From: an uncultured Bacteroidota bacterium
GTDB taxonomy: Bacteria > Bacteroidota > Bacteroidia > Bacteroidales > VadinHA17
DNA length: 64,000 bases
Direction: 5' to 3'
Assembly (NCBI GenBank): GCA_903844815.1
Contig: CAIMVD010000200.1
Span: forward strand, 28,110-92,109
Shown here: positions 1-64,000 of the stretch, piece after piece
How positions within the stretch are numbered: position 1 is the first letter of the stretch
Layout of the letters: every line of letters begins with the position of its first letter
The notes under the pieces: model-generated
The model's input: the letters and a program-made list of their open reading frames with translations, nothing else
What the model was told of the DNA's origin: nothing
Database searches by the model: none
Made by a program: the position numbers and the translations under genes

Positions 1-413
1 AACAGATCGAGAGATTGGCCGACGTTCAATCGGTATCTGGAAACATCCGGGGAATGATCCCCTTCTATGACGATAAAGCGGTTCTTAAGTTCTCGGTCAA
101 AAAGGAGAATCTCCTGTACCTTGAATCCACCGAGAACTATGTCAGCATCTGTTACTTAAACTATGGAAAGATCTCAAAATACCTCCTTCGTGATACAATG
201 AAGAAAATGGAGGAGAACTTTGCAGGGACGGAAATTATCCGCTGCCACAGATCGTATATGGTAAATTTTGAAAAGGTCAAGGTTATCAGGAAAGAAAAGG
301 AAGGCCTTGTACTGGAACTCGACGAGCCCACCCAAACAGATATTCCTGTATCAAAGACCTATGTTGATAATGTAATGCAGACTTTTTCGAAGTACAGCAG
401 GGTTGCTGAGTAA
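1..413 (+). CDS. LytTR DNA-binding domain, C-terminal part of a LytR/AlgR-type response regulator (5' end outside window)
   Basis: The frame is open from base 3 to the window edge. The translation contains a LytTR-like pattern (ESTENYVSICY ... IRCHRSYMVNFEKV). Stop at 411-413. Confidence 0.8.
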   Translation, partial: QIERLADVQSVSGNIRGMIPFYDDKAVLKFSVKKENLLYLESTENYVSICYLNYGKISKYLLRDTMKKMEENFAGTEIIRCHRSYMVNFEKVKVIRKEKEGLVLELDEPTQTDIPVSKTYVDNVMQTFSKYSRVAE

Positions 414-423
414 TCATTCTTTT

Positions 424-524
424 CCCTTTGTGCCCTTCGTGAAACCCTTTGAGCCCTTTGTGTTTAAAAGAAATCCTTAACCACGAAGGACTCTAAGGGT
501 TTCACTAAGGGCACTAAGGGTTAA
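424..524. repeat. Word-periodic inverted repeat, CCCTTNGTG/CACNAAGGG type, between convergent gene ends
   Basis: The left arm is ccctttgtg|cccttcgtg|aaaccctttgag|ccctttgtg|tttaa (424-467). The right arm, ttaaccacgaagg...cactaaggg|cactaaggg|ttaa (477-524), is its imperfect reverse complement. Confidence 0.8.
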
Positions 525-537
525 ACCATAATACCCT

Positions 538-3234
538 TTATTTCTTATTCAATTCAAGTTCATAACTCCCCGCCAACAAATGGAACGACCCATCCGGTTT
601 GCCGTTAAGCGTTATAGATTCAGGTGCTCCTTGTAATACTGCCTTTTTTAAATTATATCCAACCGGAAGGAACAGATCGGCTGTTGAATTAGCCGGAACA
701 GTAACCGAATAGGTAACACTCTTTTTATTTCTTGTCCACGTTGAAACGATTTCTCCGTAAGGCGAAGTGTGTTTCGCAGATGCTGAGGTCAACCCTTCAA
801 CAAAGTAAGGCCTGAGAATAATATTTTTAAACCCGGGATTCTCCTGATCGGGCTTTATTCCTCCCAGCGCCTTGTAAAACCATGCCCCCGGTTCGCCAAA
901 CATAATGTGATTCAGTGAAATATCGCTCTTGGCGTCTATAGGCCAGTTTTCATATAATGTTGTAGCTCCGTTGACAATCCACCACCCCCATGAAGGAAAA
1001 GTCTCCTGCGACACAAGTTTATAGGCAAGATCAGCATATCCATTCTCGCTCAGGGCATTAAGTATGGCTTTAGAACCAAGCAATCCAACGTCGATGTGAT
1101 TATTGTCGGCAATCACCCTTTTTGCCAGGTTTTCAGCAACTCTCCCTTTCATGTCATCCGGAACCACACCCCAGAGAAGCGGGAAACTAAGCTCAGTTTG
1201 TACCCCTTTCCCATAGATAGCTGTGGTCTTGTCGAGGTATTTATCGTTGATCGCATGCCTGATCTTCGCAGAAAGTGCTGAATATTGAACATAATCATCT
1301 TCCTTTCCGAATAACTTTGCCGCTTTGGAAAGGATAGTGGCATCGGCAAAATAGAAAACAGAAGAGGTAAATTCAACAGGAGTTGTTGATTTGACAGGGA
1401 TCCAGTCGCCGAGCCCCCATGTTGTTAAACCCGAGGGACTAATAGAGGTTATGTAATCTACATATCGTTTAATATTGTCGTAAGTGTCCGAAAGAAGCCT
1501 TGAATCACCATAGAACAGGTAAATGTTCCAGGGAATAACAGCGATTGTGCTTGTCCAGTCAGGACCATTCGCCCAGTGGTAACCCCAGCCACTCGTAGGA
1601 ATAATGGCAGGAAGAACACCGTTCGGCTGTTGTTCATCGCGGTGATCGGCAAGCCATTTCTCATACACAGTAATCCCGTCGAAATTATAAAGAGCTAATT
1701 CAATAGCAATCTGTCCATCGCCTGTCCATCCGTTTTTTTCACGCTGCGGACAGTCGGTGGGATAGCCAAAGAGGTTAGAAAGGTAAGAGCTGTTTGTCGC
1801 TTTCCATAATTTATTTATAACCGGGTTTGATGTAACTATTTCACCAGCGGGAGGAACATCGCTGTGCATGAAAAATCCGGTCAGGTTTTCTGTTGTAAGG
1901 GTTACAGGCTTGCTGCTGACGACCTCTACATACTGGAATCCCTTATAATTGAATAAGGGCATAAAGGTTTCTTCTCCCCTGCCTCCTGCAATAAAAATAT
2001 CAGTCTGGAACGGGTCGAGGTTATCTGTGGGCCTGTAATGAACACTGATGTTCGAAATATCGACCCTTCCTTTGACATCAAGCCTTTCAGCATGTATGAG
2101 TCTGAAAACCGTTCCTGCCTCAGCCTTCACCCTGAACTGCGAAACGCCTGCAATGTTCCTGCCAAGATCAAAAACATTGATTGTATCGTTTATCTTCCTG
2201 ACACTTACAGCCGGGATTTTCTCAACATTCCTGATCGGATGCAGCTGTTGTGAAACAATATTGCCTGAAGGAGCCGAACGGTAAATAATGTCTTCCCATT
2301 TTGAATCATCGAAGCCGGGTGAATTCCATCCTGGCTGTTCGAGGCGGGCATCATAATGTTCTGCGGTATAAATACTATTGAAAACAACCGGTCCGGATGA
2401 TGTTTTCCAGCTTTTATCGGTAATTATAGTTTCGATGGATCCGTCTTCATAGGTTATCCTGAGATCCATGCAGAAGGCCGGCCTGTTGCGCCATGGAGCC
2501 TTGTCGAAAAACCATACAGCCATAGACTGGTGATTATACCATCCGTTTCCAAGAAGCACACCCGCAGCATTTCTTCCGTTCCTTACCTGCGAAGTGACAT
2601 CATAGGAGACGTAGAGGGTGCGTCTGTCGAAACGAGTGTACATCGGATCGAGCCTGTGATTCCCGACTTTCTCCCCGTTAAGGTAGAGTTCGTAGAGACC
2701 ACCGGCAGCTATATAGGCCCGGGCTGATTTTATCTTCCTTTTTACCTCAAATTCCTTTCTGAAATAAGGCGCTTCTTTAACCTGGATTCCATTATCGTCA
2801 CTTATCCATGAACCTTTCCAGTTTCCCATTCCCATCATCCCCGTTTCAAACGACGAAACAGCGGCTGGTGATTTATTACCGTCCTTATCCCAAACCGCAA
2901 CACTCCAGAAGTACCTGGTGAATCCTTTAAGAGGTTTGCCTTTGTATGTAACCAGCATTTGGTCAGAAACTACTTTTTCTGAATCCCAGATATCAGCTTT
3001 CCCTGAAGACAGAGCTGAGGAATCGGTACTTATCATGATCCGGTAAGCCTGTTGATTTGCACCAAACCTGCTGTCGTCAATCATCCACGACAACCGGGGT
3101 ATGGCATCGACCCCTACCGGTTTTACAAGGTATTCGCACCTCAGATTAACCGGAAGGCATGATTGATTCTGGCAAATGGCAAGCGAAAGGTTACTGACGA
3201 GCAGTACCAGCAGAGCAAAAAGGCGTGCTTTCAT
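538..3234 (-). CDS. alpha-L-rhamnosidase, GH78, secreted
   Basis: It carries the GH78-type motif YPTDCPQREKNGWTGD and has a typical length of about 900 aa. I moved the start to the internal ATG at 3234 (MKARLFALLVLLVSNLSLA), which gives a signal peptide. The upstream 36 codons overlap the neighbouring gene. Confidence 0.85.
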   Translation of the reverse strand: MKARLFALLVLLVSNLSLAICQNQSCLPVNLRCEYLVKPVGVDAIPRLSWMIDDSRFGANQQAYRIMISTDSSALSSGKADIWDSEKVVSDQMLVTYKGKPLKGFTRYFWSVAVWDKDGNKSPAAVSSFETGMMGMGNWKGSWISDDNGIQVKEAPYFRKEFEVKRKIKSARAYIAAGGLYELYLNGEKVGNHRLDPMYTRFDRRTLYVSYDVTSQVRNGRNAAGVLLGNGWYNHQSMAVWFFDKAPWRNRPAFCMDLRITYEDGSIETIITDKSWKTSSGPVVFNSIYTAEHYDARLEQPGWNSPGFDDSKWEDIIYRSAPSGNIVSQQLHPIRNVEKIPAVSVRKINDTINVFDLGRNIAGVSQFRVKAEAGTVFRLIHAERLDVKGRVDISNISVHYRPTDNLDPFQTDIFIAGGRGEETFMPLFNYKGFQYVEVVSSKPVTLTTENLTGFFMHSDVPPAGEIVTSNPVINKLWKATNSSYLSNLFGYPTDCPQREKNGWTGDGQIAIELALYNFDGITVYEKWLADHRDEQQPNGVLPAIIPTSGWGYHWANGPDWTSTIAVIPWNIYLFYGDSRLLSDTYDNIKRYVDYITSISPSGLTTWGLGDWIPVKSTTPVEFTSSVFYFADATILSKAAKLFGKEDDYVQYSALSAKIRHAINDKYLDKTTAIYGKGVQTELSFPLLWGVVPDDMKGRVAENLAKRVIADNNHIDVGLLGSKAILNALSENGYADLAYKLVSQETFPSWGWWIVNGATTLYENWPIDAKSDISLNHIMFGEPGAWFYKALGGIKPDQENPGFKNIILRPYFVEGLTSASAKHTSPYGEIVSTWTRNKKSVTYSVTVPANSTADLFLPVGYNLKKAVLQGAPESITLNGKPDGSFHLLAGSYELELNKK

Positions 3235-3256
3235 AAAAACGATATGAGTTAAAAAA

Positions 3257-4567
3257 CTATACTTTTGGCAGATTCCATGGCTCCCTGTAATTAGGTACCA
3301 GGTAGCTGTTTGCATCAATGTCGTTCGTGAATTTAGTCCCATCCCAGATGAGTTTTTTACCCGTCCGGTAAGCTATATTGCCCAGAGCAGAAAATTTTGC
3401 TATGTGCGCTCCTATTTCGATGCTTGCATTGGTATTTGGATTCCTCGATTTAATACATTCCAGGTGGTTTTTCACATGGTTGTCGAGTCCCTGATCGAGT
3501 CCCTTCTTAAGAGGAACAGCTTCCATCCGGGATTTACCATCAACAACCTCAGGGATTACTTCCCATCCGCCGCGGTCAATAACGAGGGTCCCGTTTTCAC
3601 CAACAAAACCAAGTCCGTGATTACGTCCATATGCACCGTCGTTAATACCTATTGCATGATCCCACATAACATTGAACCCGTCAAACTCATAGATTGTTTG
3701 AAGGCTGTCGGGTGTTTCGCATGCGTCATCGGGGTAGCCGTATTTGCCGCCCATTGCCATAATCGATTTAGGGGCAGTAACTCCCATACCGTAAAGTGCA
3801 TAATCGAGAAGGTGAACACCCCAGTCGGTCATCAGGCCACCGGCATAATCCCAGAACCAACGGAAGGTAAAATGAAAACGGTTCCTGTTGAATGGCCGGC
3901 TGGTGGCTGGTCCGAGCCACATATCGTAATCCACTCCTGCAGGTACCGGCTCATCGGGCCGAACCGGGATCGACGGGCACCAGCCCTGATAAGAGAATAC
4001 CCTGACAAGCCTTATCTTTCCCAACTGGCCCGACTGAATAAAATTAACAGCATCCTGCCAGTGAGGATCGCTTCTTTGCCACTGGCCAACCTGGACGACT
4101 CTTTTATACTTCTGTGCGGCTTTAATCATCAGGTTACATTCTTCAATGGTCCTTCCGATAGGCTTCTCACAATACACATCCTTGCCTGCTTCACATGCTG
4201 CAACCATCTGAAGGCAATGCCAGTGGTCGGGCGTGCCAACAATTACAACGTCAATATCCTTATTGTCGATAAGGTTACGCCAGTCCTTATAAAGATGAGC
4301 AGGCTTAGTGCCCCGTAACTTCTCAACCTCAGCAGTCCTTTTACTTAGCACATTCTGGTCAATATCGCACAGTGCCAGGCATTCTACCTGAGGATTCTTC
4401 AGAAACGAGTTAAGGTCACTGAATCCCATGCCGTTACAGCCAATAAGTCCTACATTGATCCTGTCGGATGGAGCACAACCTGCGGCCAAACCTGATAAGG
4501 TAGGTACAAGACCAATGGCTGCTGTGGTTAATGCAGTATTCTTTACAAATTCGCGTCGTGATGTCAT
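3257..4567 (-). CDS. Gfo/Idh/MocA-family NAD(P)-dependent oxidoreductase with twin-arginine signal
   Basis: N-terminal TAT motif SRREFVKNTALTTAAIG. Rossmann start INVGLIGCNGMG. Family signatures TPDHWH and CEKP. Confidence 0.85.
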   Translation of the reverse strand: MTSRREFVKNTALTTAAIGLVPTLSGLAAGCAPSDRINVGLIGCNGMGFSDLNSFLKNPQVECLALCDIDQNVLSKRTAEVEKLRGTKPAHLYKDWRNLIDNKDIDVVIVGTPDHWHCLQMVAACEAGKDVYCEKPIGRTIEECNLMIKAAQKYKRVVQVGQWQRSDPHWQDAVNFIQSGQLGKIRLVRVFSYQGWCPSIPVRPDEPVPAGVDYDMWLGPATSRPFNRNRFHFTFRWFWDYAGGLMTDWGVHLLDYALYGMGVTAPKSIMAMGGKYGYPDDACETPDSLQTIYEFDGFNVMWDHAIGINDGAYGRNHGLGFVGENGTLVIDRGGWEVIPEVVDGKSRMEAVPLKKGLDQGLDNHVKNHLECIKSRNPNTNASIEIGAHIAKFSALGNIAYRTGKKLIWDGTKFTNDIDANSYLVPNYREPWNLPKV

Positions 4568-4719
4568 GATTATTATAGTCTTTAATTTTATTTAAAATTG
4601 ATCTGTATAGAAAATTCAAATAAAAGTACAGATTTTTTCAGATTTAAACGGGGAGAAGATTGCAATTAACAATATTTCACATCTTAAATTAAAGTAGCTA
4701 CACTTCATCTCCCTGAAAA

Positions 4720-4819
4720 AAGAACTTACACTGAGAGACACAGAGGAACACAGAGTAACACAGAGTTTTTTAACTCTGTGATCTCTGTGCCACTCCGGAT
4801 TTCCTCTGTGTAAGTTCTT
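4720..4819. repeat. Word-periodic inverted repeat, CACAGAG/CTCTGTG type
   Basis: The left arm aagaacttacac tgagagacac agaggaacac agagtaacac agagtt is followed by a tttt loop. The right arm is aactctgtg atctctgtg cc...cctctgtgtaagttctt. The outer 12 bp (aagaacttacac / gtgtaagttctt) and the inner 9 bp pair perfectly. Confidence 0.85.
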
Positions 4820-4844
4820 AAATACCAATAATTTGAACACTACA

Positions 4845-6830
4845 TTAAAGATTTACCTTAACAGATTCTCCATCACGGATAAGTTTATTCACTATTTTCT
4901 TATTTACCGAATCAGTTACAACAACCCTGATTTTATCTTTTTCACGGCTAATGTTTATGCTGAAGGAAGAATTGAATCCATTGACTTTATTCAGGCTAAT
5001 TTCCGGCCACTCCGACGGAAGCCGGGGAGTTAAGGAGAAGGAACTGAGACCTTCAGGTCGAATCCCGAAAATTCCTTCGGTAATGATACGGCAAAAAAGA
5101 CCGCTCTCGGCTGAAAGATGACGCTGGCTTCCCTCCGGCCAGGCCTCGATTGCATAGGGCACATGTTCACCCAGGAGCCGCTGACCTGCATAGTATGAAA
5201 GATAATTAAGTGCTTTTTCTGTTTCACCTGCGGCAAAAACGCCTCTCAGTGCATACAAAGTTGAACGGTCCCAAAAGGTTTCGCTTCCTGCCTGGGTCAG
5301 AAGCCCATCCTTTGTCCATAATACCGGAGAGAAAAGGGCATCGATTGTCCCCCTGGCTCTTTCTGTAATACCTGTTACAAGCGGCATGCAGATCCACGAC
5401 CTGAGAACTGTATTGCCATCATAATACCTGTAAGTTTCAAAACCATTGATGTTAGCTTCGAAATACCTGTTAATAGCCGTCCTCAGCTTTTCAGCATCTT
5501 TCCTGTATGAAGTAAGCTGTGATCCGTTTTTTCCAAGATCTTTACCCAGAAATGATGCAGACAACAGGGCATCATAATAAAGAGTCGAAGTGCAGAGATT
5601 AGCCTTGCCGGCGGGAAATCGTCCCTCAAGTTCATCTGAGTCGGATGTGACAACACCTTCGTTATTCACTTTCCGTCGGCAATACTCAAGGCACCACTCA
5701 ATAAGAGGCCACAGTTTCTCTGATTCAGTCTTATCGCCCCTTACAAGGGCATACCTGGCAGCACCGTAGGCAATCATGGCAGCATCGCCCCTGTCGCCTG
5801 CCCCGTTCCAGATATCTTTTCCCTCGGCTATAATGGAACTGGGGATTGGCTTATAATCAGCATTCATGAACCTTGCAAAATGCTGATAGGCATTGAAGGA
5901 AGCCTCATTGCCGGTCTTATACCCGAGATAGGGAAAGAAGGGACCCACATATTCAGCCTGGTCGTTCGCCCAAATAGCGGCGTAATACGACTCCCCACCG
6001 GGTCCGTGCATAAGTCCCCCGCTGGTGCGATAAATACTTTCAGAAGCCCTTATCTTTGCAAAGGCGAACATCTTATTAAGGGTTTCATCGGGTGATTCAA
6101 ACACCAGTGAACTCCACATCTGTTTTACAAATGCGCTTCTGGCCGTAAATTCCTTGTCGATATCGGGCGACGCAGTAACCTGATTGCCAGGGTTACCTGA
6201 GATGTAAACATAAAATCTAACTGACTCTCCGGGCTTAAGTTCAAAAACACCGTTATTCTGTATGGCGATTGTAATCGTATAACTTCCTTCCACTCCTTTT
6301 GCGGCGTCGGTTGTGTAAACTGTTTTCTGAACGGGAACTGTAAGGGTTACAGGTCTGCCTGAATTATTCTTTACAGAATATCTTTCGCACAGCATGGGAA
6401 GTGTGGTCGAAGGAAAGATCTCTCTTGTGATCTCAACCGCCACCGGCAATTTATACCCGCTAACAACCGTCAGTATTCCGTTTAGTGATATCGATTCCAC
6501 TTTTTCATTTTGAAGGGTTCCCCCGTTTACCGTGAGAAGAGAGGGTATGTCGATAGCATATTTCTGCATCAGGCTGGCATGGGTATTGTTCGGGATGGTA
6601 CGAAGCATGGGCCACACCATCGAGCGCTCGAGGCTGAAAGAGCCATCGCTTTTTACTCCATACCGCAATACTGTTGAAACCTGTTCTCCGCTCATCTCAA
6701 TATGATCAAAATGTGGAAGATCTTCCTTAACCTCCCATCTGATCGATCCGTCGGTCTGCACTTTCCATCGTGTCTGTCCAGAAAGACAAAACGGAATAAT
6801 TAATAAGCTGACAATTAACAACTTCCTCAT
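4845..6830 (-). CDS. secreted putative six-hairpin (alpha/alpha)6 glycoside hydrolase-like protein, family not recognised
   Basis: Signal peptide MRKLLIVSLLIIPFCLSGQ. The C-terminal two thirds resemble debranching-enzyme or six-hairpin proteins in composition (GGESYYAAIWANDQAEY...). It lies in an operon with GH genes. The family call is weak. Confidence 0.45.
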   Translation of the reverse strand: MRKLLIVSLLIIPFCLSGQTRWKVQTDGSIRWEVKEDLPHFDHIEMSGEQVSTVLRYGVKSDGSFSLERSMVWPMLRTIPNNTHASLMQKYAIDIPSLLTVNGGTLQNEKVESISLNGILTVVSGYKLPVAVEITREIFPSTTLPMLCERYSVKNNSGRPVTLTVPVQKTVYTTDAAKGVEGSYTITIAIQNNGVFELKPGESVRFYVYISGNPGNQVTASPDIDKEFTARSAFVKQMWSSLVFESPDETLNKMFAFAKIRASESIYRTSGGLMHGPGGESYYAAIWANDQAEYVGPFFPYLGYKTGNEASFNAYQHFARFMNADYKPIPSSIIAEGKDIWNGAGDRGDAAMIAYGAARYALVRGDKTESEKLWPLIEWCLEYCRRKVNNEGVVTSDSDELEGRFPAGKANLCTSTLYYDALLSASFLGKDLGKNGSQLTSYRKDAEKLRTAINRYFEANINGFETYRYYDGNTVLRSWICMPLVTGITERARGTIDALFSPVLWTKDGLLTQAGSETFWDRSTLYALRGVFAAGETEKALNYLSYYAGQRLLGEHVPYAIEAWPEGSQRHLSAESGLFCRIITEGIFGIRPEGLSSFSLTPRLPSEWPEISLNKVNGFNSSFSINISREKDKIRVVVTDSVNKKIVNKLIRDGESVKVNL

Positions 6831-6878
6831 ATATTAAATTTTTTAAAGAGTTATAAAGCCTGTAGAAAAAAATTCTTT

Positions 6879-8465
6879 TCATTTCCTGTATTTCAACGCA
6901 CCGATATCAAAGACGGTATCTGTTGAAAGATCTGTTCCGGCGATGTCGGTAGCTCCGGGATCAATATTAATTAACTGTTCAAGATCCAATCCCCTGCCAA
7001 TTAGCGGAGAACCGGATTTCAGACTAAAAGCCATAAGGTCATCCTTATTTAGTTTTACGGTTCCGGAAGGCAAAAATCCTGAAGGATCAACAAGCCTTGG
7101 ATCAGCATAAAAACCGGCCATTCTTCCATCAAGCATTTCATTTGATGTAATGGCTGCCCATTCACCGAGATCCTTAAACCCTGCAATCGATCTGTCGCCT
7201 GAAAGATTAAAGTAACAGTTTCCCTGGAAAAGTTCGGAAACAAGTCTTGCTCCGGGGATCAGGAAGGCCTCTTTGAAAACAAAAATATTGCTGAAGAATC
7301 GGAATCCGGTAGCGTTGTTTTCGATCGTTAAGGAATATCCTCTTTGAGTTGAATTATAAAAGGTATTGTTATAAATATCACAATTACGCATTGTCATTTC
7401 AGGAGAACCGCGCCATATCGCAACGGATCCTCCGTTTAATGATCCGTCATTCAGACTGATACAATATCTTAAAGTATTATTCTCCCATGGTTTCCCGGCG
7501 CCGAATTCAAAGAGCCCGTATCCTCCTCCCTGATTGTTATACGACAAACAGTACTGAATAACCGAATTTGAAACCCCTCCATCAAGATCGAAGCCTCCAC
7601 CGTCCTTTGCCACCGGGTTCGTTTTATTATCGTGCGAAATGCAATACTGTATTTTGAAATCATTACAATCCCAAATCCAGATTCCTACCGGACCATTCCC
7701 GGTCCATTGCATATCCCAGCCATTGTTAAATGATTCACAGTACTCAATTACGCCCCGGTTCACAGATGAGGCAAGTATCCCGCTACCACTGTGATTATTC
7801 AGAACTGTCGGATCGCCCGGATTATTCTCAGTAAGGCAATATCCGATATAAATATCTTCATTGTCAAAATTCAGGGGATCGTACGCTGTGTTACCATCGA
7901 CTAGTATTCCTGCAAATCCGTTATCATGTGAATGTACATTGGTTATCTGAACATCATTGCATTTATAAACATGTAACCCTGAATGCTGAAATCCTGAAAT
8001 TTCGAGTCTGTCAATCCGGAGATGGTCTGAGCCGGCGATAAACACCCCATCGGTAATGTTTCCATCCTTCCTGCCAGCACCTGTTAGCATAAGATCTTCA
8101 ACATTGAAATAATCACAGGCATTTACTTCAATACCAGCTGATAAGCCTCCATCTATGGTTGCCTTTCCGGTACCAAACGATTTTATTGTAACTTCTTTCC
8201 CCTCGGTGCCTGAATCGAGCGAATCGAGCTTAATGGTTCCCGGGAATACAGAACCGCCTTCCAGGAATAAAGTATCACCCGGACTAAGGTCTAAAGTGTT
8301 AACTTTTGTGACAGTCTGCCATGGTTTCTCCTTTGTACCCGGGTTGACATCATTGCCTGAAGCGCTTAAATAGTAGCATCCTACCTGTACTTCCGGAGCA
8401 TTCTTGCAGCAGGTCAGTAAGAAAAAGATTCCAAAACAAATAACTAACAGAGCCTGGTTCTTCAT
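6879..8465 (-). CDS. lipoprotein with right-handed parallel beta-helix (pectate-lyase fold) repeats
   Basis: Lipobox FFLLTCC. Repeated short N/G/D-rich turns are typical of beta-helix coils (NGWDMQW, DGGGFDLDGG, SYNNQGGGYG). Confidence 0.6.
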   Translation of the reverse strand: MKNQALLVICFGIFFLLTCCKNAPEVQVGCYYLSASGNDVNPGTKEKPWQTVTKVNTLDLSPGDTLFLEGGSVFPGTIKLDSLDSGTEGKEVTIKSFGTGKATIDGGLSAGIEVNACDYFNVEDLMLTGAGRKDGNITDGVFIAGSDHLRIDRLEISGFQHSGLHVYKCNDVQITNVHSHDNGFAGILVDGNTAYDPLNFDNEDIYIGYCLTENNPGDPTVLNNHSGSGILASSVNRGVIEYCESFNNGWDMQWTGNGPVGIWIWDCNDFKIQYCISHDNKTNPVAKDGGGFDLDGGVSNSVIQYCLSYNNQGGGYGLFEFGAGKPWENNTLRYCISLNDGSLNGGSVAIWRGSPEMTMRNCDIYNNTFYNSTQRGYSLTIENNATGFRFFSNIFVFKEAFLIPGARLVSELFQGNCYFNLSGDRSIAGFKDLGEWAAITSNEMLDGRMAGFYADPRLVDPSGFLPSGTVKLNKDDLMAFSLKSGSPLIGRGLDLEQLINIDPGATDIAGTDLSTDTVFDIGALKYRK

Positions 8466-8534
8466 AAGAGGAATAGATTTCAGAGTAAAAACCTGAATCC
8501 ATATAGTTCATGCCTTTTCAGGTTTAAATACAAA

Positions 8535-8648
8535 TTAAGAATCTCTGTGGATCTCTGTGTCTTTCCTCTGTGGATCTCTGTTTAACAATATGTTAAGAAC
8601 TTACACAGAGTTACACAGAGAGGCACAGGTTACACAGAGATTCTTAAG
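8535..8648. repeat. Word-periodic inverted repeat, CTCTGTG/CACAGAG type
   Basis: The left arm is ttaagaatctctgtg gatctctgtg tctttcctctgtg gatctctgtttaac. The right arm is ttaagaacttacacagag ttacacagag aggcacaggt tacacagagattcttaag. The outer 15 bp pair perfectly. Confidence 0.85.
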
Positions 8649-8656
8649 TCAAAAAT

Positions 8657-9781
8657 CTATTTAACAGAAAATCTGTAAATGGTTGTCGACTTAAGCGTCT
8701 CACCCGGGTTGATGATTGTGGAAGGGAATTCCGGACGATTCGGACTGTCGGGATAATGATCAGATTCAAGGCACATACCAGCCCTGTAATTAAAAACCTT
8801 TCCGCCATGGCCCGACTTGGTTCCGTCGAGGAAGTTCCCTGTATAGAGCTGCATTCCGGGCTGATCGGTGATAACTTCCAGCATACGGCCACTTACAGGT
8901 TCGTAGACAGTAACATCAACTTCTTCCTTATTATCAAGGATATAATTATGATCATAACCTTTGCCAAGGATGAGCTGATCATAGTTCTCCCCTATTCTTT
9001 CACCAATTTTATGTGGTGTTGTGAAGTCGAACGGGGTACCAGCCACCTGCCTGATCTCTCCTGTTGGTATCATGACAGAATCAACCGGTGTGAAAGCTGA
9101 GGCTTTCAGGGTAAGTTCATGATCGAGGACATCTCCGTTACCTGCACCGTGCAAGTTAAAGTAGGCATGATTTGTAACATTCACGATTGTTTTCTTGTCG
9201 GTAGTCCACTCATAGTTCATCACAATCTCGTTATTGTCGGTCCAGGTATAAGTAACTGATACCTTTACGTTCCCTGGGAAACCCTCTTCCATATCGGGGC
9301 TCAGGTAGCTGAATTTGACCGAAGATGAATCCTTTTCCGCATGTATTTCTGTATCCCAAACAACGCTGTGCCATCCTTTTGGCCCTCCATGAAGAGTATT
9401 GGGCCCATTATTGAGCGGAGTTGTGTACTCAACCCCATCGATTGCGAATTTGCCTTTGGCTATCCTGTTTGCAAAGCGTCCGACAACTGATCCGAATGAC
9501 ATATCGCCATTGACAGTCTCTTCGAAAGTGTCGTAGCCAAAAGTAATGTTGTCCATTTTACCATTTTTATCAGGAACCTCTATCCAGTTGATCTTAGCCC
9601 CGAAATTTGTCAGCCTTATTACATTTCCGGCTTTGTTTCTGAGAGTGATGAGATAAACTTCCTTACCATCGTGAGTTCCGAACAAATCTTTTTTAACCAT
9701 CTGACCGGTTTTTGATGACTGGTTGCAGGACATTGATATTAAAGTAACCAGTGCAAGCGATAACAGGAGGATTTTTTTCAT
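8657..9781 (-). CDS. galM: aldose 1-epimerase (galactose mutarotase), lipoprotein form
   Basis: Mutarotase motifs NTLHGGPKGW and TNHAYFNLHG. Lipobox LISMSC. Confidence 0.9.
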   Translation of the reverse strand: MKKILLLSLALVTLISMSCNQSSKTGQMVKKDLFGTHDGKEVYLITLRNKAGNVIRLTNFGAKINWIEVPDKNGKMDNITFGYDTFEETVNGDMSFGSVVGRFANRIAKGKFAIDGVEYTTPLNNGPNTLHGGPKGWHSVVWDTEIHAEKDSSSVKFSYLSPDMEEGFPGNVKVSVTYTWTDNNEIVMNYEWTTDKKTIVNVTNHAYFNLHGAGNGDVLDHELTLKASAFTPVDSVMIPTGEIRQVAGTPFDFTTPHKIGERIGENYDQLILGKGYDHNYILDNKEEVDVTVYEPVSGRMLEVITDQPGMQLYTGNFLDGTKSGHGGKVFNYRAGMCLESDHYPDSPNRPEFPSTIINPGETLKSTTIYRFSVK

Positions 9782-9886
9782 GGTGCTAATTGATAAATAT
9801 TTGCTAATGTAATAGTTATGTTATTGATCAGGTTTCGTGATAATAAACTGAAATATACAAACTCAGCCGGGTAAAGCATAAATTAA

Positions 9887-11890
9887 TTACTTCGTCCTGA
9901 ACTGCCAGGCCGGGAATCCTGCCTTATTAAAAAGGGAAGCTTCCGAACCATTTCGCCAGCAGTATCTTACCGAAACAGGTTGACTTACAGAAGGCGAAGA
10001 GACTATTACTTCGTTTTCAGCAATCTCAGCCTTTGCCTTTACCCACTTTCCATCAGTACCTGCGACTTCAAATTCATTCAGATTTTTCCCTTTTCCAACC
10101 AGTCCGTCTTCGGCATTGTCAAACTTAAGTCTTGCAAGGTTTTTTTCTATAGTAACAGATTTAAAAACAGGTCCGATACTATTGTATTTAACACCATAAT
10201 CGTTATTCAGAGCCAGCATAGCAAGTCTTTCGCCCACTCCTTTTTTGTCTGGCGGATGTATGTTCATTACAGTTGCGATATCGAGGGTCGAAACCATTCC
10301 GGTTTTGGCCAGCTTAAGGGCTTTTTCCTGTGATTCGCGCAGGAAGGCAGATTCAGTGGAGTCGACATTTGAATATACATAGGGTGCTATCTGTACAAAA
10401 TAGAAAGGAAAATCAGGAAGACCCCATTCCTCTCTCCAGTTTTGAATCATTGCAGGAAATATCTTATCATACTGTGCTGACCGGCTGACATTTGATTCTC
10501 CCTGGTACCATATGGCACCTTTTATTGTATAAGGAACAACAGGCTTTACCATACCGTTGTACAGAACAGAAGGTGTTCCTGCACCAAGTGATACAGGCCT
10601 TTTAATCGTTTTGAAGTCATTTTTTCCGAGGCCGAACAGATAAAACCTGCTGCCTGAATACTCGGCAACCGGCTGATATTTCCATTCTCCGTTAAGAGGT
10701 AGGTAGACTTTACTGTTGTTCTTCACAGTGAGTTTCATTTTTTCGGGTGCGCCGTAAATACCTCCACCGCCCTGGGTATCGATTACCCTGACTGAGATCA
10801 GGTTAGTTCCTGCTTTAACCAATGATGCAGGGACATCATAGAGCCTGTCGGCCTGCCACTTTCCGGTTTCTTCAGTAGAGCCGACAAGAGTGCCGTTAAA
10901 AAATGCACGGTCCATATCATCAATAGGACCAAGTGAAAGAATCAGATCCTTTCCGGTCATCTCCGGTCCTAATTCAACCTGTTTCCTGAACCAAACAGCT
11001 CCGTCAAATTCACCCGTCGATTTCTCAAACTGTGAAGGAAGCTCAATTACGGGCCATTCACTATCGCTATATTGTTCAGAGGAAGCGGTTTCATCATTGA
11101 ATTTCAGATCCTTATATTGATCGACACCTGCCGCTGAGGGAACTACCTGTTCCAGGCTGTGGAGCCAGGCTTCGTATACTGCCAGCAGTGGCACAGACTC
11201 TTTTATTGCTTTTATTTCAGGTACGAATTCCCCGCAATTTTCAAGCGCTGAGGATGACGTCCAGGATTCTGAAGGTGTTCCTCCCCAGGCTGATTCAATC
11301 AATCCTACAGGGACCTTTAGCTCAGAGTACAATTTCCTTCCAAAAAAAGTGGCAGTGGCGCTGAAAGGCGCTGCTGTTTCCGGACTGCTGATCTCCCATT
11401 TTCCGATGCAATCCTCAAGAGGCTCACCCGAAATCTTTTTCTGAACATTAAAAAGCCTTATCTCATTAATTGCAGATGAAGAAATTGTTTGAGAAGAGTG
11501 CATAATTGTATCATTCGGAGGCCAGCCCGCCAGTGGCATTTCCATATTCGACTGCCCGGAGCAGAACCATACTTCACCAACCAGAACATTATTAACAGTT
11601 ATTGTGGTGTCGTTGGAGGATATTTTTAAAGTATACGGACCACCAGCCTCAGGAACAGGCAATATCACCGCCCATTTTCCAGCTTCAGAGGATTTTGTTT
11701 TAGCGGACTTATTCCAGCTCGCCTCAACTGTAATTTTATGACCTGGAAGGGCTTTGCCCCAGATTTTTGCATCAGTTTTCTGTTGCAAAACCATATTATC
11801 GCCGATAAGGGACGGCAATTTCAGGTCCGACGGGCCCTGACAGCCGGTCAGAGCCAGAAAAGAAATAATTAAAATTGATAAAAATCTCAT
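9887..11890 (-). CDS. sialate O-acetylesterase-like SGNH carbohydrate acetylesterase
   Basis: Motif GEVWFCSGQSNMEMPL is characteristic of the 9-O-acetylesterase (DUF303) family. Lipobox ALTGC. Confidence 0.8.
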   Translation of the reverse strand: MRFLSILIISFLALTGCQGPSDLKLPSLIGDNMVLQQKTDAKIWGKALPGHKITVEASWNKSAKTKSSEAGKWAVILPVPEAGGPYTLKISSNDTTITVNNVLVGEVWFCSGQSNMEMPLAGWPPNDTIMHSSQTISSSAINEIRLFNVQKKISGEPLEDCIGKWEISSPETAAPFSATATFFGRKLYSELKVPVGLIESAWGGTPSESWTSSSALENCGEFVPEIKAIKESVPLLAVYEAWLHSLEQVVPSAAGVDQYKDLKFNDETASSEQYSDSEWPVIELPSQFEKSTGEFDGAVWFRKQVELGPEMTGKDLILSLGPIDDMDRAFFNGTLVGSTEETGKWQADRLYDVPASLVKAGTNLISVRVIDTQGGGGIYGAPEKMKLTVKNNSKVYLPLNGEWKYQPVAEYSGSRFYLFGLGKNDFKTIKRPVSLGAGTPSVLYNGMVKPVVPYTIKGAIWYQGESNVSRSAQYDKIFPAMIQNWREEWGLPDFPFYFVQIAPYVYSNVDSTESAFLRESQEKALKLAKTGMVSTLDIATVMNIHPPDKKGVGERLAMLALNNDYGVKYNSIGPVFKSVTIEKNLARLKFDNAEDGLVGKGKNLNEFEVAGTDGKWVKAKAEIAENEVIVSSPSVSQPVSVRYCWRNGSEASLFNKAGFPAWQFRTK

Positions 11891-11916
11891 GGTGCTTATT
11901 TATTTATAGGTTTGGG

Positions 11917-12020
11917 TTAACCACTGATGCGCAAAGTTAAAGCAGAGAGTGCTGAGGAAAAGTGAAGTTTATCAAAACTCTGCGACCTCAATTCTTTATC
12001 TCTGCGAACTTTGCGGTTAA
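11917..12020. repeat. Word-periodic inverted repeat, GCAGAG/CTCTGCG variant
   Basis: ttaacc...gcgcaaagtt aaagcagagag... on the left faces ...ctctgcgacc...tctctgcgaactttgcggttaa on the right. The TTAACC/GGTTAA ends and AACTTTGC arms are complementary. Confidence 0.7.
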
Positions 12021-12042
12021 TGGATTTCAACTTTCTTATAAT

Positions 12043-15231
<3,189 letters not shown>

Positions 15232-15256
15232 TTATCAAAAGAACAAGTCTGATTAA

Positions 15257-16387
15257 TTAAAATTGTTTCGAAAATTCTGCTTCAATCTCTACAAGGAGGT
15301 TTTCGCGGCACACATCTGCTTCGATATACACAGCGGGTGCACCAATAAAATAACTATTGCATATCTTCTTTACCTTTTCGAAGTCAGATTGTCTTTTTAC
15401 ATAGACACGCAATAAAATAAGATTGCTCAGGTCACATAAAGGCGAGCCGACAATATTATGATGGTGACTGGCTTCAACAAGTTTCATTATGTTTTCAATG
15501 GTAATTATTGTCTGCTTCTCAATGTCGTCGGCACCGATAGTATCCTGTCCAAGAATTGATGCTGTTCCGGAAATAAACAGTGTTGAATCCTTGTCACCCG
15601 AAAAGAGGACAGCCCTCTCAAACTGGGGGACCTGAACCCCCTTAAGGACCACACGTCCATATTCGTATGGTTTCACCTGATCAGGATTGTTTACCGGGAT
15701 TACCTTATGATCATCCCCTGTTATAACGGCGATACAGTCGAGGCTTATCCCACCGAATTTCATTCCAATACCGGTAGCGGCAGGAAAACCAGGCACAGTG
15801 CGATATTTTCCATATTGCCTGCTCCTTACTTTGTTGAAAATATGATAGTTTTCGCCATTCTCAGTGATCTGAGTGATCTCTCCAATAAAATTCCATTGCC
15901 TCACAATGTTATTGAACGACATCTCCTCTGTTTCCAACAGTCTCCTCATCTGATCGAAGGCTGCTTCGGCAGCTGAATCAGGATCGTCGGGGAAGAGACC
16001 ATTTCCGAAGCCCGAAGCCCACAGAACCTTAAGGGGTCCGCATGTTGCTGTAACATAATGATGCAAATCGAATGACTTGCTTTTAAAATCAAAAACTCCT
16101 TCCCTGACGAATCCTGCCTCCAACGACAGTTTACAGGGAGCCTGAGGAGGATGGGCTGTTATATTGAATGCCGGACAATGATTCCCAAAGAACCCGGTAA
16201 TAATTGATTCCAATCTGTGCCTGAGCTCTTCGGATGAATTATAATCAGGAGAATCAAAAAAAATATTAATCTTAACCAGGTGATGCCCCTCAATCCTTTC
16301 ACCCTGCAACTGCCTTAAACACTGTTCCAACTCTTCTTCCTGACTACCCCGTAGCTTAGGCAATATTATTAAATACCTGTCCAACAT
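15257..16387 (-). CDS. FkbO/Hyg5-chorismatase-like protein with C-terminal YjgF/RidA fold, cytoplasmic
   Basis: The C-terminal segment LFISGTASILGQDTIGADDIEKQTIITIENIMKLV matches the RidA/YjgF and FkbO pattern. No signal peptide. It lies 10 bp and 43 bp from the flanking GH genes. Confidence 0.5.
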   Translation of the reverse strand: MLDRYLIILPKLRGSQEEELEQCLRQLQGERIEGHHLVKINIFFDSPDYNSSEELRHRLESIITGFFGNHCPAFNITAHPPQAPCKLSLEAGFVREGVFDFKSKSFDLHHYVTATCGPLKVLWASGFGNGLFPDDPDSAAEAAFDQMRRLLETEEMSFNNIVRQWNFIGEITQITENGENYHIFNKVRSRQYGKYRTVPGFPAATGIGMKFGGISLDCIAVITGDDHKVIPVNNPDQVKPYEYGRVVLKGVQVPQFERAVLFSGDKDSTLFISGTASILGQDTIGADDIEKQTIITIENIMKLVEASHHHNIVGSPLCDLSNLILLRVYVKRQSDFEKVKKICNSYFIGAPAVYIEADVCRENLLVEIEAEFSKQF

Positions 16388-16397
16388 GTCTTTTAAG

Positions 16398-18815
16398 CTA
16401 TTCTATGACCCATTCATAAATTCCACTGGCGTAATCCTTGTTCAGCTTAACTTTAATCTTTACTGAAGATGCCTTAACCGGTTTAAAATCAATATAATCC
16501 CAATTATCCTTTGTTATTTTATATGGTGTTTTAGCAGAAACTGGCAGCCAAATATTGCCACTAAGATAAAGAATTTCCCATTCATCAGGAATTTTGCAAC
16601 CTCCATCAGGACTATCGTCATACCAGTATACTTTTGTTTTTGATATTGTAACAGGCTTATCAAAAGTATATTCAATCCACTCCCATTTATCCTTTTCAGG
16701 CCACCAGTGGTAATATGGAACGGAATGATCATTCGAATTCGAAGGCTCCAGCTGATCATTGATTGCGGTGATTTCCCTGGTCATCCTACTGGCCTTAATC
16801 GTACTTCTGTTTGCAACTGTCGGAGCAGGAAGCGGTCGGGTTGACCCAGGTGATACCGGCAGCCAGACTTTCATCTGACCTGGTCCTCTGTTATTCCAGA
16901 GAGCGTAAGGTATCAGTTTCACAGGCTCTTCTCCTAAAATCTCAATACTTCCGTCAAGGGTTCTCTTTGTCTGAAATCCTGTTGTCATGACAATTTCAGT
17001 CCCGTTAAGAATGGTGGTATCATAAACTGCCGAAAAAGATGCATCTTTTTTTATCATCAGGTTCAGCACGTTACCTGAATTATTGTCGGGCCATTCAGCG
17101 CAATAAATTATGGGTCCACGCTGGACGGCAACTTTTTCCAGGTCATCCTTGATTCTGGAATCAGCAACAACAGTCCGCACCGGCATCGGGAAATCAATAT
17201 TGACCTTGTCTCCCTGTTTCCAGTTCCTCGATATAACAACATAGCCGCTAACAGGCCTGACCAAAATATTTTCCTCATTCACACTGATCTTAACTGAATC
17301 GGCATTCTGATTATCGAACTTATAAAGTCCACCCGGGATTGCTTCATTTAGTGCCCAACCCGGGATCCTGATTTTCAGATCGAACTTTTCGTTCTTTTCA
17401 GGATTAACAGAGATCTCAACTTTTCCGTCCCAGGGGAAATTAGCCTTTTGGGAGATATTGATCTTCCTGTCGCCAACAATTATATCGGCTTCATTCGAGA
17501 TAAATAAATTGATATACAGATCTTTGTCTGTAACAGCATAAATATATCCCGGGATTGCGGGTACAAACCTTGCTACATTGGAAGGGCAGCATGCACATCC
17601 GAACCAGGCCTGCCTGCTGTTCTGTCCGCCCGATTCAAGGGGATTCGGATAGAAGAACCTGTCGCCTGAAAGCGATACGCCCGAAAGCATTGAATTGTAA
17701 AGTGTTTTTTCCAGGATGTCGTAATACTTCGATTCACCGTGAAGGAGGAAAAGCCTCTGATTTGTGAAGATATCACCTATAGAAGCACAGGTCTCGCAAT
17801 AGGCTGACATATTTGGAAGAACGAAGGGATCGGCGAAACCTTCATTGCCGCCGCTGGCCCCGATTCCTCCGGTTATATAGATCTTCCCGTAAACCAGGTC
17901 TTCCCAGATCTTTGTTATAGCATTAAGATAAGACTTATCCTTTTCGATGGCAGCTATATCAGCCATCCCCGAATACATATATGTTGCCCTGACAGAATGC
18001 CCTACGGCTTTTGTCTGGTCAACTACTTTTTGATTAGCCTGGTTGTAAGCATCTCCTTTCGGACCACGAACGTCGAGGAAGAATTTTGCAAGATCGAGAT
18101 ATTTTTTATCCCCCGTTACACGATAGAGTTTTACGAGCCCCATCTCAATGACCTGGTGGCCCGGGTAGACTTTCACCCTGTCCCAGCCAAAATCCTTGTT
18201 TACAAGATCGGCTGATTTAAGGGCAATGTCGAGCAATGTACGCTTGCCGGTTGCCTGGTAATGAGCTACAGCTGCCTCGTAGAGATGACCCAGGTTATAA
18301 AGTTCATGACTAAGGATGGAATCATTTTCCCACCGGTTTTTGCTGACCCACTCATGAAGCCCTTTTCCTCCATGCATTTCCGCAATAGTCCGGTTGGTAT
18401 AAAGGTAGCCGTCGTCTTCCTGGGCAAGGCCGATCTTGTAAATAAGAGTGTCAAGATAGAATTCCAGCTTAGGATCAGGAAAGGTCTGAAGCGAATAACT
18501 GGCACCTTCAATGATTTTGAAAACATCGGAATCATCAAATGGGTAAATTGTCTGGAATTTCCCGGTATCTAGGCCACCGGCTATTTCGAAGTTTTTCACC
18601 CTGCCGGTCGATTCACAATAGCCAAATGCGATTGGAATTGTGACAGAAGCATTTTTCCTGATACGCGGAGCCCAGAAGTTATCAGTCAGGCTGACGGAAG
18701 TGAATGAAACAGGCTGAATTGGATAATCGGCAACAACCGGTGTTTTTTCTGCACATCCTGAAATGAGTAATACAATTCCTGAAACCGCGAATATTAACTT
18801 GAAGAGTACGTTCAT
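16398..18815 (-). CDS. beta-L-arabinofuranosidase, GH127 (DUF1680), lipoprotein, with C-terminal discoidin-like module
   Basis: The GH127 Zn/Cys site motifs are present (CETCAS and FGCACCPSNVARF). Lipobox LISGC. Confidence 0.85.
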   Translation of the reverse strand: MNVLFKLIFAVSGIVLLISGCAEKTPVVADYPIQPVSFTSVSLTDNFWAPRIRKNASVTIPIAFGYCESTGRVKNFEIAGGLDTGKFQTIYPFDDSDVFKIIEGASYSLQTFPDPKLEFYLDTLIYKIGLAQEDDGYLYTNRTIAEMHGGKGLHEWVSKNRWENDSILSHELYNLGHLYEAAVAHYQATGKRTLLDIALKSADLVNKDFGWDRVKVYPGHQVIEMGLVKLYRVTGDKKYLDLAKFFLDVRGPKGDAYNQANQKVVDQTKAVGHSVRATYMYSGMADIAAIEKDKSYLNAITKIWEDLVYGKIYITGGIGASGGNEGFADPFVLPNMSAYCETCASIGDIFTNQRLFLLHGESKYYDILEKTLYNSMLSGVSLSGDRFFYPNPLESGGQNSRQAWFGCACCPSNVARFVPAIPGYIYAVTDKDLYINLFISNEADIIVGDRKINISQKANFPWDGKVEISVNPEKNEKFDLKIRIPGWALNEAIPGGLYKFDNQNADSVKISVNEENILVRPVSGYVVISRNWKQGDKVNIDFPMPVRTVVADSRIKDDLEKVAVQRGPIIYCAEWPDNNSGNVLNLMIKKDASFSAVYDTTILNGTEIVMTTGFQTKRTLDGSIEILGEEPVKLIPYALWNNRGPGQMKVWLPVSPGSTRPLPAPTVANRSTIKASRMTREITAINDQLEPSNSNDHSVPYYHWWPEKDKWEWIEYTFDKPVTISKTKVYWYDDSPDGGCKIPDEWEILYLSGNIWLPVSAKTPYKITKDNWDYIDFKPVKASSVKIKVKLNKDYASGIYEWVIE

Positions 18816-18820
18816 AACTA

Positions 18821-20398
18821 TTATTTTGTAAGTTCCAAAACTACAACAGATTTAGATGGCATTGTCACGGTTAACAGTCCATCTTTCAGCAAAAATCCGC
18901 TGAAAGCTGCAGGTTTAACCGTTTCGGGCTTATCAAAGCCATTAAAAGAATTCATTTCCGGAGCAGTAAGCACTTCTCCCTTTGCTTTTTTATAGGTTTC
19001 TCCGATTAAAGGACAGGTAACAACAACAGCTTTGCCCGGATTCAGGTTTGCAATAGAAATATGCACTTTACCCTCATTATCAACAGATGCTGAAGCAGAT
19101 ACGGAAGGGATTCTTTTTTCTCCATTTGTATAATCCTCACATCTGAGATCAATATTGAGAAGCCTTGCCTCCTGATGTACGCGGAACATCCTGAATACGT
19201 GATAGGTCGGAGTAAGAACCATTTTGTCGTCTTTGGTTAGTATCACCGACTGGAGCACGTTCACAATCTGTGCAAGGTTAGCAACCTTCACCCTGTCGGC
19301 ATGCTGATTGAAAATATTCAAATGTATTGCAGCGGTAATTGCATCGCGCATAGTATTCTGCTGGTACAGGAAACCGGGATTTGTTCCGGGTTCTACATTG
19401 AACCAGTTTCCCCATTCATCAACCACCAGTCCTTTGGTTTTCTGAGGATCGTATCGGTCCATTATTGCTGAATGGCCTTTTATGATCTTATCCATCTGAA
19501 GATTCATTCTCATGGTTTCGAACCATTCGCGCTCATCGAATTTAGTGGCGGAGCCCTTATAGCCCCATCCGTCAACTATGGAATAATAGTGTATCGATAA
19601 ACCCTGAAATCTATCCCTGGTGCCGCCATCCTTCATGAGTGTTTCTGTCCATCCAAAGTTGAAATCGGAAGGACCGCAAGCCACCCTGTAGAGCTGGTTT
19701 CCGGCATAATTACCAAGGTAGGTTGAGAATTGGCGCATTGTATTTGCATAGAATTCGTCGGTCATATTTCCTCCGCAACCCCAGTTTTCGTTACCGATAG
19801 CAAAATACTTCACTATCCATGGCTGTTCCCGGCCATTTTCCTTACGAAGCTTAGTCATCGGGCTTTCAGAATCCGATGTAAGATATTCGACCCATTCCGC
19901 CATTTCCCTGGGAGAACCGGAACCTACGTTTCCATTAATATAAGCATCACAGCCAAGCAGTTCGGTAAGCTTCATGAACTCATGTGTTCCGAATGAGTTA
20001 TCTTCAGTTACACCTCCCCAGTTGGTATTCACAATTGATGCCCGTTTCTCTTGCGGGCCAATTCCGTCTTTCCAGTGGTAAGTATCCGCAAAACAACCTC
20101 CCGGCCAGCGAAGGTTGGGGACTTTTATCTCGCGCAATGCGAACAGGACATCATTCCTGATACCATATGTATTTGGTATTTTCGAATCGGCACCGACCCA
20201 TATTCCACCATAAATACAGGATCCCAGATGCTCCGAGAAGTGACCATAGATATCTTTGCTGATGACAGGTCCGGGATGGTTTGCCACAACGACCAGCTGA
20301 TTTACCGAAACAAGATTCTCCTTCTGTCCGCTTGCAGTGAATGTTGCAAGGAAAAGTACAGTCAGGAATGCAGAAAGTGTTTTTTTCATGATATGCAT
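18821..20398 (-). CDS. alpha-L-arabinofuranosidase, GH51, secreted
   Basis: Motifs NLRWPGGCFADTYHWKDGIGP and FAIGNENWGCGG. Signal peptide present. The start could instead be the ATG at 20389. Confidence 0.9.
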   Translation of the reverse strand: MHIMKKTLSAFLTVLFLATFTASGQKENLVSVNQLVVVANHPGPVISKDIYGHFSEHLGSCIYGGIWVGADSKIPNTYGIRNDVLFALREIKVPNLRWPGGCFADTYHWKDGIGPQEKRASIVNTNWGGVTEDNSFGTHEFMKLTELLGCDAYINGNVGSGSPREMAEWVEYLTSDSESPMTKLRKENGREQPWIVKYFAIGNENWGCGGNMTDEFYANTMRQFSTYLGNYAGNQLYRVACGPSDFNFGWTETLMKDGGTRDRFQGLSIHYYSIVDGWGYKGSATKFDEREWFETMRMNLQMDKIIKGHSAIMDRYDPQKTKGLVVDEWGNWFNVEPGTNPGFLYQQNTMRDAITAAIHLNIFNQHADRVKVANLAQIVNVLQSVILTKDDKMVLTPTYHVFRMFRVHQEARLLNIDLRCEDYTNGEKRIPSVSASASVDNEGKVHISIANLNPGKAVVVTCPLIGETYKKAKGEVLTAPEMNSFNGFDKPETVKPAAFSGFLLKDGLLTVTMPSKSVVVLELTK

Positions 20399-20422
20399 TT
20401 TATTCTATTTATGTTACTGTCA

Positions 20423-20479
20423 TTTGTGATCTGCGTATTGTTTTAATGCCACGAAGGCGCGAAGACGCTAAGGATCAAA
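20423..20479. repeat. Short degenerate member of the CCTTCGTG/CACGAAGG repeat type
   Basis: tttgtgatctgcgt... faces ...ccacgaaggcgcgaagacgctaaggatcaaa. It shares the ccacgaagg and ctaagg words with the 424-524 element. Arm pairing is only partial. Confidence 0.4.
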
Positions 20480-20484
20480 TATGG

Positions 20485-22155
20485 TTACATACCAAACTCG
20501 ATCAGATTGCCAAGTTTCTTATACTTTTCGAACAGGGCTTCATATTTTTCAGCTCTGACCGGGTCGGGCTGGTATTCCTTTTCAGAACCTCCGCCCATTG
20601 CTGTCTGAGCCGAGGAGATGTCGGGATGTATACCGGCAACCACGGAAGCTGCCATTGCCGAACCAAGTGCACAAGTCTGATCAGAACTTGCCACCCTGAT
20701 TGGCATATTGAGAACGTCGGCAACTATCTGCATCACGAATGGATTCTTTTTCGCAACCCCTCCGATAGCAATAACTTCGTCGATACGTACTCCTTCGGAA
20801 ACAAACCTTTCATTAATCATTTTCGATCCGAATGCCGTTGCTTCAACAAGGGCCCTGAAGATCCTCGGAGCATCCGATCCGAGAGAGAGACCGGTGATTA
20901 ATCCTTTAAGATTCTGATTGGCATCGGGTGTGCGCCTTCCATTCATCCAGTCGAGGGCGAGTATTGAAGTTTCTTCAACAGGGATGGACTCTGCCTGTTT
21001 GCTTAATTCCGCAATCATCCGGCCCGAAGCTTCCTCAGCTATCCTCGTTCTGGATGATTCGTCCAGCCAGGTCATTTCACCAATAAGGTTAGTTACAGGC
21101 CACATAAGCAGGTTGCTGAACCATGCGTAAATATCGCCGAATGCCGATTGTCCGGCTTCAAGACCAACCATACCCGGAACTATCGACCCGTCGACCTGAC
21201 CACAAATACCGGCAACAAGCCTGTCGCCAAACTCTTCGGCAGGTATTATAATCATGTCGCATGTTGAAGTTCCCATGACCTTTACGAGGTGGTATGGTTT
21301 GATCTCACCGCCCACTGCTCCAAGATGAGCATCGAACGATCCTGCTCCGACCTTAACGTCAGTTGTCAATCCGAGTTTTGCTGCCCATTCGGGTGAGAGG
21401 TTCCCTGCGACAACATCGCAGGTATAAGTTTCTTTATATAAACGCTCCCTTAAACCCGAGAGCAGGGGATCAAGCATTGATAGGAATTCCTCATCGGGAA
21501 GGCCATTAAAATCTTCGTGCCACATAGCCTTATGACCGGCTGCACACCGGCTTCTTTTAAGCTGAAGCGGATCTGTGTTACCTGTAAGAAGTGCCGGTAT
21601 CCAGTCACAATGCTCTACCCAGGAGAAGGCATTCTTCCTCACCTCTTCACTGTTGCGAAGAACATGCAACACCTTGGCCCAGAACCATTCCGATGAGTAA
21701 ATACCGCCTTCATATTTGGTAAAGTCGGTGCCTCCCCATTTTCCTGAGAGCTCATTTATCTCCGAAGCCTCTTTCACGCCTGTATGGTCTTTCCACAGTA
21801 CGAACATTGCATCAGGATTTTCTGCAAATTCAGGCTTTAACGACAGGGGTACTCCTTCGCTGTCAACAGCAACAGGAGTTGATCCGGTGGTGTCGACCGA
21901 GATTCCTGCAATATTTTTTACTGTTTCATCTGATAAACCTGCAAGAGCCTCTTTTACTGAATGTTCCAGCCCTTCTACATAGTCGAGGGGGTGCTGCCTG
22001 AAACGGTTTCCCGAAGGATCGCAGTAGAGACCCTTTTTCCATCGCGGATATTCAAATACCGATGAGCCAACAATATTACCAGTTGAAGCATTTGCAACAA
22101 CCGACCGGACCGAATCGGTTCCGTAATCAATCCCAATAACATATTTATCAGCCAT
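20485..22155 (-). CDS. araB: ribulokinase
   Basis: FGGY kinase N-terminus YVIGIDYGTDSVR. Length 556 aa. Adjacent to araD and araA. Confidence 0.9.
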   Translation of the reverse strand: MADKYVIGIDYGTDSVRSVVANASTGNIVGSSVFEYPRWKKGLYCDPSGNRFRQHPLDYVEGLEHSVKEALAGLSDETVKNIAGISVDTTGSTPVAVDSEGVPLSLKPEFAENPDAMFVLWKDHTGVKEASEINELSGKWGGTDFTKYEGGIYSSEWFWAKVLHVLRNSEEVRKNAFSWVEHCDWIPALLTGNTDPLQLKRSRCAAGHKAMWHEDFNGLPDEEFLSMLDPLLSGLRERLYKETYTCDVVAGNLSPEWAAKLGLTTDVKVGAGSFDAHLGAVGGEIKPYHLVKVMGTSTCDMIIIPAEEFGDRLVAGICGQVDGSIVPGMVGLEAGQSAFGDIYAWFSNLLMWPVTNLIGEMTWLDESSRTRIAEEASGRMIAELSKQAESIPVEETSILALDWMNGRRTPDANQNLKGLITGLSLGSDAPRIFRALVEATAFGSKMINERFVSEGVRIDEVIAIGGVAKKNPFVMQIVADVLNMPIRVASSDQTCALGSAMAASVVAGIHPDISSAQTAMGGGSEKEYQPDPVRAEKYEALFEKYKKLGNLIEFGM

Positions 22156-22220
22156 ATCCTGGTTTTTATAAGTTATGTATGTTAAAAATAACGTTTCGTT
22201 TCTATTTTACCCGGAGATAA

Positions 22221-22913
22221 TTAATTTCTATCCTGTCCATAATAAGCTCCTGTTCCATGCTTCCTTTTAAAATGCTTATCGAGAAGAGAATTTGCAACGG
22301 GTTCTTCCTTTCCCAGGAGGACTGTCATAAAAGCCATTCTGGCAATCTCTTCGAGGGCGACTGCATTATATACTGCATCAGCAGCATCCTTTCCCCAGCA
22401 AAAAGGCCCATGCCCTCTTACGAGTGCTGAGGGAACTGAAAAAGGATCAAAACCTATAAGGGCTTCCACGATGATATTGCCCGTATTGGCTTCATATTCA
22501 TTTTCTATTTCAATGTCGGTCAGCAACCTGGTACAAGGCACCTCACCATAAAAGTGATCAGCATGCGTCGTTCCAAGGGGTGGGATTGCCCTTCCTGCCT
22601 GAGCCCAGGAGGTAGCATGTGAGGAATGAGTGTGAACAATTCCTCCTACATTTATAAAAGCTTTGTAAAGAACCAGGTGGGTGGGAGCATCGGTTGAAGG
22701 TCTGTATTCTCCGTCAACAACCTTCCCTTCGCTGTCGAGAACTACCATATCGTCAGGCTGCATCGTATCATAGCTTATTCCGGATGGCTTAATCACAATA
22801 AAGCCACTCTCGGGATCCCTCCCGCTGACATTGCCCCAGGTATGAATGACAAGACCATGACGCACCAGATCCATATTAGCCTTAAAAACCTCTTCCTTTA
22901 ACTTTTCAAGCAT
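22221..22913 (-). CDS. araD: L-ribulose-5-phosphate 4-epimerase
   Basis: Class II aldolase/epimerase pattern (IVHTHSSHATSWAQAG). Length 230 aa. Arabinose gene context. Confidence 0.9.
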   Translation of the reverse strand: MLEKLKEEVFKANMDLVRHGLVIHTWGNVSGRDPESGFIVIKPSGISYDTMQPDDMVVLDSEGKVVDGEYRPSTDAPTHLVLYKAFINVGGIVHTHSSHATSWAQAGRAIPPLGTTHADHFYGEVPCTRLLTDIEIENEYEANTGNIIVEALIGFDPFSVPSALVRGHGPFCWGKDAADAVYNAVALEEIARMAFMTVLLGKEEPVANSLLDKHFKRKHGTGAYYGQDRN

Positions 22914-22954
22914 ATTTCAGTAATTCTAAACCCATAACTAATCACTCCATCAAC

Positions 22955-22990
22955 TTTAGACACTTTAGACACTCCAGACACTTTAGGCAC
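22955..22990. repeat. Tandem 9-bp direct repeat array (TTTAGACAC x4, two variants)
   Basis: The array reads tttagacac|tttagacac|tccagacac|tttaggcac. It ends 1 bp from the stop codon of the Nudix regulator gene. I found no inverted partner arm. Confidence 0.75.
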
Positions 22991-22991
22991 T

Positions 22992-23693
22992 TCAATTAAC
23001 CTCCAGATTAAAATAAAACCCATCCTCCTTAAGATGCTCAATTCTGTCTTTATTAAACCTGTAATAGAATGCCCCTTTCTTTGACGTAACTGTCTCTTTC
23101 TCATCGAGTTTTTCGAGAATTCCCATTGATAATATTTTCTTCCTGAAATTTCTCCTGTCGATCTGCCTTTGATAAATAGCTTCATAAAGATCCTGAAGAT
23201 GTACCAGGGTGAATTTTTCAGGAAGCAGCTCAAAACCGACCGGAGCTATTTTAACCTCAGCCTGTAAGTCAGCAAGGGCTTTTTTCACCATTTCGGCGTG
23301 GTCGAATATAAGTTCGGGAAGCCTGTTAAGTGACCTCCAGTTAACGCCAGTATTTTCAACAATTTCAGGGTCGATATCCCTAATCGAGATCAGTGCCCAG
23401 TAGGCAATTGAAATTACTCTATCGCCTGGATCCCTGCCAGTATCGCCATAGCAGTATGACTGCTTCATGTAAATTGATTCGAGACCTGTAAGTTTCCGCA
23501 GGATTCTTGATGCAGCAGCCCCGAGGCTCTCATCTTCTTCCACAAATCCTCCTGTGAGAGACCATTGCCCTTTTGCCGGCTCAATTATTCTTTTGAACAG
23601 CAAAAGTTTGATCTCCTTCTCAAGCAGATCATAACCGAAAATTACACAGTCAACCGCAACAAGATGCCTGGCCCGATCGTGATATGATTTCAT
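22992..23693 (-). CDS. Nudix-domain transcriptional regulator (NrtR family, Bacteroides AraR-like)
   Basis: Degenerate Nudix box GGFVEEDESLGAAASRILRKLTG followed by a C-terminal winged-helix-like half. The gene is embedded between araA and araD, as described for Bacteroides AraR. Confidence 0.75.
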   Translation of the reverse strand: MKSYHDRARHLVAVDCVIFGYDLLEKEIKLLLFKRIIEPAKGQWSLTGGFVEEDESLGAAASRILRKLTGLESIYMKQSYCYGDTGRDPGDRVISIAYWALISIRDIDPEIVENTGVNWRSLNRLPELIFDHAEMVKKALADLQAEVKIAPVGFELLPEKFTLVHLQDLYEAIYQRQIDRRNFRKKILSMGILEKLDEKETVTSKKGAFYYRFNKDRIEHLKEDGFYFNLEVN

Positions 23694-23740
23694 TTATTTA
23701 GGTCAGTTACCGGTAAAAAAAGCACAATTTCTTCCCGGTA

Positions 23741-25234
23741 TCAGATGATGCCGGCCGAAATATGATAAAACAACTCGTTCCATCTCAATTCCTTTTTGAA
23801 GGACGAGAGTTCGCATTTCTCATCTATCAGGACATATTCCACGCCCATCATTCCTGCGAAGTCCTCGAGATATTCTGAACTAATTGAGGTACTGAAACCG
23901 GTATGATGAGCTCCTCCGGCGAGTATCCAGGCTTCAGCAGCCCTTTTTAAATCGGGAAGCGGTTTCCACAGAACGCTTGCAACCGGGAGATTTGGCATAT
24001 CGGGGCACTCCGAAACCTCAACTTCATTTACTATCAGTCGGAACCTGTTTCCAAGGTCAATCAGTGAAGCATTCAAAGCTTTCCCGGGAGCTGTTTTGAA
24101 GACCAGCCTGGCAGGATCATTTTTACCCCCTATCGAAAGCGGGTGCACTTCAATAGTGGGCACATTCTGAGCTATGGAAGGACATACTTCAAGCATATGA
24201 GCGCCAAGCACCTTCATGCCTGCAGGATCCATATGGTAAGTATAATCCTCCATGAAAGAAGTACCGCCATTAAGTCCATCAGCCATAACCTTCATGGAGC
24301 GCACAAGGGCGGCCGTCTTCCAGTCACCTTCGGCGCCAAAACCATAACCCTTTGCCATTAATCGCTGTACTGCCAGGCCCGGCAGCTGCTTAAGCCCGTG
24401 GAGATCTTCAAAAGTTGTGGTGAATGCCTTAAAATTACCGTTATTAAGGAATTGCTCCATACCGGCTTCTATCCTGGCTGACTCTTTCAGCGTTTCAGAT
24501 GAAGCGACTTCTTTTGTCAATTTATATTCCGAATTATATTCCTCAAGCAGCTTTTTTATTGTGTCCTCGTCAACGGCATTCACATATTTCACCAGGTCGC
24601 CAATGCCGAAACCATATACAGAATATCCCATTTGAATCTGCGCACTGACCTTATTTCCCTCTGTTACAGCAACATCGCGCATATTATCGCCAAACCTGGC
24701 TACCTTCATATTCAGGGCATCATGGTAGGCGGCTGCCACCCTTATCCATACACCGATTTTGTCAATAGTTTCAGGATCTTCAAAATGGCCGACAACAACC
24801 TTTCTGTTCAGCCTCATCCTTGTGCCGATAAATCCGAATTCACGGTCACCATGGGCAGCCTGGTTCAGGTTCATGAAATTCATATCAATCGAATTCCATG
24901 GAATATCCCTGTTCAGCTGAGTATGTAAATGGAGAAAGGGCTTATTCAGGATCGACAAACCCCTTATCCACATTTTTGCAGGGGAGAAAGTATGCATCCA
25001 TGTTATAAGACCTATGCATTTCTTTGAACTGTTTGCCTCAGAACACAGTTCGGTGATTGATTCGGGTGTTGTAAGCACCGGCTTGAATATCACTTTTACG
25101 GGTATCACTGCTGACTTGTCGAGCGAAACGGCTATTGCCAAAGAATCATCGGCAACCTGTTTAAGAGTTTCCGGACCATAAAGATGCTGGCTTCCCGTAA
25201 CAAACCATACTTCCTGATTATTATATATTTCCAT
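23741..25234 (-). CDS. araA: L-arabinose isomerase
   Basis: The 497-aa product is collinear with AraA ([13 protein letters not shown] ... [13 protein letters not shown]). Confidence 0.92.
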
Positions 25235-25277
25235 TTTAAATTATGTAAAAGTTTAAATCAATACTATTTCAGGCAGT

Positions 25278-26930
25278 TTACCAGAAGTAGATGTAAAAGA
25301 GGATTATTACTACAATAGTCATCCCCGAGAAGACGAGGTCCCAGTTATTCCAGCTTGCCCTTGTCAACGCTTTCTGCTCAGCCGTTGCTGAACCGAAGTA
25401 CAACCCTTTTATTGCAGCCTGATCAGGCTTTTTGGTAACCATTGAGGTAATTATCATTACCACAATTACTAAGAAGAACAAAGCGATTTCATAATGAAGC
25501 CAGTTAGGAGCAAGAAAAACCTTGTATAGAACTCCTTCCTGACTTATACCTCCCGCGAATATTTTCAGGCCAAGTCTGAACATCCCAAGCACAAATCCTG
25601 TTATCAGTCCGACAAGGCCGGCAGCTGAAGTAGTCCTCTTCGAGATGACACCTAAAAGGAATACGGCAGCTATCCCGGGCGCAAGGAGTGATTGGACATC
25701 CTGCAGGTAAGCATACAGGACTTTCCCAAGGCCCTTCATAACAGGGATCCAGAGAATGCCAAGGATCACAACAACAACTGTTGCAATGCGTCCAACCTTT
25801 ACAAGTTCTTTCTCTGGTGCCTGAGGCTTATATTTCAAATAAAAGTCAACAGTGAACAGTGTGGCGGAGGAGTTGAAAAGCGAAGCCAGTGAACTCATCA
25901 GTGCAGCAAGGATACCCCCTACTACCAGACCCTTGAATCCAAGCGGGAGAAGTTCTTTCACGAGTATAGAGAAAGCTGCATCCGAACTTGTCAGGTTTAT
26001 CATGCCCTTTGCATTAAGCGAGTAGGCTATCATACCGGGGATCAGGAAAATAAAAACAGGAGTAAGTTTGAATGCTGCCCCGAGTATTGCACCACGTCTC
26101 GACTCTTTCTGATTTCGGCCTGAAAGAACCCTTTGAACAATATACTGATCAGTACACCAGTACCAGAATCCGATTATGGCAGAACCCAGGATAACACCTG
26201 TCCATGGATATTCGGGGTCACTTGCCGACCTCATCAGGTTGGTCATTGTATCTCCGGCGGCATTAACCGGTACTGCACGGCAGATAGTCATCATCTCCTG
26301 CCATCCTCCAAGTTTAATGAGCCCTATTACCATAACAGCCAGAGAACCGACAAGGAGGACAGGAGTTTGTAAAACTGATGTCCATAGAACAGCCTTCATC
26401 CCTCCAAGTGTTGTATAAATACCGGTAAGAACTACAAGTCCGATAGCGCTTATCCAGAAAAAATCTATGCCAAACAATGATTCAATTCCAAAGACCTGTT
26501 TGAATACAATACCCCCGGCATAAACTGTAACAGCCACTTTTGTAAACACATAACTTACAAGCGAGATGATTGAAAGAATGCTCCTCGATGACTTGTTGTA
26601 TCTTTTTTCAAGAAACTCAGGCATGGTGAAGACCCCGCTCCTTTCATAAAAGGGAACAAAGAACCAGCCCAGAATCAGTATCAGCCAGCCGTGCATCTCC
26701 CAGTGAGCCATAGCCATTCCGCTTGATGCTCCTGCTCCCGCCAGTCCGACAAGATGTTCCGAACCAATGTTCGATGCAAATATTGAAGATCCGATCGCCA
26801 GCCATGTTGCATCTCTTCCGGCAAGAAAATAGTCAGTAGAAGTTTCGTCTTTCTGTCTGATAACCCACAGGACAATTCCTACAAGGCCAAGACAGAAGAT
26901 CCCTAGTACAATCCAGTCTAATGTTCCCAT
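25278..26930 (-). CDS. sodium:solute symporter (SSS/SGLT family), probable pentose importer
   Basis: Polytopic 550-aa protein with SSS-type N-terminus (DYFLAGRDATWLAIGSSIFASNIGSEHLVGLAG). First gene of the arabinose array. Confidence 0.85.
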   Translation of the reverse strand: MGTLDWIVLGIFCLGLVGIVLWVIRQKDETSTDYFLAGRDATWLAIGSSIFASNIGSEHLVGLAGAGASSGMAMAHWEMHGWLILILGWFFVPFYERSGVFTMPEFLEKRYNKSSRSILSIISLVSYVFTKVAVTVYAGGIVFKQVFGIESLFGIDFFWISAIGLVVLTGIYTTLGGMKAVLWTSVLQTPVLLVGSLAVMVIGLIKLGGWQEMMTICRAVPVNAAGDTMTNLMRSASDPEYPWTGVILGSAIIGFWYWCTDQYIVQRVLSGRNQKESRRGAILGAAFKLTPVFIFLIPGMIAYSLNAKGMINLTSSDAAFSILVKELLPLGFKGLVVGGILAALMSSLASLFNSSATLFTVDFYLKYKPQAPEKELVKVGRIATVVVVILGILWIPVMKGLGKVLYAYLQDVQSLLAPGIAAVFLLGVISKRTTSAAGLVGLITGFVLGMFRLGLKIFAGGISQEGVLYKVFLAPNWLHYEIALFFLVIVVMIITSMVTKKPDQAAIKGLYFGSATAEQKALTRASWNNWDLVFSGMTIVVIILFYIYFW

Positions 26931-27161
26931 AATAATTTCTTTTGATAATGAAGATCAGAATTTGTAATTTCTTTTTTATAAATCAGGTAAAATAATCGTT
27001 TCAGAAAGCCAACAGATTTTCAAAAACTTAATGTTTTTACCAAACAAATCTATAAAAAAAAAACTTAAAGTGTACTATATACATTTAAAATATTCTGAAA
27101 TATTACAAGAAGAAAGATAACCGGATTATAGTGCTGATTAAGAGTGTAAAAGCAATTTGGA

Positions 27162-27971
27162 TTATTGCCATTCATTCAGCGAAGACTGAATGAAATCAAT
27201 AATTTTCTGATTTTCGCTCTTCCCGTTGCCTTTAACAAAAAATGGTTCCCCGAATTTAAAATGAATGTGTTTACTGACATCGATGGGTCCCAGTTCCTTT
27301 ATTATCTTTCCATTCCCCCAGAAATCTGTTTTCAGCGCGACCGGAACAACTTTCACCCCTGCCTTCCTTGCAAGCTTAACTCCAAGTGAATTAAACTCCT
27401 CAGGCTTAAATTCAACGCTTCGGGTACTCTGAGGGAAGATAATTATGGAGATCCCTTTTGACAATAATTCCATTCCTTTTGTCATAACAGTCTCAAAATC
27501 CTTTCTGGGGTCGATACGGCCTACCACAATCGGATTCCGTGAAAGCATGACATCTTTAAAAAGCGGATGCCTGACAAGGCTGTCCTTTACAACAAATGTG
27601 GTCTCCCGGTAAGGACTGACAATACATGGCAGTACCATGGTTTCGAGGGTGCTCATGTGATTGCCGATAAAAAGCAAGGGTCCTTCCGGACTGATCATGT
27701 TCTCCATACCTGTGATATGGAATTTTCCGCCGGCAGACTCTATAAAACTTAAGATCTCAAAAGATGAATCGATCCAGGCCTGCGTATCGTATTTCTTTTT
27801 TATAGCCTGTTTCCGCGTTCCTAAAACAACTTTTGCATACCTGATGGAAAAGTAGAGACGGTTGTTGTGAATAACTTTGTCCCACAACGAAAGGTGTTCT
27901 TTTTCAGGAGTATTATAATCGAATGAATCAAAATAGCTTTTGTACATAGACAGGGATTTATACATTGTCAT
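27162..27971 (-). CDS. lysophospholipid (1-acyl-sn-glycerol-3-phosphate-type) acyltransferase family protein
   Basis: Acyltransferase motifs NHMSTLE (HX4D/E) and IIFPQSTRS (FPEGTR-like). Confidence 0.65.
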   Translation of the reverse strand: MTMYKSLSMYKSYFDSFDYNTPEKEHLSLWDKVIHNNRLYFSIRYAKVVLGTRKQAIKKKYDTQAWIDSSFEILSFIESAGGKFHITGMENMISPEGPLLFIGNHMSTLETMVLPCIVSPYRETTFVVKDSLVRHPLFKDVMLSRNPIVVGRIDPRKDFETVMTKGMELLSKGISIIIFPQSTRSVEFKPEEFNSLGVKLARKAGVKVVPVALKTDFWGNGKIIKELGPIDVSKHIHFKFGEPFFVKGNGKSENQKIIDFIQSSLNEWQ

Positions 27972-28140
27972 CCGAAATAATAATGACTACACAAAGTTAA
28001 TTCATTTCTGACAATCAAAAAATTATCATATTTCTGAAGTATGACGGATTAAAAACTCATTTTCTTTTAAAACCTTTCGCTCTTAATAAATTTGCTTAAT
28101 TTGTATCCATTGATTCAATACTAATATTAATTTTTGCAAA

Positions 28141-28185
28141 ACCTTCATGCCCTTTGTAATACCTTCGAGTCCTTTGTGTTTAATA
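28141..28185. repeat. Half-copy (left arm only) of the CCTTTGTG-type element
   Basis: accttcatg|ccctttgta|ataccttcgag|tcctttgtg|tttaa aligns unit for unit with the left arm at 424-467 (one indel, few substitutions). No right arm follows. It ends 14 nt before the ATG at 28199. Confidence 0.7.
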
Positions 28186-28198
28186 ATATCAAAATCAA

Positions 28199-29269
28199 AT
28201 GAAGAATCCACTTTTATTTTTTTGCCTGATAGTGGCAATAAATCTTTCGGCATACGCCTCTGAACCCTTTAAAGGAGAAAAATGCATTGTAAAATCTGAA
28301 TTCATTTACAATAAGGAAGATGTACCATTTCCAAGCTGCCATGCATCGACTATAATTGAAAAACATGATGGTCTTATTGCCGCCTGGTTCGGAGGCACCG
28401 AAGAGAAGGATCCTGATGTCGGAATCTGGACAAGCCATTATTCCGATGGCAAATGGACGAAACCTGCTGAGGTAGCAAACGGCATCCAGCACAAATCGAA
28501 AAGATACCCTTGCTGGAACCCTGTCCTTTATAACGCTGGTAATGAAATACTTTTGTTTTACAAGACAGGACCCTCTCCGTCAACATGGTGGGGAGAACTA
28601 ATCAGATCGTCTGATGAGGGAAAAACATGGTCACGTTCATCCCGCCTGCCGGAAGATATTTATGGTCCGGTCAAGAATAAGCCAATTCTTCTTAAAAACA
28701 ATATATTGCTATGCCCGTCGAGCACGGAAGATCAGGGTTGGAGGGTTCACATGGAGTTCACTTCCGACAATGGCAGTACATGGGAACGTACACCTGCACT
28801 TAATGACAGGAAAACAGGAGTTATCCAGCCGACCATACTTCAACTTCCGAACGGAAGATTGCAGATGCTTTGCAGGAGCACTACCTCATACATAATGAAC
28901 TCATATTCTGACGATAACGGGCATACATGGACTGAACTCACATCGTCCGGAGTGCCAAACCCAAATTCAGGTATTGACGCAGTGACGCTTAAGGACGGAC
29001 GTCATCTTTTAATATATAATCATATCTCAAAGGGCAGGAATGTGCTGAATGTTGCTGTTTCGGGCGACGGAGTTGAATGGAAAGCCGCGGCACTTCCCGA
29101 GAATGAGCCAAAGGGAGGTGAATTTTCATATCCTGCCATTATCCAGACAAGTGACGGACTGGTTCACATAACCTATACCTGGAACAGGAAACTCATAAAA
29201 CACTTAATTATCGACCCGAACAGCATTGAGGCTAAACCATTTATTAATGGCGGCTGGCCTGAAAAATGA
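28199..29269 (+). CDS. secreted BNR/Asp-box beta-propeller, sialidase (GH33)-like
   Basis: Three Asp-box motifs (SSDEGKTWS, TSDNGSTWE, SDDNGHTWT). Signal peptide present. Confidence 0.7.
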   Translation: MKNPLLFFCLIVAINLSAYASEPFKGEKCIVKSEFIYNKEDVPFPSCHASTIIEKHDGLIAAWFGGTEEKDPDVGIWTSHYSDGKWTKPAEVANGIQHKSKRYPCWNPVLYNAGNEILLFYKTGPSPSTWWGELIRSSDEGKTWSRSSRLPEDIYGPVKNKPILLKNNILLCPSSTEDQGWRVHMEFTSDNGSTWERTPALNDRKTGVIQPTILQLPNGRLQMLCRSTTSYIMNSYSDDNGHTWTELTSSGVPNPNSGIDAVTLKDGRHLLIYNHISKGRNVLNVAVSGDGVEWKAAALPENEPKGGEFSYPAIIQTSDGLVHITYTWNRKLIKHLIIDPNSIEAKPFINGGWPEK

Positions 29270-29827
29270 TTAATACTGATTAATTAAAAAATCCTTGTTC
29301 GTCTCATAGAGTTTTATGCTCTCCATGACAATATCCCAGGCTTTTTCTTTTCCAAGAAACTGTTCAACCGTTACATTTTTGTGCTCGAGCTTTTTATAAT
29401 CTTCAAAGAATCGCTTAAGCTCAATAAGGTAATGAGGAGGAAGTTCTGATATGTCGTTTATATAATTTATCGACATATCGTGAGCTGCCACGGCAATTAT
29501 CTTATCGTCCCTTTCATCTTCATCTATCATTTCCATGACACCGATAACCTTTGCTTCGATGAGACACCTCGGAAATACGTCAATGGAACAGATTACAAGT
29601 ATGTCAAGCGGGTCTTTGTCATCACAGTAGGTTTGAGGAATAAAACCATAATTGGCCGGGTAATGAACCGAAGAGAACAAAACACGGTCGAGCCTCAGAA
29701 GACCCGAGGCCTTATCAAGCTCATATTTGCCCTTGGAACCTTTTGGTATTTCAATAATCCCATTAACATACTGGGGTAGATTATTTCCTGAAACAATGCT
29801 GTGCCAGGGGTGCCTGTTATCTTTCAT
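29270..29827 (-). CDS. ppa: inorganic pyrophosphatase, family I
   Basis: Motifs [18 protein letters not shown] and [11 protein letters not shown]. Length 185 aa. Confidence 0.9.
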
Positions 29828-29881
29828 ATTATAAATATTTTATACGAATATCGGCATAATAATTATCAAAATGACACATCA

Positions 29882-31135
29882 TCATTTGCTGAAAAATGGG
29901 ATTATGAGCAGGGCAACGGACAGACCTGTAAGTACTGCGACAGCCCCCCATCCTATTATATTCTGGTAGAGCTTATTAACATATACTCCCATAATCTTCT
30001 TGCTGTTAATAAGCAGGATCATGCTTACAAGTACTACCGGTAGCAGTATCCCATTGAGAACCTGCGACCAGACGGAAATCTTGATAAGGGGCGCATTAGG
30101 AATAAGTATAATGATAGCGGAGATTACAAGAATCCCTGTATAGAGGGTATAAAATTCCTTTGCCTCATCCCATTTTTTATCAATGCCGGCTTCAAAACCG
30201 AAGGCTTCGGAGACATAAAATGCTGTTGCAAGGGGCAGAATGGTAGCTGAAAAAACCGAAGCAACGAAAAGCCCGAATGCAAATACCTGCGATGCAAGCT
30301 TGCCGGCAAGTGGTTTAAGTGAAAGTGCCGCATCCTTTGCCTCATTTATCACAATACCATTCGGATGAAGGGTTGAGCCGCATGCCACCATAATGAAAAA
30401 GGCCACAACCACTGTAACCACACAACCCACTGCAATATCTATCATTGTATACCTGAAGTTTTTCATTTTCAGACCTTTTTCAATAACAGTCGATTGCATA
30501 TAAAATTGCATCCAGGGGGCTATGGTCGTACCTATGAGAGCTATAATCATGGCCAGGCTGTTAGTATTAACCTCGAACTCGGGATGTATAACCGCATGGC
30601 CTATCTCACCCCACTGGGGACCGCTCATAAGTGCTGAAACGACATATGCAAGAAGTGATAAACTGAATATCAGAAATATTCGCTCGGCAATCTTATATGT
30701 TCCTTTTACAACCAGCAACCATACTAATATTGCCGCTATTGGTACTGAAATATACTTGCTTATTCCAAAGATCTCAAGGCTTCCTGCAACTCCTGCAAAT
30801 TCAGTTGTAGTATTCCCTATATTAGAAAGCAATAATCCGACAAAAATAAAAAATGTGATTTTCATGCCGGCATTTTCACGAATCAGATCAGAGAGGCCCT
30901 TGCCTGTAACGATTCCCATCCTTGCATTCATCTCCTGAACGACCATGAGCACAATAAATGAAGGAATGAGGGTCCAGATCAGGTTATAACCGTACATGGC
31001 ACCTGCAACCGAGTATGTTGTTATACCACCGGCATCATTATCTACACTGCCAGTAATAATTCCGGGACCAAGAATCGCAAAGAAGATAGCAAGTTGTCTT
31101 ATGAAATTTGATTCCCTGATTTTTGTCTTTATCAT
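29882..31135 (-). CDS. NRAMP/SLC11-related transporter with Mg-type (NRMT-like) site substitutions
   Basis: The TM1 motif reads GPGIITGSVDNDAGG, so DAGG replaces the canonical DPGN. The TM6 motif reads GTTIAPWM, so Ala replaces the canonical Met of xIMPHN. Confidence 0.7.
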   Translation of the reverse strand: MIKTKIRESNFIRQLAIFFAILGPGIITGSVDNDAGGITTYSVAGAMYGYNLIWTLIPSFIVLMVVQEMNARMGIVTGKGLSDLIRENAGMKITFFIFVGLLLSNIGNTTTEFAGVAGSLEIFGISKYISVPIAAILVWLLVVKGTYKIAERIFLIFSLSLLAYVVSALMSGPQWGEIGHAVIHPEFEVNTNSLAMIIALIGTTIAPWMQFYMQSTVIEKGLKMKNFRYTMIDIAVGCVVTVVVAFFIMVACGSTLHPNGIVINEAKDAALSLKPLAGKLASQVFAFGLFVASVFSATILPLATAFYVSEAFGFEAGIDKKWDEAKEFYTLYTGILVISAIIILIPNAPLIKISVWSQVLNGILLPVVLVSMILLINSKKIMGVYVNKLYQNIIGWGAVAVLTGLSVALLIIPFFSK

Positions 31136-31147
31136 TTCTGCTTACAG

Positions 31148-32422
31148 TTATCTTTTCTTTGTTCTTCTCTTATTTATAAGATCCTCGACAACATCATCGA
31201 CAACGACCATTCCCTGGAGCTGGTTGTTATTATCAACTACAGGGACGGCGAGGAGATTATATTTTGAGATCAGTTCTGCAATATCATCAACTTTCTGGTC
31301 ATCATACAGGAAAACCGGATCCGATTTCATTATCTGGTTAACTGTCGTTTCGGGCTGGGCAACAACAAGGTCGCGCAGGTTAAATGTTCCAATAAGTTCA
31401 TCATTCGACTCAGTAACGAACATATTATACAGTTCGGCTGACTCCGGTTTTTTCTGACGAAGCTCTTCTATCACCTCCTGAACTGAGATCCCGGGACGGA
31501 AAGACAGAATATCGGTTGTCATAAGGCTACCGACTGAATTATCGGGATATTCAAGCAGTTCTCTTACTTCCTGAGAAGACTCCCTGTCCATCTCCTTCAG
31601 AAGTAATTCTGCCTTTTCATCTTCAAGTTCATCGAGGATATCTGCCACTTCGTCGGCAGGCATTTTCTCAAGAACATCGGCCGCTTTATTAACAGGCAGG
31701 TTTTCAACAATATGCACCTGGGTCTCAATTTCAAGTTCCTCAAGAACATCGGCTGCTTTTTCCTCATCGAGAGCGGAGAAGACCGACATGCTTGACTTCT
31801 TTCCCAGGTCTTCGAGAATATCAGCAAGGTCAGAAGGGTGAAGAGTATGCAGCTTGGCATAACTCTTGGAGAGCCTTATGTTGAGATTTGAATAGTCGAT
31901 AGCCTGAACATCATCCCACAGAATGAACTTTGCGGGGATATTCACCTTGAACAGGGAGAGAATTTTCTTCATTGGAACCGAAATTCCTATACGCCGCAGA
32001 AGGCCTTCAATACCTATGTCAACAGCTATGGCGAAAGTACCGGCGGGCAATGTTGCAAGGCGCACATCATTAACCCTCACAAGTTTACGGCCATTAAGGT
32101 CAACTATCTGCTTGTCGAGGATATTTTCAACCAGGAACAATCCGTTATCAACCTCCTCCCGGCTCAATTCCTTCAATCCGGTACATGTTACATTGAGAAC
32201 CTCCCGGGTCTTTACTACCCTGAAGGTGTTAAATGAAAATATTTTTGCTTCCTTCTTGATCTTAAGCTTAACGCCGGTTATAAGCTGCTGCGATGGGTCA
32301 TTAGCCCCTGAAGGAACAGCATTTACGAGCAGATCCTTGATAATTCCGATATCATCACCATCAGCGCCAAAAGCTACCCGACCGATAATACCGCCTAAAT
32401 AAAATGTTGTTAGTGAAGTCAT
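31148..32422 (-). CDS. soluble PRC-barrel + MgtE N-domain + tandem CBS protein (MgtE cytosolic module without a membrane domain)
   Basis: MgtE_N-like acidic helices (LHPSDLADILEDL...AADVLEKMPADEVADILDEL) are followed by two CBS motifs. The protein stops right after them. It lies 12 bp upstream of the transporter. The start is set to the ATG at 32422, two codons inside the GTG in the ORF track. Confidence 0.75.
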   Translation of the reverse strand: MTSLTTFYLGGIIGRVAFGADGDDIGIIKDLLVNAVPSGANDPSQQLITGVKLKIKKEAKIFSFNTFRVVKTREVLNVTCTGLKELSREEVDNGLFLVENILDKQIVDLNGRKLVRVNDVRLATLPAGTFAIAVDIGIEGLLRRIGISVPMKKILSLFKVNIPAKFILWDDVQAIDYSNLNIRLSKSYAKLHTLHPSDLADILEDLGKKSSMSVFSALDEEKAADVLEELEIETQVHIVENLPVNKAADVLEKMPADEVADILDELEDEKAELLLKEMDRESSQEVRELLEYPDNSVGSLMTTDILSFRPGISVQEVIEELRQKKPESAELYNMFVTESNDELIGTFNLRDLVVAQPETTVNQIMKSDPVFLYDDQKVDDIAELISKYNLLAVPVVDNNNQLQGMVVVDDVVEDLINKRRTKKR

Positions 32423-32424
32423 TG

Positions 32425-32460
32425 TCACCTCCTTACTGTTTCTGATACAGGAGGAAGTGA
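32425..32460 (-). promoter_or_regulatory. Leader hairpin pairing UCACUUCCU with AGGAGGUGA immediately 5' of the start codon
   Basis: The minus-strand RNA reads ...ucacuuccu ccuguaucagaaacagua aggagguga ca AUG. It forms nine contiguous pairs (one G-U), plus a CUG/CAG extension in the loop. Confidence 0.5.
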
Positions 32461-32551
32461 CCGAAAATTCCGGCAGCCCTGCTGGATCAGTATTTAAATT
32501 AATCTATTCGCCGGATCATCATCCATTCAGTTCCCAAGTTTGATTAGGCCA

Positions 32552-32583
32552 CAAAAGTAAATTTCCTATCAATACATTCCAAA
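32552..32583 (-). promoter_or_regulatory. Candidate Bacteroidota sigma-A promoter (TTTG - 20 nt - TACTTTTG)
   Basis: On the minus strand, TTTG (32583-32580) is followed 20 nt later by TACTTTTG (32559-32552). This matches the TTTG/TAnnTTTG consensus and predicts a leader of about 115 nt. Confidence 0.45.
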
Positions 32584-32740
32584 TAAAACTCCACATTTCA
32601 GTCCCTGTACAAACGGATTTACTTACCAGCAGTCATTTAGAGATAAATATTGAATTAATAACATATAGGTAAATGTGCTTATTTTACTATTTTTTTAAGA
32701 TCAAAAAGAGATGAAGTAGGTCATTATGTTCTTTTTTTTC

Positions 32741-32748
32741 TATTTTTG
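32741..32748 (+). promoter_or_regulatory. Candidate -7 box TATTTTTG upstream of the spt-like gene
   Basis: TAnnTTTG match 33 nt upstream of the GTG start. No clear -33 TTTG. Confidence 0.3.
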
Positions 32749-32771
32749 ACGTCAATTCTATCAATTATTAA

Positions 32772-33965
<1,194 letters not shown>

Positions 33966-33992
33966 ATCAGCTTCTCTTAAAACATAAATAAA

Positions 33993-34083
33993 TTGTTACA
34001 CAGAGGTCCACTGAGGACCAAAGAGTTACACTGAGTTTGTTACCTCCGTGTAACTCTTTAAACTCTGTGCAACTCCGTGTTAA
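33993..34083. repeat. Word-periodic inverted repeat, CACAGAG/CACTGAG type
   Basis: ttgttacacagagg tccactgagg accaaagagttacactgag is followed by a tttg loop and then ttacctccgtgtaactcttt aaactctgtg caactccgtgttaa. The inner stem agagttacac/gtgtaactct is perfect. It ends 13 nt before the next ATG. Confidence 0.8.
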
Positions 34084-34095
34084 AAAAATCGCAGA

Positions 34096-34905
34096 ATGAA
34101 GAAAATTATTCTCATTACCGGTATTTCCTCGGGTTTTGGAAAACAAACTGCAAGGCTTCTGGCAGAGCAGGGCCACACAGTTTATGGCACGGTAAGAAGC
34201 GATATTGCCAAAGAGGATAAGGTCACTTATCTCAGAATGGACCTGACAGATTATGATTCAATCCGGAATGCTGTTTCATCTGTTGTTGAAAAAGAGGGAC
34301 GAATTGATCTCCTTATAAATAACGCCGGTATGCATACGGGAGGTCCTGTTGAGACATTTCCGGTTGAGAACATAAAACTTCAGATGGATACCAATTTCCT
34401 TGGCATGGTTCATGTTACAAGGGAAGTTTTGCCACTGATGCGAAAACAGGGAGGCGGAACTATAATAAACTTCAGTTCAATAGGCGGTTTAATGGGTCTC
34501 CCGTTTCAGTCATTCTATTCTGCCGGCAAATTTGCCATCGAAGGCTTCAGCGAAGCCCTCAGGATGGAAGTAAAAAAGTTCAATATAAAAATAGTTGTTA
34601 TCAATCCCGGAGATTTCCACACAAGCAACTCGGCCAACCGGAGGAATTTCCTTGCACCTGCAACGGATGGAGATGCTTATTACGAGCAATTCAAATCATC
34701 AATGGCGGTCATCGAAAAGGATGAAAGCAACGGTTGGGAGCCTGAAGTATTAGCACGGAAAATTGTAAAAATCACGGGGCTCAAAAATCCGCAAAACAGG
34801 TATATAATCGCCTCTTTTGAACAGAAACTTGCAGTGGTTTTAAAGTATTTGCTTCCCGCCAAGATCTTCGCCATGATACTGGAGGACCATTATAAAATAA
34901 AATAG
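34096..34905 (+). CDS. short-chain dehydrogenase/reductase
   Basis: TGISSGFGK (TGxxxGxG) and YSAGK (YxxxK) motifs. Confidence 0.85.
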   Translation: MKKIILITGISSGFGKQTARLLAEQGHTVYGTVRSDIAKEDKVTYLRMDLTDYDSIRNAVSSVVEKEGRIDLLINNAGMHTGGPVETFPVENIKLQMDTNFLGMVHVTREVLPLMRKQGGGTIINFSSIGGLMGLPFQSFYSAGKFAIEGFSEALRMEVKKFNIKIVVINPGDFHTSNSANRRNFLAPATDGDAYYEQFKSSMAVIEKDESNGWEPEVLARKIVKITGLKNPQNRYIIASFEQKLAVVLKYLLPAKIFAMILEDHYKIK

Positions 34906-35038
34906 TACTCTTATGCATTGCCAGGCATATAGGTTTGCCATGGATGAATTACTCCTTATCAACATATTTATATCAATGTATGTATAAATTTGTTACGCAA
35001 TAATAAGTACTTTCGGCAATTCGTTTCCTCTGTTAAGC

Positions 35039-35069
35039 TTTGTTATTTTAATAGTCATAGCTAATTTTG
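35039..35069 (+). promoter_or_regulatory. Candidate promoter TTTG - 19 nt - TAATTTTG
   Basis: TTTG at 35039-35042 and TAATTTTG at 35062-35069, 63 nt upstream of the ATG at 35132. Confidence 0.4.
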
Positions 35070-35131
35070 AGGCTTATTTAATAAATCCGTACCATCTTCT
35101 TAAATAAATAACAGAACTATCTGTTACAGAA

Positions 35132-36637
35132 ATGACTGAACTTGAACAATATTTCGAAAGGTATCGAAAGAATATTATTGGTATTGATACAGTAATTGAA
35201 ACCCCCTTCGGATTGAAGAAGCTTGTATACGCTGACTGGATAGCAAGCGGAAGGCTCTATGCCCCTATTGAAAAAAGGATGATCGATGATATCGGCCCCC
35301 TGGTTGGAAATACTCATTCCGAATCGACGGCTACAGGAAAAGCCATGACAGAGGCTTACCATTATGCACAGAAGATTGTAAAAAAACATGTAAATGCAGG
35401 GGAGGACGACATCCTTATTTTTACAGGAACAGGGATGACAGCTGCTATTGCCAAGCTCCAGAGAATAATGGGACTCAAAGTACCGGAACAGGCAATTAAA
35501 TATTGTTCACTGGCAACCTTCGGGATCAGGCAATGTAAGGATAGCTTTAATAAAAACCGTCCAGTTGTCTTCCTTACCCATACCGAACATCATTCAAACC
35601 ACACATCGTGGTTCGAAACACTTGCTGATGTAGTTGTCCTGGAACCGGATCAGGATCTTACTGTTAATCCCGATGCGCTGAGAAGGGAGATAGTTAAATA
35701 CAGCGACAGACCTCTTCTTATCGGATCATTCACGGCATGTTCCAATGTTACAGGTTATACTCCTCCCTACTATGAACTTGCCAGAATAATGCATGAGCAT
35801 AATGGCTACTGCTTTGTTGATTTTGCCGCTTCGGCACCCTATTTGAAAATGGATATGCATCCTGCAGAGAAGATGGAACAACTTGACGGCATCTTCTTTT
35901 CACCTCATAAATTTCTGGGCGGGCCCGGAAGTCCGGGGGTACTCATATTCAATAAGGAATTATACAAAAACGAGATACCCGACAAACCGGGCGGAGGTAC
36001 TGTTAAATGGACAAACAGATGGGGCGGATACAGCTATATTTCAGATATTGAAACCAAAGAGGATGGAGGAACTCCGGGTTTCCTGCAAGGAATCAGGGCA
36101 GCTCTGGCAATCATCCTTAAGGAAAACATGGACGTTGAAAAGATAAGGCTTAGGGAAAAGGAACTTTCGGATCTTACTTTCACCGAACTGCTGAAAACAG
36201 ACAAACTACATATTCTGGCTGGCGGTATTAAGGAGAGGCTCGGCGTATTCTCTTTCTATATCGACAATATACATCATAACCTCATTACAAGGATCCTTAA
36301 CGACAGGTTTGGTATTCAGGTCAGGGGAGGATGTTCATGCGCCGGTACTTACGGACATTTTCTTCTTAATGTCAGTTTCAGTGTATCAAAAGAGATTACT
36401 GACAGAATTGATTCGGGAGACCTTTCAATGAAACCAGGCTGGATAAGGCTTTCGCTGCATCCAACAATGACAAACGAGGAGCTTCTTTTTATTACCGATG
36501 CTATAAGACAGACAATCTGTAATATAGATGATTGGGAAAAAGATTATTCTTATGATATCAGTACCAATGAATTCATCCACCGTGACGAACACTTATTAAA
36601 ATCTCAGGGACCTGCAAAATGGTTTTGTGTGGACTGA
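35132..36637 (+). CDS. aminotransferase class V-fold PLP-dependent enzyme (cysteine desulfurase-like)
   Basis: The FFSPHKFLGGPGSPG segment holds the PLP-lysine context, and HTEHHSN is present. Length 501 aa. Confidence 0.6.
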   Translation: MTELEQYFERYRKNIIGIDTVIETPFGLKKLVYADWIASGRLYAPIEKRMIDDIGPLVGNTHSESTATGKAMTEAYHYAQKIVKKHVNAGEDDILIFTGTGMTAAIAKLQRIMGLKVPEQAIKYCSLATFGIRQCKDSFNKNRPVVFLTHTEHHSNHTSWFETLADVVVLEPDQDLTVNPDALRREIVKYSDRPLLIGSFTACSNVTGYTPPYYELARIMHEHNGYCFVDFAASAPYLKMDMHPAEKMEQLDGIFFSPHKFLGGPGSPGVLIFNKELYKNEIPDKPGGGTVKWTNRWGGYSYISDIETKEDGGTPGFLQGIRAALAIILKENMDVEKIRLREKELSDLTFTELLKTDKLHILAGGIKERLGVFSFYIDNIHHNLITRILNDRFGIQVRGGCSCAGTYGHFLLNVSFSVSKEITDRIDSGDLSMKPGWIRLSLHPTMTNEELLFITDAIRQTICNIDDWEKDYSYDISTNEFIHRDEHLLKSQGPAKWFCVD

Positions 36638-36711
36638 CACAAGCCCGGCCCTTGCAAAAAAGGTGTTAATACTCTAACCATTAAGTCAATACAATATTTA
36701 ATAATCAATAA

Positions 36712-37329
36712 ATGAACGAATTTGACATTAAAGCATCTGCCTGGGATCAAAACCCGATGCATTGGGACCGGTCTGTTGCAATTGCAAATGAGATAAAGAG
36801 GCTGATTCCGCTAAACCGGGAAATGAGGGCCATGGAATATGGCGCAGGTACCGGAATCGCAAGTTTCCTGTTAAAAGATGATCTTAAAGAGATTACACTG
36901 ATGGACAGCTCAGTTGAAATGGTTAAGGTTACTCATGGAAAAATTGAATCCAGTGAGGTAAAAAATCTGAAAGTCCTGAAATTCGACCTTGAACATGATG
37001 ATTATGACGATGGAAAATTTGATCTGATATTTACTCAGATGGTGCTCCACCATGTATCCGACGTGGAATCTATAATTGGCAAATTCCGTCAGCTTCTGAA
37101 CATTGGAGGATTCCTTGCAATGGCCGACCTGTATGAAGAAGATGGTTCTTTCCATGGCGACGGATTTACGGGGCATAACGGGTTTAATATCGATAAACTT
37201 GCAGAAATAATCGGAAAACATTCATTCGGTGATGTGGTCCACAATACCTGTTTTGTAATTGAGAGGAAAATTTCGGAAGCTGAAAATAAACAATACGGGG
37301 TATTCCTTGTTATTGGAAGAGCGGTTTAA
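36712..37329 (+). CDS. class I SAM-dependent methyltransferase
   Basis: Motif I MEYGAGTGIASFLL and motif post-I ITLMDSS. Confidence 0.75.
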   Translation: MNEFDIKASAWDQNPMHWDRSVAIANEIKRLIPLNREMRAMEYGAGTGIASFLLKDDLKEITLMDSSVEMVKVTHGKIESSEVKNLKVLKFDLEHDDYDDGKFDLIFTQMVLHHVSDVESIIGKFRQLLNIGGFLAMADLYEEDGSFHGDGFTGHNGFNIDKLAEIIGKHSFGDVVHNTCFVIERKISEAENKQYGVFLVIGRAV

Positions 37330-37389
37330 ATGATCGCCGGTATCTGAATCATCAAAAAAGCCAATGGAGTTATAATTAATCTGCCAATA

Positions 37390-37779
37390 ATGGAAATAAT
37401 ACTTGAAGGAGGAAAAGTTGTTACCGCGCTGCATCACGGACATAGAATAAAGACCGATCAGCCTCTCGATAACGGAGGAACCGACACTGCCCCTGCCCCT
37501 TTTGATCTTTATCTTGCAGCAATCGGAACCTGCGCAAGTATCTATGTAAAATCGTTTTGCGACAACAGGGAAATCCCGACTGACAAAATAAAGATAATAC
37601 AGAAGACTGAGTTTGATAAGGAAACAGGACTACCCGTAGACATAACTATCGACATTACTCTTCCTGAAGATTTTCCTGAAAAATACAAGGATGCAATAAA
37701 AGTAGTGGCCGAGAAATGCAAAGTAAAAAAATCAATCCTCAGCCCTCCTGTATTCCAGGTAAATGTATCTCAGCTTTAA
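37390..37779 (+). CDS. OsmC/Ohr-family protein
   Basis: NGGTDTAPAPFDLYLAAIGTCASIY plus a second Cys in AEKCKV. Length 129 aa. Confidence 0.75.
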   Translation: MEIILEGGKVVTALHHGHRIKTDQPLDNGGTDTAPAPFDLYLAAIGTCASIYVKSFCDNREIPTDKIKIIQKTEFDKETGLPVDITIDITLPEDFPEKYKDAIKVVAEKCKVKKSILSPPVFQVNVSQL

Positions 37780-37795
37780 TTCAGAGAAAATAGCT

Positions 37796-38041
37796 TTATC
37801 GACCGATTCTCGTGCAGGGGCAAGCTGTCAGATAATAACCAATCATTCCTCCCAGGAAGACTGACGTCCATGTATCCTGAGTAATCTCAAAAGCTATTCC
37901 TCTGTTCTCAACAAAATAATTATACAGGAATCCTGCAGCCAGACCGCCTGTGATTCCGAGGAATGGTTTCCAGAAATACCAGCTTGTAAGAAGCTCTTTT
38001 ATGTTCCCCGGTTTTGCGGTTATTTTACAACTTTGTCCCAT
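37796..38041 (-). CDS. small membrane protein, unknown function
   Basis: 81 aa with two hydrophobic helices and a C-terminal CPC motif. No family recognised. Confidence 0.4.
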   Translation of the reverse strand: MGQSCKITAKPGNIKELLTSWYFWKPFLGITGGLAAGFLYNYFVENRGIAFEITQDTWTSVFLGGMIGYYLTACPCTRIGR

Positions 38042-38160
38042 CTAGTTACAATTAAAATATGTGACAAATATAAGTTCCTTTTATTGAATCGCCATAATAT
38101 CACCTGAATCTTTTTACTATCACTCAATTTTTCTTATCTTTGCGTAATATTAATCTTTTG

Positions 38161-38592
38161 ATGAGCGCAATTTTCAATAAAGAATTAAGTCCTGAACAAC
38201 TCGATGTGTTATTTCGAAATGATGAGAAATGCCTTGAGTTCCTGGCTCAATTGAAGTGGGACGAAGGTTTTGTTTGCAGGAAATGTGGGAATACCAACCA
38301 CTGCCCCGGAAAAGCACCTCATTCGAGGCGTTGTACCAAGTGCAAATCTGAAGAATCAGCTACGGCAGGTACTATTTTTCACAATTGCAAGTTCCCTGTT
38401 AGCAAGGCATTCTACATAGCCTATACTGTTTGCAAGGGCAATGAAGATGTTTCCTCCTATGAATTTGCAAGGCGACTAACGCTGCGACAGATGACTTGCT
38501 GGAATTTCAAAACAAGGATTCAGAACGCCCTGCAGCAAATGGATTCGCTTACCAAGACAGAGAAGTCCTCAATCCAGAAAATACTATCCTGA
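38161..38592 (+). CDS. IS1595-type transposase N-terminal zinc-ribbon domain only (no DDE domain)
   Basis: CLEFLAQLKWDEGFVCRKCGNTNHC...RRCTKCKSEESATAGTIFHNCKFP matches the IS1595 zinc-ribbon domain. The ORF ends after about 144 aa, and only 62 bp remain before the next gene. The start is set to the ATG at 38161 rather than the TTG at 38140. Confidence 0.6.
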   Translation: MSAIFNKELSPEQLDVLFRNDEKCLEFLAQLKWDEGFVCRKCGNTNHCPGKAPHSRRCTKCKSEESATAGTIFHNCKFPVSKAFYIAYTVCKGNEDVSSYEFARRLTLRQMTCWNFKTRIQNALQQMDSLTKTEKSSIQKILS

Positions 38593-38618
38593 TTTTAAAT
38601 CCATAGTGGCCATTGCGA

Positions 38619-38643
38619 TCCCGATAGTTATCGGGACCTTTTT
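38619..38643 (+). terminator. Intrinsic terminator-like hairpin plus T-run
   Basis: tcccgat agtt atcggga forms a 7-bp stem. It is followed by cc and ttttt (38639-43). It lies between convergent gene ends. Confidence 0.55.
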
Positions 38644-38654
38644 GGCCATTATGT

Positions 38655-39977
38655 TTAGATTAAATACATGTTAATGAGCTGCTCGAAGAGTTCCTGCTTT
38701 CCGCTTCTTGTCTGAGGTTCACCTGATGCTAAGGCAATTTCCCTGAGCTGTTCAAGGGTAAGTTTTCCTGACTCGAAATCTTTGCCGGTTCCTGTATCGA
38801 ATGATTCGTACCTTGACTTTCTAAGTGGCAGATAATTACTTTCTTTCAGCACCTTATCGGCAGTTACAAGAGCCCTTGCAAAAGTGTCCATCCCGCTTAT
38901 ATGGGCAATGAAAATATCTTCGATGTCAGTGGAGTTACGGCGAACCTTTGCGTCGAAATTTATTCCTCCCGTAGTAAAGCCTCCAGCCTGAAGAATGACC
39001 ATCATAGCTTCGGTGATTTCATAAATGTTGGTCGGAAATTCATCGGTATCCCAGCCATTCTGATAGTCACCCTTATTGGCATCGATACTTCCGAGTAATC
39101 CCGAATCGGCAGCAACCTGTAATTCGTGCTGGAAGGTATGGCCTGCAAGGGTCGCATGATTAACCTCAATATTCAGTTTGAAGTCTTTATCGAGGCCGTG
39201 CTGGCGGAGGAAACCAATAATGGTAGCAACATCGAAGTCATACTGGTGCTTCGATGGTTCCATTGGTTTTGGCTCAACGAGGAAACTTCCCTTAAAACCT
39301 ATTTTTCTTCCATAGTCGCGTGCCATTGAAAGCATCATTCCCATGTGTTCAAGTTCCCGTTTCATGTCGGTGTTGTGAAGGCTCATATATCCTTCGCGGC
39401 CACCCCAGAATACATAATTTTCTCCTCCAAGCTCTACGGTGGCTGCAATGGCATTCTTCAGCTGTACAGCCGCATTCGCAACAACTGCAAAATCGGGATT
39501 GGTTGCAGCTCCGTTCATATAACGGGGATTTGAGAACAGGTTTGCAGTGCCCCACAGCAGTTTCACTCCAGTCTCTTCCTGCATCTTTTTCATTACCGGA
39601 ACAGTTTTTTCGAGCCTTTTTTCTATTTCAAACACCGATCCGTCGCCAACAACATCAGCATCATGGAAACAATAATAGCCGGCTCCTATCTTGGTTATAA
39701 ATTCAAAGGCAGCATCGAGTCGCTGACGGGTCTTGTCATCATTAGATGCATCTTTCCACGGATAGATCCTCGTGGCATTACCAAAAGGATCGGAACCATC
39801 GCCGCAGAAAGAGTGCCAGTAGGCTATCGCGAAACGCAGGTGGTCCTTCATCTTTTTGCCGGCGACTATCTCATCAGCATTATACCATCTGAAAGCAAGC
39901 GGATTTTTCGAATTCTTCCCTTCATATTCAATTTTCCCGATACCGGGATAAACCTCTTTATTTCCTTTGTAGATCAT
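38655..39977 (-). CDS. xylA: xylose isomerase
   Basis: Motifs FHDAD, WGGREGY and [19 protein letters not shown]. Length 440 aa. Confidence 0.93.
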
Positions 39978-40061
39978 AGTGAATAGTATTTTTTGTCAGT
40001 TTTTCTTCTTATCTTAATGCAAATTAGTCATTCTTTTTCGAAAGTGGAACAGGTAAGGATT

Positions 40062-41543
40062 CTATTTATTACCGTGAAGAAGTTCCTTCCATCTAAGGTA
40101 AGCTTCATTGTATTGTTCTTCAGCGCCTGGTGAAGGTTCTGCTGAACCTGTTGATTCAAGACCCGTAAATGCCTCCTTCTCCGATTTGTAATAACCGCAT
40201 CCGATTCCGGCTCCCCTGGCAGCGCCAGTAGATCCGTCGGTATTATAAAGATTAATTACCGTTTTTGTAACATTCGAAAGAGTTTCGCGGAAAATGGAAC
40301 TGAGGAACATGTTTGCCTCACCTGCCCTTATAACTTTTGGAGTTATGCCTGTTTCATTCATTATATCGAGCCCGTAACGGAATGAAAAGGCAATTCCTTC
40401 CTGTGCAGCCCTGAAGAGATGTCCCGATGAGTGTCTGTTGAAGTTAAGACCATAAATGCCAGCTCCGGAATCTTTGTTTCCAAGCATTCTTTCGGCACCG
40501 TTTCCAAAAGGCAATATTGAAATTCCGTCGGAACCAACAGGAACATCTGCCGCCAGACTGTTCATCTCATTATACGTAAGTGATCCCCCGCTTATTCGCC
40601 TGAGCCACGAATTGAGAATGCCTGTCCCGTTAATGCAAAGCAATACCCCAAGACGCGGATTGGTCTTTGTATGGTTTACATGCAAAAAAGTATTGACACG
40701 CGACATAGGATCAGCCTTTTTAAGGTCGGTAACACCATAGATTACACCTGAGGTCCCTGCTGTTGCAGCAACTTCACCAGGGGAAAGGACGTTCAACGAA
40801 AGAGCATTATTTGGCTGATCTCCTGCCATATATGAAACTGGTATTCCTTCGGTTAGTCCAAAATCGGATGCCACCTGCTTCAGAAGCTTTCCCCTGACCG
40901 AAAAGGAAGAAGATGGTTCAGGCAGGATCTCTTTTCGAAACCCATAGTAATTCATGAGTTCATCTGAAACCTTTTCCCGCTCAAAATCCCAGAAGATACC
41001 TTCGGAAAGTCCGGTATAAGAAGTGGAAATTTCTCCTGTAAGGCGTAAGGAGAGATAGTCGCCGGGAAGCATTACCCTGTCAATTTTAGAGAACAAGGCA
41101 GGCTCATTTTCTTTCATCCATGCCAGCTTTGATGCAGTAAAGTTACCAGGTGAATTTAGCAGATGATCAAGGCAAAACTCATTACCCAGGGCTGCGAGGG
41201 CTTTTTGTCCGTAAGCTACTGCCCTGCTGTCGCACCATATAATCGATGGGCGGAGGACTTTATTATCCTTACCGACAACGACCAGTCCGTGCATCTGATA
41301 GGATATTCCGATTGCGCCAACACCTTTCATGGCAGGGCCTAATTTTTCAGCACAACCTGCGATGGCTTCCTTAAGGCATGTCCACCATAATTCGGGATCC
41401 TGCTCGGCCCAACCGGGCTTAAGCGCCATTATCTTCATCTCGTCGGCCGGATAAAAAGAGGAAACAAGGCATCTGCCCGACTCTCCATCTAATACCGAAG
41501 CCTTTACTGAAGAACTTCCCAAATCAATTCCAAGTAAAAGCAT
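40062..41543 (-). CDS. xylB: xylulokinase (FGGY family)
   Basis: N-terminus LLGIDLGSSSVKA. Length 493 aa. Immediately upstream of xylA. Confidence 0.85.
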   Translation of the reverse strand: MLLLGIDLGSSSVKASVLDGESGRCLVSSFYPADEMKIMALKPGWAEQDPELWWTCLKEAIAGCAEKLGPAMKGVGAIGISYQMHGLVVVGKDNKVLRPSIIWCDSRAVAYGQKALAALGNEFCLDHLLNSPGNFTASKLAWMKENEPALFSKIDRVMLPGDYLSLRLTGEISTSYTGLSEGIFWDFEREKVSDELMNYYGFRKEILPEPSSSFSVRGKLLKQVASDFGLTEGIPVSYMAGDQPNNALSLNVLSPGEVAATAGTSGVIYGVTDLKKADPMSRVNTFLHVNHTKTNPRLGVLLCINGTGILNSWLRRISGGSLTYNEMNSLAADVPVGSDGISILPFGNGAERMLGNKDSGAGIYGLNFNRHSSGHLFRAAQEGIAFSFRYGLDIMNETGITPKVIRAGEANMFLSSIFRETLSNVTKTVINLYNTDGSTGAARGAGIGCGYYKSEKEAFTGLESTGSAEPSPGAEEQYNEAYLRWKELLHGNK

Positions 41544-41733
41544 ATGCTTTAATTTATTAAGTTAAAGTTTCAATTATTTACCGCTATAAAATGCCAGGTT
41601 CTAAAGTTATAAAGAAGTTTGAAGTGTACCAGAGTTTGGAGTACTTTAAGTTAGAAGAATTATTCATGAGAAGAAATCTTTCTATATAACTCTTAATCCT
41701 CCAGGCAATTCAGACACTTCAGCCGCTCTTATT

Positions 41734-42942
41734 CTACCAGTTGAACAATGTACCATCAGTTTTTCTGTTAACAGGAAGCCGAGCTACAGAATATGGATAT
41801 AAACCTGCTTTTTTTTCATCAATATCCACACCTATACCTGGAGAATCATCTATAGTAAGATAGCCGTCATTAAAGGAATAATTAGTCTTAAAGACCTCAT
41901 TTACAATACTCTGATGTGGCATATATTCCTGGATACCAAAATTATTGACAGCCAGATTGAAATGGATAGAAGCAGCCAGATTCACCGGTGAAAGGTCGGT
42001 GGCTCCATGAAACCCGGTATTTATATGGTAAACCGAACCCATGGCTGCCACCTTAAGCATATGGGTTATGCCTCCCCCATGGACGAGGGGCATCCTTATA
42101 TAATCGATGAGCTGTTCAGTGAAAAGAGTCGAGTAGTCGTAAATTGAATTAAAGACTTCACCAATTGCTATTGGGGTTGTTGAATGCTGCCTGATTAGCC
42201 GGAGACCTTCCTGAAGTTCGCCTGAAACAGGGTCCTCGAGCCAGAAAAGATGGTATGGCTCAAGTTCCTTTGCGAGTCTGGCAGCTTCATTTGGGGTACA
42301 CCGATGATGCACATCATGAAGCAGGTGAATATCATCTCCATAGTTTTCCCTGACCCGGCTGAAGAGAGTTGGTACAAAGTTCAGATATTTTGATGTGTCC
42401 CAATATTCTTCCTGAGCCAATCCTTTGTGAGCAGGTTCATAAAATTTATTATCCCTGGCAACACCATATGTATGTGAAATTCCCGGAACACCTGATTGAA
42501 CACGTACCGCTTTAAAGCCAGTCTCGATTTCTTTACCTATCTTTTCGATTGTATCATCAAGATCTTTACCATTTGCATGGCAGTAAACCAACACCTTTTT
42601 CCTGCTTTTTCCTCCAATCAGATTATAAAGTGGAGTATTTAGAACCTTGCCTTTTATATCCCACAATGCCATGTCGATAGCTGAAACAGCAGTCATTGAT
42701 ACAGCTCCTCTTCTCCAGTATACACCACGGTAAAAATAATTCCAGATATCTTCTGTATTCCCCGGATCACGTCCTATTAATGCGGGAATACAATAGTTCT
42801 CGAGATAAGCGACAACCGATTTTTCCATGCCGTTCAGAGTTGCATCACCAAGCCCGAATATTCCCTGATCAGTGAATATTTTCAGAGTTACAAAGTTTCT
42901 TCCCGGAGAACAAACAATTACCTTTGCATTCGTAATTTTCAT
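41734..42942 (-). CDS. enolase-superfamily D-mannonate dehydratase (ManD/RspA subgroup)
   Basis: The N-terminus MKITNAKVIVCSPGRNFVTLKIFTDQGIFGLGDATLNG and the length of 402 aa are typical of the ManD subgroup. Confidence 0.75.
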   Translation of the reverse strand: MKITNAKVIVCSPGRNFVTLKIFTDQGIFGLGDATLNGMEKSVVAYLENYCIPALIGRDPGNTEDIWNYFYRGVYWRRGAVSMTAVSAIDMALWDIKGKVLNTPLYNLIGGKSRKKVLVYCHANGKDLDDTIEKIGKEIETGFKAVRVQSGVPGISHTYGVARDNKFYEPAHKGLAQEEYWDTSKYLNFVPTLFSRVRENYGDDIHLLHDVHHRCTPNEAARLAKELEPYHLFWLEDPVSGELQEGLRLIRQHSTTPIAIGEVFNSIYDYSTLFTEQLIDYIRMPLVHGGGITHMLKVAAMGSVYHINTGFHGATDLSPVNLAASIHFNLAVNNFGIQEYMPHQSIVNEVFKTNYSFNDGYLTIDDSPGIGVDIDEKKAGLYPYSVARLPVNRKTDGTLFNW

Positions 42943-42986
42943 AATATCAGCCTATTATTTTTTCTTGTCTCTGGACTGTGTTTTTT

Positions 42987-43739
42987 TCAGAATCCTATTG
43001 AATTTCCTCCGTCGACAGGCAGCACTACTCCTGTTATGAAAGAAGCCGACCCTGAAACAAGAAAAAGTGCGGCATCAGCTACCTCTTCAGGTTTGCCGAA
43101 TCTTCCTAACGGGGTTCTTGAAATGACCTTTTTTTTACGCTCAGGGTCTTTTTCCATAGCCAGTGTTGACATGTTTGTCTTAATAAATCCCGGAGCCAGA
43201 CAGTTTACCCGTATGCCATGATGAGCGAGTTCAACAGCCATGGCCCTCGTCATGCCTTCAATAGCTGATTTTGAAGCAGTATAGGCAATGACATTAGGAA
43301 TGCCGTACTGTGAAGCCATAGAACTGATATTCAGAACAACACCCATGGATTGTTTTTGCATAACTTTGGTTACCTCCCTTGTAAGACAGAACATAGCTGT
43401 CTGGTTTGTAAGAATAACTTTCTGATACTCCTCGTCGGTAACTTCATCTATAGCTTTTTTAAGATGCATTCCTGCATTATTTACCAGGATATCTATTTTC
43501 CTGTGTTTTTCAACAATTCCCTTTACTACAACTGGCAAATCAGAGATCCGTGTCAGGTCACAACCAACAAAATCTGCAAGTTCTCCAAGAGTCTCGCAGG
43601 CAAGTTTAAGTCTGGTCTTGTCGCGACCGATAAGGATCACATGAATACTATTCTCTACAAATTTTTTTGCAATTGCGAAGCCTATACCTGATGCCCCACC
43701 AGTTATAACTGCAATCCTGTTATTACTTTTGAGTGCCAT
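42987..43739 (-). CDS. short-chain dehydrogenase/reductase (possible fructuronate or gluconate-type reductase)
   Basis: TGGASGIGFA and YTASKSA motifs. Located next to the ManD-like gene. Confidence 0.8.
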   Translation of the reverse strand: MALKSNNRIAVITGGASGIGFAIAKKFVENSIHVILIGRDKTRLKLACETLGELADFVGCDLTRISDLPVVVKGIVEKHRKIDILVNNAGMHLKKAIDEVTDEEYQKVILTNQTAMFCLTREVTKVMQKQSMGVVLNISSMASQYGIPNVIAYTASKSAIEGMTRAMAVELAHHGIRVNCLAPGFIKTNMSTLAMEKDPERKKKVISRTPLGRFGKPEEVADAALFLVSGSASFITGVVLPVDGGNSIGF

Positions 43740-43749
43740 ATTTTAAGAA

Positions 43750-44784
43750 TTAACTAATATTTCTTTTTAGAGATGACTGACGTAAAATAAGACTATGTTT
43801 TAAAATAATCGTATTTAAATTAGGTGATTGAGTGTTTCTTAACTTATTTATAAGCAATAAGGCAGCAATTTCACCCATCTCCCTGGCAGGATAATCAACT
43901 GATGTAAGATTAGGTTGAATTACCTGGCTTATTGGTTCGTTATTAAAACCTGCTATAGCAATATCCTCAGGAATTTTAATCCCATTTTTAAGCAGTTCAA
44001 TTATAATAGCCACTGCCGATGTGTCGTTTGATGTAAATATCCCGTCGGGGAGGATTTTCATGCTCAGTATCTTTTTGGCAGTTTCGGTTCCTGACTCTCC
44101 ACTCAAATCGGATAATACAACAAGGTTCTCATCGAAAATGATTTTATTGTCTTTAAGTGCTTGTTTATAGCCTCTGAAACGCTCAGCATAAACATTACTA
44201 AGAAGGTTCCCCCCCAGATGAACTATCTTCCGGCATCCCTGTTCAATTAAATGTGATGTGACCTCATATCCTGCTTTAAAATTATCTATTATAACGCTCA
44301 TGCAACTATTGCACTCTGATATACGGTCGAAAAAGACAAGAGGAATATTCTTATTTAGAATAATATTGAAATGATCGAGGTTCCTGGTATCTAAGGCCAG
44401 TGATACCAATAATCCATCCACCCTGGTGTTGAAGAGTGTGGAAACACATGAAATCTCTTGCTTCACCGACTCCTGCGATGAACTTATTATCAATCCGTAA
44501 CCATGCTGATTGGTCACCTTCTCCATACCGGCAATCACTGTAGCCATGAAATAACTGTTGAGTTTGGGAACTACAACACCTATTGTATTGGTATGCTTTT
44601 GCCTGAGATTGCCTGCAAACTTATTACGCTGGTAACCCATTTCATGAGCTGTTTCCCTGATCCTCTTAATTGTTTCCTTCCTGATACCCGGATTATCTTT
44701 CAACCCCCTGCTTACTGTGGAAGGCGAAATACCAAGAACTTTTGCAATATCATATATGGTGACCTCTTTGTGAATCTTCATCAT
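43750..44784 (-). CDS. LacI-family transcriptional regulator
   Basis: HTH TIYDIAKVLGISPSTVSRGL followed by a periplasmic-binding-protein fold. The start is set to the internal ATG at 44784 or 44781. The 88 upstream codons in the ORF track have no LacI counterpart. Confidence 0.85.
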   Translation of the reverse strand: MMKIHKEVTIYDIAKVLGISPSTVSRGLKDNPGIRKETIKRIRETAHEMGYQRNKFAGNLRQKHTNTIGVVVPKLNSYFMATVIAGMEKVTNQHGYGLIISSSQESVKQEISCVSTLFNTRVDGLLVSLALDTRNLDHFNIILNKNIPLVFFDRISECNSCMSVIIDNFKAGYEVTSHLIEQGCRKIVHLGGNLLSNVYAERFRGYKQALKDNKIIFDENLVVLSDLSGESGTETAKKILSMKILPDGIFTSNDTSAVAIIIELLKNGIKIPEDIAIAGFNNEPISQVIQPNLTSVDYPAREMGEIAALLLINKLRNTQSPNLNTIILKHSLILRQSSLKRNIS

Positions 44785-44847
44785 TATTGAGATAATACAC
44801 AAAAGTAAAATAAATAGAGAAAAAAATGGAAATAAAACCGGTTTTTT

Positions 44848-44861
44848 TGCAATCGGTTGCA
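44848..44861. promoter_or_regulatory. Candidate LacI-family operator TGCAATCGGTTGCA (site 1)
   Basis: 14-bp near-palindrome with a central CG (13 of 14 positions symmetric), 64 bp upstream of lacI. It is identical to the site at 45124. Confidence 0.55.
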
Positions 44862-45123
44862 ACAATCTTTTAAAAAACACTTTGTCTGATTGTCTCAATG
44901 TTTTCAGCCTTACCAGATCTATATTACAGAGCAAGTGACTTCTCCTTGAAATGTTACAGACACTAAGGAAAAATGTTAATTGCCTGAACAGGTGTGTTAC
45001 GAATGACGGAAACCTGGTTGTATAATATACTCTGGCCACTATGGACATATTAATAAGAGAAGCTGAAATAATACCGTACTAATTGTCACATGCCATAAAT
45101 ATTAACATTTTTTAATTATTTCC

Positions 45124-45137
45124 TGCAATCGGTTGCA
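45124..45137. promoter_or_regulatory. Candidate LacI-family operator TGCAATCGGTTGCA (site 2)
   Basis: Identical 14-mer, 150 bp upstream of the SusC-like start. Confidence 0.55.
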
Positions 45138-45286
45138 GTTTTTGAGTTTTATTTATATTATTGCAAAATAGAGAAGAAGTTCTTCTGGAGATAATTCTCC
45201 TAAATAAAAAGATGATTTGCCTGATTTTAGAGATTTATTTATTTTCACATTTCGAACCTACTTAATTAACCATTTAATCAAACTCT

Positions 45287-48200
45287 ATGAGAAAACTACT
45301 ACTGACTTTAATCATGCTGGTGGGGTTTGCAGGAATTGCACTGGCACAAAAAACTGTTACCGGTATTGTAACAGGGGAGGACAAAACTCCTCTGCCTGGA
45401 GTCTCGGTAATTGTTAAGGGGACCACTGTTGGTACTCTTACAAATGCAGACGGAGGTTTCAGTGTCACGGTTCCTGTTGACGGGAAAATTCTTATATTCT
45501 CCTTCGTCGGGATGAAATCGTATGAAGCTGAGATAGGAACACTAATGAAAATTGATGTTCAGCTTTCAAGTGATGTGAGTTTACTTGATGAAGTTGTTGT
45601 TGTCGGCTACGGAACCATGAGAAAGAAAGACCTTACGGGTGCTGTCTCCTCAGTGAAACCTGCCAGTCTTGAGAACCAGAAACCTCAGACTGTACAGGAC
45701 ATACTTCGCGGAAATGTTGCTGGTCTGAGTGTCAGCTTTTCGACAAACGCCAAAGGAGGCGGGTCGATGGAGATAAGGGGTGATAATACCCTTAAAACAA
45801 CATCTGCTCCTTTAATTGTACTCGATGGCGTGATTTACCAGGGTGGCATGGAGGATATAAATCCCAATGACATTGAAACGATTGACGTTCTGAAGGATGC
45901 CTCATCGGCTGCCATTTTTGGTTCCAGATCAGCGAATGGGGTAATTATAATCAGTACCAAGAAAGGTAAAGAAGGTAAACCTCTTATCAACATCAATTCG
46001 AGTGTTGGGCTGGCTACAATGGCAACCCTTGAACCTGTGCACGATCCTTATGATTTTATCAACTGGCGAACAGATGTAATGAAGTCGCTGAATTATTACA
46101 ATGCAGCTACTAATACAAAGCTTTACAAATTTAATGATCCAGCTTCACTGCCCGATGGTGTTACAGAAGAGATGTGGCGTGATGGTTCAACAGGAGAGGT
46201 TAAAGACATCTGGCTCTCCCGTCTTGGGCTTCTTCCGCTTGAAATTACAAATTATAAAGCCGGAACGCCGGTTGACTGGACTGGTATGGTGTTCCAGAAC
46301 GGATTGCGTCAGGATCATAATCTTTCTATTTCAGGGAAGAAAAACGACGTGAATTATTATGTGTCGGTAGGCTATAATAAAAATGAAGGTATCGTTGTTG
46401 GTGATGAGTTTACAACGATCAGATCGAGAATTAATCTGGATGCCGAAATTACCAAATGGCTGAAAATCGGAATAAACACTCAATTTGCCAACCGCGATGA
46501 GAGTCATCTAAACTCAAATTTTGCAAATACAAGTGCTAACCCGACAGTCAACGCAGCCTGGGGCTTAAGGGTAAATAACTCTCCGTGGGGTTCCATCTAT
46601 AATAATGACGGAAAGACCATCAGGATCAGTCCTGTTGACGATCTGGGCCGGGGTGCAAAATATCCTCTTTATGATATGATGTTCCAGAATCGTTTCCGGG
46701 TTTATAATACCCTTAATAACAATTTATTTGCTAAACTTACTCTTCCACTGGGTATCACCTACGAGTTGAACTTTTCTCCGAGGTTTCAGTTCTATAAATA
46801 TTACAACCATCAGTCAGCCCTTCACGAAGAGTGGGCAAAATTTGGTGGCCAGGCTAACCGCGAAGAGAGTACAATTTACAGTTGGCAGGTAGATAACATT
46901 ATAAAGTGGAACAAAACAATTAAAGAGGACCATTTAGTCGATTTCACTTTCCTTTTTAATGCTGAAAAGTTTCAGAGCTGGCAGAGTGCTATGTCGACAC
47001 AGGGATTTTCCCCGACTGATGCCCTGGGATATCACAACATGAGCGCCGGTAAGAGCACAGCAAATTCTGTTTACAGTAATGATGAGTACAGCACGGGAGA
47101 TGCACTGATGGCACGAATTCTTTATTCATTCCGCGGAAAGTATATGTTCACCGGTTCCATACGACGCGACGGTTATTCGGCATTCGGACTTAAATATCCC
47201 CGTGGTACTTTTCCTTCATTAGCTGTTGGCTGGGTGATGTCGGAAGAGAATTTTATCAAAAACGATATTCTTACTTATGCGAAACTCCGCATTTCATGGG
47301 GAGAAAATGGTAACAGGGAAGTGGGAATGTATGATGCCCTCTCCTCAATGAGTATTGGAAAATATCCTTATCAGACACTCACCGGGACAATATATGAAAG
47401 TAATCAGCTTTATGTAAACAGGATGGCCAATCCAAATCTTAAGTGGGAAAAAGGAAGATCTCTTAACTTCGGATTTGATTATGGTTTCCTCGGTGGACTG
47501 TTTGATGGATCAATTGAATATTACAAGATGAATACACTTGATCTGCTGGTCGACCGCAAGCTTCCAGACCTTCTTGGATTCAGCTCAGTAGCATCCAATC
47601 TTGGTGAGCTTGAGAATAATGGTATTGAGTTTACCTTTAATGCAAGGGTAATGGATAAGCAGAATTTCAAGTGGAGGAGCGGTTTCAATATCTCTTACAA
47701 CAAAAACAAGATAATTCACCTTTATGGAGATATGGTTAATGTTACAGATGCTTCCGGCAATGTAATTGGTCAGAAGGAGGGAGATGATCCGACTAATGGC
47801 TGGTTTATCGGACACCCGATAAGTGAGATATGGCAGCCTAAAATTATGGGCGTTTGGCAGATAGGACAGGAAGCAGATGCCATAAAATATGGCCAGTACC
47901 CGGGTGACTTCCAACTAGAAGATGTTAATGCTGATGGCAAAATCAACCAGCTCGACAATCAGTTCCAGGGACAGACAGAACCTTTGGTTCGCTGGTATTT
48001 ACGCGAGGAATTCAATATTTATAGAAATTTTGATGTCTCTTTCTCCGTATATTCAAATATGGGACATTATGGAACCTATAATGTTGCAAAAAACCGTGAG
48101 AACTTTCCGGAAAGGGTAAACCAGTATGTTACTCCTTACTGGACTCCTGAAAATCCTCTTAACGACTATGCCCGCATCTATTCAAACGAAGGAGGTGCTG

Positions 48201-48424
48201 TTTTCAATGTCTATCGCGACAGAACTTTTATCAGGCTCGACAACTTCAGCGTGGCATATACACTTCCGTCATCAATTTGTCAGAAAATAAAGGTTGTTAA
48301 CCTGAAGATTTATGGTACTGTCAATAATGTAGCATACTGGGCACCAAACTGGTTGTTCTGGGATCCTGAAGAAAGCGGCCCTAATCCAAGGAACTTCACC
48401 ATTGGGATAAATCTCACATTATAA
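45287..48424 (+). CDS. SusC-like TonB-dependent outer-membrane transporter
   Basis: Signal peptide, a carboxypeptidase-regulatory-like domain (VTGIVTGEDKTPLPGVSVIVKGTTVGTLTNADGGF), the TonB-box region DEVVVVGYG, and a 1045-aa barrel. Confidence 0.92.
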   Translation: MRKLLLTLIMLVGFAGIALAQKTVTGIVTGEDKTPLPGVSVIVKGTTVGTLTNADGGFSVTVPVDGKILIFSFVGMKSYEAEIGTLMKIDVQLSSDVSLLDEVVVVGYGTMRKKDLTGAVSSVKPASLENQKPQTVQDILRGNVAGLSVSFSTNAKGGGSMEIRGDNTLKTTSAPLIVLDGVIYQGGMEDINPNDIETIDVLKDASSAAIFGSRSANGVIIISTKKGKEGKPLININSSVGLATMATLEPVHDPYDFINWRTDVMKSLNYYNAATNTKLYKFNDPASLPDGVTEEMWRDGSTGEVKDIWLSRLGLLPLEITNYKAGTPVDWTGMVFQNGLRQDHNLSISGKKNDVNYYVSVGYNKNEGIVVGDEFTTIRSRINLDAEITKWLKIGINTQFANRDESHLNSNFANTSANPTVNAAWGLRVNNSPWGSIYNNDGKTIRISPVDDLGRGAKYPLYDMMFQNRFRVYNTLNNNLFAKLTLPLGITYELNFSPRFQFYKYYNHQSALHEEWAKFGGQANREESTIYSWQVDNIIKWNKTIKEDHLVDFTFLFNAEKFQSWQSAMSTQGFSPTDALGYHNMSAGKSTANSVYSNDEYSTGDALMARILYSFRGKYMFTGSIRRDGYSAFGLKYPRGTFPSLAVGWVMSEENFIKNDILTYAKLRISWGENGNREVGMYDALSSMSIGKYPYQTLTGTIYESNQLYVNRMANPNLKWEKGRSLNFGFDYGFLGGLFDGSIEYYKMNTLDLLVDRKLPDLLGFSSVASNLGELENNGIEFTFNARVMDKQNFKWRSGFNISYNKNKIIHLYGDMVNVTDASGNVIGQKEGDDPTNGWFIGHPISEIWQPKIMGVWQIGQEADAIKYGQYPGDFQLEDVNADGKINQLDNQFQGQTEPLVRWYLREEFNIYRNFDVSFSVYSNMGHYGTYNVAKNRENFPERVNQYVTPYWTPENPLNDYARIYSNEGGAVFNVYRDRTFIRLDNFSVAYTLPSSICQKIKVVNLKIYGTVNNVAYWAPNWLFWDPEESGPNPRNFTIGINLTL

Positions 48425-48446
48425 TTTACATTTAAAACACAGATCT

Positions 48447-50327
48447 ATGAAATCAAATAATATAAAAAGATCTATTCGTATATTAATACTCATCCCGCTG
48501 ACATTCTGGATGGTGAGTTGTACTGATGAATGGCTTGAACCAAATCCGCTGTCTATCTTTACTCCGGAAAATGCTTTTATCGATTCCAGGGGGATGTATG
48601 GCGCGCTTACAGCATGCGAAAGAAATATCCGATATGAGTTTTACGGTGATGGTGCACCTATGATTACCGAACTCCTCTTTTCTGAAGTATGTGTGGAAGG
48701 TACGACTGATAAGCCTGGCCCTGCTATGAATCTGAATATTCAGATCACACCAAGTTCACAGCTGAACAATGTTGATTATAACAGGATTGGCTGGTTCTGG
48801 CTCGAATATTACAATGGAATTAAATACTCAAACGTGGTCATTTCCAGGATTGATAATACAAAATGGACTTCCGAAACTGAAAGGAATGCTGTATTAGGTT
48901 CAGCGTACTTTCACAGGGCATACCGATATTATCGTCTGACTCAGCAATTTGGTGACGTTCCATTTATTGGAAAGGAGATTACAGAACCTAAACTCGACCT
49001 GGCTACAACAAAGAGGGAAGTCATTCTTGAAAAAATCAAAAAAGACATGGAATATGCTTCTACATGGTGTCTGGATAATGTTGACCGCGGTCGTGTTACG
49101 AAGGGAGCTTGCCAGCACCTGCTTTCGAAGATTTGTCTTGCATTGGGTGATTTTGACGGAGCTATAGCTGCTGCAAATTCTGTTATTGACGGAGGTGTAT
49201 ACAGTCTTATGAAGACTAATTTCGGTTCTGTCCCAAAGGAAGAAGGCGACTATCTGGCAAAACTAGGTATTGTCAGGGATGATGTTGTTTCAAGACTGCA
49301 CTGGTGGGCAAATAAAGCAATTGCTGCAAACAAGGAGGTACTATTCATGGTTCTGTCGAAAGAAGACCTTATTGAATCCCGGCTTGACCTTCAGATTATG
49401 CGACAGGCTGTCCCATTCTGGGGTGTATCTAATGCTAACTTCCTGAGGACTCCTGATGGGAAAGGCCCGGGAACTTCGGATCTTGCAGCGCAGGATATCA
49501 AGCTGGTTGAGACTTTTGGCCGGGGAATTGGCCGTGCACGTGGAACCAATTATTCTACAAGAAAAATATGGGATGACCCAAATGATCTGAGACATAAACG
49601 GTACAACTGGATGAATATGGAGGATCTTGTGTACAACCATCCCAACCTGAAAACAAATCCTTATTACAATAAACCACTTCAGTTAAAGGATGCGACAGGC
49701 AAGGTTCTTACAACAGATACAATTCGTAACTGGTTTGGCTGGCCTCATTACAAATTATACAATCCTGATCCCAGAAGGATACAACCACAGGGAGGATCTT
49801 ACGACTGGTATGTATATCGTTTGGCTGAAACCTATCTTCAACGTGCGGAAGCATATTGGTGGAAAGGTGATATTTCAAATGCGATGGCTGATGTTAATAC
49901 TATCAGAACAAGGGCAGGATGTGCTCCATATACTGATGTTTCAAAATTTGATATTGGGACTATTCTCGATGAACGTGCACGCGAACTCTTCTGGGAAGAG
50001 CCAAGAAAAACTGAGTTATCGAGGATCGCATTTCTTTTTGCCAAAACAGGAAAATCCTATAAAGGAACCAGCTACACCACAGCTGATTTTGGGACCAAGA
50101 ATTTCTACTTTGACAGGATTATGGAGAAAACCGACTGGTACAATAAGGGGGTGAAAGCCAATAACGGTCAGCAATATACAATGAGTGCATACCATGTGCT
50201 ATGGCCAATTCCTCAGGCTTCAATCCAATCGAATACCCAGGGCATAATCAATCAGAATTTTGGCTACTCCGGTTATGAAAATAATGTTCCTCCGCTTACT
50301 GTAATTCCAATTGAGGACGATATTTAA
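48447..50327 (+). CDS. SusD/RagB-family surface glycan-binding lipoprotein
   Basis: Lipobox WMVSC. Immediately downstream of SusC. Its length and TPR-like composition are typical of SusD. Confidence 0.85.
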   Translation: MKSNNIKRSIRILILIPLTFWMVSCTDEWLEPNPLSIFTPENAFIDSRGMYGALTACERNIRYEFYGDGAPMITELLFSEVCVEGTTDKPGPAMNLNIQITPSSQLNNVDYNRIGWFWLEYYNGIKYSNVVISRIDNTKWTSETERNAVLGSAYFHRAYRYYRLTQQFGDVPFIGKEITEPKLDLATTKREVILEKIKKDMEYASTWCLDNVDRGRVTKGACQHLLSKICLALGDFDGAIAAANSVIDGGVYSLMKTNFGSVPKEEGDYLAKLGIVRDDVVSRLHWWANKAIAANKEVLFMVLSKEDLIESRLDLQIMRQAVPFWGVSNANFLRTPDGKGPGTSDLAAQDIKLVETFGRGIGRARGTNYSTRKIWDDPNDLRHKRYNWMNMEDLVYNHPNLKTNPYYNKPLQLKDATGKVLTTDTIRNWFGWPHYKLYNPDPRRIQPQGGSYDWYVYRLAETYLQRAEAYWWKGDISNAMADVNTIRTRAGCAPYTDVSKFDIGTILDERARELFWEEPRKTELSRIAFLFAKTGKSYKGTSYTTADFGTKNFYFDRIMEKTDWYNKGVKANNGQQYTMSAYHVLWPIPQASIQSNTQGIINQNFGYSGYENNVPPLTVIPIEDDI

Positions 50328-50376
50328 ATAATATGTTAAGGAATTAGTTTTAATGCTATATTTCCAATAGATTTAG

Positions 50377-50406
50377 TTCCGGTACGACAGAGATGTCGTA
50401 CCGGAA
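50377..50406 (+). terminator. Perfect 12-bp stem hairpin between susD-like and downstream genes (attenuator or terminator candidate)
   Basis: ttccggtacgac agagat gtcgtaccggaa. It is followed only by tt, so there is no strong U-tract. Confidence 0.4.
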
Positions 50407-50440
50407 TTGATTCTAAATACTATTTCAATAATATTATACC

Positions 50441-51820
50441 ATGAAAAGAAGAAAATTTATTTCAAATTCGATAGCTGCTGCTACAGGAGTTGTGATAATG
50501 CCAACTATTGTCCCATCAACCGTTTTCGGCAAGAATGCTCCAAGTGAAAGGATAAATATTGGTCAGATTGGTTTTGGAAGGATTGCCATGACTCACGACC
50601 TTCCTGAAACGATGGATTATGATGTGTCAAGGGTTGTTGCAGTTGCTGACGTCGACACCGTAAGGGCTGCAAAAGGGAAACAGTTTATTGAGGATTTCTA
50701 CTCGAAAAAAACCGGAAATAAGAACTATATAAATGTAAAAACTTATGGCGACTATCGTGAAATCCTTGCCGACAGCAGCATTGATGCCGTGATCATTTCA
50801 ACTCCTGACCACTGGCATGCCCAACCGGCCATCGAAGCCGCAATTGCAGGAAAAGACATTTATGTTCAGAAACCTACATCTCTGACAATTAAAGAGGGAA
50901 GGCTCCTGAGCGATGTTGTTCAACGGAAAAAGGTAATCCTGCAGGTGGGAACACAGCAACGGGCTATGTCGCAGTTCAGAATTGCCGCCGAACTGGTCAG
51001 GAATGGCAGAATAGGCAAGCTGCATACGGTTAAGATAGGACTGCCAGGTGATCCGGCCGGACCCGAAACAACTGAAATGCCAATTCCAAAAAATCTTAAC
51101 TATCAGGCATGGCTCGGATCAACACCTGAAGTTTACTACACTGAAACACGGGTTCATCCACAGAACAGTATGACTGATCGACCCGGATGGCTGCGTTGCG
51201 AACAATTCGGAGCAGGCATGATAACAGGCTGGGGACAGCATCATTTTGATTCAGCTGCCTGGGGAATGGATACTGAGTTAACTGGTCCTATATCAGTTCA
51301 GACAATAGCTGAATTCCCAAAATTGGGAATGTGGGATGTCCACGGGGATTTTATGGCTAAAGCAGAATACGAGAACGGAATAACAATGTATACAAGTGGA
51401 GGTTATCCAAATGGAATACGATACGAAGGTACAGAAGGCTGGATTTTTGTAACTCGCGGATCGTATACTGCTTCTCCCACTGATCCTGTCGTTTCAGGAA
51501 GAAATTCAAAAGCTCTCGATGCAAGCGATCCTAAAATTCTTACATCGGTAATAAAGGAAAACGAAATTCATCTTTATAAAATCGATAACCAGCATGGGAA
51601 CTGGCTTGATTGTATAAAATCGCGTAAAGAGCCTGTTTCTCCGGTTGAGATCGGTCACCGCGCATGCACTGTTTGTCTGGTTACTCACATTAGCATGAAA
51701 CTTGAAAGAAAACTTACATGGAACCCTGAGAAAGAGGTTTTTGTGAATGACAATGAGGCTAATGCCATGCTATCAAGGGCACAGCGTGCACCTTACGGAA
51801 CTGATTATATTAAATTGTAA
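50441..51820 (+). CDS. Gfo/Idh/MocA-family oxidoreductase with twin-arginine signal
   Basis: TAT motif KRRKFISNSIAAATG. Family signatures INIGQIGFGRI, TPDHWH and VQKP. Confidence 0.85.
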   Translation: MKRRKFISNSIAAATGVVIMPTIVPSTVFGKNAPSERINIGQIGFGRIAMTHDLPETMDYDVSRVVAVADVDTVRAAKGKQFIEDFYSKKTGNKNYINVKTYGDYREILADSSIDAVIISTPDHWHAQPAIEAAIAGKDIYVQKPTSLTIKEGRLLSDVVQRKKVILQVGTQQRAMSQFRIAAELVRNGRIGKLHTVKIGLPGDPAGPETTEMPIPKNLNYQAWLGSTPEVYYTETRVHPQNSMTDRPGWLRCEQFGAGMITGWGQHHFDSAAWGMDTELTGPISVQTIAEFPKLGMWDVHGDFMAKAEYENGITMYTSGGYPNGIRYEGTEGWIFVTRGSYTASPTDPVVSGRNSKALDASDPKILTSVIKENEIHLYKIDNQHGNWLDCIKSRKEPVSPVEIGHRACTVCLVTHISMKLERKLTWNPEKEVFVNDNEANAMLSRAQRAPYGTDYIKL

Positions 51821-51836
51821 TTATTCTTTTGAAAAA

Positions 51837-52739
51837 ATGAAAAAACTCTGGTTTGCGACTTTGACAGTTGCCTGTTTGATGATTGTGATTCCTCTTTCTG
51901 CCGCAAAGATCACTGCTGTTAAAACAGGCTCAAAAATAAATGTTACAATAGATAATAAATACTTTACAAGCTATATCTTTTCAGACGATGAAAAGTATCC
52001 TTTTTTCTATCCGGTTAACGGTCCTGTCTCAGGAGGATCAGTTACATCTATGCGCAATGGTGAATACCCCCATCATAGCTCGCTGTTTTTCGGATGCGAT
52101 CTTGTTAACGGAGGAAATTACTGGCAGGAAGGTCTGGAAAGAGGCAGGATCATTTCGGTTAATGCTGAAATAAAGAAACAGGGCGGAGATACGCTCATTA
52201 TCACCGATGAGTGTATCTGGAGCCGGCCGGGAGCAATATCCCCGGTTAAAGACACCAGGATTATCACAATCACTGCCCCATCGCCAACTGTCAGTCAGAT
52301 AGATTTTGAAATTACTATTGAGATGCTTATTGATGTAACTATCAAAAAAACAAACCATTCACTATTCAGCGTAAGAATGGCAGCAGATCTGTCAGTAAAA
52401 AACGGCGGTACAATGATAAATGCTGAAGGTCTGATAAGCGAAAAAGCGACTTTCGGAAAAAATTCTCCATGGATGGATTTCTACGGCAAACGCGGAGATG
52501 CAACCGAAGGTCTTGCAATCTTCCAGCATCCTTCCAACCCCTGGTTTCCATCAGCATGGTTCACACGCGATTACGGTTTCATGTCGCCCACACCGATGTA
52601 CTGGCCCGAAAACGGAACTGAAACGACTCTGAAAAAAGGAACTGCTTTAAATCTGCGTTACCGTGTCATGGTACATGCCGGCGACCATAACCAGGCAGGA
52701 ATAGCAGAGGCATTCGAAAAATATAAAAACGAAAAATAA
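51837..52739 (+). CDS. PmoA-family / DUF6807 protein, secreted, function unknown
   Basis: YPFFYPVNGP and HHSSLFFGCDLVNGGNYW resemble the DUF6807 family. Signal peptide from the internal ATG at 51837. It lies 16 bp after the oxidoreductase. Confidence 0.6.
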   Translation: MKKLWFATLTVACLMIVIPLSAAKITAVKTGSKINVTIDNKYFTSYIFSDDEKYPFFYPVNGPVSGGSVTSMRNGEYPHHSSLFFGCDLVNGGNYWQEGLERGRIISVNAEIKKQGGDTLIITDECIWSRPGAISPVKDTRIITITAPSPTVSQIDFEITIEMLIDVTIKKTNHSLFSVRMAADLSVKNGGTMINAEGLISEKATFGKNSPWMDFYGKRGDATEGLAIFQHPSNPWFPSAWFTRDYGFMSPTPMYWPENGTETTLKKGTALNLRYRVMVHAGDHNQAGIAEAFEKYKNEK

Positions 52740-52759
52740 TTGTCAATTTTCATTTTTGA

Positions 52760-52815
52760 TCACTGAGTTGCACAAAATTTCGGGCGGGGAACACAGAGTT
52801 TTACTGTTCATTACT
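52760..52815. repeat. Degenerate CACAGAG/CACTGAG-type element
   Basis: gatcactgagttgcacaaaa...ggaacacagagtttt then ...cttcagtggttc. It has the family words, but the arms are poorly complementary. Confidence 0.35.
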
Positions 52816-52852
52816 TCAGTGGTTCTCTTGGGTCCCGGGTGGAGATATTCAT

Positions 52853-53554
52853 TTAAAGATTCTTCTCCTTCACTTTACGATAGATACAATCCTTCATATC
52901 GCAAATACGGCAGGTATAGGAATTGCTGCGGACCTCTCTTCCAATACCAATTATTCCGCTAATGGATTTTTCGGGACTCATAAGGGCAGATTCGGTCAAC
53001 CTTATTTCGCAAAAATTATCAGGAATAAGCTGAAATAATTTATGCTGTTCTGCCACATCCCATCCGCAATACCCGGGGCTGTAACGATTAGTTATCTTCA
53101 ATCCTTCGGAAGCAGCGGCCTGTTCGAGCTTATCCTGCATCAGATCAGCAGCAGACTCAACAACTTCACTTCCTATTACATCATAAATATAACCTTTCAG
53201 AAAATCTCTATCCTGCATAGCTTTTCTGCTTCTGATTCCAATCTCATCACCGGCAGTACATAAAAAGAGCGCTGCAGAATCAGATTTCTTTATCTGTCCG
53301 AATACTATCTTTTTAATATCAAAACTGATACCTTCTATATTTACTGATCTGGAGTTTTTGTCAAAACTGACATCATTGAAAACGGAATACTGTGCCTTTA
53401 CTGAACAAATCTTCTGGGATTCAATTAACAGTTCATCAATAAGATCCATAACAAAAGTACGGTCGTCACCCTCAGTATATCCAAGGACATTCTCAATCTG
53501 TGAAACAGTGATTTTCAAATCCTTAAAGTCAAATTGATACGTCATGGCCCGCAT
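52853..53554 (-). CDS. stand-alone MetH-type reactivation (AdoMet-binding) domain protein
   Basis: RYSPGYCGWDVAEQHKLF...IRLTESALMSPEKSISG aligns with the E. coli MetH C-terminal RPAPGYPACPEH...LTESFAMWPGASVSG. There is an extra C-terminal CRICDMKDC motif. Confidence 0.7.
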   Translation of the reverse strand: MRAMTYQFDFKDLKITVSQIENVLGYTEGDDRTFVMDLIDELLIESQKICSVKAQYSVFNDVSFDKNSRSVNIEGISFDIKKIVFGQIKKSDSAALFLCTAGDEIGIRSRKAMQDRDFLKGYIYDVIGSEVVESAADLMQDKLEQAAASEGLKITNRYSPGYCGWDVAEQHKLFQLIPDNFCEIRLTESALMSPEKSISGIIGIGREVRSNSYTCRICDMKDCIYRKVKEKNL

Positions 53555-53614
53555 AGTAAAGAAATTTACTTAAAGATACATATTGAATCTGAGAAGTCGG
53601 TTGTGTAATTAGCC

Positions 53615-55069
53615 TCATCTCGTGAGAGTTGGGGGGTAAAGCCCTGATTCTGTTACAATTCTCGCGACTATTTCTTCCCATCCCATGGTCATAATATGAA
53701 TACCGTTAACTCCCTTCTTTCTCTTTATTGAATCAATAATTTCAAGTGCTATCTGAATCCCCTCCTCGGAAGCAGATGCCCCTGCCCTGGCAATTCGTTT
53801 CAGGATGCTTTCAGGCAGACTTACACCCGGAACTTTCATATGAAGATATTGAGCCATTTTAAGGCTTTTAAGAGGGGTAATGCCTATGAGAATGTATACT
53901 TTATTAAGTATATCCCTTTTATCAAGTTGTTCAAGCCACATGTCGAGTCTGTCTGGTTCGAAGATCAGATTCGTCTGAAAAAACTGGGCTCCTGCATTTA
54001 CCTTCTTATGGTCCTTAATCGCCTGTAATGCAGGATCGGAAGCAAAAGGAGAAGTTGCTGCTCCAATAAATAACCTGGGAGGATGGTTCATTTTTCTGCC
54101 ATCAAGATATCGGCCCTCATCTCTCATTCTTCTTAATATCCAGAGCATCTGAACCGAATCAATATCAACGAAATTCAAGTCGCCCACAGGAGATGGACCA
54201 ATGCGGGGATTATCTCCTGTTATGCAAAGTACATTGTTAACACCCATTGCATTTAGCCCGACTGCTGCTGACTGAAGACCAGCCCTTGTTGTATTGCTTG
54301 AAGCAATCTGCAAAACAGGCTCTGCGTTAATCCCAACAGCTATATTACAACAGCCGATGCTCGACATCCTCGGTCGGGCCGATGATGAATCAGTAAAATT
54401 AATGGCTGTTACATAAGGCTTAACAGACTCAATGTCACTTATAAGTTTATCAGTGCCGGCACTTAGAGGAGGAGTCACCTCAGTGGCTACAACGAACTCT
54501 CCGCTTCTCAGCCTCCTCTCAAATTCTGATGCCGGTTCAATATATCCTGGAGAATGATAAATTGAATCTCCATTCCACCACTCAGGCTGCCTTATAGTCT
54601 TAAATACCGAATCCCATACAACACTTTTTATTGCTACGTCAGAGGAAAATACTCCACCAATGAATTTACCGGTACCAACCTTTCTGATCTGTCTGACAAC
54701 TTCACCCCATGTCTCAGTACCTACCCTTTCCCAATCAAGAGGAGGTAACACTTCAAGTAATAGTTCTTCTCTCCCCTTTTGAAATGCTCTTTTATAGATT
54801 GCATACCAAATGCATTTCCTTGTTTCATCGACATAACACATTTTATCGGGAGTAACTCCACCGCAAGGACCGTTCCTCATCCCTTTAGGGCATTCCATCG
54901 GGCAGATAAATGCTGTCTCCTGAAGCAGGCAATTTCCGCACATGCGGCAGCCAAAAAGCGGCCCCTTTACAAGAAGCTCTGTCCTGGCTAAAACCCGTCT
55001 TCCGAATCTTTCCCGTTTGAATGGGTAAAATGCAGGTTGCCATCTGCGGGCGGGTTTAATACATGACAT
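53615..55069 (-). CDS. MetV-like Cys-rich domain fused to methylenetetrahydrofolate reductase (MetF)
   Basis: The N-terminal segment FGCRMCGNCLLQETAFICPMECPKGMRNGPCGG matches the MTHFR_C/MetV type. It is followed by an MTHFR-like TIM barrel (FVVATEVTPP...VLCITGDNP). Confidence 0.7.
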   Translation of the reverse strand: MSCIKPARRWQPAFYPFKRERFGRRVLARTELLVKGPLFGCRMCGNCLLQETAFICPMECPKGMRNGPCGGVTPDKMCYVDETRKCIWYAIYKRAFQKGREELLLEVLPPLDWERVGTETWGEVVRQIRKVGTGKFIGGVFSSDVAIKSVVWDSVFKTIRQPEWWNGDSIYHSPGYIEPASEFERRLRSGEFVVATEVTPPLSAGTDKLISDIESVKPYVTAINFTDSSSARPRMSSIGCCNIAVGINAEPVLQIASSNTTRAGLQSAAVGLNAMGVNNVLCITGDNPRIGPSPVGDLNFVDIDSVQMLWILRRMRDEGRYLDGRKMNHPPRLFIGAATSPFASDPALQAIKDHKKVNAGAQFFQTNLIFEPDRLDMWLEQLDKRDILNKVYILIGITPLKSLKMAQYLHMKVPGVSLPESILKRIARAGASASEEGIQIALEIIDSIKRKKGVNGIHIMTMGWEEIVARIVTESGLYPPTLTR

Positions 55070-55102
55070 ACCTGGAAATAAAAGAATTTATCTGAAAACA
55101 AA

Positions 55103-55945
55103 CTAATTACTCTCCGATTGGAAATGTTCCACAAATCTCACAGCATAATCATCGCGTCCGAGAATCAGGTCGGCAGCTCTGACAATTGAAGTAATCTTTT
55201 CAGGGTTTGCTATCGGGCAGGTCAGGCCGTTCAAAATAGCCAGGACCATGAAGGCTGAATTAAGCACTTCACGATTTGGCAATCCGAATGAAATATTGCT
55301 TGCACCCTGTGTAATATTAAGACCAAGTTTATCATGAATCAGTTTTATTGTCGCCAGGGTAACGAGGCAGGCAGAAGGGTCGGCACTAACTGCCATTGCA
55401 AGCGGATCAATAATAACATCTTCCTGCTTAATTCCCGCCATCATAGCTCTTTCCAGAATTTTCTCTGCTATTGCAAACCTTTTGTGAGGATCATGGGTAA
55501 TACCATCATCATCCATGCAAAGACCTATTATTGCAGCGCCATATTCTTTTGCAACAGGGAGGAGAGCATTAAGCGATCGTTCTTCGCCATTTACTGAATT
55601 TATCAGGCACTTACCTCCGGCAACTTTCAAAGCGGCTTCTATGGCTTTAGGATTCGGAGAATCAATACATAGAGGAATATCGAACTGATCCCTTAAAGCA
55701 AGTACGACTTCCGGAAGAAGGCTTACATCGTCAACACCCGGAAAACCAACATTTACATCAAGGATATCGGCCCCCGACCTGATCTGGGCCTCTGCCAGTT
55801 CCAAAAGATAGGTAAAGTCATGCTCCTGTAAAGAGACAACAAGCTTTTTTCTTCTTGTAGGATTTATGCATTCGCCGATTATTACAACCGGACCTCCTGA
55901 ATCTATGTTAACTTCAGCTGTTTTTCCTTTTAGTATTGTGATCAT
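55103..55945 (-). CDS. pterin-binding methyl-THF:corrinoid methyltransferase (AcsE/MeTr, MetH pterin-domain type)
   Basis: IIGECINPT, ADILDVNVG, LCIDSPNPKAIEAALK, LINSVNGEE, AAIIGLCMDDDGI and GASNISFGLP are collinear with what I recall of Moorella MeTr and the MetH folate domain. Confidence 0.8.
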   Translation of the reverse strand: MITILKGKTAEVNIDSGGPVVIIGECINPTRRKKLVVSLQEHDFTYLLELAEAQIRSGADILDVNVGFPGVDDVSLLPEVVLALRDQFDIPLCIDSPNPKAIEAALKVAGGKCLINSVNGEERSLNALLPVAKEYGAAIIGLCMDDDGITHDPHKRFAIAEKILERAMMAGIKQEDVIIDPLAMAVSADPSACLVTLATIKLIHDKLGLNITQGASNISFGLPNREVLNSAFMVLAILNGLTCPIANPEKITSIVRAADLILGRDDYAVRFVEHFQSESN

Positions 55946-55956
55946 TTCAAATGATT

Positions 55957-56625
55957 TTATGATGCAAGCTGTTTCAGGTAATTAACTGCTCCCTGAGGAT
56001 CGGGCGAATAAAAATCGGCACCTATTTTCTGGCAATAATCCATTGTTACGGGTGCTCCCCCGACAAGTATTTTAAGGTCAGAATGTTTTTCCCTAATTGC
56101 CGCAACAGTTTTCTTCATATTCTCCATTGTAGTGGTCAGGAGAGCCGACAAGCCTATTACTGATCCCGGATGCTCATCAATAGCCTTCAGGAATTTTTCG
56201 GTTCCTACATCGACACCAAGATCGATGACTTCCCAGCCTCCACCCTCAATCATCATTGCAACAAGGTTCTTACCTATATCATGAAGATCGCCGGAAACCG
56301 TTCCGATAATAAATTTACCCTTTCTCTTTGTCTCTCCCGACTGAAAAAAAGGTTTGATATGCACCATTGCACTGTTCATTGCCTTGGCTGCCATAAGCAT
56401 CTGGGGGACATAAATCTCTTTTCTGCTGAATTTCCCTCCTACGATGGCCATGGCCGGAATAAGGGCATTTTCGAGGATCTCGTCAGGTTTAATCCCCGAC
56501 TCAAGAGCTTTTCGGGCCAGTTCATCTGCTCCATCCTGGTCCTTCATGTTGGGAGGATAGGGTGATATTTTATTGATCTTTCCGAATTCAACACAAAGTG
56601 CGAGTTTTTCAAGAATGTCGCTCAT
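55957..56625 (-). CDS. corrinoid (B12)-binding protein with N-terminal cap helix bundle
   Basis: DxHxxG motif GDLHDIGKNLV, plus SALLTTT and GGAPV. The start is set to the ATG at 56625 (MSDILEKL). Confidence 0.85.
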   Translation of the reverse strand: MSDILEKLALCVEFGKINKISPYPPNMKDQDGADELARKALESGIKPDEILENALIPAMAIVGGKFSRKEIYVPQMLMAAKAMNSAMVHIKPFFQSGETKRKGKFIIGTVSGDLHDIGKNLVAMMIEGGGWEVIDLGVDVGTEKFLKAIDEHPGSVIGLSALLTTTMENMKKTVAAIREKHSDLKILVGGAPVTMDYCQKIGADFYSPDPQGAVNYLKQLAS

Positions 56626-56669
56626 ATTATTTTTTTTGAAAGTTTTATAAAACAATCCATGATTCATCC

Positions 56670-56677
56670 CAAAGATA
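56670..56677 (-). promoter_or_regulatory. Candidate -7 box TATCTTTG for the corrinoid operon
   Basis: TAnnTTTG match on the minus strand, 45 nt upstream of the ATG. No clear -33 element. Confidence 0.3.
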
Positions 56678-56709
56678 TAATTAAGTAAATAAAATTCATA
56701 TTTCCGACT

Positions 56710-56738
56710 GACGATTTAAATAAAAGATTTAAATCATC
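56710..56738. promoter_or_regulatory. AT-rich palindrome GACGATTTAAAT-N5-ATTTAAATCATC in the divergent promoter region
   Basis: 12-bp arms with one mismatch. It lies 33-61 bp upstream of the candidate -7 box. Confidence 0.3.
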
Positions 56739-56889
56739 TGCTTTGATTAACGTTTTTTAGAACTTCACCTTAAACTATTTAAGGCAAATTGCATATCTTT
56801 AATCTCAAATTTGAAGGTGGAGACCAGCGACCACAATAAAAACGGGGCAGTCCGAAAAGCCATAAGATCAGGTCAAAACTAAAAAAGAT

Positions 56890-57279
56890 ATGTATTGCAG
56901 AAATTGTGGAAACGAAGTATATGAAAAAGCAGTGATGTGTGTGGCCTGCGGCACACCTCCTAAAGCAGGTGATAAATATTGCTATCACTGTAAGTCCGAA
57001 ACTCCTCCAAATGCATCCGTTTGCATGAAATGCGGAGTAAGTTTGAGTCATAACTACCACTATAGCACTGAAGGTGAAGACTGGCTAACTGCTTTACTAC
57101 TCTGCTTTTTCCTTGGGATATTCGGTGTACACCGGTTTTATACAGGCCACACCGGTATTGGAGTGGTTCAGCTCCTAACACTTGGCGGATGTGGTATCTG
57201 GGCTTTAATCGATTTCATTTTAATAATCGTAGGAAGTTACAGAGATGCAAATGGCCGATTACTTGTCAGGAGATTTTAG
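56890..57279 (+). CDS. double zinc-ribbon + TM2-domain membrane protein
   Basis: CRNCGN...CVACG and CYHCK...CMKCG ribbons. TM2 motif [14 protein letters not shown]. Confidence 0.8.
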
Positions 57280-57589
57280 ACTTTTAAAATATCTGAAGTT
57301 TAGCCTTATTGCCATTTTCCCTTTAATCCTTTGGTTATTACCACCAGAATGGATAAGTGAGCAGCATTCAATTTGCCTTTATAAAAATATCACAGGTCAT
57401 GAGTGCTGGGGCTGCGGAACCACAAGGGCGATAATTTCGGCAATTCATTTTCGCTTCAGTGATGCCATTCTTTTCAACAAGTCAGTAATAATCGTTCTTC
57501 CCGTGTTGGCATTTATCTGGGCAAAAACACTTTTTACGGCTTTTAAAGAAATTATGACTCCCGTTTTGAAAAATCCTGACAGTAAATAA
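57245..57589 (+). CDS. DUF2752-family membrane protein
   Basis: [19 protein letters not shown] motif. It overlaps the TM2 gene by 35 nt, and the start is uncertain. Confidence 0.6.
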
Positions 57590-57615
57590 TAACCAGTAAT
57601 AACAATTATCTCCCC

Positions 57616-59142
57616 ATGAAAAAATCATTAGTTATCCTTTTTTTCCTGATAGTAAACACTGCATTTGCTCAGATGCCTTTAACCGGTATTTTCCAGGGAG
57701 GTTCCGATGTTGGAAATCCTAAAATTAAGGGATCCTCGGTATACAATAAAACTGATCAGAGCTATAATCTTAAAGGCGGTGGATATAATATCTGGTTTGC
57801 GAGGGATGAATTTCATTATCTGCCCAAAAAATTAAAAGGAAACTTCATCCTCACCGCAAATTTTGCATTTGAGGGAAAGGGAACCGAAGCTCACAGGAAA
57901 ACAGGATGGATGATAAGGGAGACACTGGAGGAAACTTCAACCCATGTGTCTGCAACGCTTCACGGTGATGGTCTTACAGTTATGCAATGGAGAGGTGAAA
58001 AAGGCGCAGCTATGCGTGACCCTCAGGATGAGATCTTTGCCCCCGATTCCGGATATAGTGTAATTCAGCTTGAGAGAATTGGCAAAAAAGTTATAATGAG
58101 GGCTGCAAAACAGGGTAAACCCTTCGATGTTATAGGAACACAGGAAATGCAGAATTTGCCCGATGAGATTTTTGCCGGACTATTTGTATGCTCCCACAAT
58201 CCTGATGTAACCGAGCAGGTCAAAGTATGGAACGTGAGAATTGACCAGCCAGTTGCCGATGATTATAATCCCGGAAAATCAGGTTGGGTTGGCTGCAGAA
58301 TGGAAATCATCAATGTTGCTGATGGCAAGAGGAAGGTAATTTATGAAAAGAACGGCAGATTCGAAGCTCCTAACTGGATGCCCGACGGCAAAAGACTTTT
58401 GTTTAACATGGATGGCCTGTTATACAAAATTCCTGTTGGAGGCGGAGAGATTGAAAACATCAGCACAGGAACCGTTAAAAACTGCAATAACGATCATGGC
58501 ATCTCATTCGACGGAAAACTTCTGGCAATAAGCAGTTCGGGAGAAGGAACAATTGGCAAACAGTCTGCTGTATGGGTGCTTCCCCTGACAGGAGGCCAGC
58601 CTAAGCTTATCACTGAAAACACACCTTCTTACTGGCACGGATGGGCTCCCAACAATAAAGAGGTTGTCTATGTAGCAATGAGAAATGGCAAAAAAGTATA
58701 CAACATTTACCGGAATTCAATCGAAGGCAATAAAGAGGAAGCCCTCACCGACATCAAGGATGGAGAACATGTTGACGGATGCGAGTACTCACCCGACGGG
58801 CAATACATCTATTACAATGGCAATCATACAGGAACTATGCAAATATGGAGAATCAAACCGGATGGTTCGGGAAGGGAGCAGCTTACCTTCGACAAGTATA
58901 ATAACTGGTTCCCTCATATATCACCCGACGGAAAATGGATGGTAATAATTTCCTTTCCCCCTGAGATAGAACCCAACAGCCATCCATCCTATAAGAGGGT
59001 AATGCTCAGAATCCTGCCTGTATCGGGCGGTGAGCCAAATACCATCGCTTATCTCTATGGCGGACAGGGTACGATCAACGTGCCATCATGGTCGCCCGAC
59101 AGTAAAAAGATTGCTTTTGTAAGCAATTCCGGGAAAGAATAA
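57616..59142 (+). CDS. secreted TolB-like beta-propeller (PD40 repeats) protein with N-terminal jelly-roll-like domain
   Basis: Repeated W/Y-x-PDG blades (WMPDGKRLLF, YSPDGQYIYY, ISPDGKWMVI, WSPDSKKIAF). Signal peptide present. Confidence 0.65.
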   Translation: MKKSLVILFFLIVNTAFAQMPLTGIFQGGSDVGNPKIKGSSVYNKTDQSYNLKGGGYNIWFARDEFHYLPKKLKGNFILTANFAFEGKGTEAHRKTGWMIRETLEETSTHVSATLHGDGLTVMQWRGEKGAAMRDPQDEIFAPDSGYSVIQLERIGKKVIMRAAKQGKPFDVIGTQEMQNLPDEIFAGLFVCSHNPDVTEQVKVWNVRIDQPVADDYNPGKSGWVGCRMEIINVADGKRKVIYEKNGRFEAPNWMPDGKRLLFNMDGLLYKIPVGGGEIENISTGTVKNCNNDHGISFDGKLLAISSSGEGTIGKQSAVWVLPLTGGQPKLITENTPSYWHGWAPNNKEVVYVAMRNGKKVYNIYRNSIEGNKEEALTDIKDGEHVDGCEYSPDGQYIYYNGNHTGTMQIWRIKPDGSGREQLTFDKYNNWFPHISPDGKWMVIISFPPEIEPNSHPSYKRVMLRILPVSGGEPNTIAYLYGGQGTINVPSWSPDSKKIAFVSNSGKE

Positions 59143-59160
59143 TAAACCTGGCAATTATAA

Positions 59161-59266
59161 GGTCCTCTGTGGAACTCTGTGTCACCTCTGTAGACCTCTG
59201 TGTAACAATTAGTAAAGAAGTTTCACAGAGAGACACGGAGATGCCACAGAGTTACACTGAGACATC
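59161..59266. repeat. Word-periodic inverted repeat, CTCTGTG/CACAGAG type, between convergent gene ends
   Basis: The left arm is ggtcctctgtg gaactctgtg tcacctctgta gacctctgtgtaac. After the loop, the right arm is tttcacagag agacacggag atgccacagag ttacactgagacatc. Confidence 0.8.
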
Positions 59267-59336
59267 TGAAGGAATAGTTTCAGGCTTCCTGACAGATACT
59301 AAATTGTTGATACACAGCAATAATAGCAGTACGTAA

Positions 59337-61233
59337 TCAATTCAGAACATACTTTTTCACAGTGATCTCTCCGAAAACAGGGGTAACGAAAGGTTTACCA
59401 TTCTTAATCCCTGCATTTCCGAATCCTGTGGCCGTTGAGATAAATGCCGTAAAATCGCCCTGATGTGAATTAACAATAAGCTCCTGGCTTACTGCATCAT
59501 ATCTCAATCCAGTCATTCCCTGGATCATTCCGTAGCCCGACATCGCCCTTGCGTACCAGTGACCGCATTCATATTCGTCAAAGGGATTCCTGATTTTACC
59601 ATCGTACCTGTTGCGGCATGCCCTAACGATTTCAAGAGCTTTTTCATTCTCGCCCATGAACATAAGGTGAGAGGCGACCTGGTATTCAATTCCGGTCCAG
59701 ACTTCGTTGCTGTATACGAACGGGAGCGAAAGCATCCCGCCCTTTGGCCAGGTACACAGAAGCAACCCTCCCTCTGAGCCCAGTGCATATGACGGCCGCT
59801 GCATGGAAAGTATTAGCAACAGGACGGATCGGCAGTGCCGATCTGAAGGTCTGATGTCCGTTAGTATCCTGACTATGAAAATATTCCGTTTCCCTCAGGG
59901 TACGTTCGAGTGATGGGAAAAGATGTGGTATTGCCTGAGCATAATTCCAGACATGCTGGCACGAACCAGCACAGCATCCCCATGAATCGCCGCAGCCTTC
60001 CCAGCTCCACAGCCGTCCGTCGGGCTGTCGAAGCACTGTCGGAGATTTGAGTATGGAAAGGTTTGCTGAAATTGCCTCAACAACCTCAGGAGGCAGGGTT
60101 GTATTAAAAAATGAATCCCTGAAGAGCGATGACTTTGCATTCAGATCGTTATAGTTTGTCTTCCAGTATGATGCAACCTCTTCAATACTGCTTAATTTCT
60201 TTGAATACCAGGGTTTATAAAAGGGATCCTTGCATGAACAGGCAGGGTCGGTGCATTCCTCGTCCTTCTTGTTTTTCGGTTCTTCTCCGTATCTGAGGTC
60301 CGAATCGGGAACATACCATGACATCATAAGCCTGATTACCCTTGTCGCGCCGGGTTCAAGAGTAAACGGAACATATAATGAGGCTCCGGGAGCATCCTTT
60401 TCAACGGGATCAGTATTCCTTGATTCGCCTTTCATTATTGTCTCCCATGTTATAGTAAGAGGGTCCCACCATCCTCCCCTGAACCAGCAGTGATCGACAA
60501 CGGTTGACGGCTCGCTTGTGAAAAAGGCGAAATCGCCTTTGGTTTCAGGCTTATCCTTAACGCCATCTTCTGTAAGAATAAACCCGTTTGAGATGGCCCT
60601 GATCCTGTTCTTTCCACCCCGCTGCTGCATAAAATTCCTTGAATTATATGAAAAGACAGCGTCAATCTTTGAGGAGCTTCTGTTTGTAAAAGTATACTCA
60701 ACAGCTCCGACCGGCAGGCTTGAATTATCAGCATCAGTCGGGACAAAGGGGCTCCATCCCGAAAGGGTTACATCGACCGGAATAGCCTCATCATGTAATT
60801 CTATAGTAGCATATGGAAATCGGGCTGTGAATTTTGCATCATTGAAACGAGGAAAACCATAGGTAGTGCTTTCCGACCCATTTGCCGATCCTGGCTTTCC
60901 AAATTTTTTCCAGTCGGGAACCTTTCCTTCGAGTATCCTTGTTCCGTTTTCGACACCTTTTACCGAAAGAGCAGCGAACATGCATGGTTCATTAAAGACG
61001 TCGGGCTTATTGCGCACCGACATATGAGAAATGCTTCCGGTCCCGTCGAGACAAAACATCCCGGCGCCTATTCCTCCGATAGGGAATGCAATACGGTCGA
61101 GGTTTTTCCCTGTATATGAGCCGTTGTAAAGATGCCCTTTTTCATCAGTTCCACTATTTTTAACTGAACATGATGAAGATACAACACAAAGAATAAAACC
61201 AATAACCAATTTATTACAAAGTCGATTATTCAT
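59337..61233 (-). pseudogene. GH116 (GBA2-type beta-glucosidase) remnant: frameshift plus apparent internal deletion
   Basis: The N-terminal ORF (59686-61233) carries a lipobox and GSCQHVWNYAQ...FHAAA. The C-terminal ORF (59337-59819) carries LPFVYSNEVWTGIEY and RNPFDEYECGHWYARAMS in another frame. The two frames meet near 59790. The roughly 200-250 aa that normally separate these motifs are missing. Confidence 0.6.
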
Positions 61234-61298
61234 TTTTTTGATTCTAATTAAAGGACACTAAGAGTCAAATAATTAATAAAAAATTATTTACCCGTTCA

Positions 61299-62195
61299 TT
61301 AACTTCCCTGTATTGTCACAAGCCTTGTACAAAGGTCCTTTAATCCTTCAGGGCTGTCGCCGCCGGGTTGTTCAATGGTGGTCCAGCCTTCATATCCAAT
61401 ATCATCAAGCGCTTTCATTACCTTAGTCCAGTTTACATCACCTTCGAGAAGTTTTACATCAAATCCTGCTCCTCTACCCTGTTTATCGGCGATTTTTTTG
61501 CTGAACTCTTTTATATGGACTTTAGCCAGCCTCCTGCCGAGAATTCTGATCCACTGTTCAGGCCAGCCGTATACGAGTATGTTGCCACAATCGAAATAAA
61601 AACCAACATAAACACTTCTGAACTGATCTACATATGAAGCTGCCTCCATGGGGCTCAAGAGGAAATTGTTCCAGACGTTTTCGAGTGCAATCTTCACTTT
61701 CAGGTCGGTTGCCATTGGAATAACTTTTTTTATCTCCTCCGAGGCCCGTGTCCAGCACTCGCTGTAAGTGACCGTATCCGAAACTATTCCCGGTACAAGC
61801 AATACGGTATCGGCGCCATAAGCTGCCGCATCCTGGAGAGAAACCCTTAGTGAAGCGACGCCCTGTTCCCTGACGGCAGGATCGGGATCTGAGAGAGGAT
61901 ATTTCCAATGGTTTTCACCGCACACGCTGGGGATAATCAAACCCGTTGCATCACGTGCCTTTAAAACTTCAGTCCTGTCGAGATGGCTCATCACCTCAAC
62001 TCCGTCGAATCCGGCAGTCTTTGCAGCCACAAATTTTTCCATTATTGTCTGTCCTGTCTCGATGCATCCCCACATGACACCTTTTTTAAGGTTTCGTGTT
62101 GCAGGGGCTGACAGCTTTGAAAAGTCAGGTAACGATGACACCGAAACTGCGGCCGATGCAAGAAGGGTATTTTTGGCAAATTGTCTTCTGTTCAT
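61299..62195 (-). CDS. xylose-isomerase-like TIM-barrel (sugar phosphate isomerase/epimerase family) protein with twin-arginine signal
   Basis: TAT motif NRRQFAKNTLLASAAV. AP-endonuclease-2/TIM patterns ALENVWNNF and FDCGN. Confidence 0.7.
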   Translation of the reverse strand: MNRRQFAKNTLLASAAVSVSSLPDFSKLSAPATRNLKKGVMWGCIETGQTIMEKFVAAKTAGFDGVEVMSHLDRTEVLKARDATGLIIPSVCGENHWKYPLSDPDPAVREQGVASLRVSLQDAAAYGADTVLLVPGIVSDTVTYSECWTRASEEIKKVIPMATDLKVKIALENVWNNFLLSPMEAASYVDQFRSVYVGFYFDCGNILVYGWPEQWIRILGRRLAKVHIKEFSKKIADKQGRGAGFDVKLLEGDVNWTKVMKALDDIGYEGWTTIEQPGGDSPEGLKDLCTRLVTIQGS

Positions 62196-62279
62196 TTTAC
62201 TATTTTGAATTATGTTTACTGAATATCAATTTGTAGAAATTTCAAGCTGAATCAACTAATTCGTTCTAAAATTAAAATC

Positions 62280-62375
62280 AACTCTGTGTTCTCAGTGACT
62301 TCTTTGTATAACTCTGCAAATGGTTTTAAGAACTTACACAGAGGGACACAGAGGTAACACAGAGGACACAGAGGG
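62280..62375. repeat. Word-periodic repeat, CACAGAG type, weakly complementary arms
   Basis: The left arm is aactctgtg ttctcagtg acttctttgtataactctgcaaa. The right arm is ttaagaacttacacagag ggacacagag gtaacacagag gacacagaggg. It shares the 18-mer ttaagaacttacacagag with 8593-8610. Confidence 0.75.
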
Positions 62376-62394
62376 AAAAATCCTTACCCGTTAA

Positions 62395-63744
62395 TTATTC
62401 GTTTGGGGCCAAGCCTATTACGGGAATTGTCTCAGGAATTCCGGGAACCGGTCCGAAAGCATAAGTTTTGGGGCCAAGGTACAGGTCGGAATTCATGACC
62501 TCATCCCATGTAACATCCTTGCCTGTATAGGCTGACATCCTTCCCATGATAGTAATAAGGGTCGAATTGACCTGGGCCTCGGCGTCATTAACCAAATTTC
62601 CAGTCCTGATTCCTGTAACAAGGTTAATATGCTCCTGAACATAAGGATCCTTGACTTTCCAGGTCAGATCAGCAGAACCTTCTTCAGGATGGGGATACTT
62701 CCAAATTTCCTGTCCCTTGAGATCATATATAGTCCCTGTAGCATTGGCAAAACCTTTTGTTCCGACAATATGCTGTTCTGTAAGGTTGCTGCATCCTGTT
62801 ATCTGACGGGCTGCACAATGGGTATGCATGCCATTGTCGTAGACATATTCAACACTGAAGAAATCATACTGGTCGCCTGTTATCCTTCTCTGCCTTCCGC
62901 CCCAGCCCATTGCCTTAACGGGGTTTTTACCAAGATACCAGTTCATTACATCCACCTCATGAATGAATTGTTCAACGATATGATCACCCGAAAGCCAGCA
63001 GAAATTAGCCCAGTTACGGAGCATGTACTCCATATCCGACATCCCCGGCTGCCGTTTAATTACCCATAATGAACCTCCGTTTCGTGTAATGTGAGCACTG
63101 ACTATCTCTCCTATCTCACCATTCATAACGCGTCGCCGTGTTTCCATAAAATCCTTCTGAACACGCCTTATGGTTCCGCTTACAATTGAGAGACCCTTTT
63201 GTTTTGCTCTTTCAGCCGAAACGAGCACCGAACGTGCACCCACAGGATCGACAGCGCAAGGTTTTTCCATGAAAATATGTTTCCCGGCTTTAATTGCCGC
63301 CTCAACGTGCTGGGGCCTGAAATGAGGAGGAGTGCAAAGCAGTACAATATCCACTCCCGAGTCGATCACCTTCTCATAATTATCAAAACCGAGGAAACAC
63401 TTTTCATCCGGGATCTCAACATTCTTCTGTGTTTTCAGTTCAGCCCTGCAATTATCGAGCCTGTCCTGGAAAATATCTCCAAGGGCTACTATCTGAAGGT
63501 TTGGACCTGCTTCGAGGAAGTTGATTGCGGCTCCTGTTCCCCTTCCGCCGCATCCTATTAGCCCTGCCCTAAGCACCTGTCCGTCGGGCGCCATGTTTAA
63601 TAGTTCAGGAAGTTTAATTTCACCCCCGGCAGGAGTATTTCGCGAACATGATGTGATCAGCCCGGCCGAGCCGATTGTGCCGATTGCTGCCAGAGCAGTA
63701 CCGGAAATAAACCGGCGGCGACTAAGATCTTGCTTGTTTGTCAT
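62395..63744 (-). CDS. Gfo/Idh/MocA-family oxidoreductase, TAT signal plus lipobox
   Basis: SRRRFISGTALAAIGTIGSAGLITSC, LRAGLIGCGGRGTG, and MEKP in the EKP position. The start is set to the internal ATG at 63744. Confidence 0.85.
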   Translation of the reverse strand: MTNKQDLSRRRFISGTALAAIGTIGSAGLITSCSRNTPAGGEIKLPELLNMAPDGQVLRAGLIGCGGRGTGAAINFLEAGPNLQIVALGDIFQDRLDNCRAELKTQKNVEIPDEKCFLGFDNYEKVIDSGVDIVLLCTPPHFRPQHVEAAIKAGKHIFMEKPCAVDPVGARSVLVSAERAKQKGLSIVSGTIRRVQKDFMETRRRVMNGEIGEIVSAHITRNGGSLWVIKRQPGMSDMEYMLRNWANFCWLSGDHIVEQFIHEVDVMNWYLGKNPVKAMGWGGRQRRITGDQYDFFSVEYVYDNGMHTHCAARQITGCSNLTEQHIVGTKGFANATGTIYDLKGQEIWKYPHPEEGSADLTWKVKDPYVQEHINLVTGIRTGNLVNDAEAQVNSTLITIMGRMSAYTGKDVTWDEVMNSDLYLGPKTYAFGPVPGIPETIPVIGLAPNE

Positions 63745-63893
63745 AGAAAAATGAATATAAATGTGATAAATATCAATACATGGATTCCATATAAAAATAT
63801 GAAAAAGAGTTTGATTCAGAACCATTGTATGAAAAAATTATTACTTTTCAAACCTAAATACTGACAGGAGTCTCTTTTAATATTTTTCATCCT

Positions 63894-64000
63894 ATGCGCT
63901 TACGGATTTACACAATAATTTCAATCTTCGTGTATGGACTTCTCTATTGTTTTACCGCTGTAGGGGTTTTACTAATACTGGTATTTTCATGGCTGCATAT
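63894..64000 (+). CDS. possible 5' end of a membrane protein gene (runs off the window)
   Basis: ATG at 63894 opens MRLRIYTIISIFVYGLLYCFTAVGVLLILVFSWLH with no stop before the window edge. Support is hydrophobicity only. Confidence 0.3.
   Translation, partial: MRLRIYTIISIFVYGLLYCFTAVGVLLILVFSWLH

Follow-up and report, generated by a model that had tools for sequence, protein, structure and literature searches.

A dispersed family of heptamer-array palindromic repeats just 3′ of genes in Bacteroidota, possibly acting as transcript-end hairpins

The window analysed here, a 64,000-nt stretch of DNA from an uncultured Bacteroidota bacterium (GCA_903844815.1, CAIMVD010000200.1:28110-92109), contains near its start an inverted repeat with the same arrangement of short tandem units as the CACAGAG-type hairpins found elsewhere in it, spelt in other words. 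Are such elements related, and what is it in them that is maintained? The element at 424-520 (element A; all window coordinates refer to the plus strand), its half-copy, the elements at 11917-12020 and 20420-20479 and the CACAGAG elements are one dispersed intergenic palindromic repeat family, whose members sit just 3′ of genes in the source genome and in other Bacteroidota genomes. In each arm the degenerate heptamer CRCNRAG is repeated 3-5 times at intervals of 8-11 nt, usually with TTNACC at the arm start. Two inverted arms form an imperfect hairpin of about 100 nt, and single arms and three-arm clusters (locus L099, 8222-8440) are also found. A previous sequence-only reading had proposed one architecture with variant words, and this is borne out in the window, where CRCNRAG dialects occur as hairpins and as solo arms.

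Element A, the CACNAAGGG dialect of the family, is an imperfect hairpin of 44+44 nt with a 9-nt period and arms that are 86% complementary. Its left arm (424-467) has four units, CCCTTTGTG, CCCTTCGTG, AAACCCTTTGAG and CCCTTTGTG, followed by TTTAA, and is the complement of CACNAAGGG words; the loop (468-476) reads aagaaatcc, and the right arm (477-520) runs TTAAC, CACGAAGG, A, CTCTAAGGG, TTT, CACTAAGGG, CACTAAGGG, with one T.T mismatch against the left arm in each unit. The RNA is predicted to fold at -58 kcal/mol (z = -9.9; 0/200 shuffles equally good) and the opposite strand folds at z = -9.2. Of the TTAA-containing ends that had been ascribed to this element (as 424-524), three are present, one on the loop side of each arm and one outside the right arm (521-524), and the outer left one is absent.

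The half-copy is a solo arm of the A-type module at 28141-28183 (ACCTTCATG, CCCTTTGTA, ATACCTTCGAG, TCCTTTGTG, TTTAA), lying in a divergent intergenic region and ending 15 nt upstream of the ATG at 28199. It aligns unit for unit with element A, down to the TTTAA at the end and the unusual third unit (made of a spacer and GAG), and nothing else in the window matches either arm as well (Smith-Waterman scores of 26 and 24; shuffled windows reach no more than 15). Score and alignment agree with its earlier description as a copy of one arm, although the end, at 28185, had been placed 2 nt too far. The half-copy lacks a partner arm, shows no fold (z = +0.2) and is kept, with one base changed, in the strain-level relative L100. 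The unit order CAC unit, CTC unit, TTT spacer, CAC, CAC is common to both arms of element A, the half-copy, L099 and L082, and the orthologous element in L099 has a loop identical to that of element A.

Further elements are scattered over the window. Five CACAGAG elements can be aligned over their whole length, loop included (TAAGTTCTTAAC-TAATTG-TTA). The purine arm comes first at 4720-4819 (AAGAACTTA and three CACTGAG/CACAGAG words, loop, three CTCTGTG words and TAAGTTCTT) and at 33995-34080 (variant words CACTGAG, CAAAGAG / CTCCGTG), and the pyrimidine arm comes first at 8535-8647 and at 59162-59263, the latter in a convergent gene junction. The hairpin at 8535-8647, with 4+4 words, unpaired 3-nt spacers and perfect 15-nt outer inverted repeats (TTAAGAATCTCTGTG), has its orthologue at L099 4436-4541. 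At 62282-62374 a degenerate left arm (62282-62316) lies opposite a homogenised right arm (62336-62374; ACACAGAGG four times). The claim that arms can exist or decay alone is well illustrated by this last element, by the half-copy and by L099 8229-8270. A decayed element at 52760-52830 (CACTGAG, CACAAAA, CACAGAG, then CTTCAGTG and CTCTTGG) occupies another convergent junction, and a solo tandem array of a further word at 22953-22992 (GACACTTTA four times, then ATTAACC) lies 3′ of the stop of an AraR-like gene and is orthologous to L102 1281-1327.

At 11917-12020 a CGC-dialect hairpin runs from TTAACC (11917-11922) through CGCAAAG, GCAGAG and GCTGAG, and on through CTCTGCG, CTCTGCG and CTTTGCG to GGTTAA (12015-12020), 3′ of the stop of a GH2 gene (12043-15213, minus strand). 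It folds at z = -4.2, more weakly than element A, and is a hairpin of the same grammar, with the GCAGAG/CTCTGCG words between such ends that had been noted earlier. The degenerate member at 20420-20479 has two decayed words (ATTTGTG, ATCTGCG), a loop and then CACGAAGG, CGCGAAGA and CGCTAAGG, that is, three tandem words (CACGAAG, CGCGAAG, CGCTAAG) facing two degenerate ones, directly 3′ of the stop of a sugar kinase gene (20485-22155, minus strand). It had been read as a short degenerate hairpin (20423-20479); the related words are there, but the fold is no better than in shuffles (z = -0.8). Its orthologue, L102 3855-3934, has the same word order.

What these elements have in common is the word. 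All word types in the window are dialects of CRCNRAG with a free, often unpaired fourth base and two positions that vary, by transitions only; CRCNRAG at 9-10 nt spacing picks out all the element types in the window without any other match. The pattern CRCNRAG-N2/3-CRCNRAG has 17 matches there against about 0.07 expected, and there are nine word clusters against 0-1 in shuffles. Different dialects may be adjacent within a single array (L083). The period follows the dialect, in that xGAG words recur every 10 nt and xAAG words every 8-9 nt, and because the unit period ranges over 8-11 nt in this dialect-dependent way, the helical phasing that had been suggested for the units is not general. The idea that words are swapped is not supported within the window, where they are dialects of one heptamer and not arbitrary; in other genera the same grammar is written in unrelated words (L060, L075, L017 and L010). 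Near-family words are also CAC-initial (CACATAG, CACAGAT, CACATTAG, CACAGGTG).

The dialects of facing arms match, the arms covarying at both variable positions. Specifically, in 61 words from 21 elements the arm-to-arm pairs at word position 2 are A-T (37) or G-C (16), with no cross pairs, and those at position 5 are A-T (23), G-C (31) or G-T (3). Changes at these positions are transitions only, the path expected via G.U intermediates; the covariation terms of the alignment are slightly unfavourable (+1.7 and +1.9), and the 3-nt spacers of the CACAGAG type neither pair nor covary. Between orthologues the six defined word positions are identical in 106 of 120 comparisons (88%), against 105 of 151 (70%) for spacers and loops (Fisher p = 2e-4), while the free fourth base reaches 55%. 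The architecture had been taken as evidence against selection on a specific sequence, a view that this comparison does not support: since words are better conserved between orthologues and the spacers do not pair, sequence constraint acting on the word is, if anything, favoured. For concerted evolution within each element, also suggested earlier, there are hints, namely an arm-specific fourth base and parallel change in adjacent units (window versus L099).

Orthologous copies are present in L099 (86% protein identity) and L102 (75%). Copies persist at orthologous gene junctions across species and are now and then gained or lost: the corresponding window junction (22156-22220) lacks the full element present at L102 2019-2114, one gain or loss beside five other sites that are conserved. 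The unit order and loop sequence in common show that arms and elements have been duplicated in their entirety from one locus to another. Farther afield, CRCNRAG and the TTNACC terminus recur in loci of Bacteroidia, Chitinophagia and Sphingobacteriia, with 14 CRCNRAG clusters in 9 of 80 loci (mean in shuffles, 2.8); the terminus is inverted, TTNACC...GGTNAA, and in L084 reads TTCACC...GGTGAA. No Rfam family and no published description was found for these elements. A search of the window against Rfam 15 at gathering scores returned only a DUF805 RNA (56812-56878), with no element reaching any family's threshold, and the sub-threshold matches of the elements were to miRNA-precursor models, i.e. 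generic hairpins.

Clusters are intergenic in 26 of 27 cases (10 at convergent junctions, 16 tandem, none divergent), and elements lie 10-90 nt downstream of stop codons, at a density of about one per 7 kb (nine clusters in 64 kb). All nine strongly folded intergenic regions of the window (z ≤ -2.5) include a gene 3′ end, and seven of them are these elements. At the same rhamnosidase 3′ end, the relatives L061, L065, L071, L079 and L080 have classical hairpin-plus-U terminators. Because the elements lie 10-90 nt after stops, at the sites of ordinary terminator hairpins in relatives, their most likely role is that of 3′-end hairpins in the transcript, and a REP/BIME-like or MITE-like repeat family with this role is the reading that we tentatively prefer, with somewhat less than even confidence. 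Such hairpins would retard or terminate read-through and obstruct 3′ exonucleases, and the pairing of the arms would be maintained by selection or by template switching between them. U-rich tails are found behind 4720, 8535 and 62282 (minus strand), and no U-tract follows element A, 11917, 33995 or 59162; in a simple terminator scan, sites were no more numerous than in shuffles. Of 13 elements in tandem context, 11 have the better fold on the antisense strand, which selection for an mRNA hairpin on the sense strand does not predict. Nor does structure by itself account for the recurrence of one heptamer in three classes.

A possible but rather unlikely alternative is that the elements are MITEs, their word arrays being terminal inverted repeats with several binding sites for a transposase encoded elsewhere; the position after genes would then reflect insertion tolerance only, and any hairpin effect would be incidental. 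Perfect inverted word arrays, spacers included, are indeed found at L084 1182-1633 and L098 7569-7750, with perfect inverted ends of 27-30 nt enclosing 125-400 nt of unrelated internal DNA. The conservation of the TTNACC / GGTNAA terminus across taxa, the non-word sequence common to dispersed copies, the presence/absence difference with L102, the contig breaks of relatives near these genes and the known tandem-repeat-containing MITEs of Porphyromonas (PMC4596501) point the same way. However, no copy has a target-site duplication: flanking direct repeats are lacking at element A, 8535, 59162, 62282, the L099 copies and L084, and the TTAA once suspected of being such a duplication belongs to the inverted terminus, TTAA or TTCA/TGAA being inverted there and not direct. 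Termini face the loop instead of outward in many copies, and words are kept in old orthologous copies while spacers drift, unlike dead transposon ends. Neither the window nor the fetched loci contained an autonomous element, and no transposase was found among the window ORFs, except for one ORF with an IS1595 zinc ribbon alone.

That the words are instead recognition sites for a conserved Bacteroidota factor, the arrays being functional and the hairpin potential a by-product of their two orientations, seems unlikely. The candidate would be a dsDNA-, single-strand- or RNA-binding protein (e.g. nucleoid, gyrase-like, termination or RNA-processing). In its favour are the recurrence of one heptamer across three classes, with four invariant positions (C1, C3, A6, G7), the CAC that also starts the near-family words, the conserved words beside free spacers and fourth base, and the solo arrays conserved between species. 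Independent binding sites, however, have no need for arms that match each other's dialect exactly, other genera write the same grammar in unrelated words, no candidate factor was identified, and the 8-11 nt period means that same-face binding on B-DNA is not general. A wider version, which we likewise consider improbable, would make CRCNRAG arrays with their TTNACC terminus a phylum-wide, undescribed class of cis-element read by a conserved putative factor (a termination, RNA-processing, nucleoid or domesticated-transposase protein). The arrays would mark gene or operon ends, replacing ordinary terminators or standing beside them, and the dialects, the one mismatch per unit and the strand asymmetry would be functional features. 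Finally, a neutral by-product, in which a short piece of stem is duplicated by replication slippage and the change is carried over to the facing arm by template switching, ordinary terminator hairpins thus turning into tandem-unit ones with neither words nor period under selection, would fit the recurrence of the grammar in unrelated words, the homogenised arm opposite its degenerate partner (62282-62374), the arm-specific fourth base with parallel changes in adjacent units and the dialect match between arms, but is very unlikely, leaving unexplained the dispersed copies with common unit order and loop sequence, the one heptamer recurring across classes, and the non-complementary spacers and regular one-per-unit mismatch, both of which template switching should erase.

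Returning to the preferred transcript-end hairpins, the elements are located in the arabinose and rhamnose clusters and beside glycoside hydrolase genes. If they do shape transcript ends, the relative expression of adjacent genes in sugar-utilisation clusters would be set by these effects on read-through and exonucleases, a layer of control that has hardly been studied in Bacteroidota. Such dense elements probably break metagenome assemblies; the word pattern finds them cleanly, so annotation should be easy. The occurrence of one degenerate heptamer in three classes raises the testable question of a conserved trans-acting factor, and the many natural replicates of arm covariation may help to separate pairing selection from template-switch repair.

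Among known systems, intrinsic terminators are alike in having a stable hairpin a few tens of nt 3′ of the stop codon, and relatives have ordinary terminators at the same place; the elements differ in their stems of 35-45 pairs with regular mismatches or 3x3 internal loops, in often having no U-tract and in a sequence that is repeated across loci. The REP, REPIN and BIME sequences of Proteobacteria, for which mRNA 3′-end protection, termination and protein binding have been proposed as roles, are likewise short intergenic imperfect palindromes in high copy, mostly 3′ of genes or inside operons, which persist at orthologous sites as singlets, inverted pairs making a larger hairpin and clusters of alternating orientation. 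The host phylum here is Bacteroidota, however, and an arm is an array of 3-5 heptamers (35-45 nt), not a single 20-40 nt palindrome. The single word is not palindromic, the conserved terminus is TTNACC, with no GTAG or CGTC (nor their complements) in 414-530, and no RAYT (Y1 transposase) match was found among the ORFs of the 64 kb searched.

Bacterial MITEs (Correia, ERIC, BOX/RUP, and BrickBuilt and MITEPgRS of Porphyromonas gingivalis) are also intergenic, from about 100 to a few hundred nt long, with inverted ends and hairpin-forming transcripts, and L084 and L098 resemble classic MITEs bounded by terminal inverted repeats. Some contain internal tandem repeats (PMC4596501), whereas here the repeated words form the inverted ends themselves and not an internal minisatellite, the termini face the loop in many copies, and neither target-site duplication nor a matching IS was found in the window and fetched loci. 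Cyanobacterial STRR and TAACTGA heptamer repeats, the latter known from Beggiatoaceae, Cyanobacteria and a few Bacteroidetes, share the intergenic, taxonomically patchy arrays of a specific 7-nt word (PMC4679880), but they are contiguous direct repeats, mostly just 5′ of start codons and almost never inverted, whereas the present words are 8-11 nt apart, paired with an inverted array and 3′ of stop codons. Iteron and centromere-like arrays (e.g. plasmid parC) also have two blocks of short words about one helical turn apart; a replicon carries just one of them, with its known binding partner encoded alongside, in contrast to about one element per 7 kb of chromosome with a period of 8-11 nt. The family is akin to the REP elements and MITEs known elsewhere among bacteria, and so is not a new kind of system.

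All the element types in the window are captured by a single degenerate heptamer, CRCNRAG, repeated at 9-10 nt, which matches nothing else there (17 matches against about 0.07 expected); its matches group into nine clusters, whereas shuffled sequences give 0-1. A sequence-only reading of this stretch had described one architecture written in different words. The common architecture holds, but the words are dialects of this one heptamer, namely CACAGAG, CACNAAG(GG), CGCAGAG and CGCAAAG. Specifically, variation is confined to positions 2 and 5 and consists of transitions only, position 4 is free, and single arrays in one comparison locus (L083) hold several dialects side by side. The composite repeats of L083 (2950-3080, 5620-5790, 9480-9590 and 10480-10790, in a single orientation) mix CACAGAG, CGCAGAG, CACAAAG, CACGAAG and CGCAAAG words, and each closes with a small conserved hairpin, CATTCCTTCGGAATG. 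The method that worked for detection was a scan for clusters of the degenerate word; most elements escaped each of the alternatives (strict exact words, blastn self-search, ungapped hairpins), and sliding RNAfold was too noisy. A decayed word-array element at the convergent junction 52760-52830, with CACTGAG, CACAAAA and CACAGAG and, further on, CTTCAGTG and CTCTTGG, is additional to the sites noticed at first.

The element claimed near position 424 is real. This hairpin, element A (424-520), consists of two 44-nt arms, 86% complementary, around a 9-nt loop, each arm comprising four units of 9, 9, 12 and 9 nt, and its RNA fold reaches -58 kcal/mol (z = -9.9), the opposite strand being nearly equal. 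The solo arm at 28141-28183, described as a half-copy, matches both arms of A better than any other site in the window does (scores 26 and 24; shuffled windows reach 15 at most), and alignment confirms a unit-for-unit copy that extends to the odd third unit and the TTTAA at the end. Neither a partner arm nor a fold was found for it, and it is retained in a 98% relative with one base changed. Two TTTG motifs in it lie 20 nt apart by eye, against the 27-29 nt of the Bacteroidetes promoter consensus, and a promoter there seems unlikely. At 11917-12020 the TTAACC and GGTTAA ends and CGC-type words are present as described, in a weaker hairpin (z = -4.2). The degenerate hairpin proposed at 20423-20479 survives in part: at 20420-20479 three good words face two decayed ones, but the fold is no better than that of shuffles.

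Whole arms have been copied as units between loci. Both arms of A, the half-copy, the orthologue of A in the related locus L099 and L082 (the one further copy found in a metagenome scan for the A-type module) have in common a module of TTAAM, a CAC unit, a CTC unit, a TTT spacer and two CAC units, and five CACAGAG elements of the window and L099 can be aligned end to end, including the non-word loop TAAGTTCTTAAC-TAATTG-TTA. Local slippage alone is thus insufficient, since distinct loci agree in such detail (module order, loop).

Once in place, elements of the family persist with occasional turnover, their arms matching each other and their words more conserved than their spacers. L099, a 316-kb contig syntenic with window 1-15000 (rhamnosidase 86% identical), carries an A-type element with an identical loop at the corresponding place, as well as a counterpart of window 8535-8647. 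Its 8222-8440, the counterpart junction of window 4720-4819, has three arms alternating purine, pyrimidine and purine, the first with a small inserted hairpin, TCCCGATAGCTATTGGGA; this layout is like that of a BIME. In L102 (75% identical), the counterpart of 20420-20479 keeps its word order, 1281-1327 is the counterpart of a solo array of the window (22953-22992), and a full A-like CACTAAG/CACAAAG hairpin stands at 2019-2114, between aldolase and sugar-kinase genes. The corresponding window junction, 22156-22220, has no element, which shows that gain or loss occurs at times. Across three orthologous pairs, identity is 106/120 at defined word positions as opposed to 105/151 in spacers and loops (Fisher p = 2e-4), and 11/20 at the free base. 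Among relatives of window genes 538-3234 and 28199-29269, every contig that carries a close homologue of the sialidase-like gene is short (1.1-3.8 kb). Gene maps alone give spacers of 124, 110 or 77 nt after the rhamnosidase in relatives, and intergenic lengths of 124, 110, 77 and 198 nt in close relatives, which are hints only; the short contigs and varying spacers may stem from assemblies breaking at the repeats and from element A differing in length.

The heptamer together with a TTNACC/GGTNAA terminus is also found in Bacteroidales MAGs (L004, L020), a Chitinophagaceae MAG (L015), Draconibacterium (L038), Prolixibacteraceae MAGs (L064, L077), Mucilaginibacter (L066) and Mariniphaga (L076). 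Outside the window, 14 word clusters occur in 9 of 80 loci (shuffle mean 2.8), and element density is one per ~7 kb in the window versus one per ~100 kb in those loci. Two IMG/VR contigs (L084 1182-1633 and L098 7569-7750) carry perfect inverted arrays of 27-30 nt, with three CACAGAG words, spacers included, and TTCACC/GGTGAA ends, enclosing 125-400 nt of other DNA in a MITE-like layout; the interior in L084 consists of three tandem copies of a 135-nt unit. The same grammar is written with unrelated words in Niastella (L060 3070-3156), Odoribacter (L075 220-384), Tannerella (L017 12752-12867) and Chitinophaga (L010 6857-7109), example words of such tandem-unit hairpins in other genera being TAATGTGATAAT, AGATTTGAA, ATTCAAA and TGATTTTTA. 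In Mariniphaga (L076 12720-12900), a GGTCTAAGTRATTGA repeat adjoins a perfect hairpin.

With regard to genomic position, 27 clusters could be assigned a context: 16 lie between same-strand genes, 10 at convergent junctions, one in coding sequence and none at divergent junctions. Of the 36 intergenic regions in the window that measure 25 nt or more, nine fold strongly (z <= -2.5), seven of them word-array elements and two unique hairpins, and a gene 3′ end is present in all nine. What stands at the rhamnosidase 3′ end in more distant relatives is either a classical hairpin-plus-U terminator or, in L064, another word hairpin. A U-tract follows some copies only, and a simple terminator scan was uninformative for the elements. 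Most likely, they are dispersed repeats of one REP/BIME-like (or MITE-like) family, with hairpins at the position of terminators, and as such would act as transcript 3′-end hairpins.

What keeps the words conserved can be read in two ways. Arm pairing was scored for 61 words from 21 hairpins in at least 10 taxa, and the compensatory changes that the sequence-only reading had suggested looking for are there: position 2 pairs as A-T in 37 and G-C in 16, with no cross pairs, position 5 as A-T in 23, G-C in 31 and G-T in three, and in 23/61 the fourth base, which is free, does not pair. Transition-only variation and perfect arm matching fit words kept for pairing. Four double changes are seen among three A-type hairpins, mostly adjoining the loop. 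In the CACAGAG type, pairing is confined to the 7-nt words; 3x3 internal loops arise from the 3-nt spacers, which do not covary, the RNAalifold covariation term of the alignment being +1.7. In the CACNAAG dialect, CACTAAG in one arm faces CACAAAG in the other, in A and independently in L102 2019-2114, so that each unit has one T.T or A.A mismatch. Words kept for recognition by a factor, in turn, would fit the recurrence of one heptamer in several classes, the freedom of the spacers and the conservation of solo arrays. Among 13 word-array hairpins flanked by genes on the same strand (from the window, L099, L082, L004, L015, L020 and L066), 11 fold better on the antisense than on the sense strand, by 2-8 kcal/mol, a result that neither simple pairing nor simple recognition accommodates; G.U pairs number 37 versus 21 (sign test p = 0.022). 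Helical phasing of the units, as first proposed, is not general, because the period differs between dialects, xGAG words recurring every 10 nt and xAAG words every 8-9 nt. A reading of the arrays as Rho loading sites (YC dimers every ~9.5 nt) was set aside, as they are neither rich in C nor poor in G and pair with their own complement.

The window itself, which comes from an uncultured Bacteroidota bacterium, holds many glycoside hydrolases, a SusC/SusD pair (45287-50327) and an arabinose cluster with an AraR-like regulator. Its rhamnosidase has a best match of 72% among GTDB representative genomes, in Bacteroidales and Prolixibacteraceae MAGs; the species itself is absent there and present in ENA and Logan metagenome assemblies. 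An ORF at 38140-38592 (+; 150 aa) has only the zinc-ribbon domain of an IS1595 transposase, without the DDE domain, and is followed at a convergent junction by a unique hairpin with a 25-bp stem (38602-38653). Two overlapping ORFs (59686-61233, N-terminal domain; 59337-59819, catalytic end) together make up the GH116 glycosidase at 59337-61233 (-), likely a frameshift or pseudogene, and the element at 59162-59263 adjoins its end, just past it. The sole curated RNA family in the window is a DUF805 RNA (RF03081; 56812-56878, +; 59.4 bits, gathering score 51.1), upstream of a TM2/zinc-ribbon gene (56890-57279).

Neither a gathering-score search of the whole window nor a permissive search of 1-12500 assigned the elements to an Rfam family, and full-text literature searches on such repeats, on AraR and on intrinsic terminators found no description of them, an absence that is no proof of novelty; TAACTGA heptamer repeats and BrickBuilt served as comparators only. 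The solo tandem array at 22953-22992, GACACTTTA x4 (read as TAAAGTGTC on the strand of the gene), occupies the junction between the AraR-like (NrtR-family) regulator gene, whose stop it directly follows, and an aldolase gene. Its word contains AAAGTGT, the half-site of Bacteroides thetaiotaomicron AraR operators (PMC4666351), but the half-sites here are direct repeats, whereas AraR binds a semi-palindrome. TTAA at the borders, once considered as a target-site duplication, is rejected as such, since it belongs to the inverted terminus. Since the elements have neither the short palindrome with GTAG or CGTC tag that defines REP/REPIN nor the target-site duplication of MITEs, they are best filed as a variant of intergenic palindromic repeat that belongs to neither class.

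Follow-up and report, generated by a model that had tools for sequence, protein, structure and literature searches.

In this work we analysed 64,000 nucleotides of DNA from an uncultured Bacteroidota bacterium (referred to below as the window) and confirmed that the palindromes of about 100 bp that recur between its genes, built from tandem CACAGAG-type words, are a genuine family. The same word, head and inverted architecture recur in over 10 phyla and also among tailed phages. The explanation that we prefer, to which we give about an even chance, is that of a small non-coding repeat family, REP/REPIN-like, which proliferates, lodges after stop codons and forms intercistronic or 3'-end RNA hairpins. 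More tentatively, head-tagged arrays of the form TTNRC-(C-R-C-A-G-A-G-NN)n, single or in inverted pairs, may constitute an unrecognised class of gene-boundary element, widespread in phyla and common to bacteria and tailed phages, in which a conserved host factor would read the words rather than the hairpin and would spread the arrays and/or punctuate transcripts. The elements of the window are summarized in Table 1.

Table 1. Repeat elements of the window, with their architecture and neighbouring genes
Feature	Position	Strand	Architecture and predicted RNA fold	Gene context
Element A	4720..4819	.	Heads outward, tails toward loop; purine arm AAGAACTTA-CACTGAG/CACAGAG x3 (4720-4765), 8-nt loop, CTCTGTG-word pyrimidine arm (4774-4819); dG -54.9 kcal/mol, z -7.7	25 nt past stop of gene 4845-6830(-)
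Element B	8535..8648	.	Heads toward loop; CTCTGTG arm (8535-8585), loop with TTAAGAACTTA head, CACAGAG arm (8604-8648); z -6.3	8 nt past stop of aldose epimerase gene 8657-9781(-)
Element C	33993..34083	.	Heads outward; CACAGAG, CACTGAG, CAAAGAG, CACTGAG, then CTCCGTG, CTCTTTA, CTCTGTG, CTCCGTG; z -5.5	Between aminotransferase gene (stop 33965) and SDR gene (start 34096)
Element D	59161..59266	.	Heads toward loop; z -3.8	Between convergent genes, 18 nt past stop at 59142(+) and 70 nt past stop at 59337(-)
Element E	62280..62375	.	Heads toward loop; left arm partly decayed, right arm TTAAGAACTTA-CACAGAG x4; z -3.9	19 nt past stop of gene 62395-63825(-)
Possible decayed relic	52760..52815	.	Only two words; z -1.2, not significant	Convergent genes either side
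Sibling element Z	424..520	.	TTAAC/TTAAA heads toward loop; words CCCTTYGTG/CACNAAGGG; arms CCCTTTGTG/CCCTTCGTG... then CACGAAGG/CACTAAGGG; 44-nt arms 86% complementary; dG -58 to -61 kcal/mol	Between convergent genes, 10 and 17 nt from their stops
Sibling element F	11917..12033	.	TTAAC heads outward; words CGCAAAG/CGCAGAG and CTCTGCG/CTTTGCG; dG -36 kcal/mol	9 nt past stop of GH2 gene 12043-15213(-)
Single array	20450..20472	+	CACGAAG-g-CGCGAAG-a-CGCTAAG	12 nt from stop of gene 20485-22155(-)
Single array, membership of family uncertain	22955..22991	+	Four 10-nt units GACACTTTA(N)	Adjoins stop of gene 22992-23693(-)
Weak single array, membership of family uncertain	28148..28178 (about)	-	CCCTTTGT..CCTTCGAG..CTTTGTG	Divergent intergenic region, 13-20 nt upstream of gene 28199-29269(+)

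A first-pass annotation of this DNA described five clear copies and one degenerate copy of a dispersed, hairpin-forming, intergenic family lying just 3' of stop codons, and the sequences match its description at all six positions. On the two strands of the window CACAGAG/CTCTGTG occurs 25 times against 5.33 +/- 2.64 expected, a count reached by none of 100 dinucleotide-preserving shuffles, and 24 of these matches fall inside five clusters (4729-4810, 8543-8639, 33999-34079, 59165-59261 and 62282-62373), each pairing a run of CACNGAG words with a run of CTCNGTG words. The predicted folds of the five clear copies were equalled by none of 200 shuffles. Word clustering and folding far beyond shuffles thus bear out all five, and word enrichment, folds and gene positions together uphold the family as it was described. 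The degenerate copy is at best a decayed relic, its fold being equalled by 23 of 200 shuffles. The strings reported as shared are exact (TTAAGAACTTACACAGAG at 8593-8610 and 62326-62343; AAGAACTTACAC at 4720-4731, with its complement at 4808-4819), but the shared AAGAACTTA string says little for recent common descent: AAGAACTTCAC, an extended head much like it, flanks the same arrays in a planctomycete (L034). The first reading also overlooked two palindromes (elements Z and F) and three single arrays, made of sibling words (C-R-C-N-R-A-G).

The module is polar: three to four heptamer words C-R-C-N-R-A-G, with purine-rich spacers of 2-4 nt between them, come after a 5-nt head, TTNRC. CACAGAG is the most frequent word, and the head in the window is often (AAGAAC)TTA. 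Among 363 arrays the heads TTCAC (54 arrays), TTAAC (37) and TTAGC (21) are enriched 13-18 times. Two modules in inverted orientation give an imperfect palindrome of 90-115 bp, with either tails or heads facing the loop; the purine arm comes first in A and C and the pyrimidine arm in B, D and E. Sorted by arrangement, the arrays comprise 57 heads-out pairs, whose interiors vary from 13 to 224 bp, 13 heads-in pairs and 67 single arrays. The word period of 9-11 nt noted earlier holds in the window, but its phasing to one helical turn is local only, since elsewhere 305 of 392 intervals are of 9 nt. The predicted RNA stems have 29-43 pairs; an RNase III processing site has a double-stranded stem of some 20 bp or more. 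The predicted sense-strand fold is not better than the antisense one, and three of five co-directional elements fold better as antisense; the strand comparison of predicted folds gives no sign of RNA-level selection.

All 11 arrays of the window are intergenic, and 10 of them lie at 0-27 nt from a stop codon, as claimed for the copies first described. As only 7.6% of the window is intergenic, the probability that the seven palindromes would all be so is about 1.5e-8. In Bacteroides finegoldii neither of two elements overlaps an annotated gene, and one begins directly after a TAG stop. It is improbable, in our opinion, that the arrays are signals in the 5' leader, or for the start of translation, of the gene that follows, comparable to the TAACTGA heptamer repeats of Beggiatoaceae, with the purine words acting as unstructured or Shine-Dalgarno-like ribosome landing pads. 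In six of the seven co-directional copies of the window the upstream stop (0-27 nt) is nearer than the downstream start (26-152 nt), convergent genes flank several copies and leave them without a start downstream, the mRNA of phage L469 carries the pyrimidine and not the purine strand, and Bacteroidota rely little on Shine-Dalgarno pairing. What speaks for such a role is that purine arrays abut the start codon in some phage contigs (CACAGAG-ATG in L175 and L186, CACAGAGaaagATG in L157) or lie just upstream of a Shine-Dalgarno-ATG (L128), and that a B. fragilis cloning primer (PMC3090145) puts CAC-CACAGAG-AA-CACAGAG at the 3' terminus of the segment cloned from upstream of BF2782.

Arrays are found in phyla that include Bacteroidota, Acidobacteriota, Planctomycetota, Chloroflexota, Proteobacteria and Cyanobacteria, and elements are present in the culturable human-gut species B. 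finegoldii, B. ovatus and B. fragilis. Of the CACAGAG arrays, 83 of the 156 found in genomes and 25 of the 157 found in viral contigs have an inverted partner no more than 250 bp away; two permuted control words give 1 of 109 and 0 of 104. Arrays of the sibling word CGCAGAG have a partner in 44 of 166 cases. An independent chance origin is excluded by the word, head and spacer preference that many phyla share and by the inability of the control words to pair. This bears directly on the idea that the elements are independently evolved intrinsic terminators, owing their word structure to local slippage and forming no family, which we hold to be very unlikely in spite of their placement right after stops and their strong hairpin potential. 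The stems are not followed by a U-tract, A-rich sequence comes after the tail of the purine arm, and single arrays exist; termination had been among the roles first suggested, but no T-run follows the elements and a terminator scan calls none of them. On the other hand, canonical hairpin plus T-run terminators are not enriched in the window (13 found where 11.3 were expected, and 8 where 13.4 were), so that something else may terminate transcripts there.

L157, L177 and L205 are genuine tailed phages that carry arrays where genes meet, and in phage L543 heads-out palindromes mark roughly 7 of 10 gene boundaries, each stopping a few nucleotides short of the Shine-Dalgarno sequence of the next gene. 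The orientation of the arrays differs between phages, being mostly sense in L157 and all antisense in L469, and one phage combines differing words with one common head. Contig L119 ends inside an array palindrome.

The family turns over fast between relatives, and near-identical copies amplify within one replicon. Presence/absence differences in orthologous intergenic regions, a check proposed by the first-pass annotation, were found at the aminotransferase-SDR gap: this gap is 130 bp with element C, it measures 8, 9 or 48 bp in relatives at 88-92% identity that lack the element, and two other relatives have an unrelated GC hairpin there. The element is absent from the orthologous gap in L122, L123, L124, L125 and L445, and a 95% relative (L444) has only a half-decayed copy. 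An independent metagenome contig (L001) also carries element B, identical over its whole length. Phage L469 carries nine near-identical arrays in 13 kb, in one orientation throughout and one of them in frame within a portal-MuF linker, and the related phage L596 carries one array in 22 kb.

The first reading knew of no description of this word-periodic architecture, and the repeat appears to be uncatalogued. No Rfam 15 family matched at the gathering threshold in the window, in five loci of other phyla or in B. finegoldii, the only matches being generic long-hairpin (miRNA-precursor) models far below threshold, and full-text literature searches by sequence found no paper describing it. The REP/BIME likeness proposed for it holds in part. 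A REP unit is a 20-40-bp imperfect palindrome with a GTAG or CGTC tag, and REP families are normally lineage-specific. In the elements studied here the arm is a direct run of three to four heptamer words, only the inverted pair of arms being palindromic, and the head is TT[A/C][A/G]C, so that strict REP membership fails; the words, moreover, are common to many phyla, and a RAYT gene was not seen among the 20 window proteins scanned. The resemblances to RAYT-associated REP/BIME/REPIN elements are nevertheless many: both are short, abundant and strictly extragenic, lie mostly between convergent or co-directional genes, occur as singles or as inverted dimers in both arrangements with a short conserved tag at one end, vary in presence among close relatives without target duplication, and can form hairpins as RNA or single-stranded DNA. 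Actually, REPs occur between unidirectional and convergent genes, as head-to-head and tail-to-tail dimers with a conserved end tag (PMC3733652).

The elements had also been compared with MITEs, and we considered an origin as MITEs derived from a DDE transposon, the arms being terminal inverted repeats with multiple transposase-binding sites. Heads-out pairs with variable interiors do resemble terminal inverted repeats around a variable core, and presence/absence polymorphism would fit, but we judge this origin highly improbable. Around 79 elements, short direct repeats (3-6 bp, offsets 0-11) occur no more often than in shuffled flanks. Between the members of 142 long-range array pairs, 0.3-4 kb apart, lies no transposase and no gene family shared beyond related phages, and thus no parent IS with the same terminal repeats; nor is a transposase found near the elements. 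Head-out and head-in arrangements both occur, single arms are frequent, and one IS lineage would not be expected to leave identical words in over 10 phyla. In BrickBuilt, with its unit of about 22-23 bp, the tandem repeats form an internal minisatellite, whereas in the window elements they are the arms themselves. Bacterial MITEs such as Correia elements and BrickBuilt of Porphyromonas gingivalis are likewise small and non-autonomous with inverted ends, and BrickBuilt has internal tandem repeats (PMC4596501); the window elements differ from them in having neither target-site duplication nor parent IS.

We return to a REP/REPIN-like family. Its copies would spread by a copy-and-paste route without target duplication, possibly via single-stranded DNA or hairpins, with a putative trans-acting factor reading the head and the words. 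Inserted copies would be co-transcribed with the upstream gene and would give long interrupted hairpins, with 7-bp helices between unpaired spacers, that may punctuate transcripts between cistrons or at their 3' ends, whether by blocking 3' exonucleases, by offering a site for processing, by terminating weakly or by insulating one cistron from the next. This role is supported by the palindromes at most boundaries of phage L543 and by the boundary arrays of L157, L177 and L205. The REP sequences of malEFG and the RNase III sites of phage T7 are known stem-loops of this kind. Like intercistronic and 3'-UTR stabilising and processing stem-loops, the elements are long hairpins between cistrons or after stops, in L543 immediately 5' of the next ribosome-binding site; unlike the known examples, they have stems of repeated words and a sequence conserved across phyla. 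Their position is what suggests an intercistronic function, as in selective RNA processing and stabilisation operons (PMC4423207, PMC8219983). Several observations go against a REP/REPIN-like family of this kind, among them the direct tandem arms, the heptamer common to many phyla and the want of a better fold on the transcribed strand, all described above. No mobilising enzyme was found among recurrent neighbour genes or enclosed genes: 120 loci showed no recurrent neighbour gene, and the 20 proteins scanned in the 64-kb window included no Y1 transposase. In addition, about half of the arrays elsewhere are single (67, against 70 paired) and unable to form a hairpin.

If the family is just another REP-like selfish repeat, its value is moderate and mainly descriptive. 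The arrays are nonetheless recurrent long palindromes at gene ends, which can break assemblies and extend or interrupt ORF calls, and which may serve as insulators between genes. As elements occur in culturable gut Bacteroides, their function is directly testable by genetics and 3'-end sequencing.

The recurrence of the heptamer across phyla, although REP families are lineage-specific, points to a conserved reader or constraint that a REP-like model leaves unnamed. It is possible, if doubtful, that the arrays serve above all as tandem sites recognised by a conserved sequence-specific protein on DNA or single-stranded RNA, with one protomer per heptamer and a secondary palindrome, reflecting for example two oppositely oriented filaments or a polar signal made bidirectional. 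The phased protein-binding array suggested earlier gains support here apart from its helical phasing: in the partner arm, which was not used as seed, word positions are 91% complementary and spacers 48% (random about 38%), identical heptamers and heads recur in more than 10 phyla and their phages, single arrays are common, differing words share one head in a single phage, and the sense strand has no fold advantage. Speculative candidates for the reader, having footprints near 7 nt or a 9-10-nt spacing, are cold-shock-domain proteins, ribosomal protein S1 and Rho primary sites. However, arrays are absent from 5,426 E. coli genomes despite the presence of Csp, S1 and Rho there, no candidate gene lies beside the arrays, the orientation of single arrays with respect to transcription shows just a slight bias (40 against 21) and differs between phages L157 and L469, and the period, which ranges from 8 to 11 nt both inside an array and from one lineage to another, fits poorly with a rigid oligomer bound to duplex DNA. 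Such a protein would be compatible with a REP/REPIN-like family, as a mobilising enzyme would itself be such a reader. If the cross-phylum pattern does reflect a conserved reader, it would mean a shared, unnamed layer of gene-boundary control or genome parasitism from Bacteroidota to phages.

Two known kinds of array are of interest in this respect. Plasmid Rep iterons, the parC sites of ParR and omega-protein heptads are also short tandem sites, direct or inverted, with a period of 7-11 bp, each bound by a protomer, but they occur once per replicon beside a rep or par gene, whereas the window has about 7-11 copies per 64 kb and no linked gene. The TAACTGA repeats of Beggiatoaceae, Cyanobacteria and Bacteroidetes, which like the cyanobacterial STRR sequences are direct repeats of a heptamer, are intergenic tandem arrays of one heptamer common to distant phyla, with no evident transfer mechanism and related heptamers unused, for which the RNA-binding proteins S1, Csp and CsrA were proposed as readers (MacGregor, 2015; PMC4679880). 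These arrays are contiguous (period 7), nearly always direct, with one inverted set among 170, and mostly just upstream of starts (PMC4679880); the words studied here are spaced, with a period of 9 or 9-11 nt, led by a head, usually in inverted pairs in the window and in about half of the arrays overall, and just after stops.

The CACAGAG palindromes of the window are built from arrays, in which a 5-nt head is followed by three or four spaced heptamer words, two inverted arrays forming a palindrome, and the best-supported reading of these arrays is that of a REP/REPIN-like family, a small proliferating repeat. The window, which comes from an uncultured Bacteroidales bacterium with many glycoside hydrolases and a SusC/SusD pair, carries CACAGAG or its complement 25 times per 64 kb, compared with 5.3 +/- 2.6 expected from dinucleotide-preserving shuffles; no shuffle out of 100 gave as many as 25. 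Five clusters (elements A to E) take 24 of the 25 matches, and each places one run of CACNGAG words opposite one run of CTCNGTG words. The six stretches reported in the first-pass annotation read as it described them and where it placed them, its shared 18-mer and 12-mer are exactly in position, and the folding it called for gives -35 to -55 kcal/mol and z-scores of -3.8 to -7.7 for the five clear copies; the sixth, "degenerate" copy did not hold up, as it has two words and a folding z-score of -1.2, and is at most a relic. Two sibling elements, constructed like the CACAGAG elements from different words, and several single arrays were absent from that annotation; all words, those of the sibling elements included, match the pattern C-R-C-N-R-A-G.

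Features of the window and of other contigs carrying arrays (purine arm, CACAGAG side)
Feature	Sequence	Position	Strand	Description
Sibling element	window	424-520		CCCTTYGTG/CACNAAGGG arms, 44 nt, 86% complementary
Element A	window	4720-4819		purine arm first
Small hairpin	window	8485-8530	-	T-run; near element B
Element B	window	8535-8648		pyrimidine arm first
Sibling element	window	11917-12033		words CGCAAAG/CGCAGAG, TTAAC ends
Single arrays	window	20450, 22955, ~28150		
Element C	window	33993-34083		purine arm first
IS1595 zinc-ribbon protein	window	38140-38592	+	150 aa, little beyond the transposase zinc-ribbon domain
Small hairpin	window	38600-38650		T-run; between convergent genes at 38593-38654
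Sixth stretch	window	52760-52815		
DUF805 RNA motif (Rfam RF03081)	window	56812-56878	+	59.4 bits, gathering score 51.1
Element D	window	59161-59266		pyrimidine arm first
GH116 glycosidase gene	window	59337-61233	-	apparently split
Element E	window	62280-62375		pyrimidine arm first
Higher-order tandem	L119, Chitinophaga MAG	700-1151		period ~110 bp
Word regions	L205, phage contig	2069-2500, 4558-4720		~150-400 bp
Interrupted array and CAATCCGTG x3	L469, tailed phage	11330-11440, 12990-13050		
Other word families	L177, phage	1460-1600, 10800-10900		
Other word families	L157, phage	11800-13200		

All arrays of the window are intergenic, although intergenic DNA makes up only 7.6% of it. For 10 of the 11, the distance to a stop codon is 0-27 nt, which bears out the earlier statement that they sit just 3' of one. 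Between co-directional genes, the element is nearer to the upstream stop than to the next start in six of seven cases, and a reading of the arrays as 5'-leader signals fits poorly.

The anatomy of the arrays was derived from 172-363 of them. Of 392 intervals between words, 305 have a period of 9 nt; the 10-11 nt of the window, where the first-pass annotation gave 9-11 bp or about one helical turn, is a local variant, so that phasing with the helix is not conserved. Purines dominate the spacers (GA, AA, AG). A TT[A/C][A/G]C head stands in front of the first word, with TTCAC, TTAAC and TTAGC enriched 13-18 times (TTCAA and TTCAC in CGCAGAG arrays), and an A-rich sequence follows the last word. 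A stop-codon-specific head (TAA, TAG or TGA at -4 to -2) finds no support, the depletion of TGG being not significant (5 observed versus 6.8 expected). Pairs with heads away from the loop (heads-out, 57) and pairs with heads facing it (heads-in, 13) occur together with 67 single arrays; the loops of pairs measure 13-224 nt, and the head is usually the limit of the inverted symmetry. An unseeded partner arm is complementary to the seeded arm at 91% of word positions and 48% of spacer positions, compared with about 38% for shuffled partners, and stems would therefore be 7-bp helices with largely unpaired spacers between them. The words are constrained beyond what plain hairpin stability explains.

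Searching for three spaced CACAGAG words as an exact pattern gave at least 120 loci in genomes and at least 120 in viral contigs. Among the matches listed are Planctomycetota, Acidobacteriota, Chloroflexota, Bacteroidota, Verrucomicrobiota, Cyanobacteria, Gemmatimonadota and others, Beta-, Gamma- and Deltaproteobacteria, and two records labelled archaeal; several of the genomes listed are isolates or complete chromosomes. By BLAST, arrays are present in two cultured Bacteroides species, B. finegoldii and B. ovatus, and in Gemmatirosa kalamazoonensis, Anabaena and Nostoc; 5,426 E. coli genomes gave no match. The raw counts are not a test of specificity, as two permuted words with the composition of CACAGAG match 104 and 95 viral loci versus at least 120. 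Repeats with a 9-bp period are frequent whatever the heptamer, and most of them encode repeated tripeptides. It is the inverted-partner statistic alone that discriminates CACAGAG from the control words: among the matches listed, an inverted array lies no more than 250 bp from 53% of genomic and 16% of viral-contig arrays, compared with 1/109 and 0/104 for the controls, and the sibling word CGCAGAG follows the pattern of CACAGAG (44/166 paired). The cross-phylum pattern is thus meaningful by architecture and not by raw counts.

In the main rival, which is compatible with the REP-like reading, a conserved protein would recognise the words as tandem sites. Conservation of words over spacers, as well as word identity across phyla, argues for the "phased protein-binding arrays" that the first-pass annotation had envisaged, but the period is variable and no candidate gene was found. 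The sequences give no support for an identity as DnaA boxes, parS half-sites, CIRCE, sigma-70, sigma-54 or ECF promoters, Chi, T7 class II terminators, MraZ boxes or IS608 cleavage tetranucleotides. No description of this word-periodic architecture was found: Rfam 15 has no matching bacterial family at gathering and E-value thresholds, and a search of the open-access literature by sequence strings and by concept gave as sole match a published B. fragilis cloning primer that falls on an array (PMC3090145). Its REP/BIME-like proposal stands in part, since the arrays resemble REPs in where they lie, in how their dimers are arranged, in carrying an end tag and in lacking duplications, but do not have the defining palindromic unit and GTAG or CGTC tag (PMC3733652). 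As with the TAACTGA and STRR heptamer repeats, it is puzzling that different phyla use one and the same heptamer; the arrays differ from those repeats in spacing, inverted pairing and position (PMC4679880).

Comparison of orthologous intergenic regions, as had been proposed, shows turnover. The aminotransferase-SDR gap that holds element C measures 130 bp in the window; in relatives with an aminotransferase identity of 88-92% it lacks the element and is 8, 9 or 48 bp long. Two other relatives have an unrelated GC hairpin there, and in a 95% relative the right arm survives with reshuffled words and the left arm is decayed. Amplification is seen in the tailed phage L469, where nine near-identical arrays, (CTCTGCGtt)3-GTTAAT, lie in 13 kb in a single orientation, compared with one array in 22 kb of a related phage (62% portal identity). 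One L469 array is read in frame in the variable linker of the portal-MuF protein; an origin by insertion is not supported, the linker of the closest homologue being equally long. Two Bacteroides loci with the same loop were not counted as evidence of dispersal: given their similar flanks, they most probably represent a single locus from two strains. No target-site duplication of 3-6 bp was found at the elements, and clustering of 2,141 ORFs around 120 loci, and of those lying between the members of 142 long-range array pairs, revealed nothing but common families or structural genes shared by related phages. The MITE-like alternative of the first-pass annotation is therefore not sustained, and a classical MITE fits poorly. 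As for mode of spread and RNA role, we infer that the REP-like repeat would proliferate without leaving target duplications and settle in the space behind stop codons, where its transcription may produce long interrupted hairpins that punctuate operons.

In phage L543, heads-out palindromes occupy about 7 of 10 gene boundaries, each starting just past a stop and stopping short of the next Shine-Dalgarno sequence by a few nucleotides, and other bona fide tailed phages also carry arrays at gene boundaries. A wider role, in which the arrays would be conserved gene-boundary elements shared with phages and recognised by a dedicated reader, is in our view less likely than not. Independent terminators fit poorly: no T-runs were seen after the window elements. 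A terminator scan of the window gave no enrichment of canonical terminators. RNA folds of the elements are not better on the transcribed than on the opposite strand, and G-U asymmetry on the sense strand, a sign of RNA-level selection, shows no bias. Context statistics based on ORFs are noisy across GC-rich loci, and their usable result is a preference of about 2:1 for the purine strand in mRNA among single arrays elsewhere. Array orientation is uniform within some phages and opposite between them. Ordinary small hairpins with T-runs (such as AAACCTGAA...TTCAGGTTTTT and GATCCCGATA...TATCGGGACCTTTTT) indicate that this genome has conventional terminator-like structures as well.

Other repeats were seen alongside the arrays. 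In the L119 tandem, CACAGAG and CTCTGTG arrays alternate, with a conserved head-to-head linker (gctcgattttcagc) and variable loops of about 40 nt, and the end of the contig falls within the tandem. L205 has over 20 CACAGAG/CTCTGTG words in direct and inverted blocks, directly behind the terminase and portal genes, in an iteron-like layout. In L469, a small GC hairpin, ccccgaagactttcgggg, is inserted within a word and interrupts one array, and the different word CAATCCGTG shares its terminal GTTAA head with the CTCTGCG arrays. The short tandem families beside CACAGAG arrays in L177 and L157 include contiguous heptamers, ATCCAGT/ATCCAGC and AATAACG (STRR-like), and CGATTT(G/A) words.

Among the genes of the window, the DUF805 motif lies 12 nt upstream of an ORF (56890-57279) that encodes a TM2-domain and zinc-ribbon protein, not DUF805. 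In the GH116 gene, ORF 59686-61233 encodes the N-terminal domain, and of the catalytic domain the overlapping ORF 59337-59819 has no more than the final quarter, which points to a pseudogene made by frameshift or deletion, or to a sequencing error. The IS1595 zinc-ribbon protein keeps its position, between OsmC and XylA2-like genes, in the 95% relative (L444, 8970-9401), and could be a domesticated DNA-binding fragment.

Follow-up and report, generated by a model that had tools for sequence, protein, structure and literature searches.

A Bacteroidota copy of the paired genes for an MgtE-like sensor and an NRMT-type transporter, preceded by a conserved leader with a tiny reading frame

The window analysed here (64,000 nucleotides from an uncultured Bacteroidota bacterium) carries the Bacteroidota copy of a two-gene unit that has been known since 2014 and is therefore not new, in which a soluble MgtE-like sensor protein is encoded next to a transporter of the NRMT clade. 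The new item at the locus is the leader with a tiny upstream reading frame (uORF). With a probability of roughly 0.55, we propose that the two genes form a co-translated Mg2+-uptake module, in which an NRMT importer is under feedback from a detached MgtE-type sensor and a uORF-switch leader acts above both. The link of the operon to Mg2+ is supported by M-boxes in Bacillota and by the retention of four to five of six MgtE Mg2+ ligands in the sensor protein, while the substrate, the physical interaction of the two proteins, the direction of regulation, the role of the PRC part and the sensing of Mg2+ through uORF translation are what we infer. The two genes occupy positions 29882-32422 on the minus strand, with the transporter gene 3' of the sensor gene.

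31148..32422, minus strand: sensor-like soluble protein, 424 aa, in the order PRC1, PRC2, MgtE_N, CBS, CBS, basic tail
31136..31147, minus strand: intergenic spacer of 12 nt, from the sensor stop to the transporter ATG
29882..31135, minus strand: NRMT-clade NRAMP-fold transporter, 417 aa

The sensor gene starts at the ATG at 32422, and its product of 424 aa has the length shared by 118 of the 120 best homologues. What the preliminary description had stated of the sequence of both genes was all borne out by ORF coordinates, Pfam and residue checks, with refinements given below, and the 12-bp spacing it had given was confirmed as the gap 31136-31147. An inorganic pyrophosphatase gene that lies 54 nt downstream might have been a third gene of the operon, but it is not a conserved partner because adjacency is confined to the closest relative (L001); in L005 it is 1.25 kb off.

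A genome scan for the pair, with a 15-sequence alignment as the query, found it in Bacteroidota, Ignavibacteriota, Omnitrophota, Bacillota, Nitrospirota, Acidobacteriota, deltaproteobacterial lineages and archaea. The partner gene was adjacent to the NRMT gene in 75 of the 78 evaluable genomes, and in 72 it preceded the transporter gene in the same orientation; the gap between partner and transporter had a median of 8 nt, and stop and start overlapped in 17/67. This near-universal adjacency is the outcome of the synteny survey that the preliminary description had proposed, and the sensor-NRMT pairing is ancient and real. It extends to an Eggerthellaceae relative of EleNRMT (92% identity), in which the partner gene lies 3 nt upstream. 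No fusion of sensor and transporter was seen among 80 loci or 150 best cluster representatives; one apparent case (L067, a 576-aa ORF) was rejected as an over-extended GC-rich ORF whose real partner is convergent and downstream.

The preliminary description had offered the pairing and the regulation idea as novel, and both turned out to be published. Shin et al. 2014 (PLoS Genet, PMC4072509) described NrmT genes that have an MgtE-like gene as neighbor and suggested feedback regulation from the cytoplasm, so the pairing as stated is not new; they also raised a metal chaperone as an alternative role for the partner. In the one co-expression test of that study, the Acidobacterium capsulatum pair was produced in B. 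subtilis and the partner brought no further improvement of growth. The NrmT operons of Clostridium acetobutylicum (Ca_c0685, Ca_c3329) and A. capsulatum have the same two-gene architecture, with the transporter 3' of the MgtE-like gene (PMC4072509). In contrast to the window operon, which has a uORF leader and no M-box, the clostridial operons have an M-box, and the partner in the Ca_c0685 operon is split over two genes whereas that of the window is one 424-aa protein (PMC4072509). The tandem PRC-barrel-like N-terminus of the partner (~190 aa) is not mentioned in the text of PMC4072509. Activity without the partner has been reported for Ca_c0685 and Ca_c3329 by complementation (PMC4072509) and for EleNRMT in liposomes (PMC8806188); EleNRMT was characterised without its partner, which its paper does not mention (PMC8806188). 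Functional work on the partner after 2014 was not found in the literature searched. Since the partner is a near-constant companion, present beside the transporter in about 95% of sampled genomes including the lineage of the sole structurally solved NRMT, the physiological regulation of the transporter may escape biochemical work that leaves the partner out.

Upstream of the sensor gene lies a conserved leader of roughly 135 nt (32424-32559) with no Rfam match, in which the following elements were recognized.

32552..32559, minus strand: Bacteroidetes-type promoter -7 box TACTTTTG (TAnnTTTG), 33 nt 5' of the uORF ATG, with the conserved TTTACTTTTG block
32494..32526, minus strand: putative leader uORF of 10 codons plus stop, MDDDPANRLI, from residue conservation among leaders
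32477..32490, minus strand: element X CUGAUCCAGCAGGG, predicted to pair with Y, proposed anti-sequestor, from pairing energies and covariation
32442..32461, minus strand: element Y GUCACUUCCUCCUGUAUCAG, anti-Shine-Dalgarno, predicted to pair with X or Z, from duplex and covariation
32424..32439, minus strand: element Z AAGGAGGUGAC, Shine-Dalgarno-like, with its end 2 nt 5' of the sensor ATG; in the minimum-free-energy structure it is masked by Y

The leader was present 5' of the sensor gene at 20 genome loci and at 93 of 101 evaluable metagenome loci, and it also stands 5' of seven CorA genes. Weak covariance-model matches at 7032-7132 of the window (E 0.63), at 5948-6055 of L013 and in L039 were taken as chance, as were GC-rich metagenome pattern matches in L138, L146 and L195. 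The TAnnTTTG motif, which we take to be the Bacteroidetes promoter -7 consensus, was found in the window and in 14/19 leader-carrying genome loci, at a distance of 31-38 nt 5' of the uORF ATG. The uORFs have the family consensus M-D-(D/E)-x-P-A and are 9-24 codons long; among 109 unique leaders, residue 2 was D in 108, residue 3 was D or E in 109, residue 5 was P in 107 and residue 6 was A in 104. The ATG was invariant, with A at -1 in 86/109 leaders, and in 20 leaders that were found without the motif, codons 2, 3 and 5 changed at the third position alone. The uORF stop is 4 nt 5' of X in the window, and in 92% of leaders it falls within the stretch from 15 nt upstream of X to the end of X.

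The leader helices were located by RNAduplex, and the tests on them were alignment-free in part and otherwise used an enlarged MAFFT alignment. An X:Y helix formed in 20/20 genome leaders, and cognate X and Y gave a mean energy of -18.2 kcal/mol compared to -13.2 for non-cognate combinations (p 9e-14). On the structure-blind MAFFT alignment, 80.5% of cells were paired for X:Y compared to 40-47% with the partner slid, and 75.5% were paired for Y:Z compared to 43-55% when slid; cells with double changes in Y:Z numbered 44 compared to 28.8 ± 3.9. Y pairs with X through 32442-32455 and with Z through 32447-32461, two stretches that overlap; since Y is common to both, X:Y and Y:Z are mutually exclusive leader structures, both with covariation support. 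Applied to 20 leaders aligned by MAFFT, RNAalifold gave no pairs because of misalignment. A trp-type 1:2 pairing, in which X would bind uORF codons 4-6, was dropped from the leader model because the cognate and non-cognate energies were equal (-9.8 vs -9.8, p 0.73). The segment between X and Y varies in both length and sequence, and downstream of the Y:Z hairpin there is no U tract of the kind seen in terminators. An SD-like motif was found at 2/42 crudely called window genes, with the full AGGAGG unique to Z. Bacteroidota otherwise hardly use Shine-Dalgarno sequences.

In Bacillota, the M-box (ykoK, RF00380, 103-151 bits) was found in the same place, directly 5' of the sensor-NRMT operon, at 7 loci whose transporters are 54-71% identical to that of the window. 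RF00380 gave no match in 27000-35500 of the window at E up to 1, and the M-box was not found in 14 Bacteroidota loci or in 13 loci from other phyla. The M-box and the leader are alike in that the regulon covers several unrelated Mg2+ transporter families, whereas the Bacteroidota leader is shorter, bears a uORF and is without an Rfam match. A precedent for Mg2+-sensing uORFs that are acidic and Pro-rich is given by mgtL and corL of Salmonella and E. coli mgtA/corA (Gall et al. 2016, Chadani et al. 2017, as summarised in PMC11552253), where, as here, a short acidic/Pro uORF is combined with two exclusive structures. According to PMC11552253, efficient translation of the mgtL/corL uORF at high Mg2+ leads to repression with Rho-dependent termination as the output, whereas the output here is apparently sequestration of the ribosome-binding region. 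The enterobacterial leaders also belong to another phylum and have no sequence similarity to the leader described here, whose own response to Mg2+ is a prediction. Neither Rfam Mg_sensor nor any other Rfam family matched the leader, which is at most an analogue of the enterobacterial Mg2+ leaders and not a member. A Bacteroidetes Mg2+ leader was not found in the literature searched, and we know of none in Bacteroidota.

We propose that expression of the module would be controlled one level up, by the uORF leader in the Bacteroidota lineage and by the M-box at the same place in Bacillota. Low Mg2+ would hamper translation of the M-D-D-x-P-A peptide, X would stay on the anti-SD, and the ribosome-binding region of the sensor gene would remain open. 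A more far-reaching version, which we advance tentatively and do not favor, is that the M-D-(D/E)-x-P-A peptide of 9-24 codons, with translation that depends on Mg2+, belongs to an undescribed ribosome-based Mg2+ sensor that serves both sensor-NRMT operons and CorA genes and replaces the M-box, and that the PRC/MgtE_N/CBS protein is a detachable gating subunit docking via its second PRC barrel. In that version, the arrival or non-arrival of a ribosome at the stop in or beside X would decide whether the anti-SD pairs with X, so that the operon is translated, or with the ribosome-binding region, so that it is silent. In either form, the uORF-switch leader, which is found at CorA genes as well, is a candidate new Mg2+-responsive element for Bacteroidota.

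It is also possible, although we consider it somewhat unlikely, that the leader RNA does the sensing directly, as a riboswitch for Mg2+ or some other ligand, or that a protein or sRNA binds it; the supposed uORF would then be no more than conserved RNA. Pairing of the conserved block AUGGACGAnnnnCCnGCG with a GCCGG further downstream is possible, and CC[G]GC occurred together with CCGG in 32/46 leaders compared to 16/56 (p 5.5e-5). In addition, an open frame of 9-24 codons would be no surprise in AT-rich DNA, and X has stop triplets in two frames. The pattern of change in the 20 unbiased leaders, confined to third positions of codons 2, 3 and 5, argues for a translated peptide, as do the invariant ATG with its frequent A at -1 (86/109) and the resemblance of M-D-D/E-x-P to the acidic/Pro-rich logic of mgtL (PMC11552253). 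The uORF:X helix showed no covariation, and the X-Y segment is variable in length and sequence, both of which speak against this reading; the missing covariation of that helix also counts against the uORF-switch model.

The sensor protein is a four-domain protein rather than a small MgtE fragment, and its parts are as follows.

32147..32422, minus strand: PRC-barrel-like half 1, residues 1-92, where conservation is lowest, with 3 columns >=90% conserved
31847..32146, minus strand: PRC-barrel-like half 2, residues 93-192, motif LDKQIVDLNGRKLVRVNDV...VDIGIEGLLRRIG, with 18 columns >=90% conserved
31538..31843, minus strand: MgtE_N, residues 194-295, Pfam E 2e-26
31178..31531, minus strand: CBS pair, residues 298-415, two CBS domains by Pfam, E 2.5e-19
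31151-31177, minus strand: basic tail INKRRTKKR, 9 residues, after the CBS pair

The MgtE N-domain and the two CBS domains that the preliminary description had named were thus found again by Pfam at these E values. For the PRC-barrel-like N-terminus, the assignment held at the family level, where PF05239 (PRC-barrel) matched 56/61 diverse N-terminal regions (E up to 0.01, best 1e-11), but the window protein alone stayed under the Pfam cut-off (17.5 bits vs 21.2; E 0.004). The family N-terminal profile matched solely PRC-barrel proteins in the PDB, with marginal E values of 0.007-0.9. The PRC matches fall at residues 6-34 and 95-137 (the latter equal to profile positions 3-45), and the ~190-aa N-terminus looks like two tandem PRC-like halves. 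Half 2 has the strongest conservation in the sensor protein across phyla, with D103, Q105, R116, N118, D119, D135, G140, R143 and R144 invariant. An AF2 model of the protein was of low confidence (mean pLDDT 60.6; shallow alignment of 81-97% identity), with pLDDT of about 72-82 for residues 10-96. Some sources give the sensor protein the name 'magnesium transporter'.

Residues 191-415 aligned to the cytosolic domain of Thermus thermophilus MgtE (TtMgtE; PDB 2YVY, 2YVX, 2ZY9) with E 1.6e-34 for 2YVY, the MgtE_N domain and CBS pair being in common (TtMgtE residues 25-252, 2YVY chain positions 28-255). The protein ends 9 residues past CBS2, equivalent to TtMgtE residue 255, and is therefore without the plug helix, which holds the Mg2/Mg3 ligands E258 and D259, and without the pore; the INKRRTKKR tail occupies the plug-helix position. 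The preliminary description had the protein stop exactly where the MgtE pore begins; the pore is indeed absent, but the stop is earlier and the plug helix is missing too. Since plug helix and five-helix pore are both lacking and the TIGR00400 match is partial and under the cut-off (profile positions 21-252 of 450, score 162 vs 232.75), the protein is, as judged from its sequence, not an MgtE channel. Of the six cytosolic Mg2+ ligands (sites Mg4-Mg7), five were kept in the window protein: TtMgtE E59, D91, D95, D247 and D250 correspond to D225, D257, D261, D410 and E413. Four are strongly conserved among 72 diverse partners, in which E59 was retained in 58 (D or E), D91 in 62, D95 in 70, D247 in 66 and D250 in 50 (D or E). 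The sixth ligand, D226, is Asn in the window protein and in 47/72 partners. Sites Mg4, Mg6, Mg7 and half of Mg5 thus have conserved ligands, whereas the missing plug helix and five-helix pore, the change of D226 to Asn and the extra tandem PRC-barrel-like N-terminus set the protein apart from TtMgtE.

In MgtE the sensor domain is fused to the channel, whereas here it is made as a soluble protein of its own, next to a LeuT-fold carrier. We suggest that at high cytosolic Mg2+ the ions would bridge MgtE_N and CBS via the acidic residues equivalent to those of MgtE, and that the resulting compact sensor would bind the transporter from its cytoplasmic side and keep it from working; a drop in Mg2+ would open the clamp and transport would resume. 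The docking element would most likely be the tandem PRC barrels, above all the second, replacing the in-cis plug helix and pore of MgtE. Because the second PRC-barrel-like half is the most conserved part of the partner, this gives a concrete docking-surface hypothesis.

Alternatively, the partner may be no gate at all but a buffer for Mg2+ or nucleotide, a chaperone, or a CBS-based coupler of the energy state to another target, co-expressed for Mg2+ homeostasis alone. CBS pairs commonly bind adenine nucleotides. The CBS domain of MgtE binds ATP (PMC5529423), the chaperone role had already been raised by Shin et al., and their single co-expression test was without effect (PMC4072509). We nevertheless think this explanation unlikely, since the two genes adjoin almost everywhere, in different phyla and domains, with junctions that overlap or span 0-20 nt, as is typical of subunits kept in a fixed ratio, and the most conserved segment, a PRC barrel, has no known role with ions or nucleotides.

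The transporter matched Pfam Nramp (PF01566) with E 3.3e-96 over profile positions 1-356 of 357. Alignment to characterised NRAMP and NRMT proteins, as the preliminary description had proposed, placed it far closer to NRMT: EleNRMT (PDB 7QIA) gave E 5e-110 and 371.6 bits, with 43.6% identity over 404 positions without gaps, compared to at most 89 bits each for MntH, DMT and NRAMP structures (E about 1e-24 to 3e-24 for MntH). Its NCBIfam scores were under the cut-off for both MntH (144 vs 430) and nramp (60 vs 272). By these comparisons, the protein is assigned to the NRMT clade, distinct from canonical Mn/Fe NRAMPs. Two metal-site motifs were located by alignment to EleNRMT.

31025..31036, minus strand: TM1 metal-site motif D34-A-G-G37 (EleNRMT D55...G58)
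30512..30529, minus strand: TM6 metal-site motif T203-T-I-A206-P-W208 (EleNRMT T224...A227, W229)

The substitutions reported in the preliminary description, DAGG for DPGN (N-to-G, TM1) and IAPW for IMPH (M-to-A, TM6), are both present, DAGG at residues 34-37 within GPGIITGSVDNDAGG and IAPW at residues 205-208. Residues D34, G37, E112, T203, A206, W208 and Q358 correspond to EleNRMT D55, G58, E133, T224, A227, W229 and Q379, so that in the alignment none of the residues described for the metal site of EleNRMT is lost. The metal-site D, G, E, T, A and Q are thus identical to those of EleNRMT (7QIA/7QIC/7QJI/7QJJ; Ramanadane et al. 2022, PMC8806188), and both have Trp for the first TM6b His; the two differ in phylum (Bacteroidota here, Actinomycetota there) and at the second TM6b His, which is Met here and Asn there. 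With Trp (W208) and Met at the TM6b His positions, neither is protonatable, and E112 is kept as in EleNRMT. T203 is the NRMT-specific Thr, where canonical NRAMPs have Ala, and mutation of the equivalent T224 in EleNRMT abolished detectable Mg2+ transport (PMC8806188). EleNRMT carries Mg2+ and Mn2+ but not Ca2+, without H+ coupling (PMC8806188). We therefore regard the 417-aa protein as a candidate NRMT-type Mg2+ importer that is probably uncoupled from H+ and probably carries Mn2+ too.

Mg2+ specificity is not readable from membership in the NRMT clade alone, because the A. capsulatum NrmT acted mainly as a Mn2+ importer: it fully rescued a Mn2+-transport mutant, while rescue of the Mg2+ mutant needed millimolar Mg2+ (PMC4072509). 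That the substrate of the module is Mn2+ or some other transition metal, with the partner sensing that metal, is nonetheless quite improbable; the better Mn2+ rescue by this partner-associated NrmT, the Mn2+ transport of EleNRMT and the missing M-box in the window agree with it, but the retained T203, the M-box before the Bacillota orthologues, the leader shared with CorA genes and the MgtE Mg2+ ligands kept in the partner all argue against it.

If it holds, control of a LeuT-fold carrier in trans by an MgtE sensor would be an unusual regulatory module common to a channel and a carrier. The MgtE_N module, free-standing or fused, was also found on a CorA protein (L178), which suggests that it is portable between transporter folds.

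Three closely packed genes lie on the minus strand of the window, and they encode a soluble protein (the sensor, or partner), an NRAMP-fold transporter and a pyrophosphatase:

32422..31148, minus strand: soluble protein, 424 aa; Pfam MgtE_N (E 2e-26) and two CBS domains (E 2.5e-19)
between the sensor and transporter genes, minus strand: spacer, 12 nt
31135..29882, minus strand: membrane protein (transporter), 417 aa; Pfam Nramp (E 3e-96)
29827..29270, minus strand: family-I (Mg2+-dependent) inorganic pyrophosphatase, 54 nt downstream of the transporter

The gene order and 12-nt spacing of the preliminary description were borne out, as were the MgtE_N and two CBS domains it assigned to the soluble protein, and the DAGG and IAPW motifs it read in the transporter are in place. 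An alternative open start for the sensor gene is the GTG at 32428; since 118 of the 120 best sensor homologues have the 424-aa length and an ATG start, the ATG at 32422 is preferred. The pyrophosphatase gene adjoins the transporter gene only in the closest relative, locus L001 (gap 10 nt), is 1.25 kb off in L005, and did not turn up in any locus other than these two and the window. Because the adjacency is limited to the closest relative, the pyrophosphatase was ruled out as a member of the conserved unit.

When the transporter was compared with all PDB sequences, the top match was EleNRMT (7QIA; E 5e-110, 372 bits), the structurally characterised Eggerthella lenta member of the NRAMP-related Mg2+ transporters (NRMTs), whereas canonical MntH, DMT and NRAMP structures reached at most 89 bits. 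Residues 10-413 align to EleNRMT gap-free with 43.6% identity, and the transporter scores below the NCBI cut-offs for MntH. All ion-site residues named in the EleNRMT paper are kept at a constant offset of 21:

D34, E112 and Q358 of the transporter: equivalents of EleNRMT D55, E133 and Q379
G37: equivalent of G58, Asn in NRAMPs
T203: equivalent of T224, Ala in NRAMPs
A206: Met in NRAMPs

Both proteins also have Trp in place of the first TM6b His. EleNRMT transports Mg2+ and Mn2+ and not Ca2+, without H+ coupling, and in its T224A variant Mg2+ transport is no longer detectable (PMC8806188). By sequence, the transporter is an NRMT, as had been proposed. The names given to the nearest homologues point to an uncultured Bacteroidales/Bacteroidia bacterium as the source.

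The sensor matches the cytosolic domain of T. thermophilus MgtE (E 1.6e-34), with sensor residues 191-415 corresponding to MgtE residues 25-252. With the numbering offset verified on seven isoleucines, the MgtE ligands listed by Maruyama et al. 2018 (PMC5882242) fall on the following sensor residues:

Mg4 ligands D91 and D247: D257 and D410
Mg6 ligand D95: D261
Mg7 ligand E59: D225
Mg5, one ligand kept, D250: E413

The position of MgtE ligand D226 is Asn in the sensor. Among 72 diverse partners, Asp is found at position 257 in 62, at 410 in 66 and at 261 in 70, and Asp or Glu at position 225 in 58 and at 413 in 50. The sensor had been said to stop exactly where the MgtE pore would begin; the pore is indeed absent, but the MgtE plug helix, which holds E258 and D259 as ligands for Mg2 and Mg3, is missing too, and the protein ends nine residues past CBS2. 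Partner tails across the family have 4-25 residues and are mostly Lys/Arg-rich. In seven loci from Ignavibacteriota, some Bacteroidota and Coatesbacteria (L030, L031, L033, L034, L036, L038 and L056) the tail is instead acidic, with the form [FY]PE[VMIF][KRE] plus 2-5 further residues that are mostly acidic.

The N-terminal region of ~190 residues is kept in length (174-204 aa in 71/71 full-length partners of the genome loci). Its proposed PRC-like character holds at the family level, where a PRC-barrel profile matches 56 of 61 members, while the window protein itself scores only 17.5 bits. The region seems, from its sequence, to consist of two tandem PRC-like halves (PRC1 and PRC2), the second with the motif LDKQIVDxxGxKVVRVND...VDxGxxGLLRRxG. 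Columns conserved at 90% or more number 18 in PRC2, 11 in MgtE_N, 9 in the CBS pair and 3 in PRC1. An AlphaFold2 model of the sensor from a shallow alignment had low confidence (pLDDT 60.6). Judged by its domain matches, the partner is a four-domain protein rather than a small fragment.

When a single genome per species was searched with a diverse set of aligned NRMTs, 80 loci came up, from Bacteroidota, Ignavibacteriota, Omnitrophota, Bacillota, Spirochaetota, Nitrospirota, Acidobacteriota, deltaproteobacterial lineages, Planctomycetota, Chloroflexota and three archaeal groups. An iterative profile search over all ORFs of these loci placed a co-oriented partner immediately 5' of the transporter in 72/80. 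In L066, L067 and L080 the partner is downstream of the transporter, and in L061 it is 882 bp upstream on the opposite strand; the search found none in L053 and L062, and two of the 80 loci end at a contig edge. Full-length partners combine the PRC region with MgtE_N/CBS. The sensor-transporter junctions have a median gap of 8 nt, with overlap in 17 of 67, and in Eggerthellaceae contigs carrying a 92%-identical relative of EleNRMT, a PRC/MgtE_N/CBS gene ends 3 nt before the transporter start. The pairing is almost universal across the sampled genomes. The archaeal MAGs with the full pair are L043 (Methanocellaceae), L063 (Nanoarchaeota) and L079 (Methanobacteriaceae), with gaps of -4, 1 and 9 nt, respectively. 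Publicly, the partner is named 'magnesium transporter' or 'magnesium transporter MgtE' despite having no membrane domain, and NRMT homologues are named 'Mn2+/Fe2+ NRAMP family transporter'; both annotations are likely misleading.

The identification of an NRMT with an MgtE-type cytosolic module is right, and the locus joins an already described kind of gene pair. The pairing, for which the preliminary description knew of no experimental test, was reported by Shin et al. 2014 (PLoS Genet 10:e1004429, PMC4072509), the source of the name NrmT; co-expression of the Acidobacterium capsulatum pair in B. subtilis, scored for rescue alone, gave no added improvement, and the transporter of that pair resembled a Mn2+ carrier. 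The PRC region goes unmentioned in their text, and the partner is mentioned neither in the 2022 EleNRMT structure paper nor in later SLC11 papers or a January 2026 preprint, in which, of all characterised proteins in the wider NRAMP family, EleNRMT alone is said to be known for proton-free Mn2+ transport. No later functional work on the partner was found in the open-access literature and bioRxiv, a search that may miss a paper in a subscription journal. Regulation of the transporter by the sensor in trans is a reasonable, published hypothesis. In MgtE, sites Mg4, Mg5 and Mg7 bring the domains together and shut the channel (PMC5882242), and the conserved MgtE ligands of the sensor lie between its MgtE_N and CBS domains. 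The detached sensor may undergo a similar Mg2+-dependent closure and relay it to the carrier by binding, most plausibly via PRC2 and perhaps via the basic tail too.

The part of the locus that looks new is a leader of ~135 nt outside the coordinates of the preliminary description, revealed by an alignment of upstream sequences from the Bacteroidota loci. It precedes the sensor gene in the window, L001-L004, L006-L014, L016, L020, L022, L025, L026 and L057, had no match in Rfam, and is specific to a Bacteroidota subclade. Its parts in the window are:

32424-32559, minus strand: leader, with uORF and candidate X / anti-SD / SD switch
32559-32552, minus strand: Bacteroidetes-type -7 box
32526-32494, minus strand: uORF, MDDDPANRLI
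32490-32477, minus strand: element X
32461-32442, minus strand: element Y, anti-SD
32439-32424, minus strand: element Z, AAGGAGGUGAC, ending 2 nt short of the sensor ATG

All 20 genome leaders allow Y to pair with either X or Z, and clear compensatory changes are seen, for example, in L016 (CACG/CGUG), in L020 (UGGUUUCAGGAG/CUCCUGAAAUCA) and beside the SD (GUCAC/GUGAC versus GCCACC/GGUGGC). The helix statistics come from related sequences, with the structure drawn from one of those aligned; on that footing, an alignment-free test, run with 85 leaders whose Y elements share less than 80% identity, gave mean duplex energies of -18.2 kcal/mol for cognate versus -13.2 for non-cognate X:Y (Wilcoxon p 9e-14) and -14.7 versus -12.3 for Y:Z (p 7e-9), and when 57 leaders were aligned with MAFFT blind to structure, X:Y was paired in 80.5% of cells versus 40-47% with the partner slid, with 45 double-change cells versus 25.9 ± 6.0 after shuffling (0/500 shuffles reached the observed value), while Y:Z was paired in 75.5% versus 43-55%, with 44 double-change cells versus 28.8 ± 3.9.

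Among the 109 unique leaders listed, the uORF starts with M-D-(D/E)-x-P-A and has 9-24 codons; in 20 leaders located through the protein rather than the motif, all variation in codons 2, 3 and 5 is at the third position. In 92% of leaders the uORF stop falls within a stretch that starts 15 nt before X and runs to the last nucleotide of X, most commonly 4-6 nt into X; in the window it sits 4 nt upstream of X. We infer both mechanisms proposed here, the leader switch and the protein pair. During transcription X and Y would pair first, leaving the sensor start region open; a ribosome translating the uORF to its stop in or beside X would melt X:Y, and the freed Y would pair with Z and shut the start region. 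Ribosomes translate mgtL and corL, acidic and Pro-rich uORFs of Salmonella and E. coli, poorly when Mg2+ is low and well when it is high, and efficient translation leads to mgtA/corA repression (PMC11552253). By analogy, M-D-D-x-P-A may let ribosomes reach X only with sufficient Mg2+.

A leader acting as an RNA aptamer is kept alive as an alternative to this uORF-driven switch, in line with a weak correlation of CC[G]GC with a downstream CCGG. Scarcity of SD motifs is expected in Bacteroidota, and of 42 crudely called window genes only 2 have an SD-like motif upstream, the sole full AGGAGG being that of the sensor gene; because of this near-absence, Z is better taken for a switch component than for an ordinary ribosome-binding site. 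The strong and conserved AAGGAGGUG before the sensor gene stands out against the SD-poor window. A uORF:X helix was tested and is unsupported.

A pattern scan of metagenome contigs gave at least 120 leader loci, 101 with a readable downstream ORF. Among the matches listed, 93 of these 101 code for the partner and four for CorA (PF01544, E 1e-49 to 1e-54), with an N-terminal MgtE_N on one of the four. A leader-derived covariance model picked up three more copies beyond the pattern, each directly 5' of a CorA gene. The CorA-linked leaders are:

L014 3326-3422, minus strand: back-to-back leaders, CorA divergent from the sensor-NRMT operon
L094 2244-2340, minus strand: same arrangement as L014
L004 6326-6421, plus strand: CorA gene just 3' of the NRMT gene
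L104, L119, L131 and L178: further loci
L178 ~1161-2525, plus strand: 454-aa protein, MgtE_N at residues 30-113 and a complete CorA domain at 166-450

From these domain matches, the L178 protein is an MgtE sensor part joined to a third transporter fold. Since the leader also lies 5' of CorA genes, one leader type appears to serve two unrelated Mg2+ importer families; the M-box regulon was identified by the same reasoning, from one leader before unrelated Mg2+ transporter families.

Of eight Bacillota loci searched, seven have the M-box riboswitch itself (RF00380, 103-151 bits) directly 5' of the partner gene; none was found in the window, in 14 Bacteroidota loci or in 13 loci of other phyla, Eggerthellaceae included. 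Rfam also gave PyrR-binding-site matches (54.5-59.3, gathering score 54) in Syntrophales/Smithella loci, immediately upstream of the sensor gene on the opposite strand:

L049 3410-3512, minus strand: PyrR-binding-site match
L051 3466-3570, minus strand: PyrR-binding-site match
L058 3478-3580, minus strand: PyrR-binding-site match

These sites presumably belong to a divergent pyr gene.

Follow-up and report, generated by a model that had tools for sequence, protein, structure and literature searches.

Four adjacent genes on the minus strand of a 64-kb stretch of Bacteroidota DNA, hereafter the window, raise the question of whether their products make methionine or remove methyl groups from another substrate. 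The original prediction described them as every module of cobalamin-dependent methionine synthase (MetH) except the homocysteine barrel, plus a methylene-tetrahydrofolate reductase, and offered two readings: a multi-part MetH with a distal homocysteine module, or a tetrahydrofolate (THF)-linked demethylation system. The ORF list of the window bears out the cluster, in which the genes are spaced by 11, 33 and 60 bp and follow the 5' to 3' order corrinoid protein (CoP), methyl-THF:corrinoid methyltransferase (MeTr), fused MetV-MetF reductase (MetVF) and reactivation protein (Act). Pfam HMM searches, the check that had been asked for, upheld all four domain assignments, and the description as MetH modules without the homocysteine barrel, plus the reductase, holds for the four proteins.

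The first gene (positions 55957 to 56625, minus strand) encodes CoP, which combines a B12-binding cap (B12-binding_2, PF02607, 2.8e-18) with a Rossmann B12-binding domain (PF02310, 9.6e-27), as MetH does; the His-on DxHxxG motif is present as GDLHDIGKNLV, the form originally quoted. The ORF is listed as 55957-56667, and because the orthologues in 70 loci measure 222 aa, the ATG at 56625 is the likely true start, giving a protein of 222 aa. Judged by its sequence, CoP is predicted to act as a methyl carrier. Its nearest NCBIfam models are MtgC and pyl_corrinoid, with scores under their cutoffs, and its nearest solved structures are 1Y80, MttC (7XCN), 4JGI and the B12 domain of MetH (1BMT, matched at 4.7e-30). 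The second gene (55103 to 55945, minus strand, 280 aa) encodes MeTr, a pterin-binding TIM barrel of the AcsE/MT-II/MtgA type (Pterin_bind, PF00809, 2.2e-30) and the counterpart of the methyl-THF-binding barrel of MetH. It clears the curated cutoff of NF005719, the NCBIfam model for methyl-THF:corrinoid/iron-sulfur protein methyltransferase (267.5 against 259 bits), and it is also matched at 142.6 bits by region 334-591 of the metH model TIGR02082. The nearest solved structures are the Desulfitobacterium hafniense O-demethylase MT-II (4O0Q), AcsE (2E7F and 1F6Y) and Thermotoga maritima MetH (1Q7M). In sequence, CoP and MeTr are slightly nearer to components of methylotrophy and O-demethylase systems than to MetH domains, which counts against a split MetH.

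MetVF (53615 to 55069, minus strand, 484 aa) consists of a Cys-rich MetV domain at residues ~35-114 (DUF5981/MTHFR_C, PF12225, 1.1e-24) and an MTHFR barrel at residues ~183-476 (PF02219, 4.1e-29). The same two modules form the MetVF of the acetogen C. ljungdahlii (PMC8760232, PMC8515935), but in the window they are fused as one polypeptide, and the genome context is without visible CODH/ACS. Homologues number more than 4466, and identity is 74% or higher throughout the best 120. MetVF is 64-66% identical to Anaerolineae proteins from AcsB-AcsD-AcsC-RACo-AcsE-MetVF-CooC clusters, and this similarity, along with the clearing of the AcsE-family model cutoff by MeTr, would be consistent with a remnant or partial Wood-Ljungdahl methyl branch feeding CODH/ACS or another acceptor. 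Such a branch is extremely improbable, however, as the carrier in the window is a MetH/Mtx-type His-on protein and not CoFeSP, MeTr shares only 33% identity with Anaerolineae AcsE, and acsB, acsC and acsD occur in none of the Bacteroidales loci; CoFeSP (AcsC/AcsD) and CODH/ACS beside AcsE were found only in Chloroflexota loci. Additionally, we know of no Wood-Ljungdahl system that includes a SAM-type Act, which argues against this origin.

Act itself (52853 to 53554, minus strand, 233 aa) is a stand-alone form of the AdoMet-dependent reactivation domain of MetH (Met_synt_B12, PF02965, 3.3e-09; score 37 bits, cutoff 25). Its motifs RYSPGYCGW and LTESALMSPEKSISG, both quoted in the prediction and present in the protein, align to residues 1134-1179 of E. 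coli MetH; RxxPGY and LTES..M.P..S.SG align to the same enzyme, with the SAM-binding motifs conserved. A sequence search matches PDB 1J6R (T. maritima TM0269), and the AF2 model of Act finds 1J6R as its best Foldseek match (TMt 0.77), ahead of MetH activation domains; 6BM5 and 1MSK also match the predicted fold. TM0269, the best match by both sequence and fold, is likewise a separate reactivation protein of ~200-230 aa. The T. maritima MetH (TM0268) fuses the homocysteine, pterin and B12 modules in one protein, whereas all are separate here. Unlike the TM0269-like proteins that adjoin a multidomain MetH, which are without the motif, the Act of the window has four conserved cysteines (C163, C215, C218 and C223); speculatively, these could bind a metal or an Fe-S cluster through which electrons enter. 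To our knowledge, PF02965-type reactivation has so far been linked to methionine synthase, which counts for a split MetH.

The module missing from the window is the homocysteine-binding (Hcy) zinc barrel (PF02574) with its Cys-Cys-Cys zinc site. No Hcy-binding ORF was found by phmmer in the 64-kb window, and in all other window-type loci the 10 kb on either side of the operon contain no Hcy gene either, an observation that weighs against a split MetH. The label "orphan" given to the operon was nevertheless too strong, as Bacteroidales MAGs encode many stand-alone Hcy proteins; their family has at least 8000 matches, with annotated members in MAGs of Bacteroidales, Bacteroidota and Prolixibacteraceae. 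In locus L073, from a Lentimicrobiaceae MAG, a stand-alone Hcy gene with the zinc motif GGCCGTTPEHI is followed by CoP and then by Act, and MeTr-MetVF lies 3.5 kb downstream, with both groups within 8.5 kb. No second CoP or Act was found in this 21-kb locus, and one of each serves as the shared copy. The Hcy-CoP-Act arrangement is seen again in locus L090, and Hcy often stands in a tight operon with CoP and Act of the window family (L099, L107, L119 and L124). Zinc cysteines C211, C277 and C278 are invariant in the Hcy proteins beside CoP-Act, including those of L073, L090 and many metagenome loci. Among the 19 metagenome stand-alone Hcy loci with at least 3 kb of flank on both sides, CoP of the window family lies within 3 kb of the Hcy gene in 9 and Act in 6.

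The window-type proteins and their Hcy-linked counterparts share 62-64% identity for CoP and 38-42% for Act, and at a given MetVF divergence the window-type CoP and Act are closer to one another than to the Hcy-linked ones. Because of these identity gaps, the two types could be paralogous subfamilies and not strict orthologues. Also, some stand-alone Hcy genes adjoin canonical MetF and full-length MetH; therefore, the family also occurs outside split systems, a further point against a split MetH. Neither a SAM nor a cobalamin riboswitch was found upstream of the operon in the window and 15 related loci, which counts in the same direction.

The four-gene operon is common in uncultured anaerobic Bacteroidales. 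Relatives of MetVF occur in at least 498 species-level genomes, and among the best species-level loci, 64 could be evaluated. Of these, 44 have the full set of four genes, all in uncultured Bacteroidales, and 43 of the 44 complete loci form one operon in window order; the remaining one is L073, split as described above. The proteins of the operon are 65-88% identical across many MAGs, a range typical of housekeeping genes. Because of the linkage in L073, and because about half of the well-flanked Hcy genes adjoin CoP, a multi-part MetH is the best reading of the operon. Of the two readings first offered it is the better supported, with a single CoP and Act shared in L073 and frequent Hcy-CoP-Act operons. 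The operon probably encodes the folate-side half of a MetH-like cobalamin methyltransferase built from several subunits, as well as the enzyme that supplies it with methyl-THF; the Hcy module would be encoded elsewhere.

For such an enzyme we infer the following direction of flux, electron donors and Hcy partner in the source genome. MetVF would reduce methylene-THF to methyl-THF, probably with reduced ferredoxin as the electron donor by analogy with the acetogen MetVF enzymes, and MeTr would transfer the methyl group from methyl-THF to the Co(I) of the stand-alone CoP. A separate Hcy-binding zinc barrel of ~294 aa (PF02574), encoded outside the window, would then use methyl-Co(III) to form methionine. 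Co(II) arising by oxidation would be rescued by Act through reductive methylation with SAM, a step modelled on the MetH activation domain and on T. maritima TM0269.

Precedents for a multi-part enzyme are the three-part MetH of Phaeobacter inhibens (PMC5764234) and MtgC/MtgD/MtgE of Ruegeria pomeroyi (PMC12478193). In the split MetH of Rhodobacterales, as here, separate polypeptides serve as corrinoid protein, methyl-THF methyltransferase and homocysteine methyltransferase. The first of these is nearer to Mtx-type carriers than to the MetH domain, the Hcy module may be encoded apart from the other parts, and the architecture allows the carrier to be shared with other methyltransferases. The Rhodobacterales enzyme is reactivated by RamA-like (DUF4445) and DUF1638 proteins, without a PF02965 protein, whereas the window operon encodes Act, a separate SAM-type protein in which four cysteines are conserved. 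The window genes also share one operon with a MetV-MetF reductase, their hosts are strict-anaerobe Bacteroidales, and their Hcy partner is a predicted one. If the split MetH is real, many uncultured Bacteroidales of sediments, fens and digesters would make methionine by a five-protein B12-dependent enzyme. Standard annotation, based on full-length metH or metE, would score that enzyme as absent, creating false methionine auxotrophs, and the B12 dependence of these Bacteroidales would be misjudged. The system would also represent a natural "exploded" MetH, useful for understanding how modules recognise one carrier, and its stand-alone SAM-type reactivator may have a metal centre of its own.

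A stand-alone corrinoid protein and a pterin-binding MT-II are also paired in anaerobic three-component methyltransferase systems, namely O-demethylases (Odm/Vdm/Mtv), the glycine-betaine Mtg system and mlp clusters (PMC10418091), and the structural likeness of MeTr to 4O0Q and of CoP to 4JGI and 1Y80 points to the same systems. A catabolic or dual-use role can be envisaged, in which a distal URO-D-type MT-I (MtaA/CmuA/OdmB superfamily) would load CoP from a methylated substrate, MeTr would run toward methyl-THF, and the methyl group would be oxidised by MetVF, then FolD and Fhs, leaving methionine synthesis as a side branch, as with MtgBCDE in Ruegeria. This role is rather unlikely, although several observations favour it. 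The CoP-MeTr-MetVF core, 65-73% identical, recurs in other Bacteroidales arrangements, some of which bring in URO-D methyltransferases or an activase of the RACo type, as in O-demethylase-type systems. In L080, URO-D-CoP-MeTr-MetVF-MFS sugar porter forms a tight operon behind AraC regulators, without Act; L086 has a RACo/RamA-like activase with CoP, plus AraC-FocA-Fhs-MeTr-MetVF; L078 carries MeTr-MetVF-RACo; and Fhs adjoins the core in L059 and L074. URO-D genes flank the Hcy gene in 13 of 72 stand-alone Hcy loci, and the two V2 loci, L073 and L090, also have one, as URO-D <> Hcy-CoP-Act. Both O-demethylase MT-I enzymes and methyltransferases acting on S/Se are known from the UroD superfamily (PMC10418091), and Ruegeria provides a precedent for a dual MetH/demethylase (PMC12478193).

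Against this role, MT-I, RACo, Fhs and a transporter are absent beside the window operon and all 43 window-order operons, which bear the MetH-style SAM reactivator instead. Neither a URO-D nor a RACo/RamA ORF was found by phmmer in the 64-kb window, and Pfam searches of its ORFs from 18.8 kb onward, up to 63.8 kb, found no MttB- or MtaB-type gene. Compared to O-demethylase and Mtg systems, the window operon is without MT-I and ATP-dependent activase and has a SAM reactivator and an MTHFR. The variant arrangements are rare (about 6 of the 64 evaluable loci), and most URO-D-linked clusters hold Hcy and not MeTr; therefore, they point to methionine formation and not to catabolism. Demethylation is thus not supported for the window, where MT-I is lacking and SusCD is rare among related loci, and stands as a general notion, as the core joins URO-D, RACo, Fhs/FocA and a sugar-porter MFS elsewhere.

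A further, unlikely reading is that CoP-MeTr-MetVF-Act forms the folate-facing core of a modular network with swappable partners (Hcy, URO-D/MtaA-like) and reactivators, serving both methionine synthesis and O2-free demethylation. The four-cysteine SAM-type Act or the RACo type may reactivate one common carrier, and methylated compounds from the environment (sugars or aromatics with methoxy groups, or methyl-S/Se compounds) may be demethylated through a distal URO-D MT-I. We know of no such route described in Bacteroidota. A catabolic role, if real, would be a sign of oxygen-independent demethylation in this phylum.

The original prediction also named methyl-ether sugars as candidate substrates, which would make the operon a demethylase coupled to the adjacent SusCD/GFO/DUF6807 locus. 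The convergent SusC/SusD/GFO/DUF6807 block beside the operon and the nearby xylA/xylB are real features of the window, and xylose, arabinose and sugar-acid genes lie around them. GFO neighbours occur in 38 loci and DUF6807 neighbours in 34, and in L080 the core is co-operonic with the sugar-porter-type MFS, with SusC close by. However, the proposed substrates derive only from this neighbourhood, and the adjacency to SusCD is lineage-specific: of about 88 loci, only 12 have SusC beside the operon, and in close relatives Act is followed directly by xylB-xylA, without SusCD. The neighbours are convergent and not co-transcribed, they recur only within one narrow group of relatives, whose synteny is due to shared ancestry, and MT-I is absent. 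Coupling to methyl-ether sugars is thus very improbable. Ahead of the operon, TATCTTTG (56670 to 56677, minus strand), ~45 nt upstream of the CoP ATG at 56625, is a candidate Bacteroidetes-type -7 promoter element; as read from the sequence, it matches TAnnTTTG, the Bacteroides promoter consensus of published promoter work.

Four genes lie on the minus strand of the window, separated by 11, 33 and 60 bp in the ORF list, exactly as the original prediction had described. The first encodes a corrinoid protein (CoP; ORF 55957-56667) with the Pfam domains B12-binding_2 and B12-binding, for which the nearest NCBIfam models, MtgC and pyl_corrinoid, scored below their cutoffs. The second encodes a methyl-THF:corrinoid methyltransferase (MeTr; 55103-55945, 280 aa) with the domain Pterin_bind, which exceeded the curated cutoff of the NCBIfam model for methyl-THF:corrinoid/iron-sulfur protein methyltransferase. 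The remaining two encode a fused MetV-MetF methylene-THF reductase (MetVF; 53615-55069), composed of DUF5981 (the MetV or "MTHFR C-terminal" domain) and MTHFR, and a stand-alone MetH-type SAM reactivation protein (Act; 52853-53554) with the domain Met_synt_B12. All four domain assignments made from the sequence were thus borne out by Pfam and NCBIfam. The previously proposed CoP start at 56625 is probably right, since the CoP orthologues are 222 aa long and a candidate TAnnTTTG-like element was read just 5' of the ATG at this position. No SAM or cobalamin riboswitch was found before the operon, whether in the window itself or at 15 related loci; the sole matches were a DUF805 RNA and one tRNA. 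Counts from a sigma-70 promoter and terminator scan equalled the background, such a scan being uninformative for Bacteroidetes.

The identity of Act was further supported by its alignment to E. coli MetH across the AdoMet-binding RxxPGY and LTES..M.P..S.SG motifs, and by its sequence match to the stand-alone activation protein TM0269 of T. maritima (1J6R). The same structure was the top match of the AlphaFold model of Act (pLDDT 75), followed by MetH activation domains. In a set of 74 Act proteins that accompany stand-alone corrinoid proteins, C163 (in PGYCGW) and C215, C218 and C223 (CxxCx4C) are conserved in at least 91%, whereas all four are absent from Act proteins adjoining multidomain MetH. 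This pattern hints at a metal or Fe-S center through which electrons could enter. The fold itself is confirmed by the model, but the cysteine-bearing segments have pLDDT below 50, too low to place the four cysteines relative to one another.

As for distribution, more than 4466 homologues of the MetVF fusion were retrieved from the protein collection, the top 120 being at least 74% identical, together with 3842 homologues of Act; the named homologues of both belong to Bacteroidia or Bacteroidales MAGs. When one genome per species was scanned, a MetVF relative was found in at least 498 genomes, the best 80 of which are all MAGs, mostly of Bacteroidales, with Anaerolineae/Chloroflexota at 64-66% identity. 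All four genes are present in 44 of the 64 loci with enough flanking sequence for evaluation. Complete or near-complete MAGs with the operon include OY970276.1 (L051, a chromosome of 4.99 Mb), CAWGJX010000004.1 (2.75 Mb) and JAXGYS010000003.1 (3.08 Mb). In Anaerolineae, MetVF lies within a Wood-Ljungdahl cluster, AcsB-AcsD-AcsC-RACo-AcsE-MetVF-CooC, where RACo is an ATP-dependent type of activase; these Chloroflexota loci (L072, L076, L081-L085 and L087) carry two copies of CooC. The identity of MetVF between the two groups implies exchange across phyla. The Anaerolineae AcsE and the window MeTr share only 33% identity.

Two functions had been proposed for the operon, namely a split MetH whose homocysteine module is encoded elsewhere, and a THF-linked demethylation system with methyl-ether sugars as candidate substrates. 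The sequences of CoP and MeTr are marginally nearer to methylotrophy and O-demethylase components (1Y80, MttC and 4JGI for CoP; D. hafniense MT-II 4O0Q and AcsE for MeTr) than to MetH domains, and the same leaning has been reported for the split MetH of Rhodobacterales (PMC12478193). Upstream of the operon and divergent from it are a TM2/zinc-ribbon gene preceded by the DUF805 RNA motif, and DUF2752, PD40/Tricorn-like and GH116 genes; downstream and convergent are DUF6807, GFO/IDH/MocA, SusD and SusC, followed by a LacI regulator, an SDR, an enolase-superfamily dehydratase, xylB, xylA and arabinose genes. Contigs from close relatives (1.86 Mb and 842 kb) have the same upstream genes, but in them Act leads directly to xylB-xylA without SusCD; xylB likewise directly follows Act in L001 and L005-L008. 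Across about 88 loci the recurring neighbors are PD40 (42), GFO (38), xylB (36), xylA (35) and DUF6807 (34), and SusC is rare, occurring in only 12. Because their orientation is convergent or divergent and their recurrence is confined to a narrow clade, these neighbors are read as shared ancestry rather than functional coupling, and the methyl-ether sugar proposal is not supported. No ORF for a homocysteine-binding protein, a MtaA/CmuA-like methyltransferase (URO-D) or RACo was found in the whole 64-kb window by phmmer, and no MttB- or MtaB-type gene appeared in a Pfam scan of the window ORFs from 18.8 to 63.8 kb.

Several other features of this neighborhood were observed. The segment at 41734-52739, containing the enolase-superfamily dehydratase, SDR, LacI regulator, SusC, SusD, GFO/IDH/MocA and DUF6807 genes, is a variable sugar-acid/PUL-like segment between the operon and xylB-xylA. 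The GFO and DUF6807 pair adjoins the operon in about 34-38 loci; with GFO in 38 loci and DUF6807 in 34, and only SusC rare, the whole block was ruled out as a unique insertion. The DUF805 RNA motif (RF03081; 56812-56878, plus strand; 59.4 bits, gathering score 51.1) lies in the leader of the TM2/double-zinc-ribbon gene (56890-57279), within the intergenic region that separates this gene from the divergent operon, and is conserved at the corresponding position in L001, L006 and L013. The GH116 gene (59337-61233, minus strand) is seemingly disrupted, consisting of a 515-aa ORF with the GH116 N-terminal domain only and an overlapping 160-aa ORF in another frame, about 632 codons together. Its syntenic counterpart in L006 and L007 is a single chain of 862 aa that includes both the N-terminal and the catalytic domain. 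The broken copy may be a pseudogene, or the assembly may be wrong here.

The main support for a split MetH comes from stand-alone homocysteine-binding barrels (Hcy; PF02574) outside the window. In L073, a Lentimicrobiaceae MAG locus, a divergent URO-D gene is followed by Hcy (293 aa, zinc motif GGCCGTTPEHI), CoP and Act, with MeTr-MetVF 3.5 kb further. With no second CoP or Act in this locus, the Hcy enzyme and MeTr must share a single carrier and a single reactivator; such a gene set is a methionine synthase divided into separate parts. The arrangement of URO-D divergent from Hcy-CoP-Act recurs on a contig of 816 kb (L090). The Hcy family has at least 8000 matches, with annotated members in MAGs of Bacteroidales, Bacteroidota and Prolixibacteraceae, and in L091 the gene is solitary in its genome. 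A metagenome scan with this family gave 72 stand-alone Hcy loci, in which CoP (18), URO-D (13), Act (10) and RACo (5) lie within 3 kb; where at least 3 kb was available on both sides, CoP was found in 9/19 and Act in 6/19. Tight operons include URO-D-CoP-Hcy-Act (L099, L119), URO-D-Hcy-CoP-Act (L107), CoP-Act-Hcy (L124) and CoP-URO-D/thioredoxin-Hcy-CobW-Act-RACo (L093, L094). This linkage indicates that CoP and Act of the families seen in the window regularly accompany a stand-alone Hcy methyltransferase. We therefore consider it moderately probable that the operon is the folate-side part of a split methionine synthase. The data establish the domain identities, the structure and conservation of the operon, and the linkage, and from these we infer the direction of flux, the electron donors and the Hcy partner in the window genome: MetVF would form methyl-THF, MeTr would methylate Co(I)-CoP, a predicted distal Hcy barrel would produce methionine, and Act would restore Co(II) by SAM-dependent reductive methylation.

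Split forms of MetH are known, such as the three-part enzyme of Phaeobacter (PMC5764234), MtgCDE of Ruegeria (PMC12478193) and TM0268/TM0269 of Thermotoga, and MetVF reductases are known from acetogens. Literature searches returned no description of the Bacteroidales CoP-MeTr-MetVF-Act cluster. A fully exploded MetH with a stand-alone SAM-type reactivator, its placement in the same operon as a single-chain MetV-MetF, its frequent occurrence among uncultured Bacteroidales and the mix-and-match variants of its core all appear to be undescribed.

Several results complicate the split-MetH reading. When the longest contigs of the cluster proteins were compared with those of stand-alone Hcy proteins, L073 itself was the only match. 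No overlap was found between the flanks of the Hcy loci and those of the four-gene cluster loci, and L132 was ruled out as a second link between Hcy and MetVF, its MTHFR being of a different type and only 28% identical. At comparable MetVF divergence, loci with the window-type operon share 81-85% identity in CoP and 61-70% in Act among themselves, compared to 58-65% and 35-42% with Hcy-linked loci. In a neighbor-joining tree the carriers linked to Hcy branch as a basal grade outside a tight window-type clade, and by these comparisons the two kinds of CoP and Act may be paralogous sets. Also, in three metagenome loci (L113, 1055-6595; L117, 1860-7356; L109, 761-3143) a stand-alone Hcy lies back-to-back with a canonical 318-aa MetF beside MetH, which is 1198 aa in L113 and L117 and truncated by the end of the contig in L109. 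The Hcy family thus also occurs outside split systems, and in these organisms the stand-alone protein must have a role other than replacing the Hcy module of MetH.

The varied combinations in which the CoP-MeTr-MetVF core occurs keep alive another explanation, that this core is a carrier hub like Ruegeria MtgBCDE (PMC12478193). L080 (5128-12849; Bacteroidales MAG MFD00905.bin.1.160) is a tight operon of URO-D (419 aa), CoP, MeTr, MetVF and an MFS sugar porter, without Act and with two AraC regulators and SusC upstream, and among the loci of this analysis is the strongest candidate for a genuine anaerobic demethylase in Bacteroidota. In L086 one strand carries CoP and then a 507-aa RACo/RamA-like activase, and the other carries AraC-FocA-Fhs-MeTr-MetVF; L078 has MeTr-MetVF-RACo, and Fhs is added to the core in L059 and L074. 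Such variants make up only about 6 of the 64 loci, and their extra parts are all absent from the window. L032 and L036 are without MeTr, and the MFS family of L080 recurs beside CoP-MetVF-Fhs in L059.

The URO-D proteins have MtaA/CmuA as top models, with scores below the cutoffs, and their superfamily includes thiol/selenol methyltransferases as well as substrate methyltransferases (MT-I) of O-demethylases (PMC10418091). A module of URO-D, CoP, Hcy and Act, of which no description was found, occurs in L099 (4756-8121), L119 (8083-11645), L107 (4052-7707), L093 (1256-7915), L073 (1918-5579) and L090 (8802-12338), and looks like a methionine synthase using a non-folate methyl donor. No folate methyltransferase is close to it in these six loci, the MeTr-MetVF of L073 being 3.5 kb off, and it is sometimes accompanied by CobW, a thioredoxin fusion or RACo.
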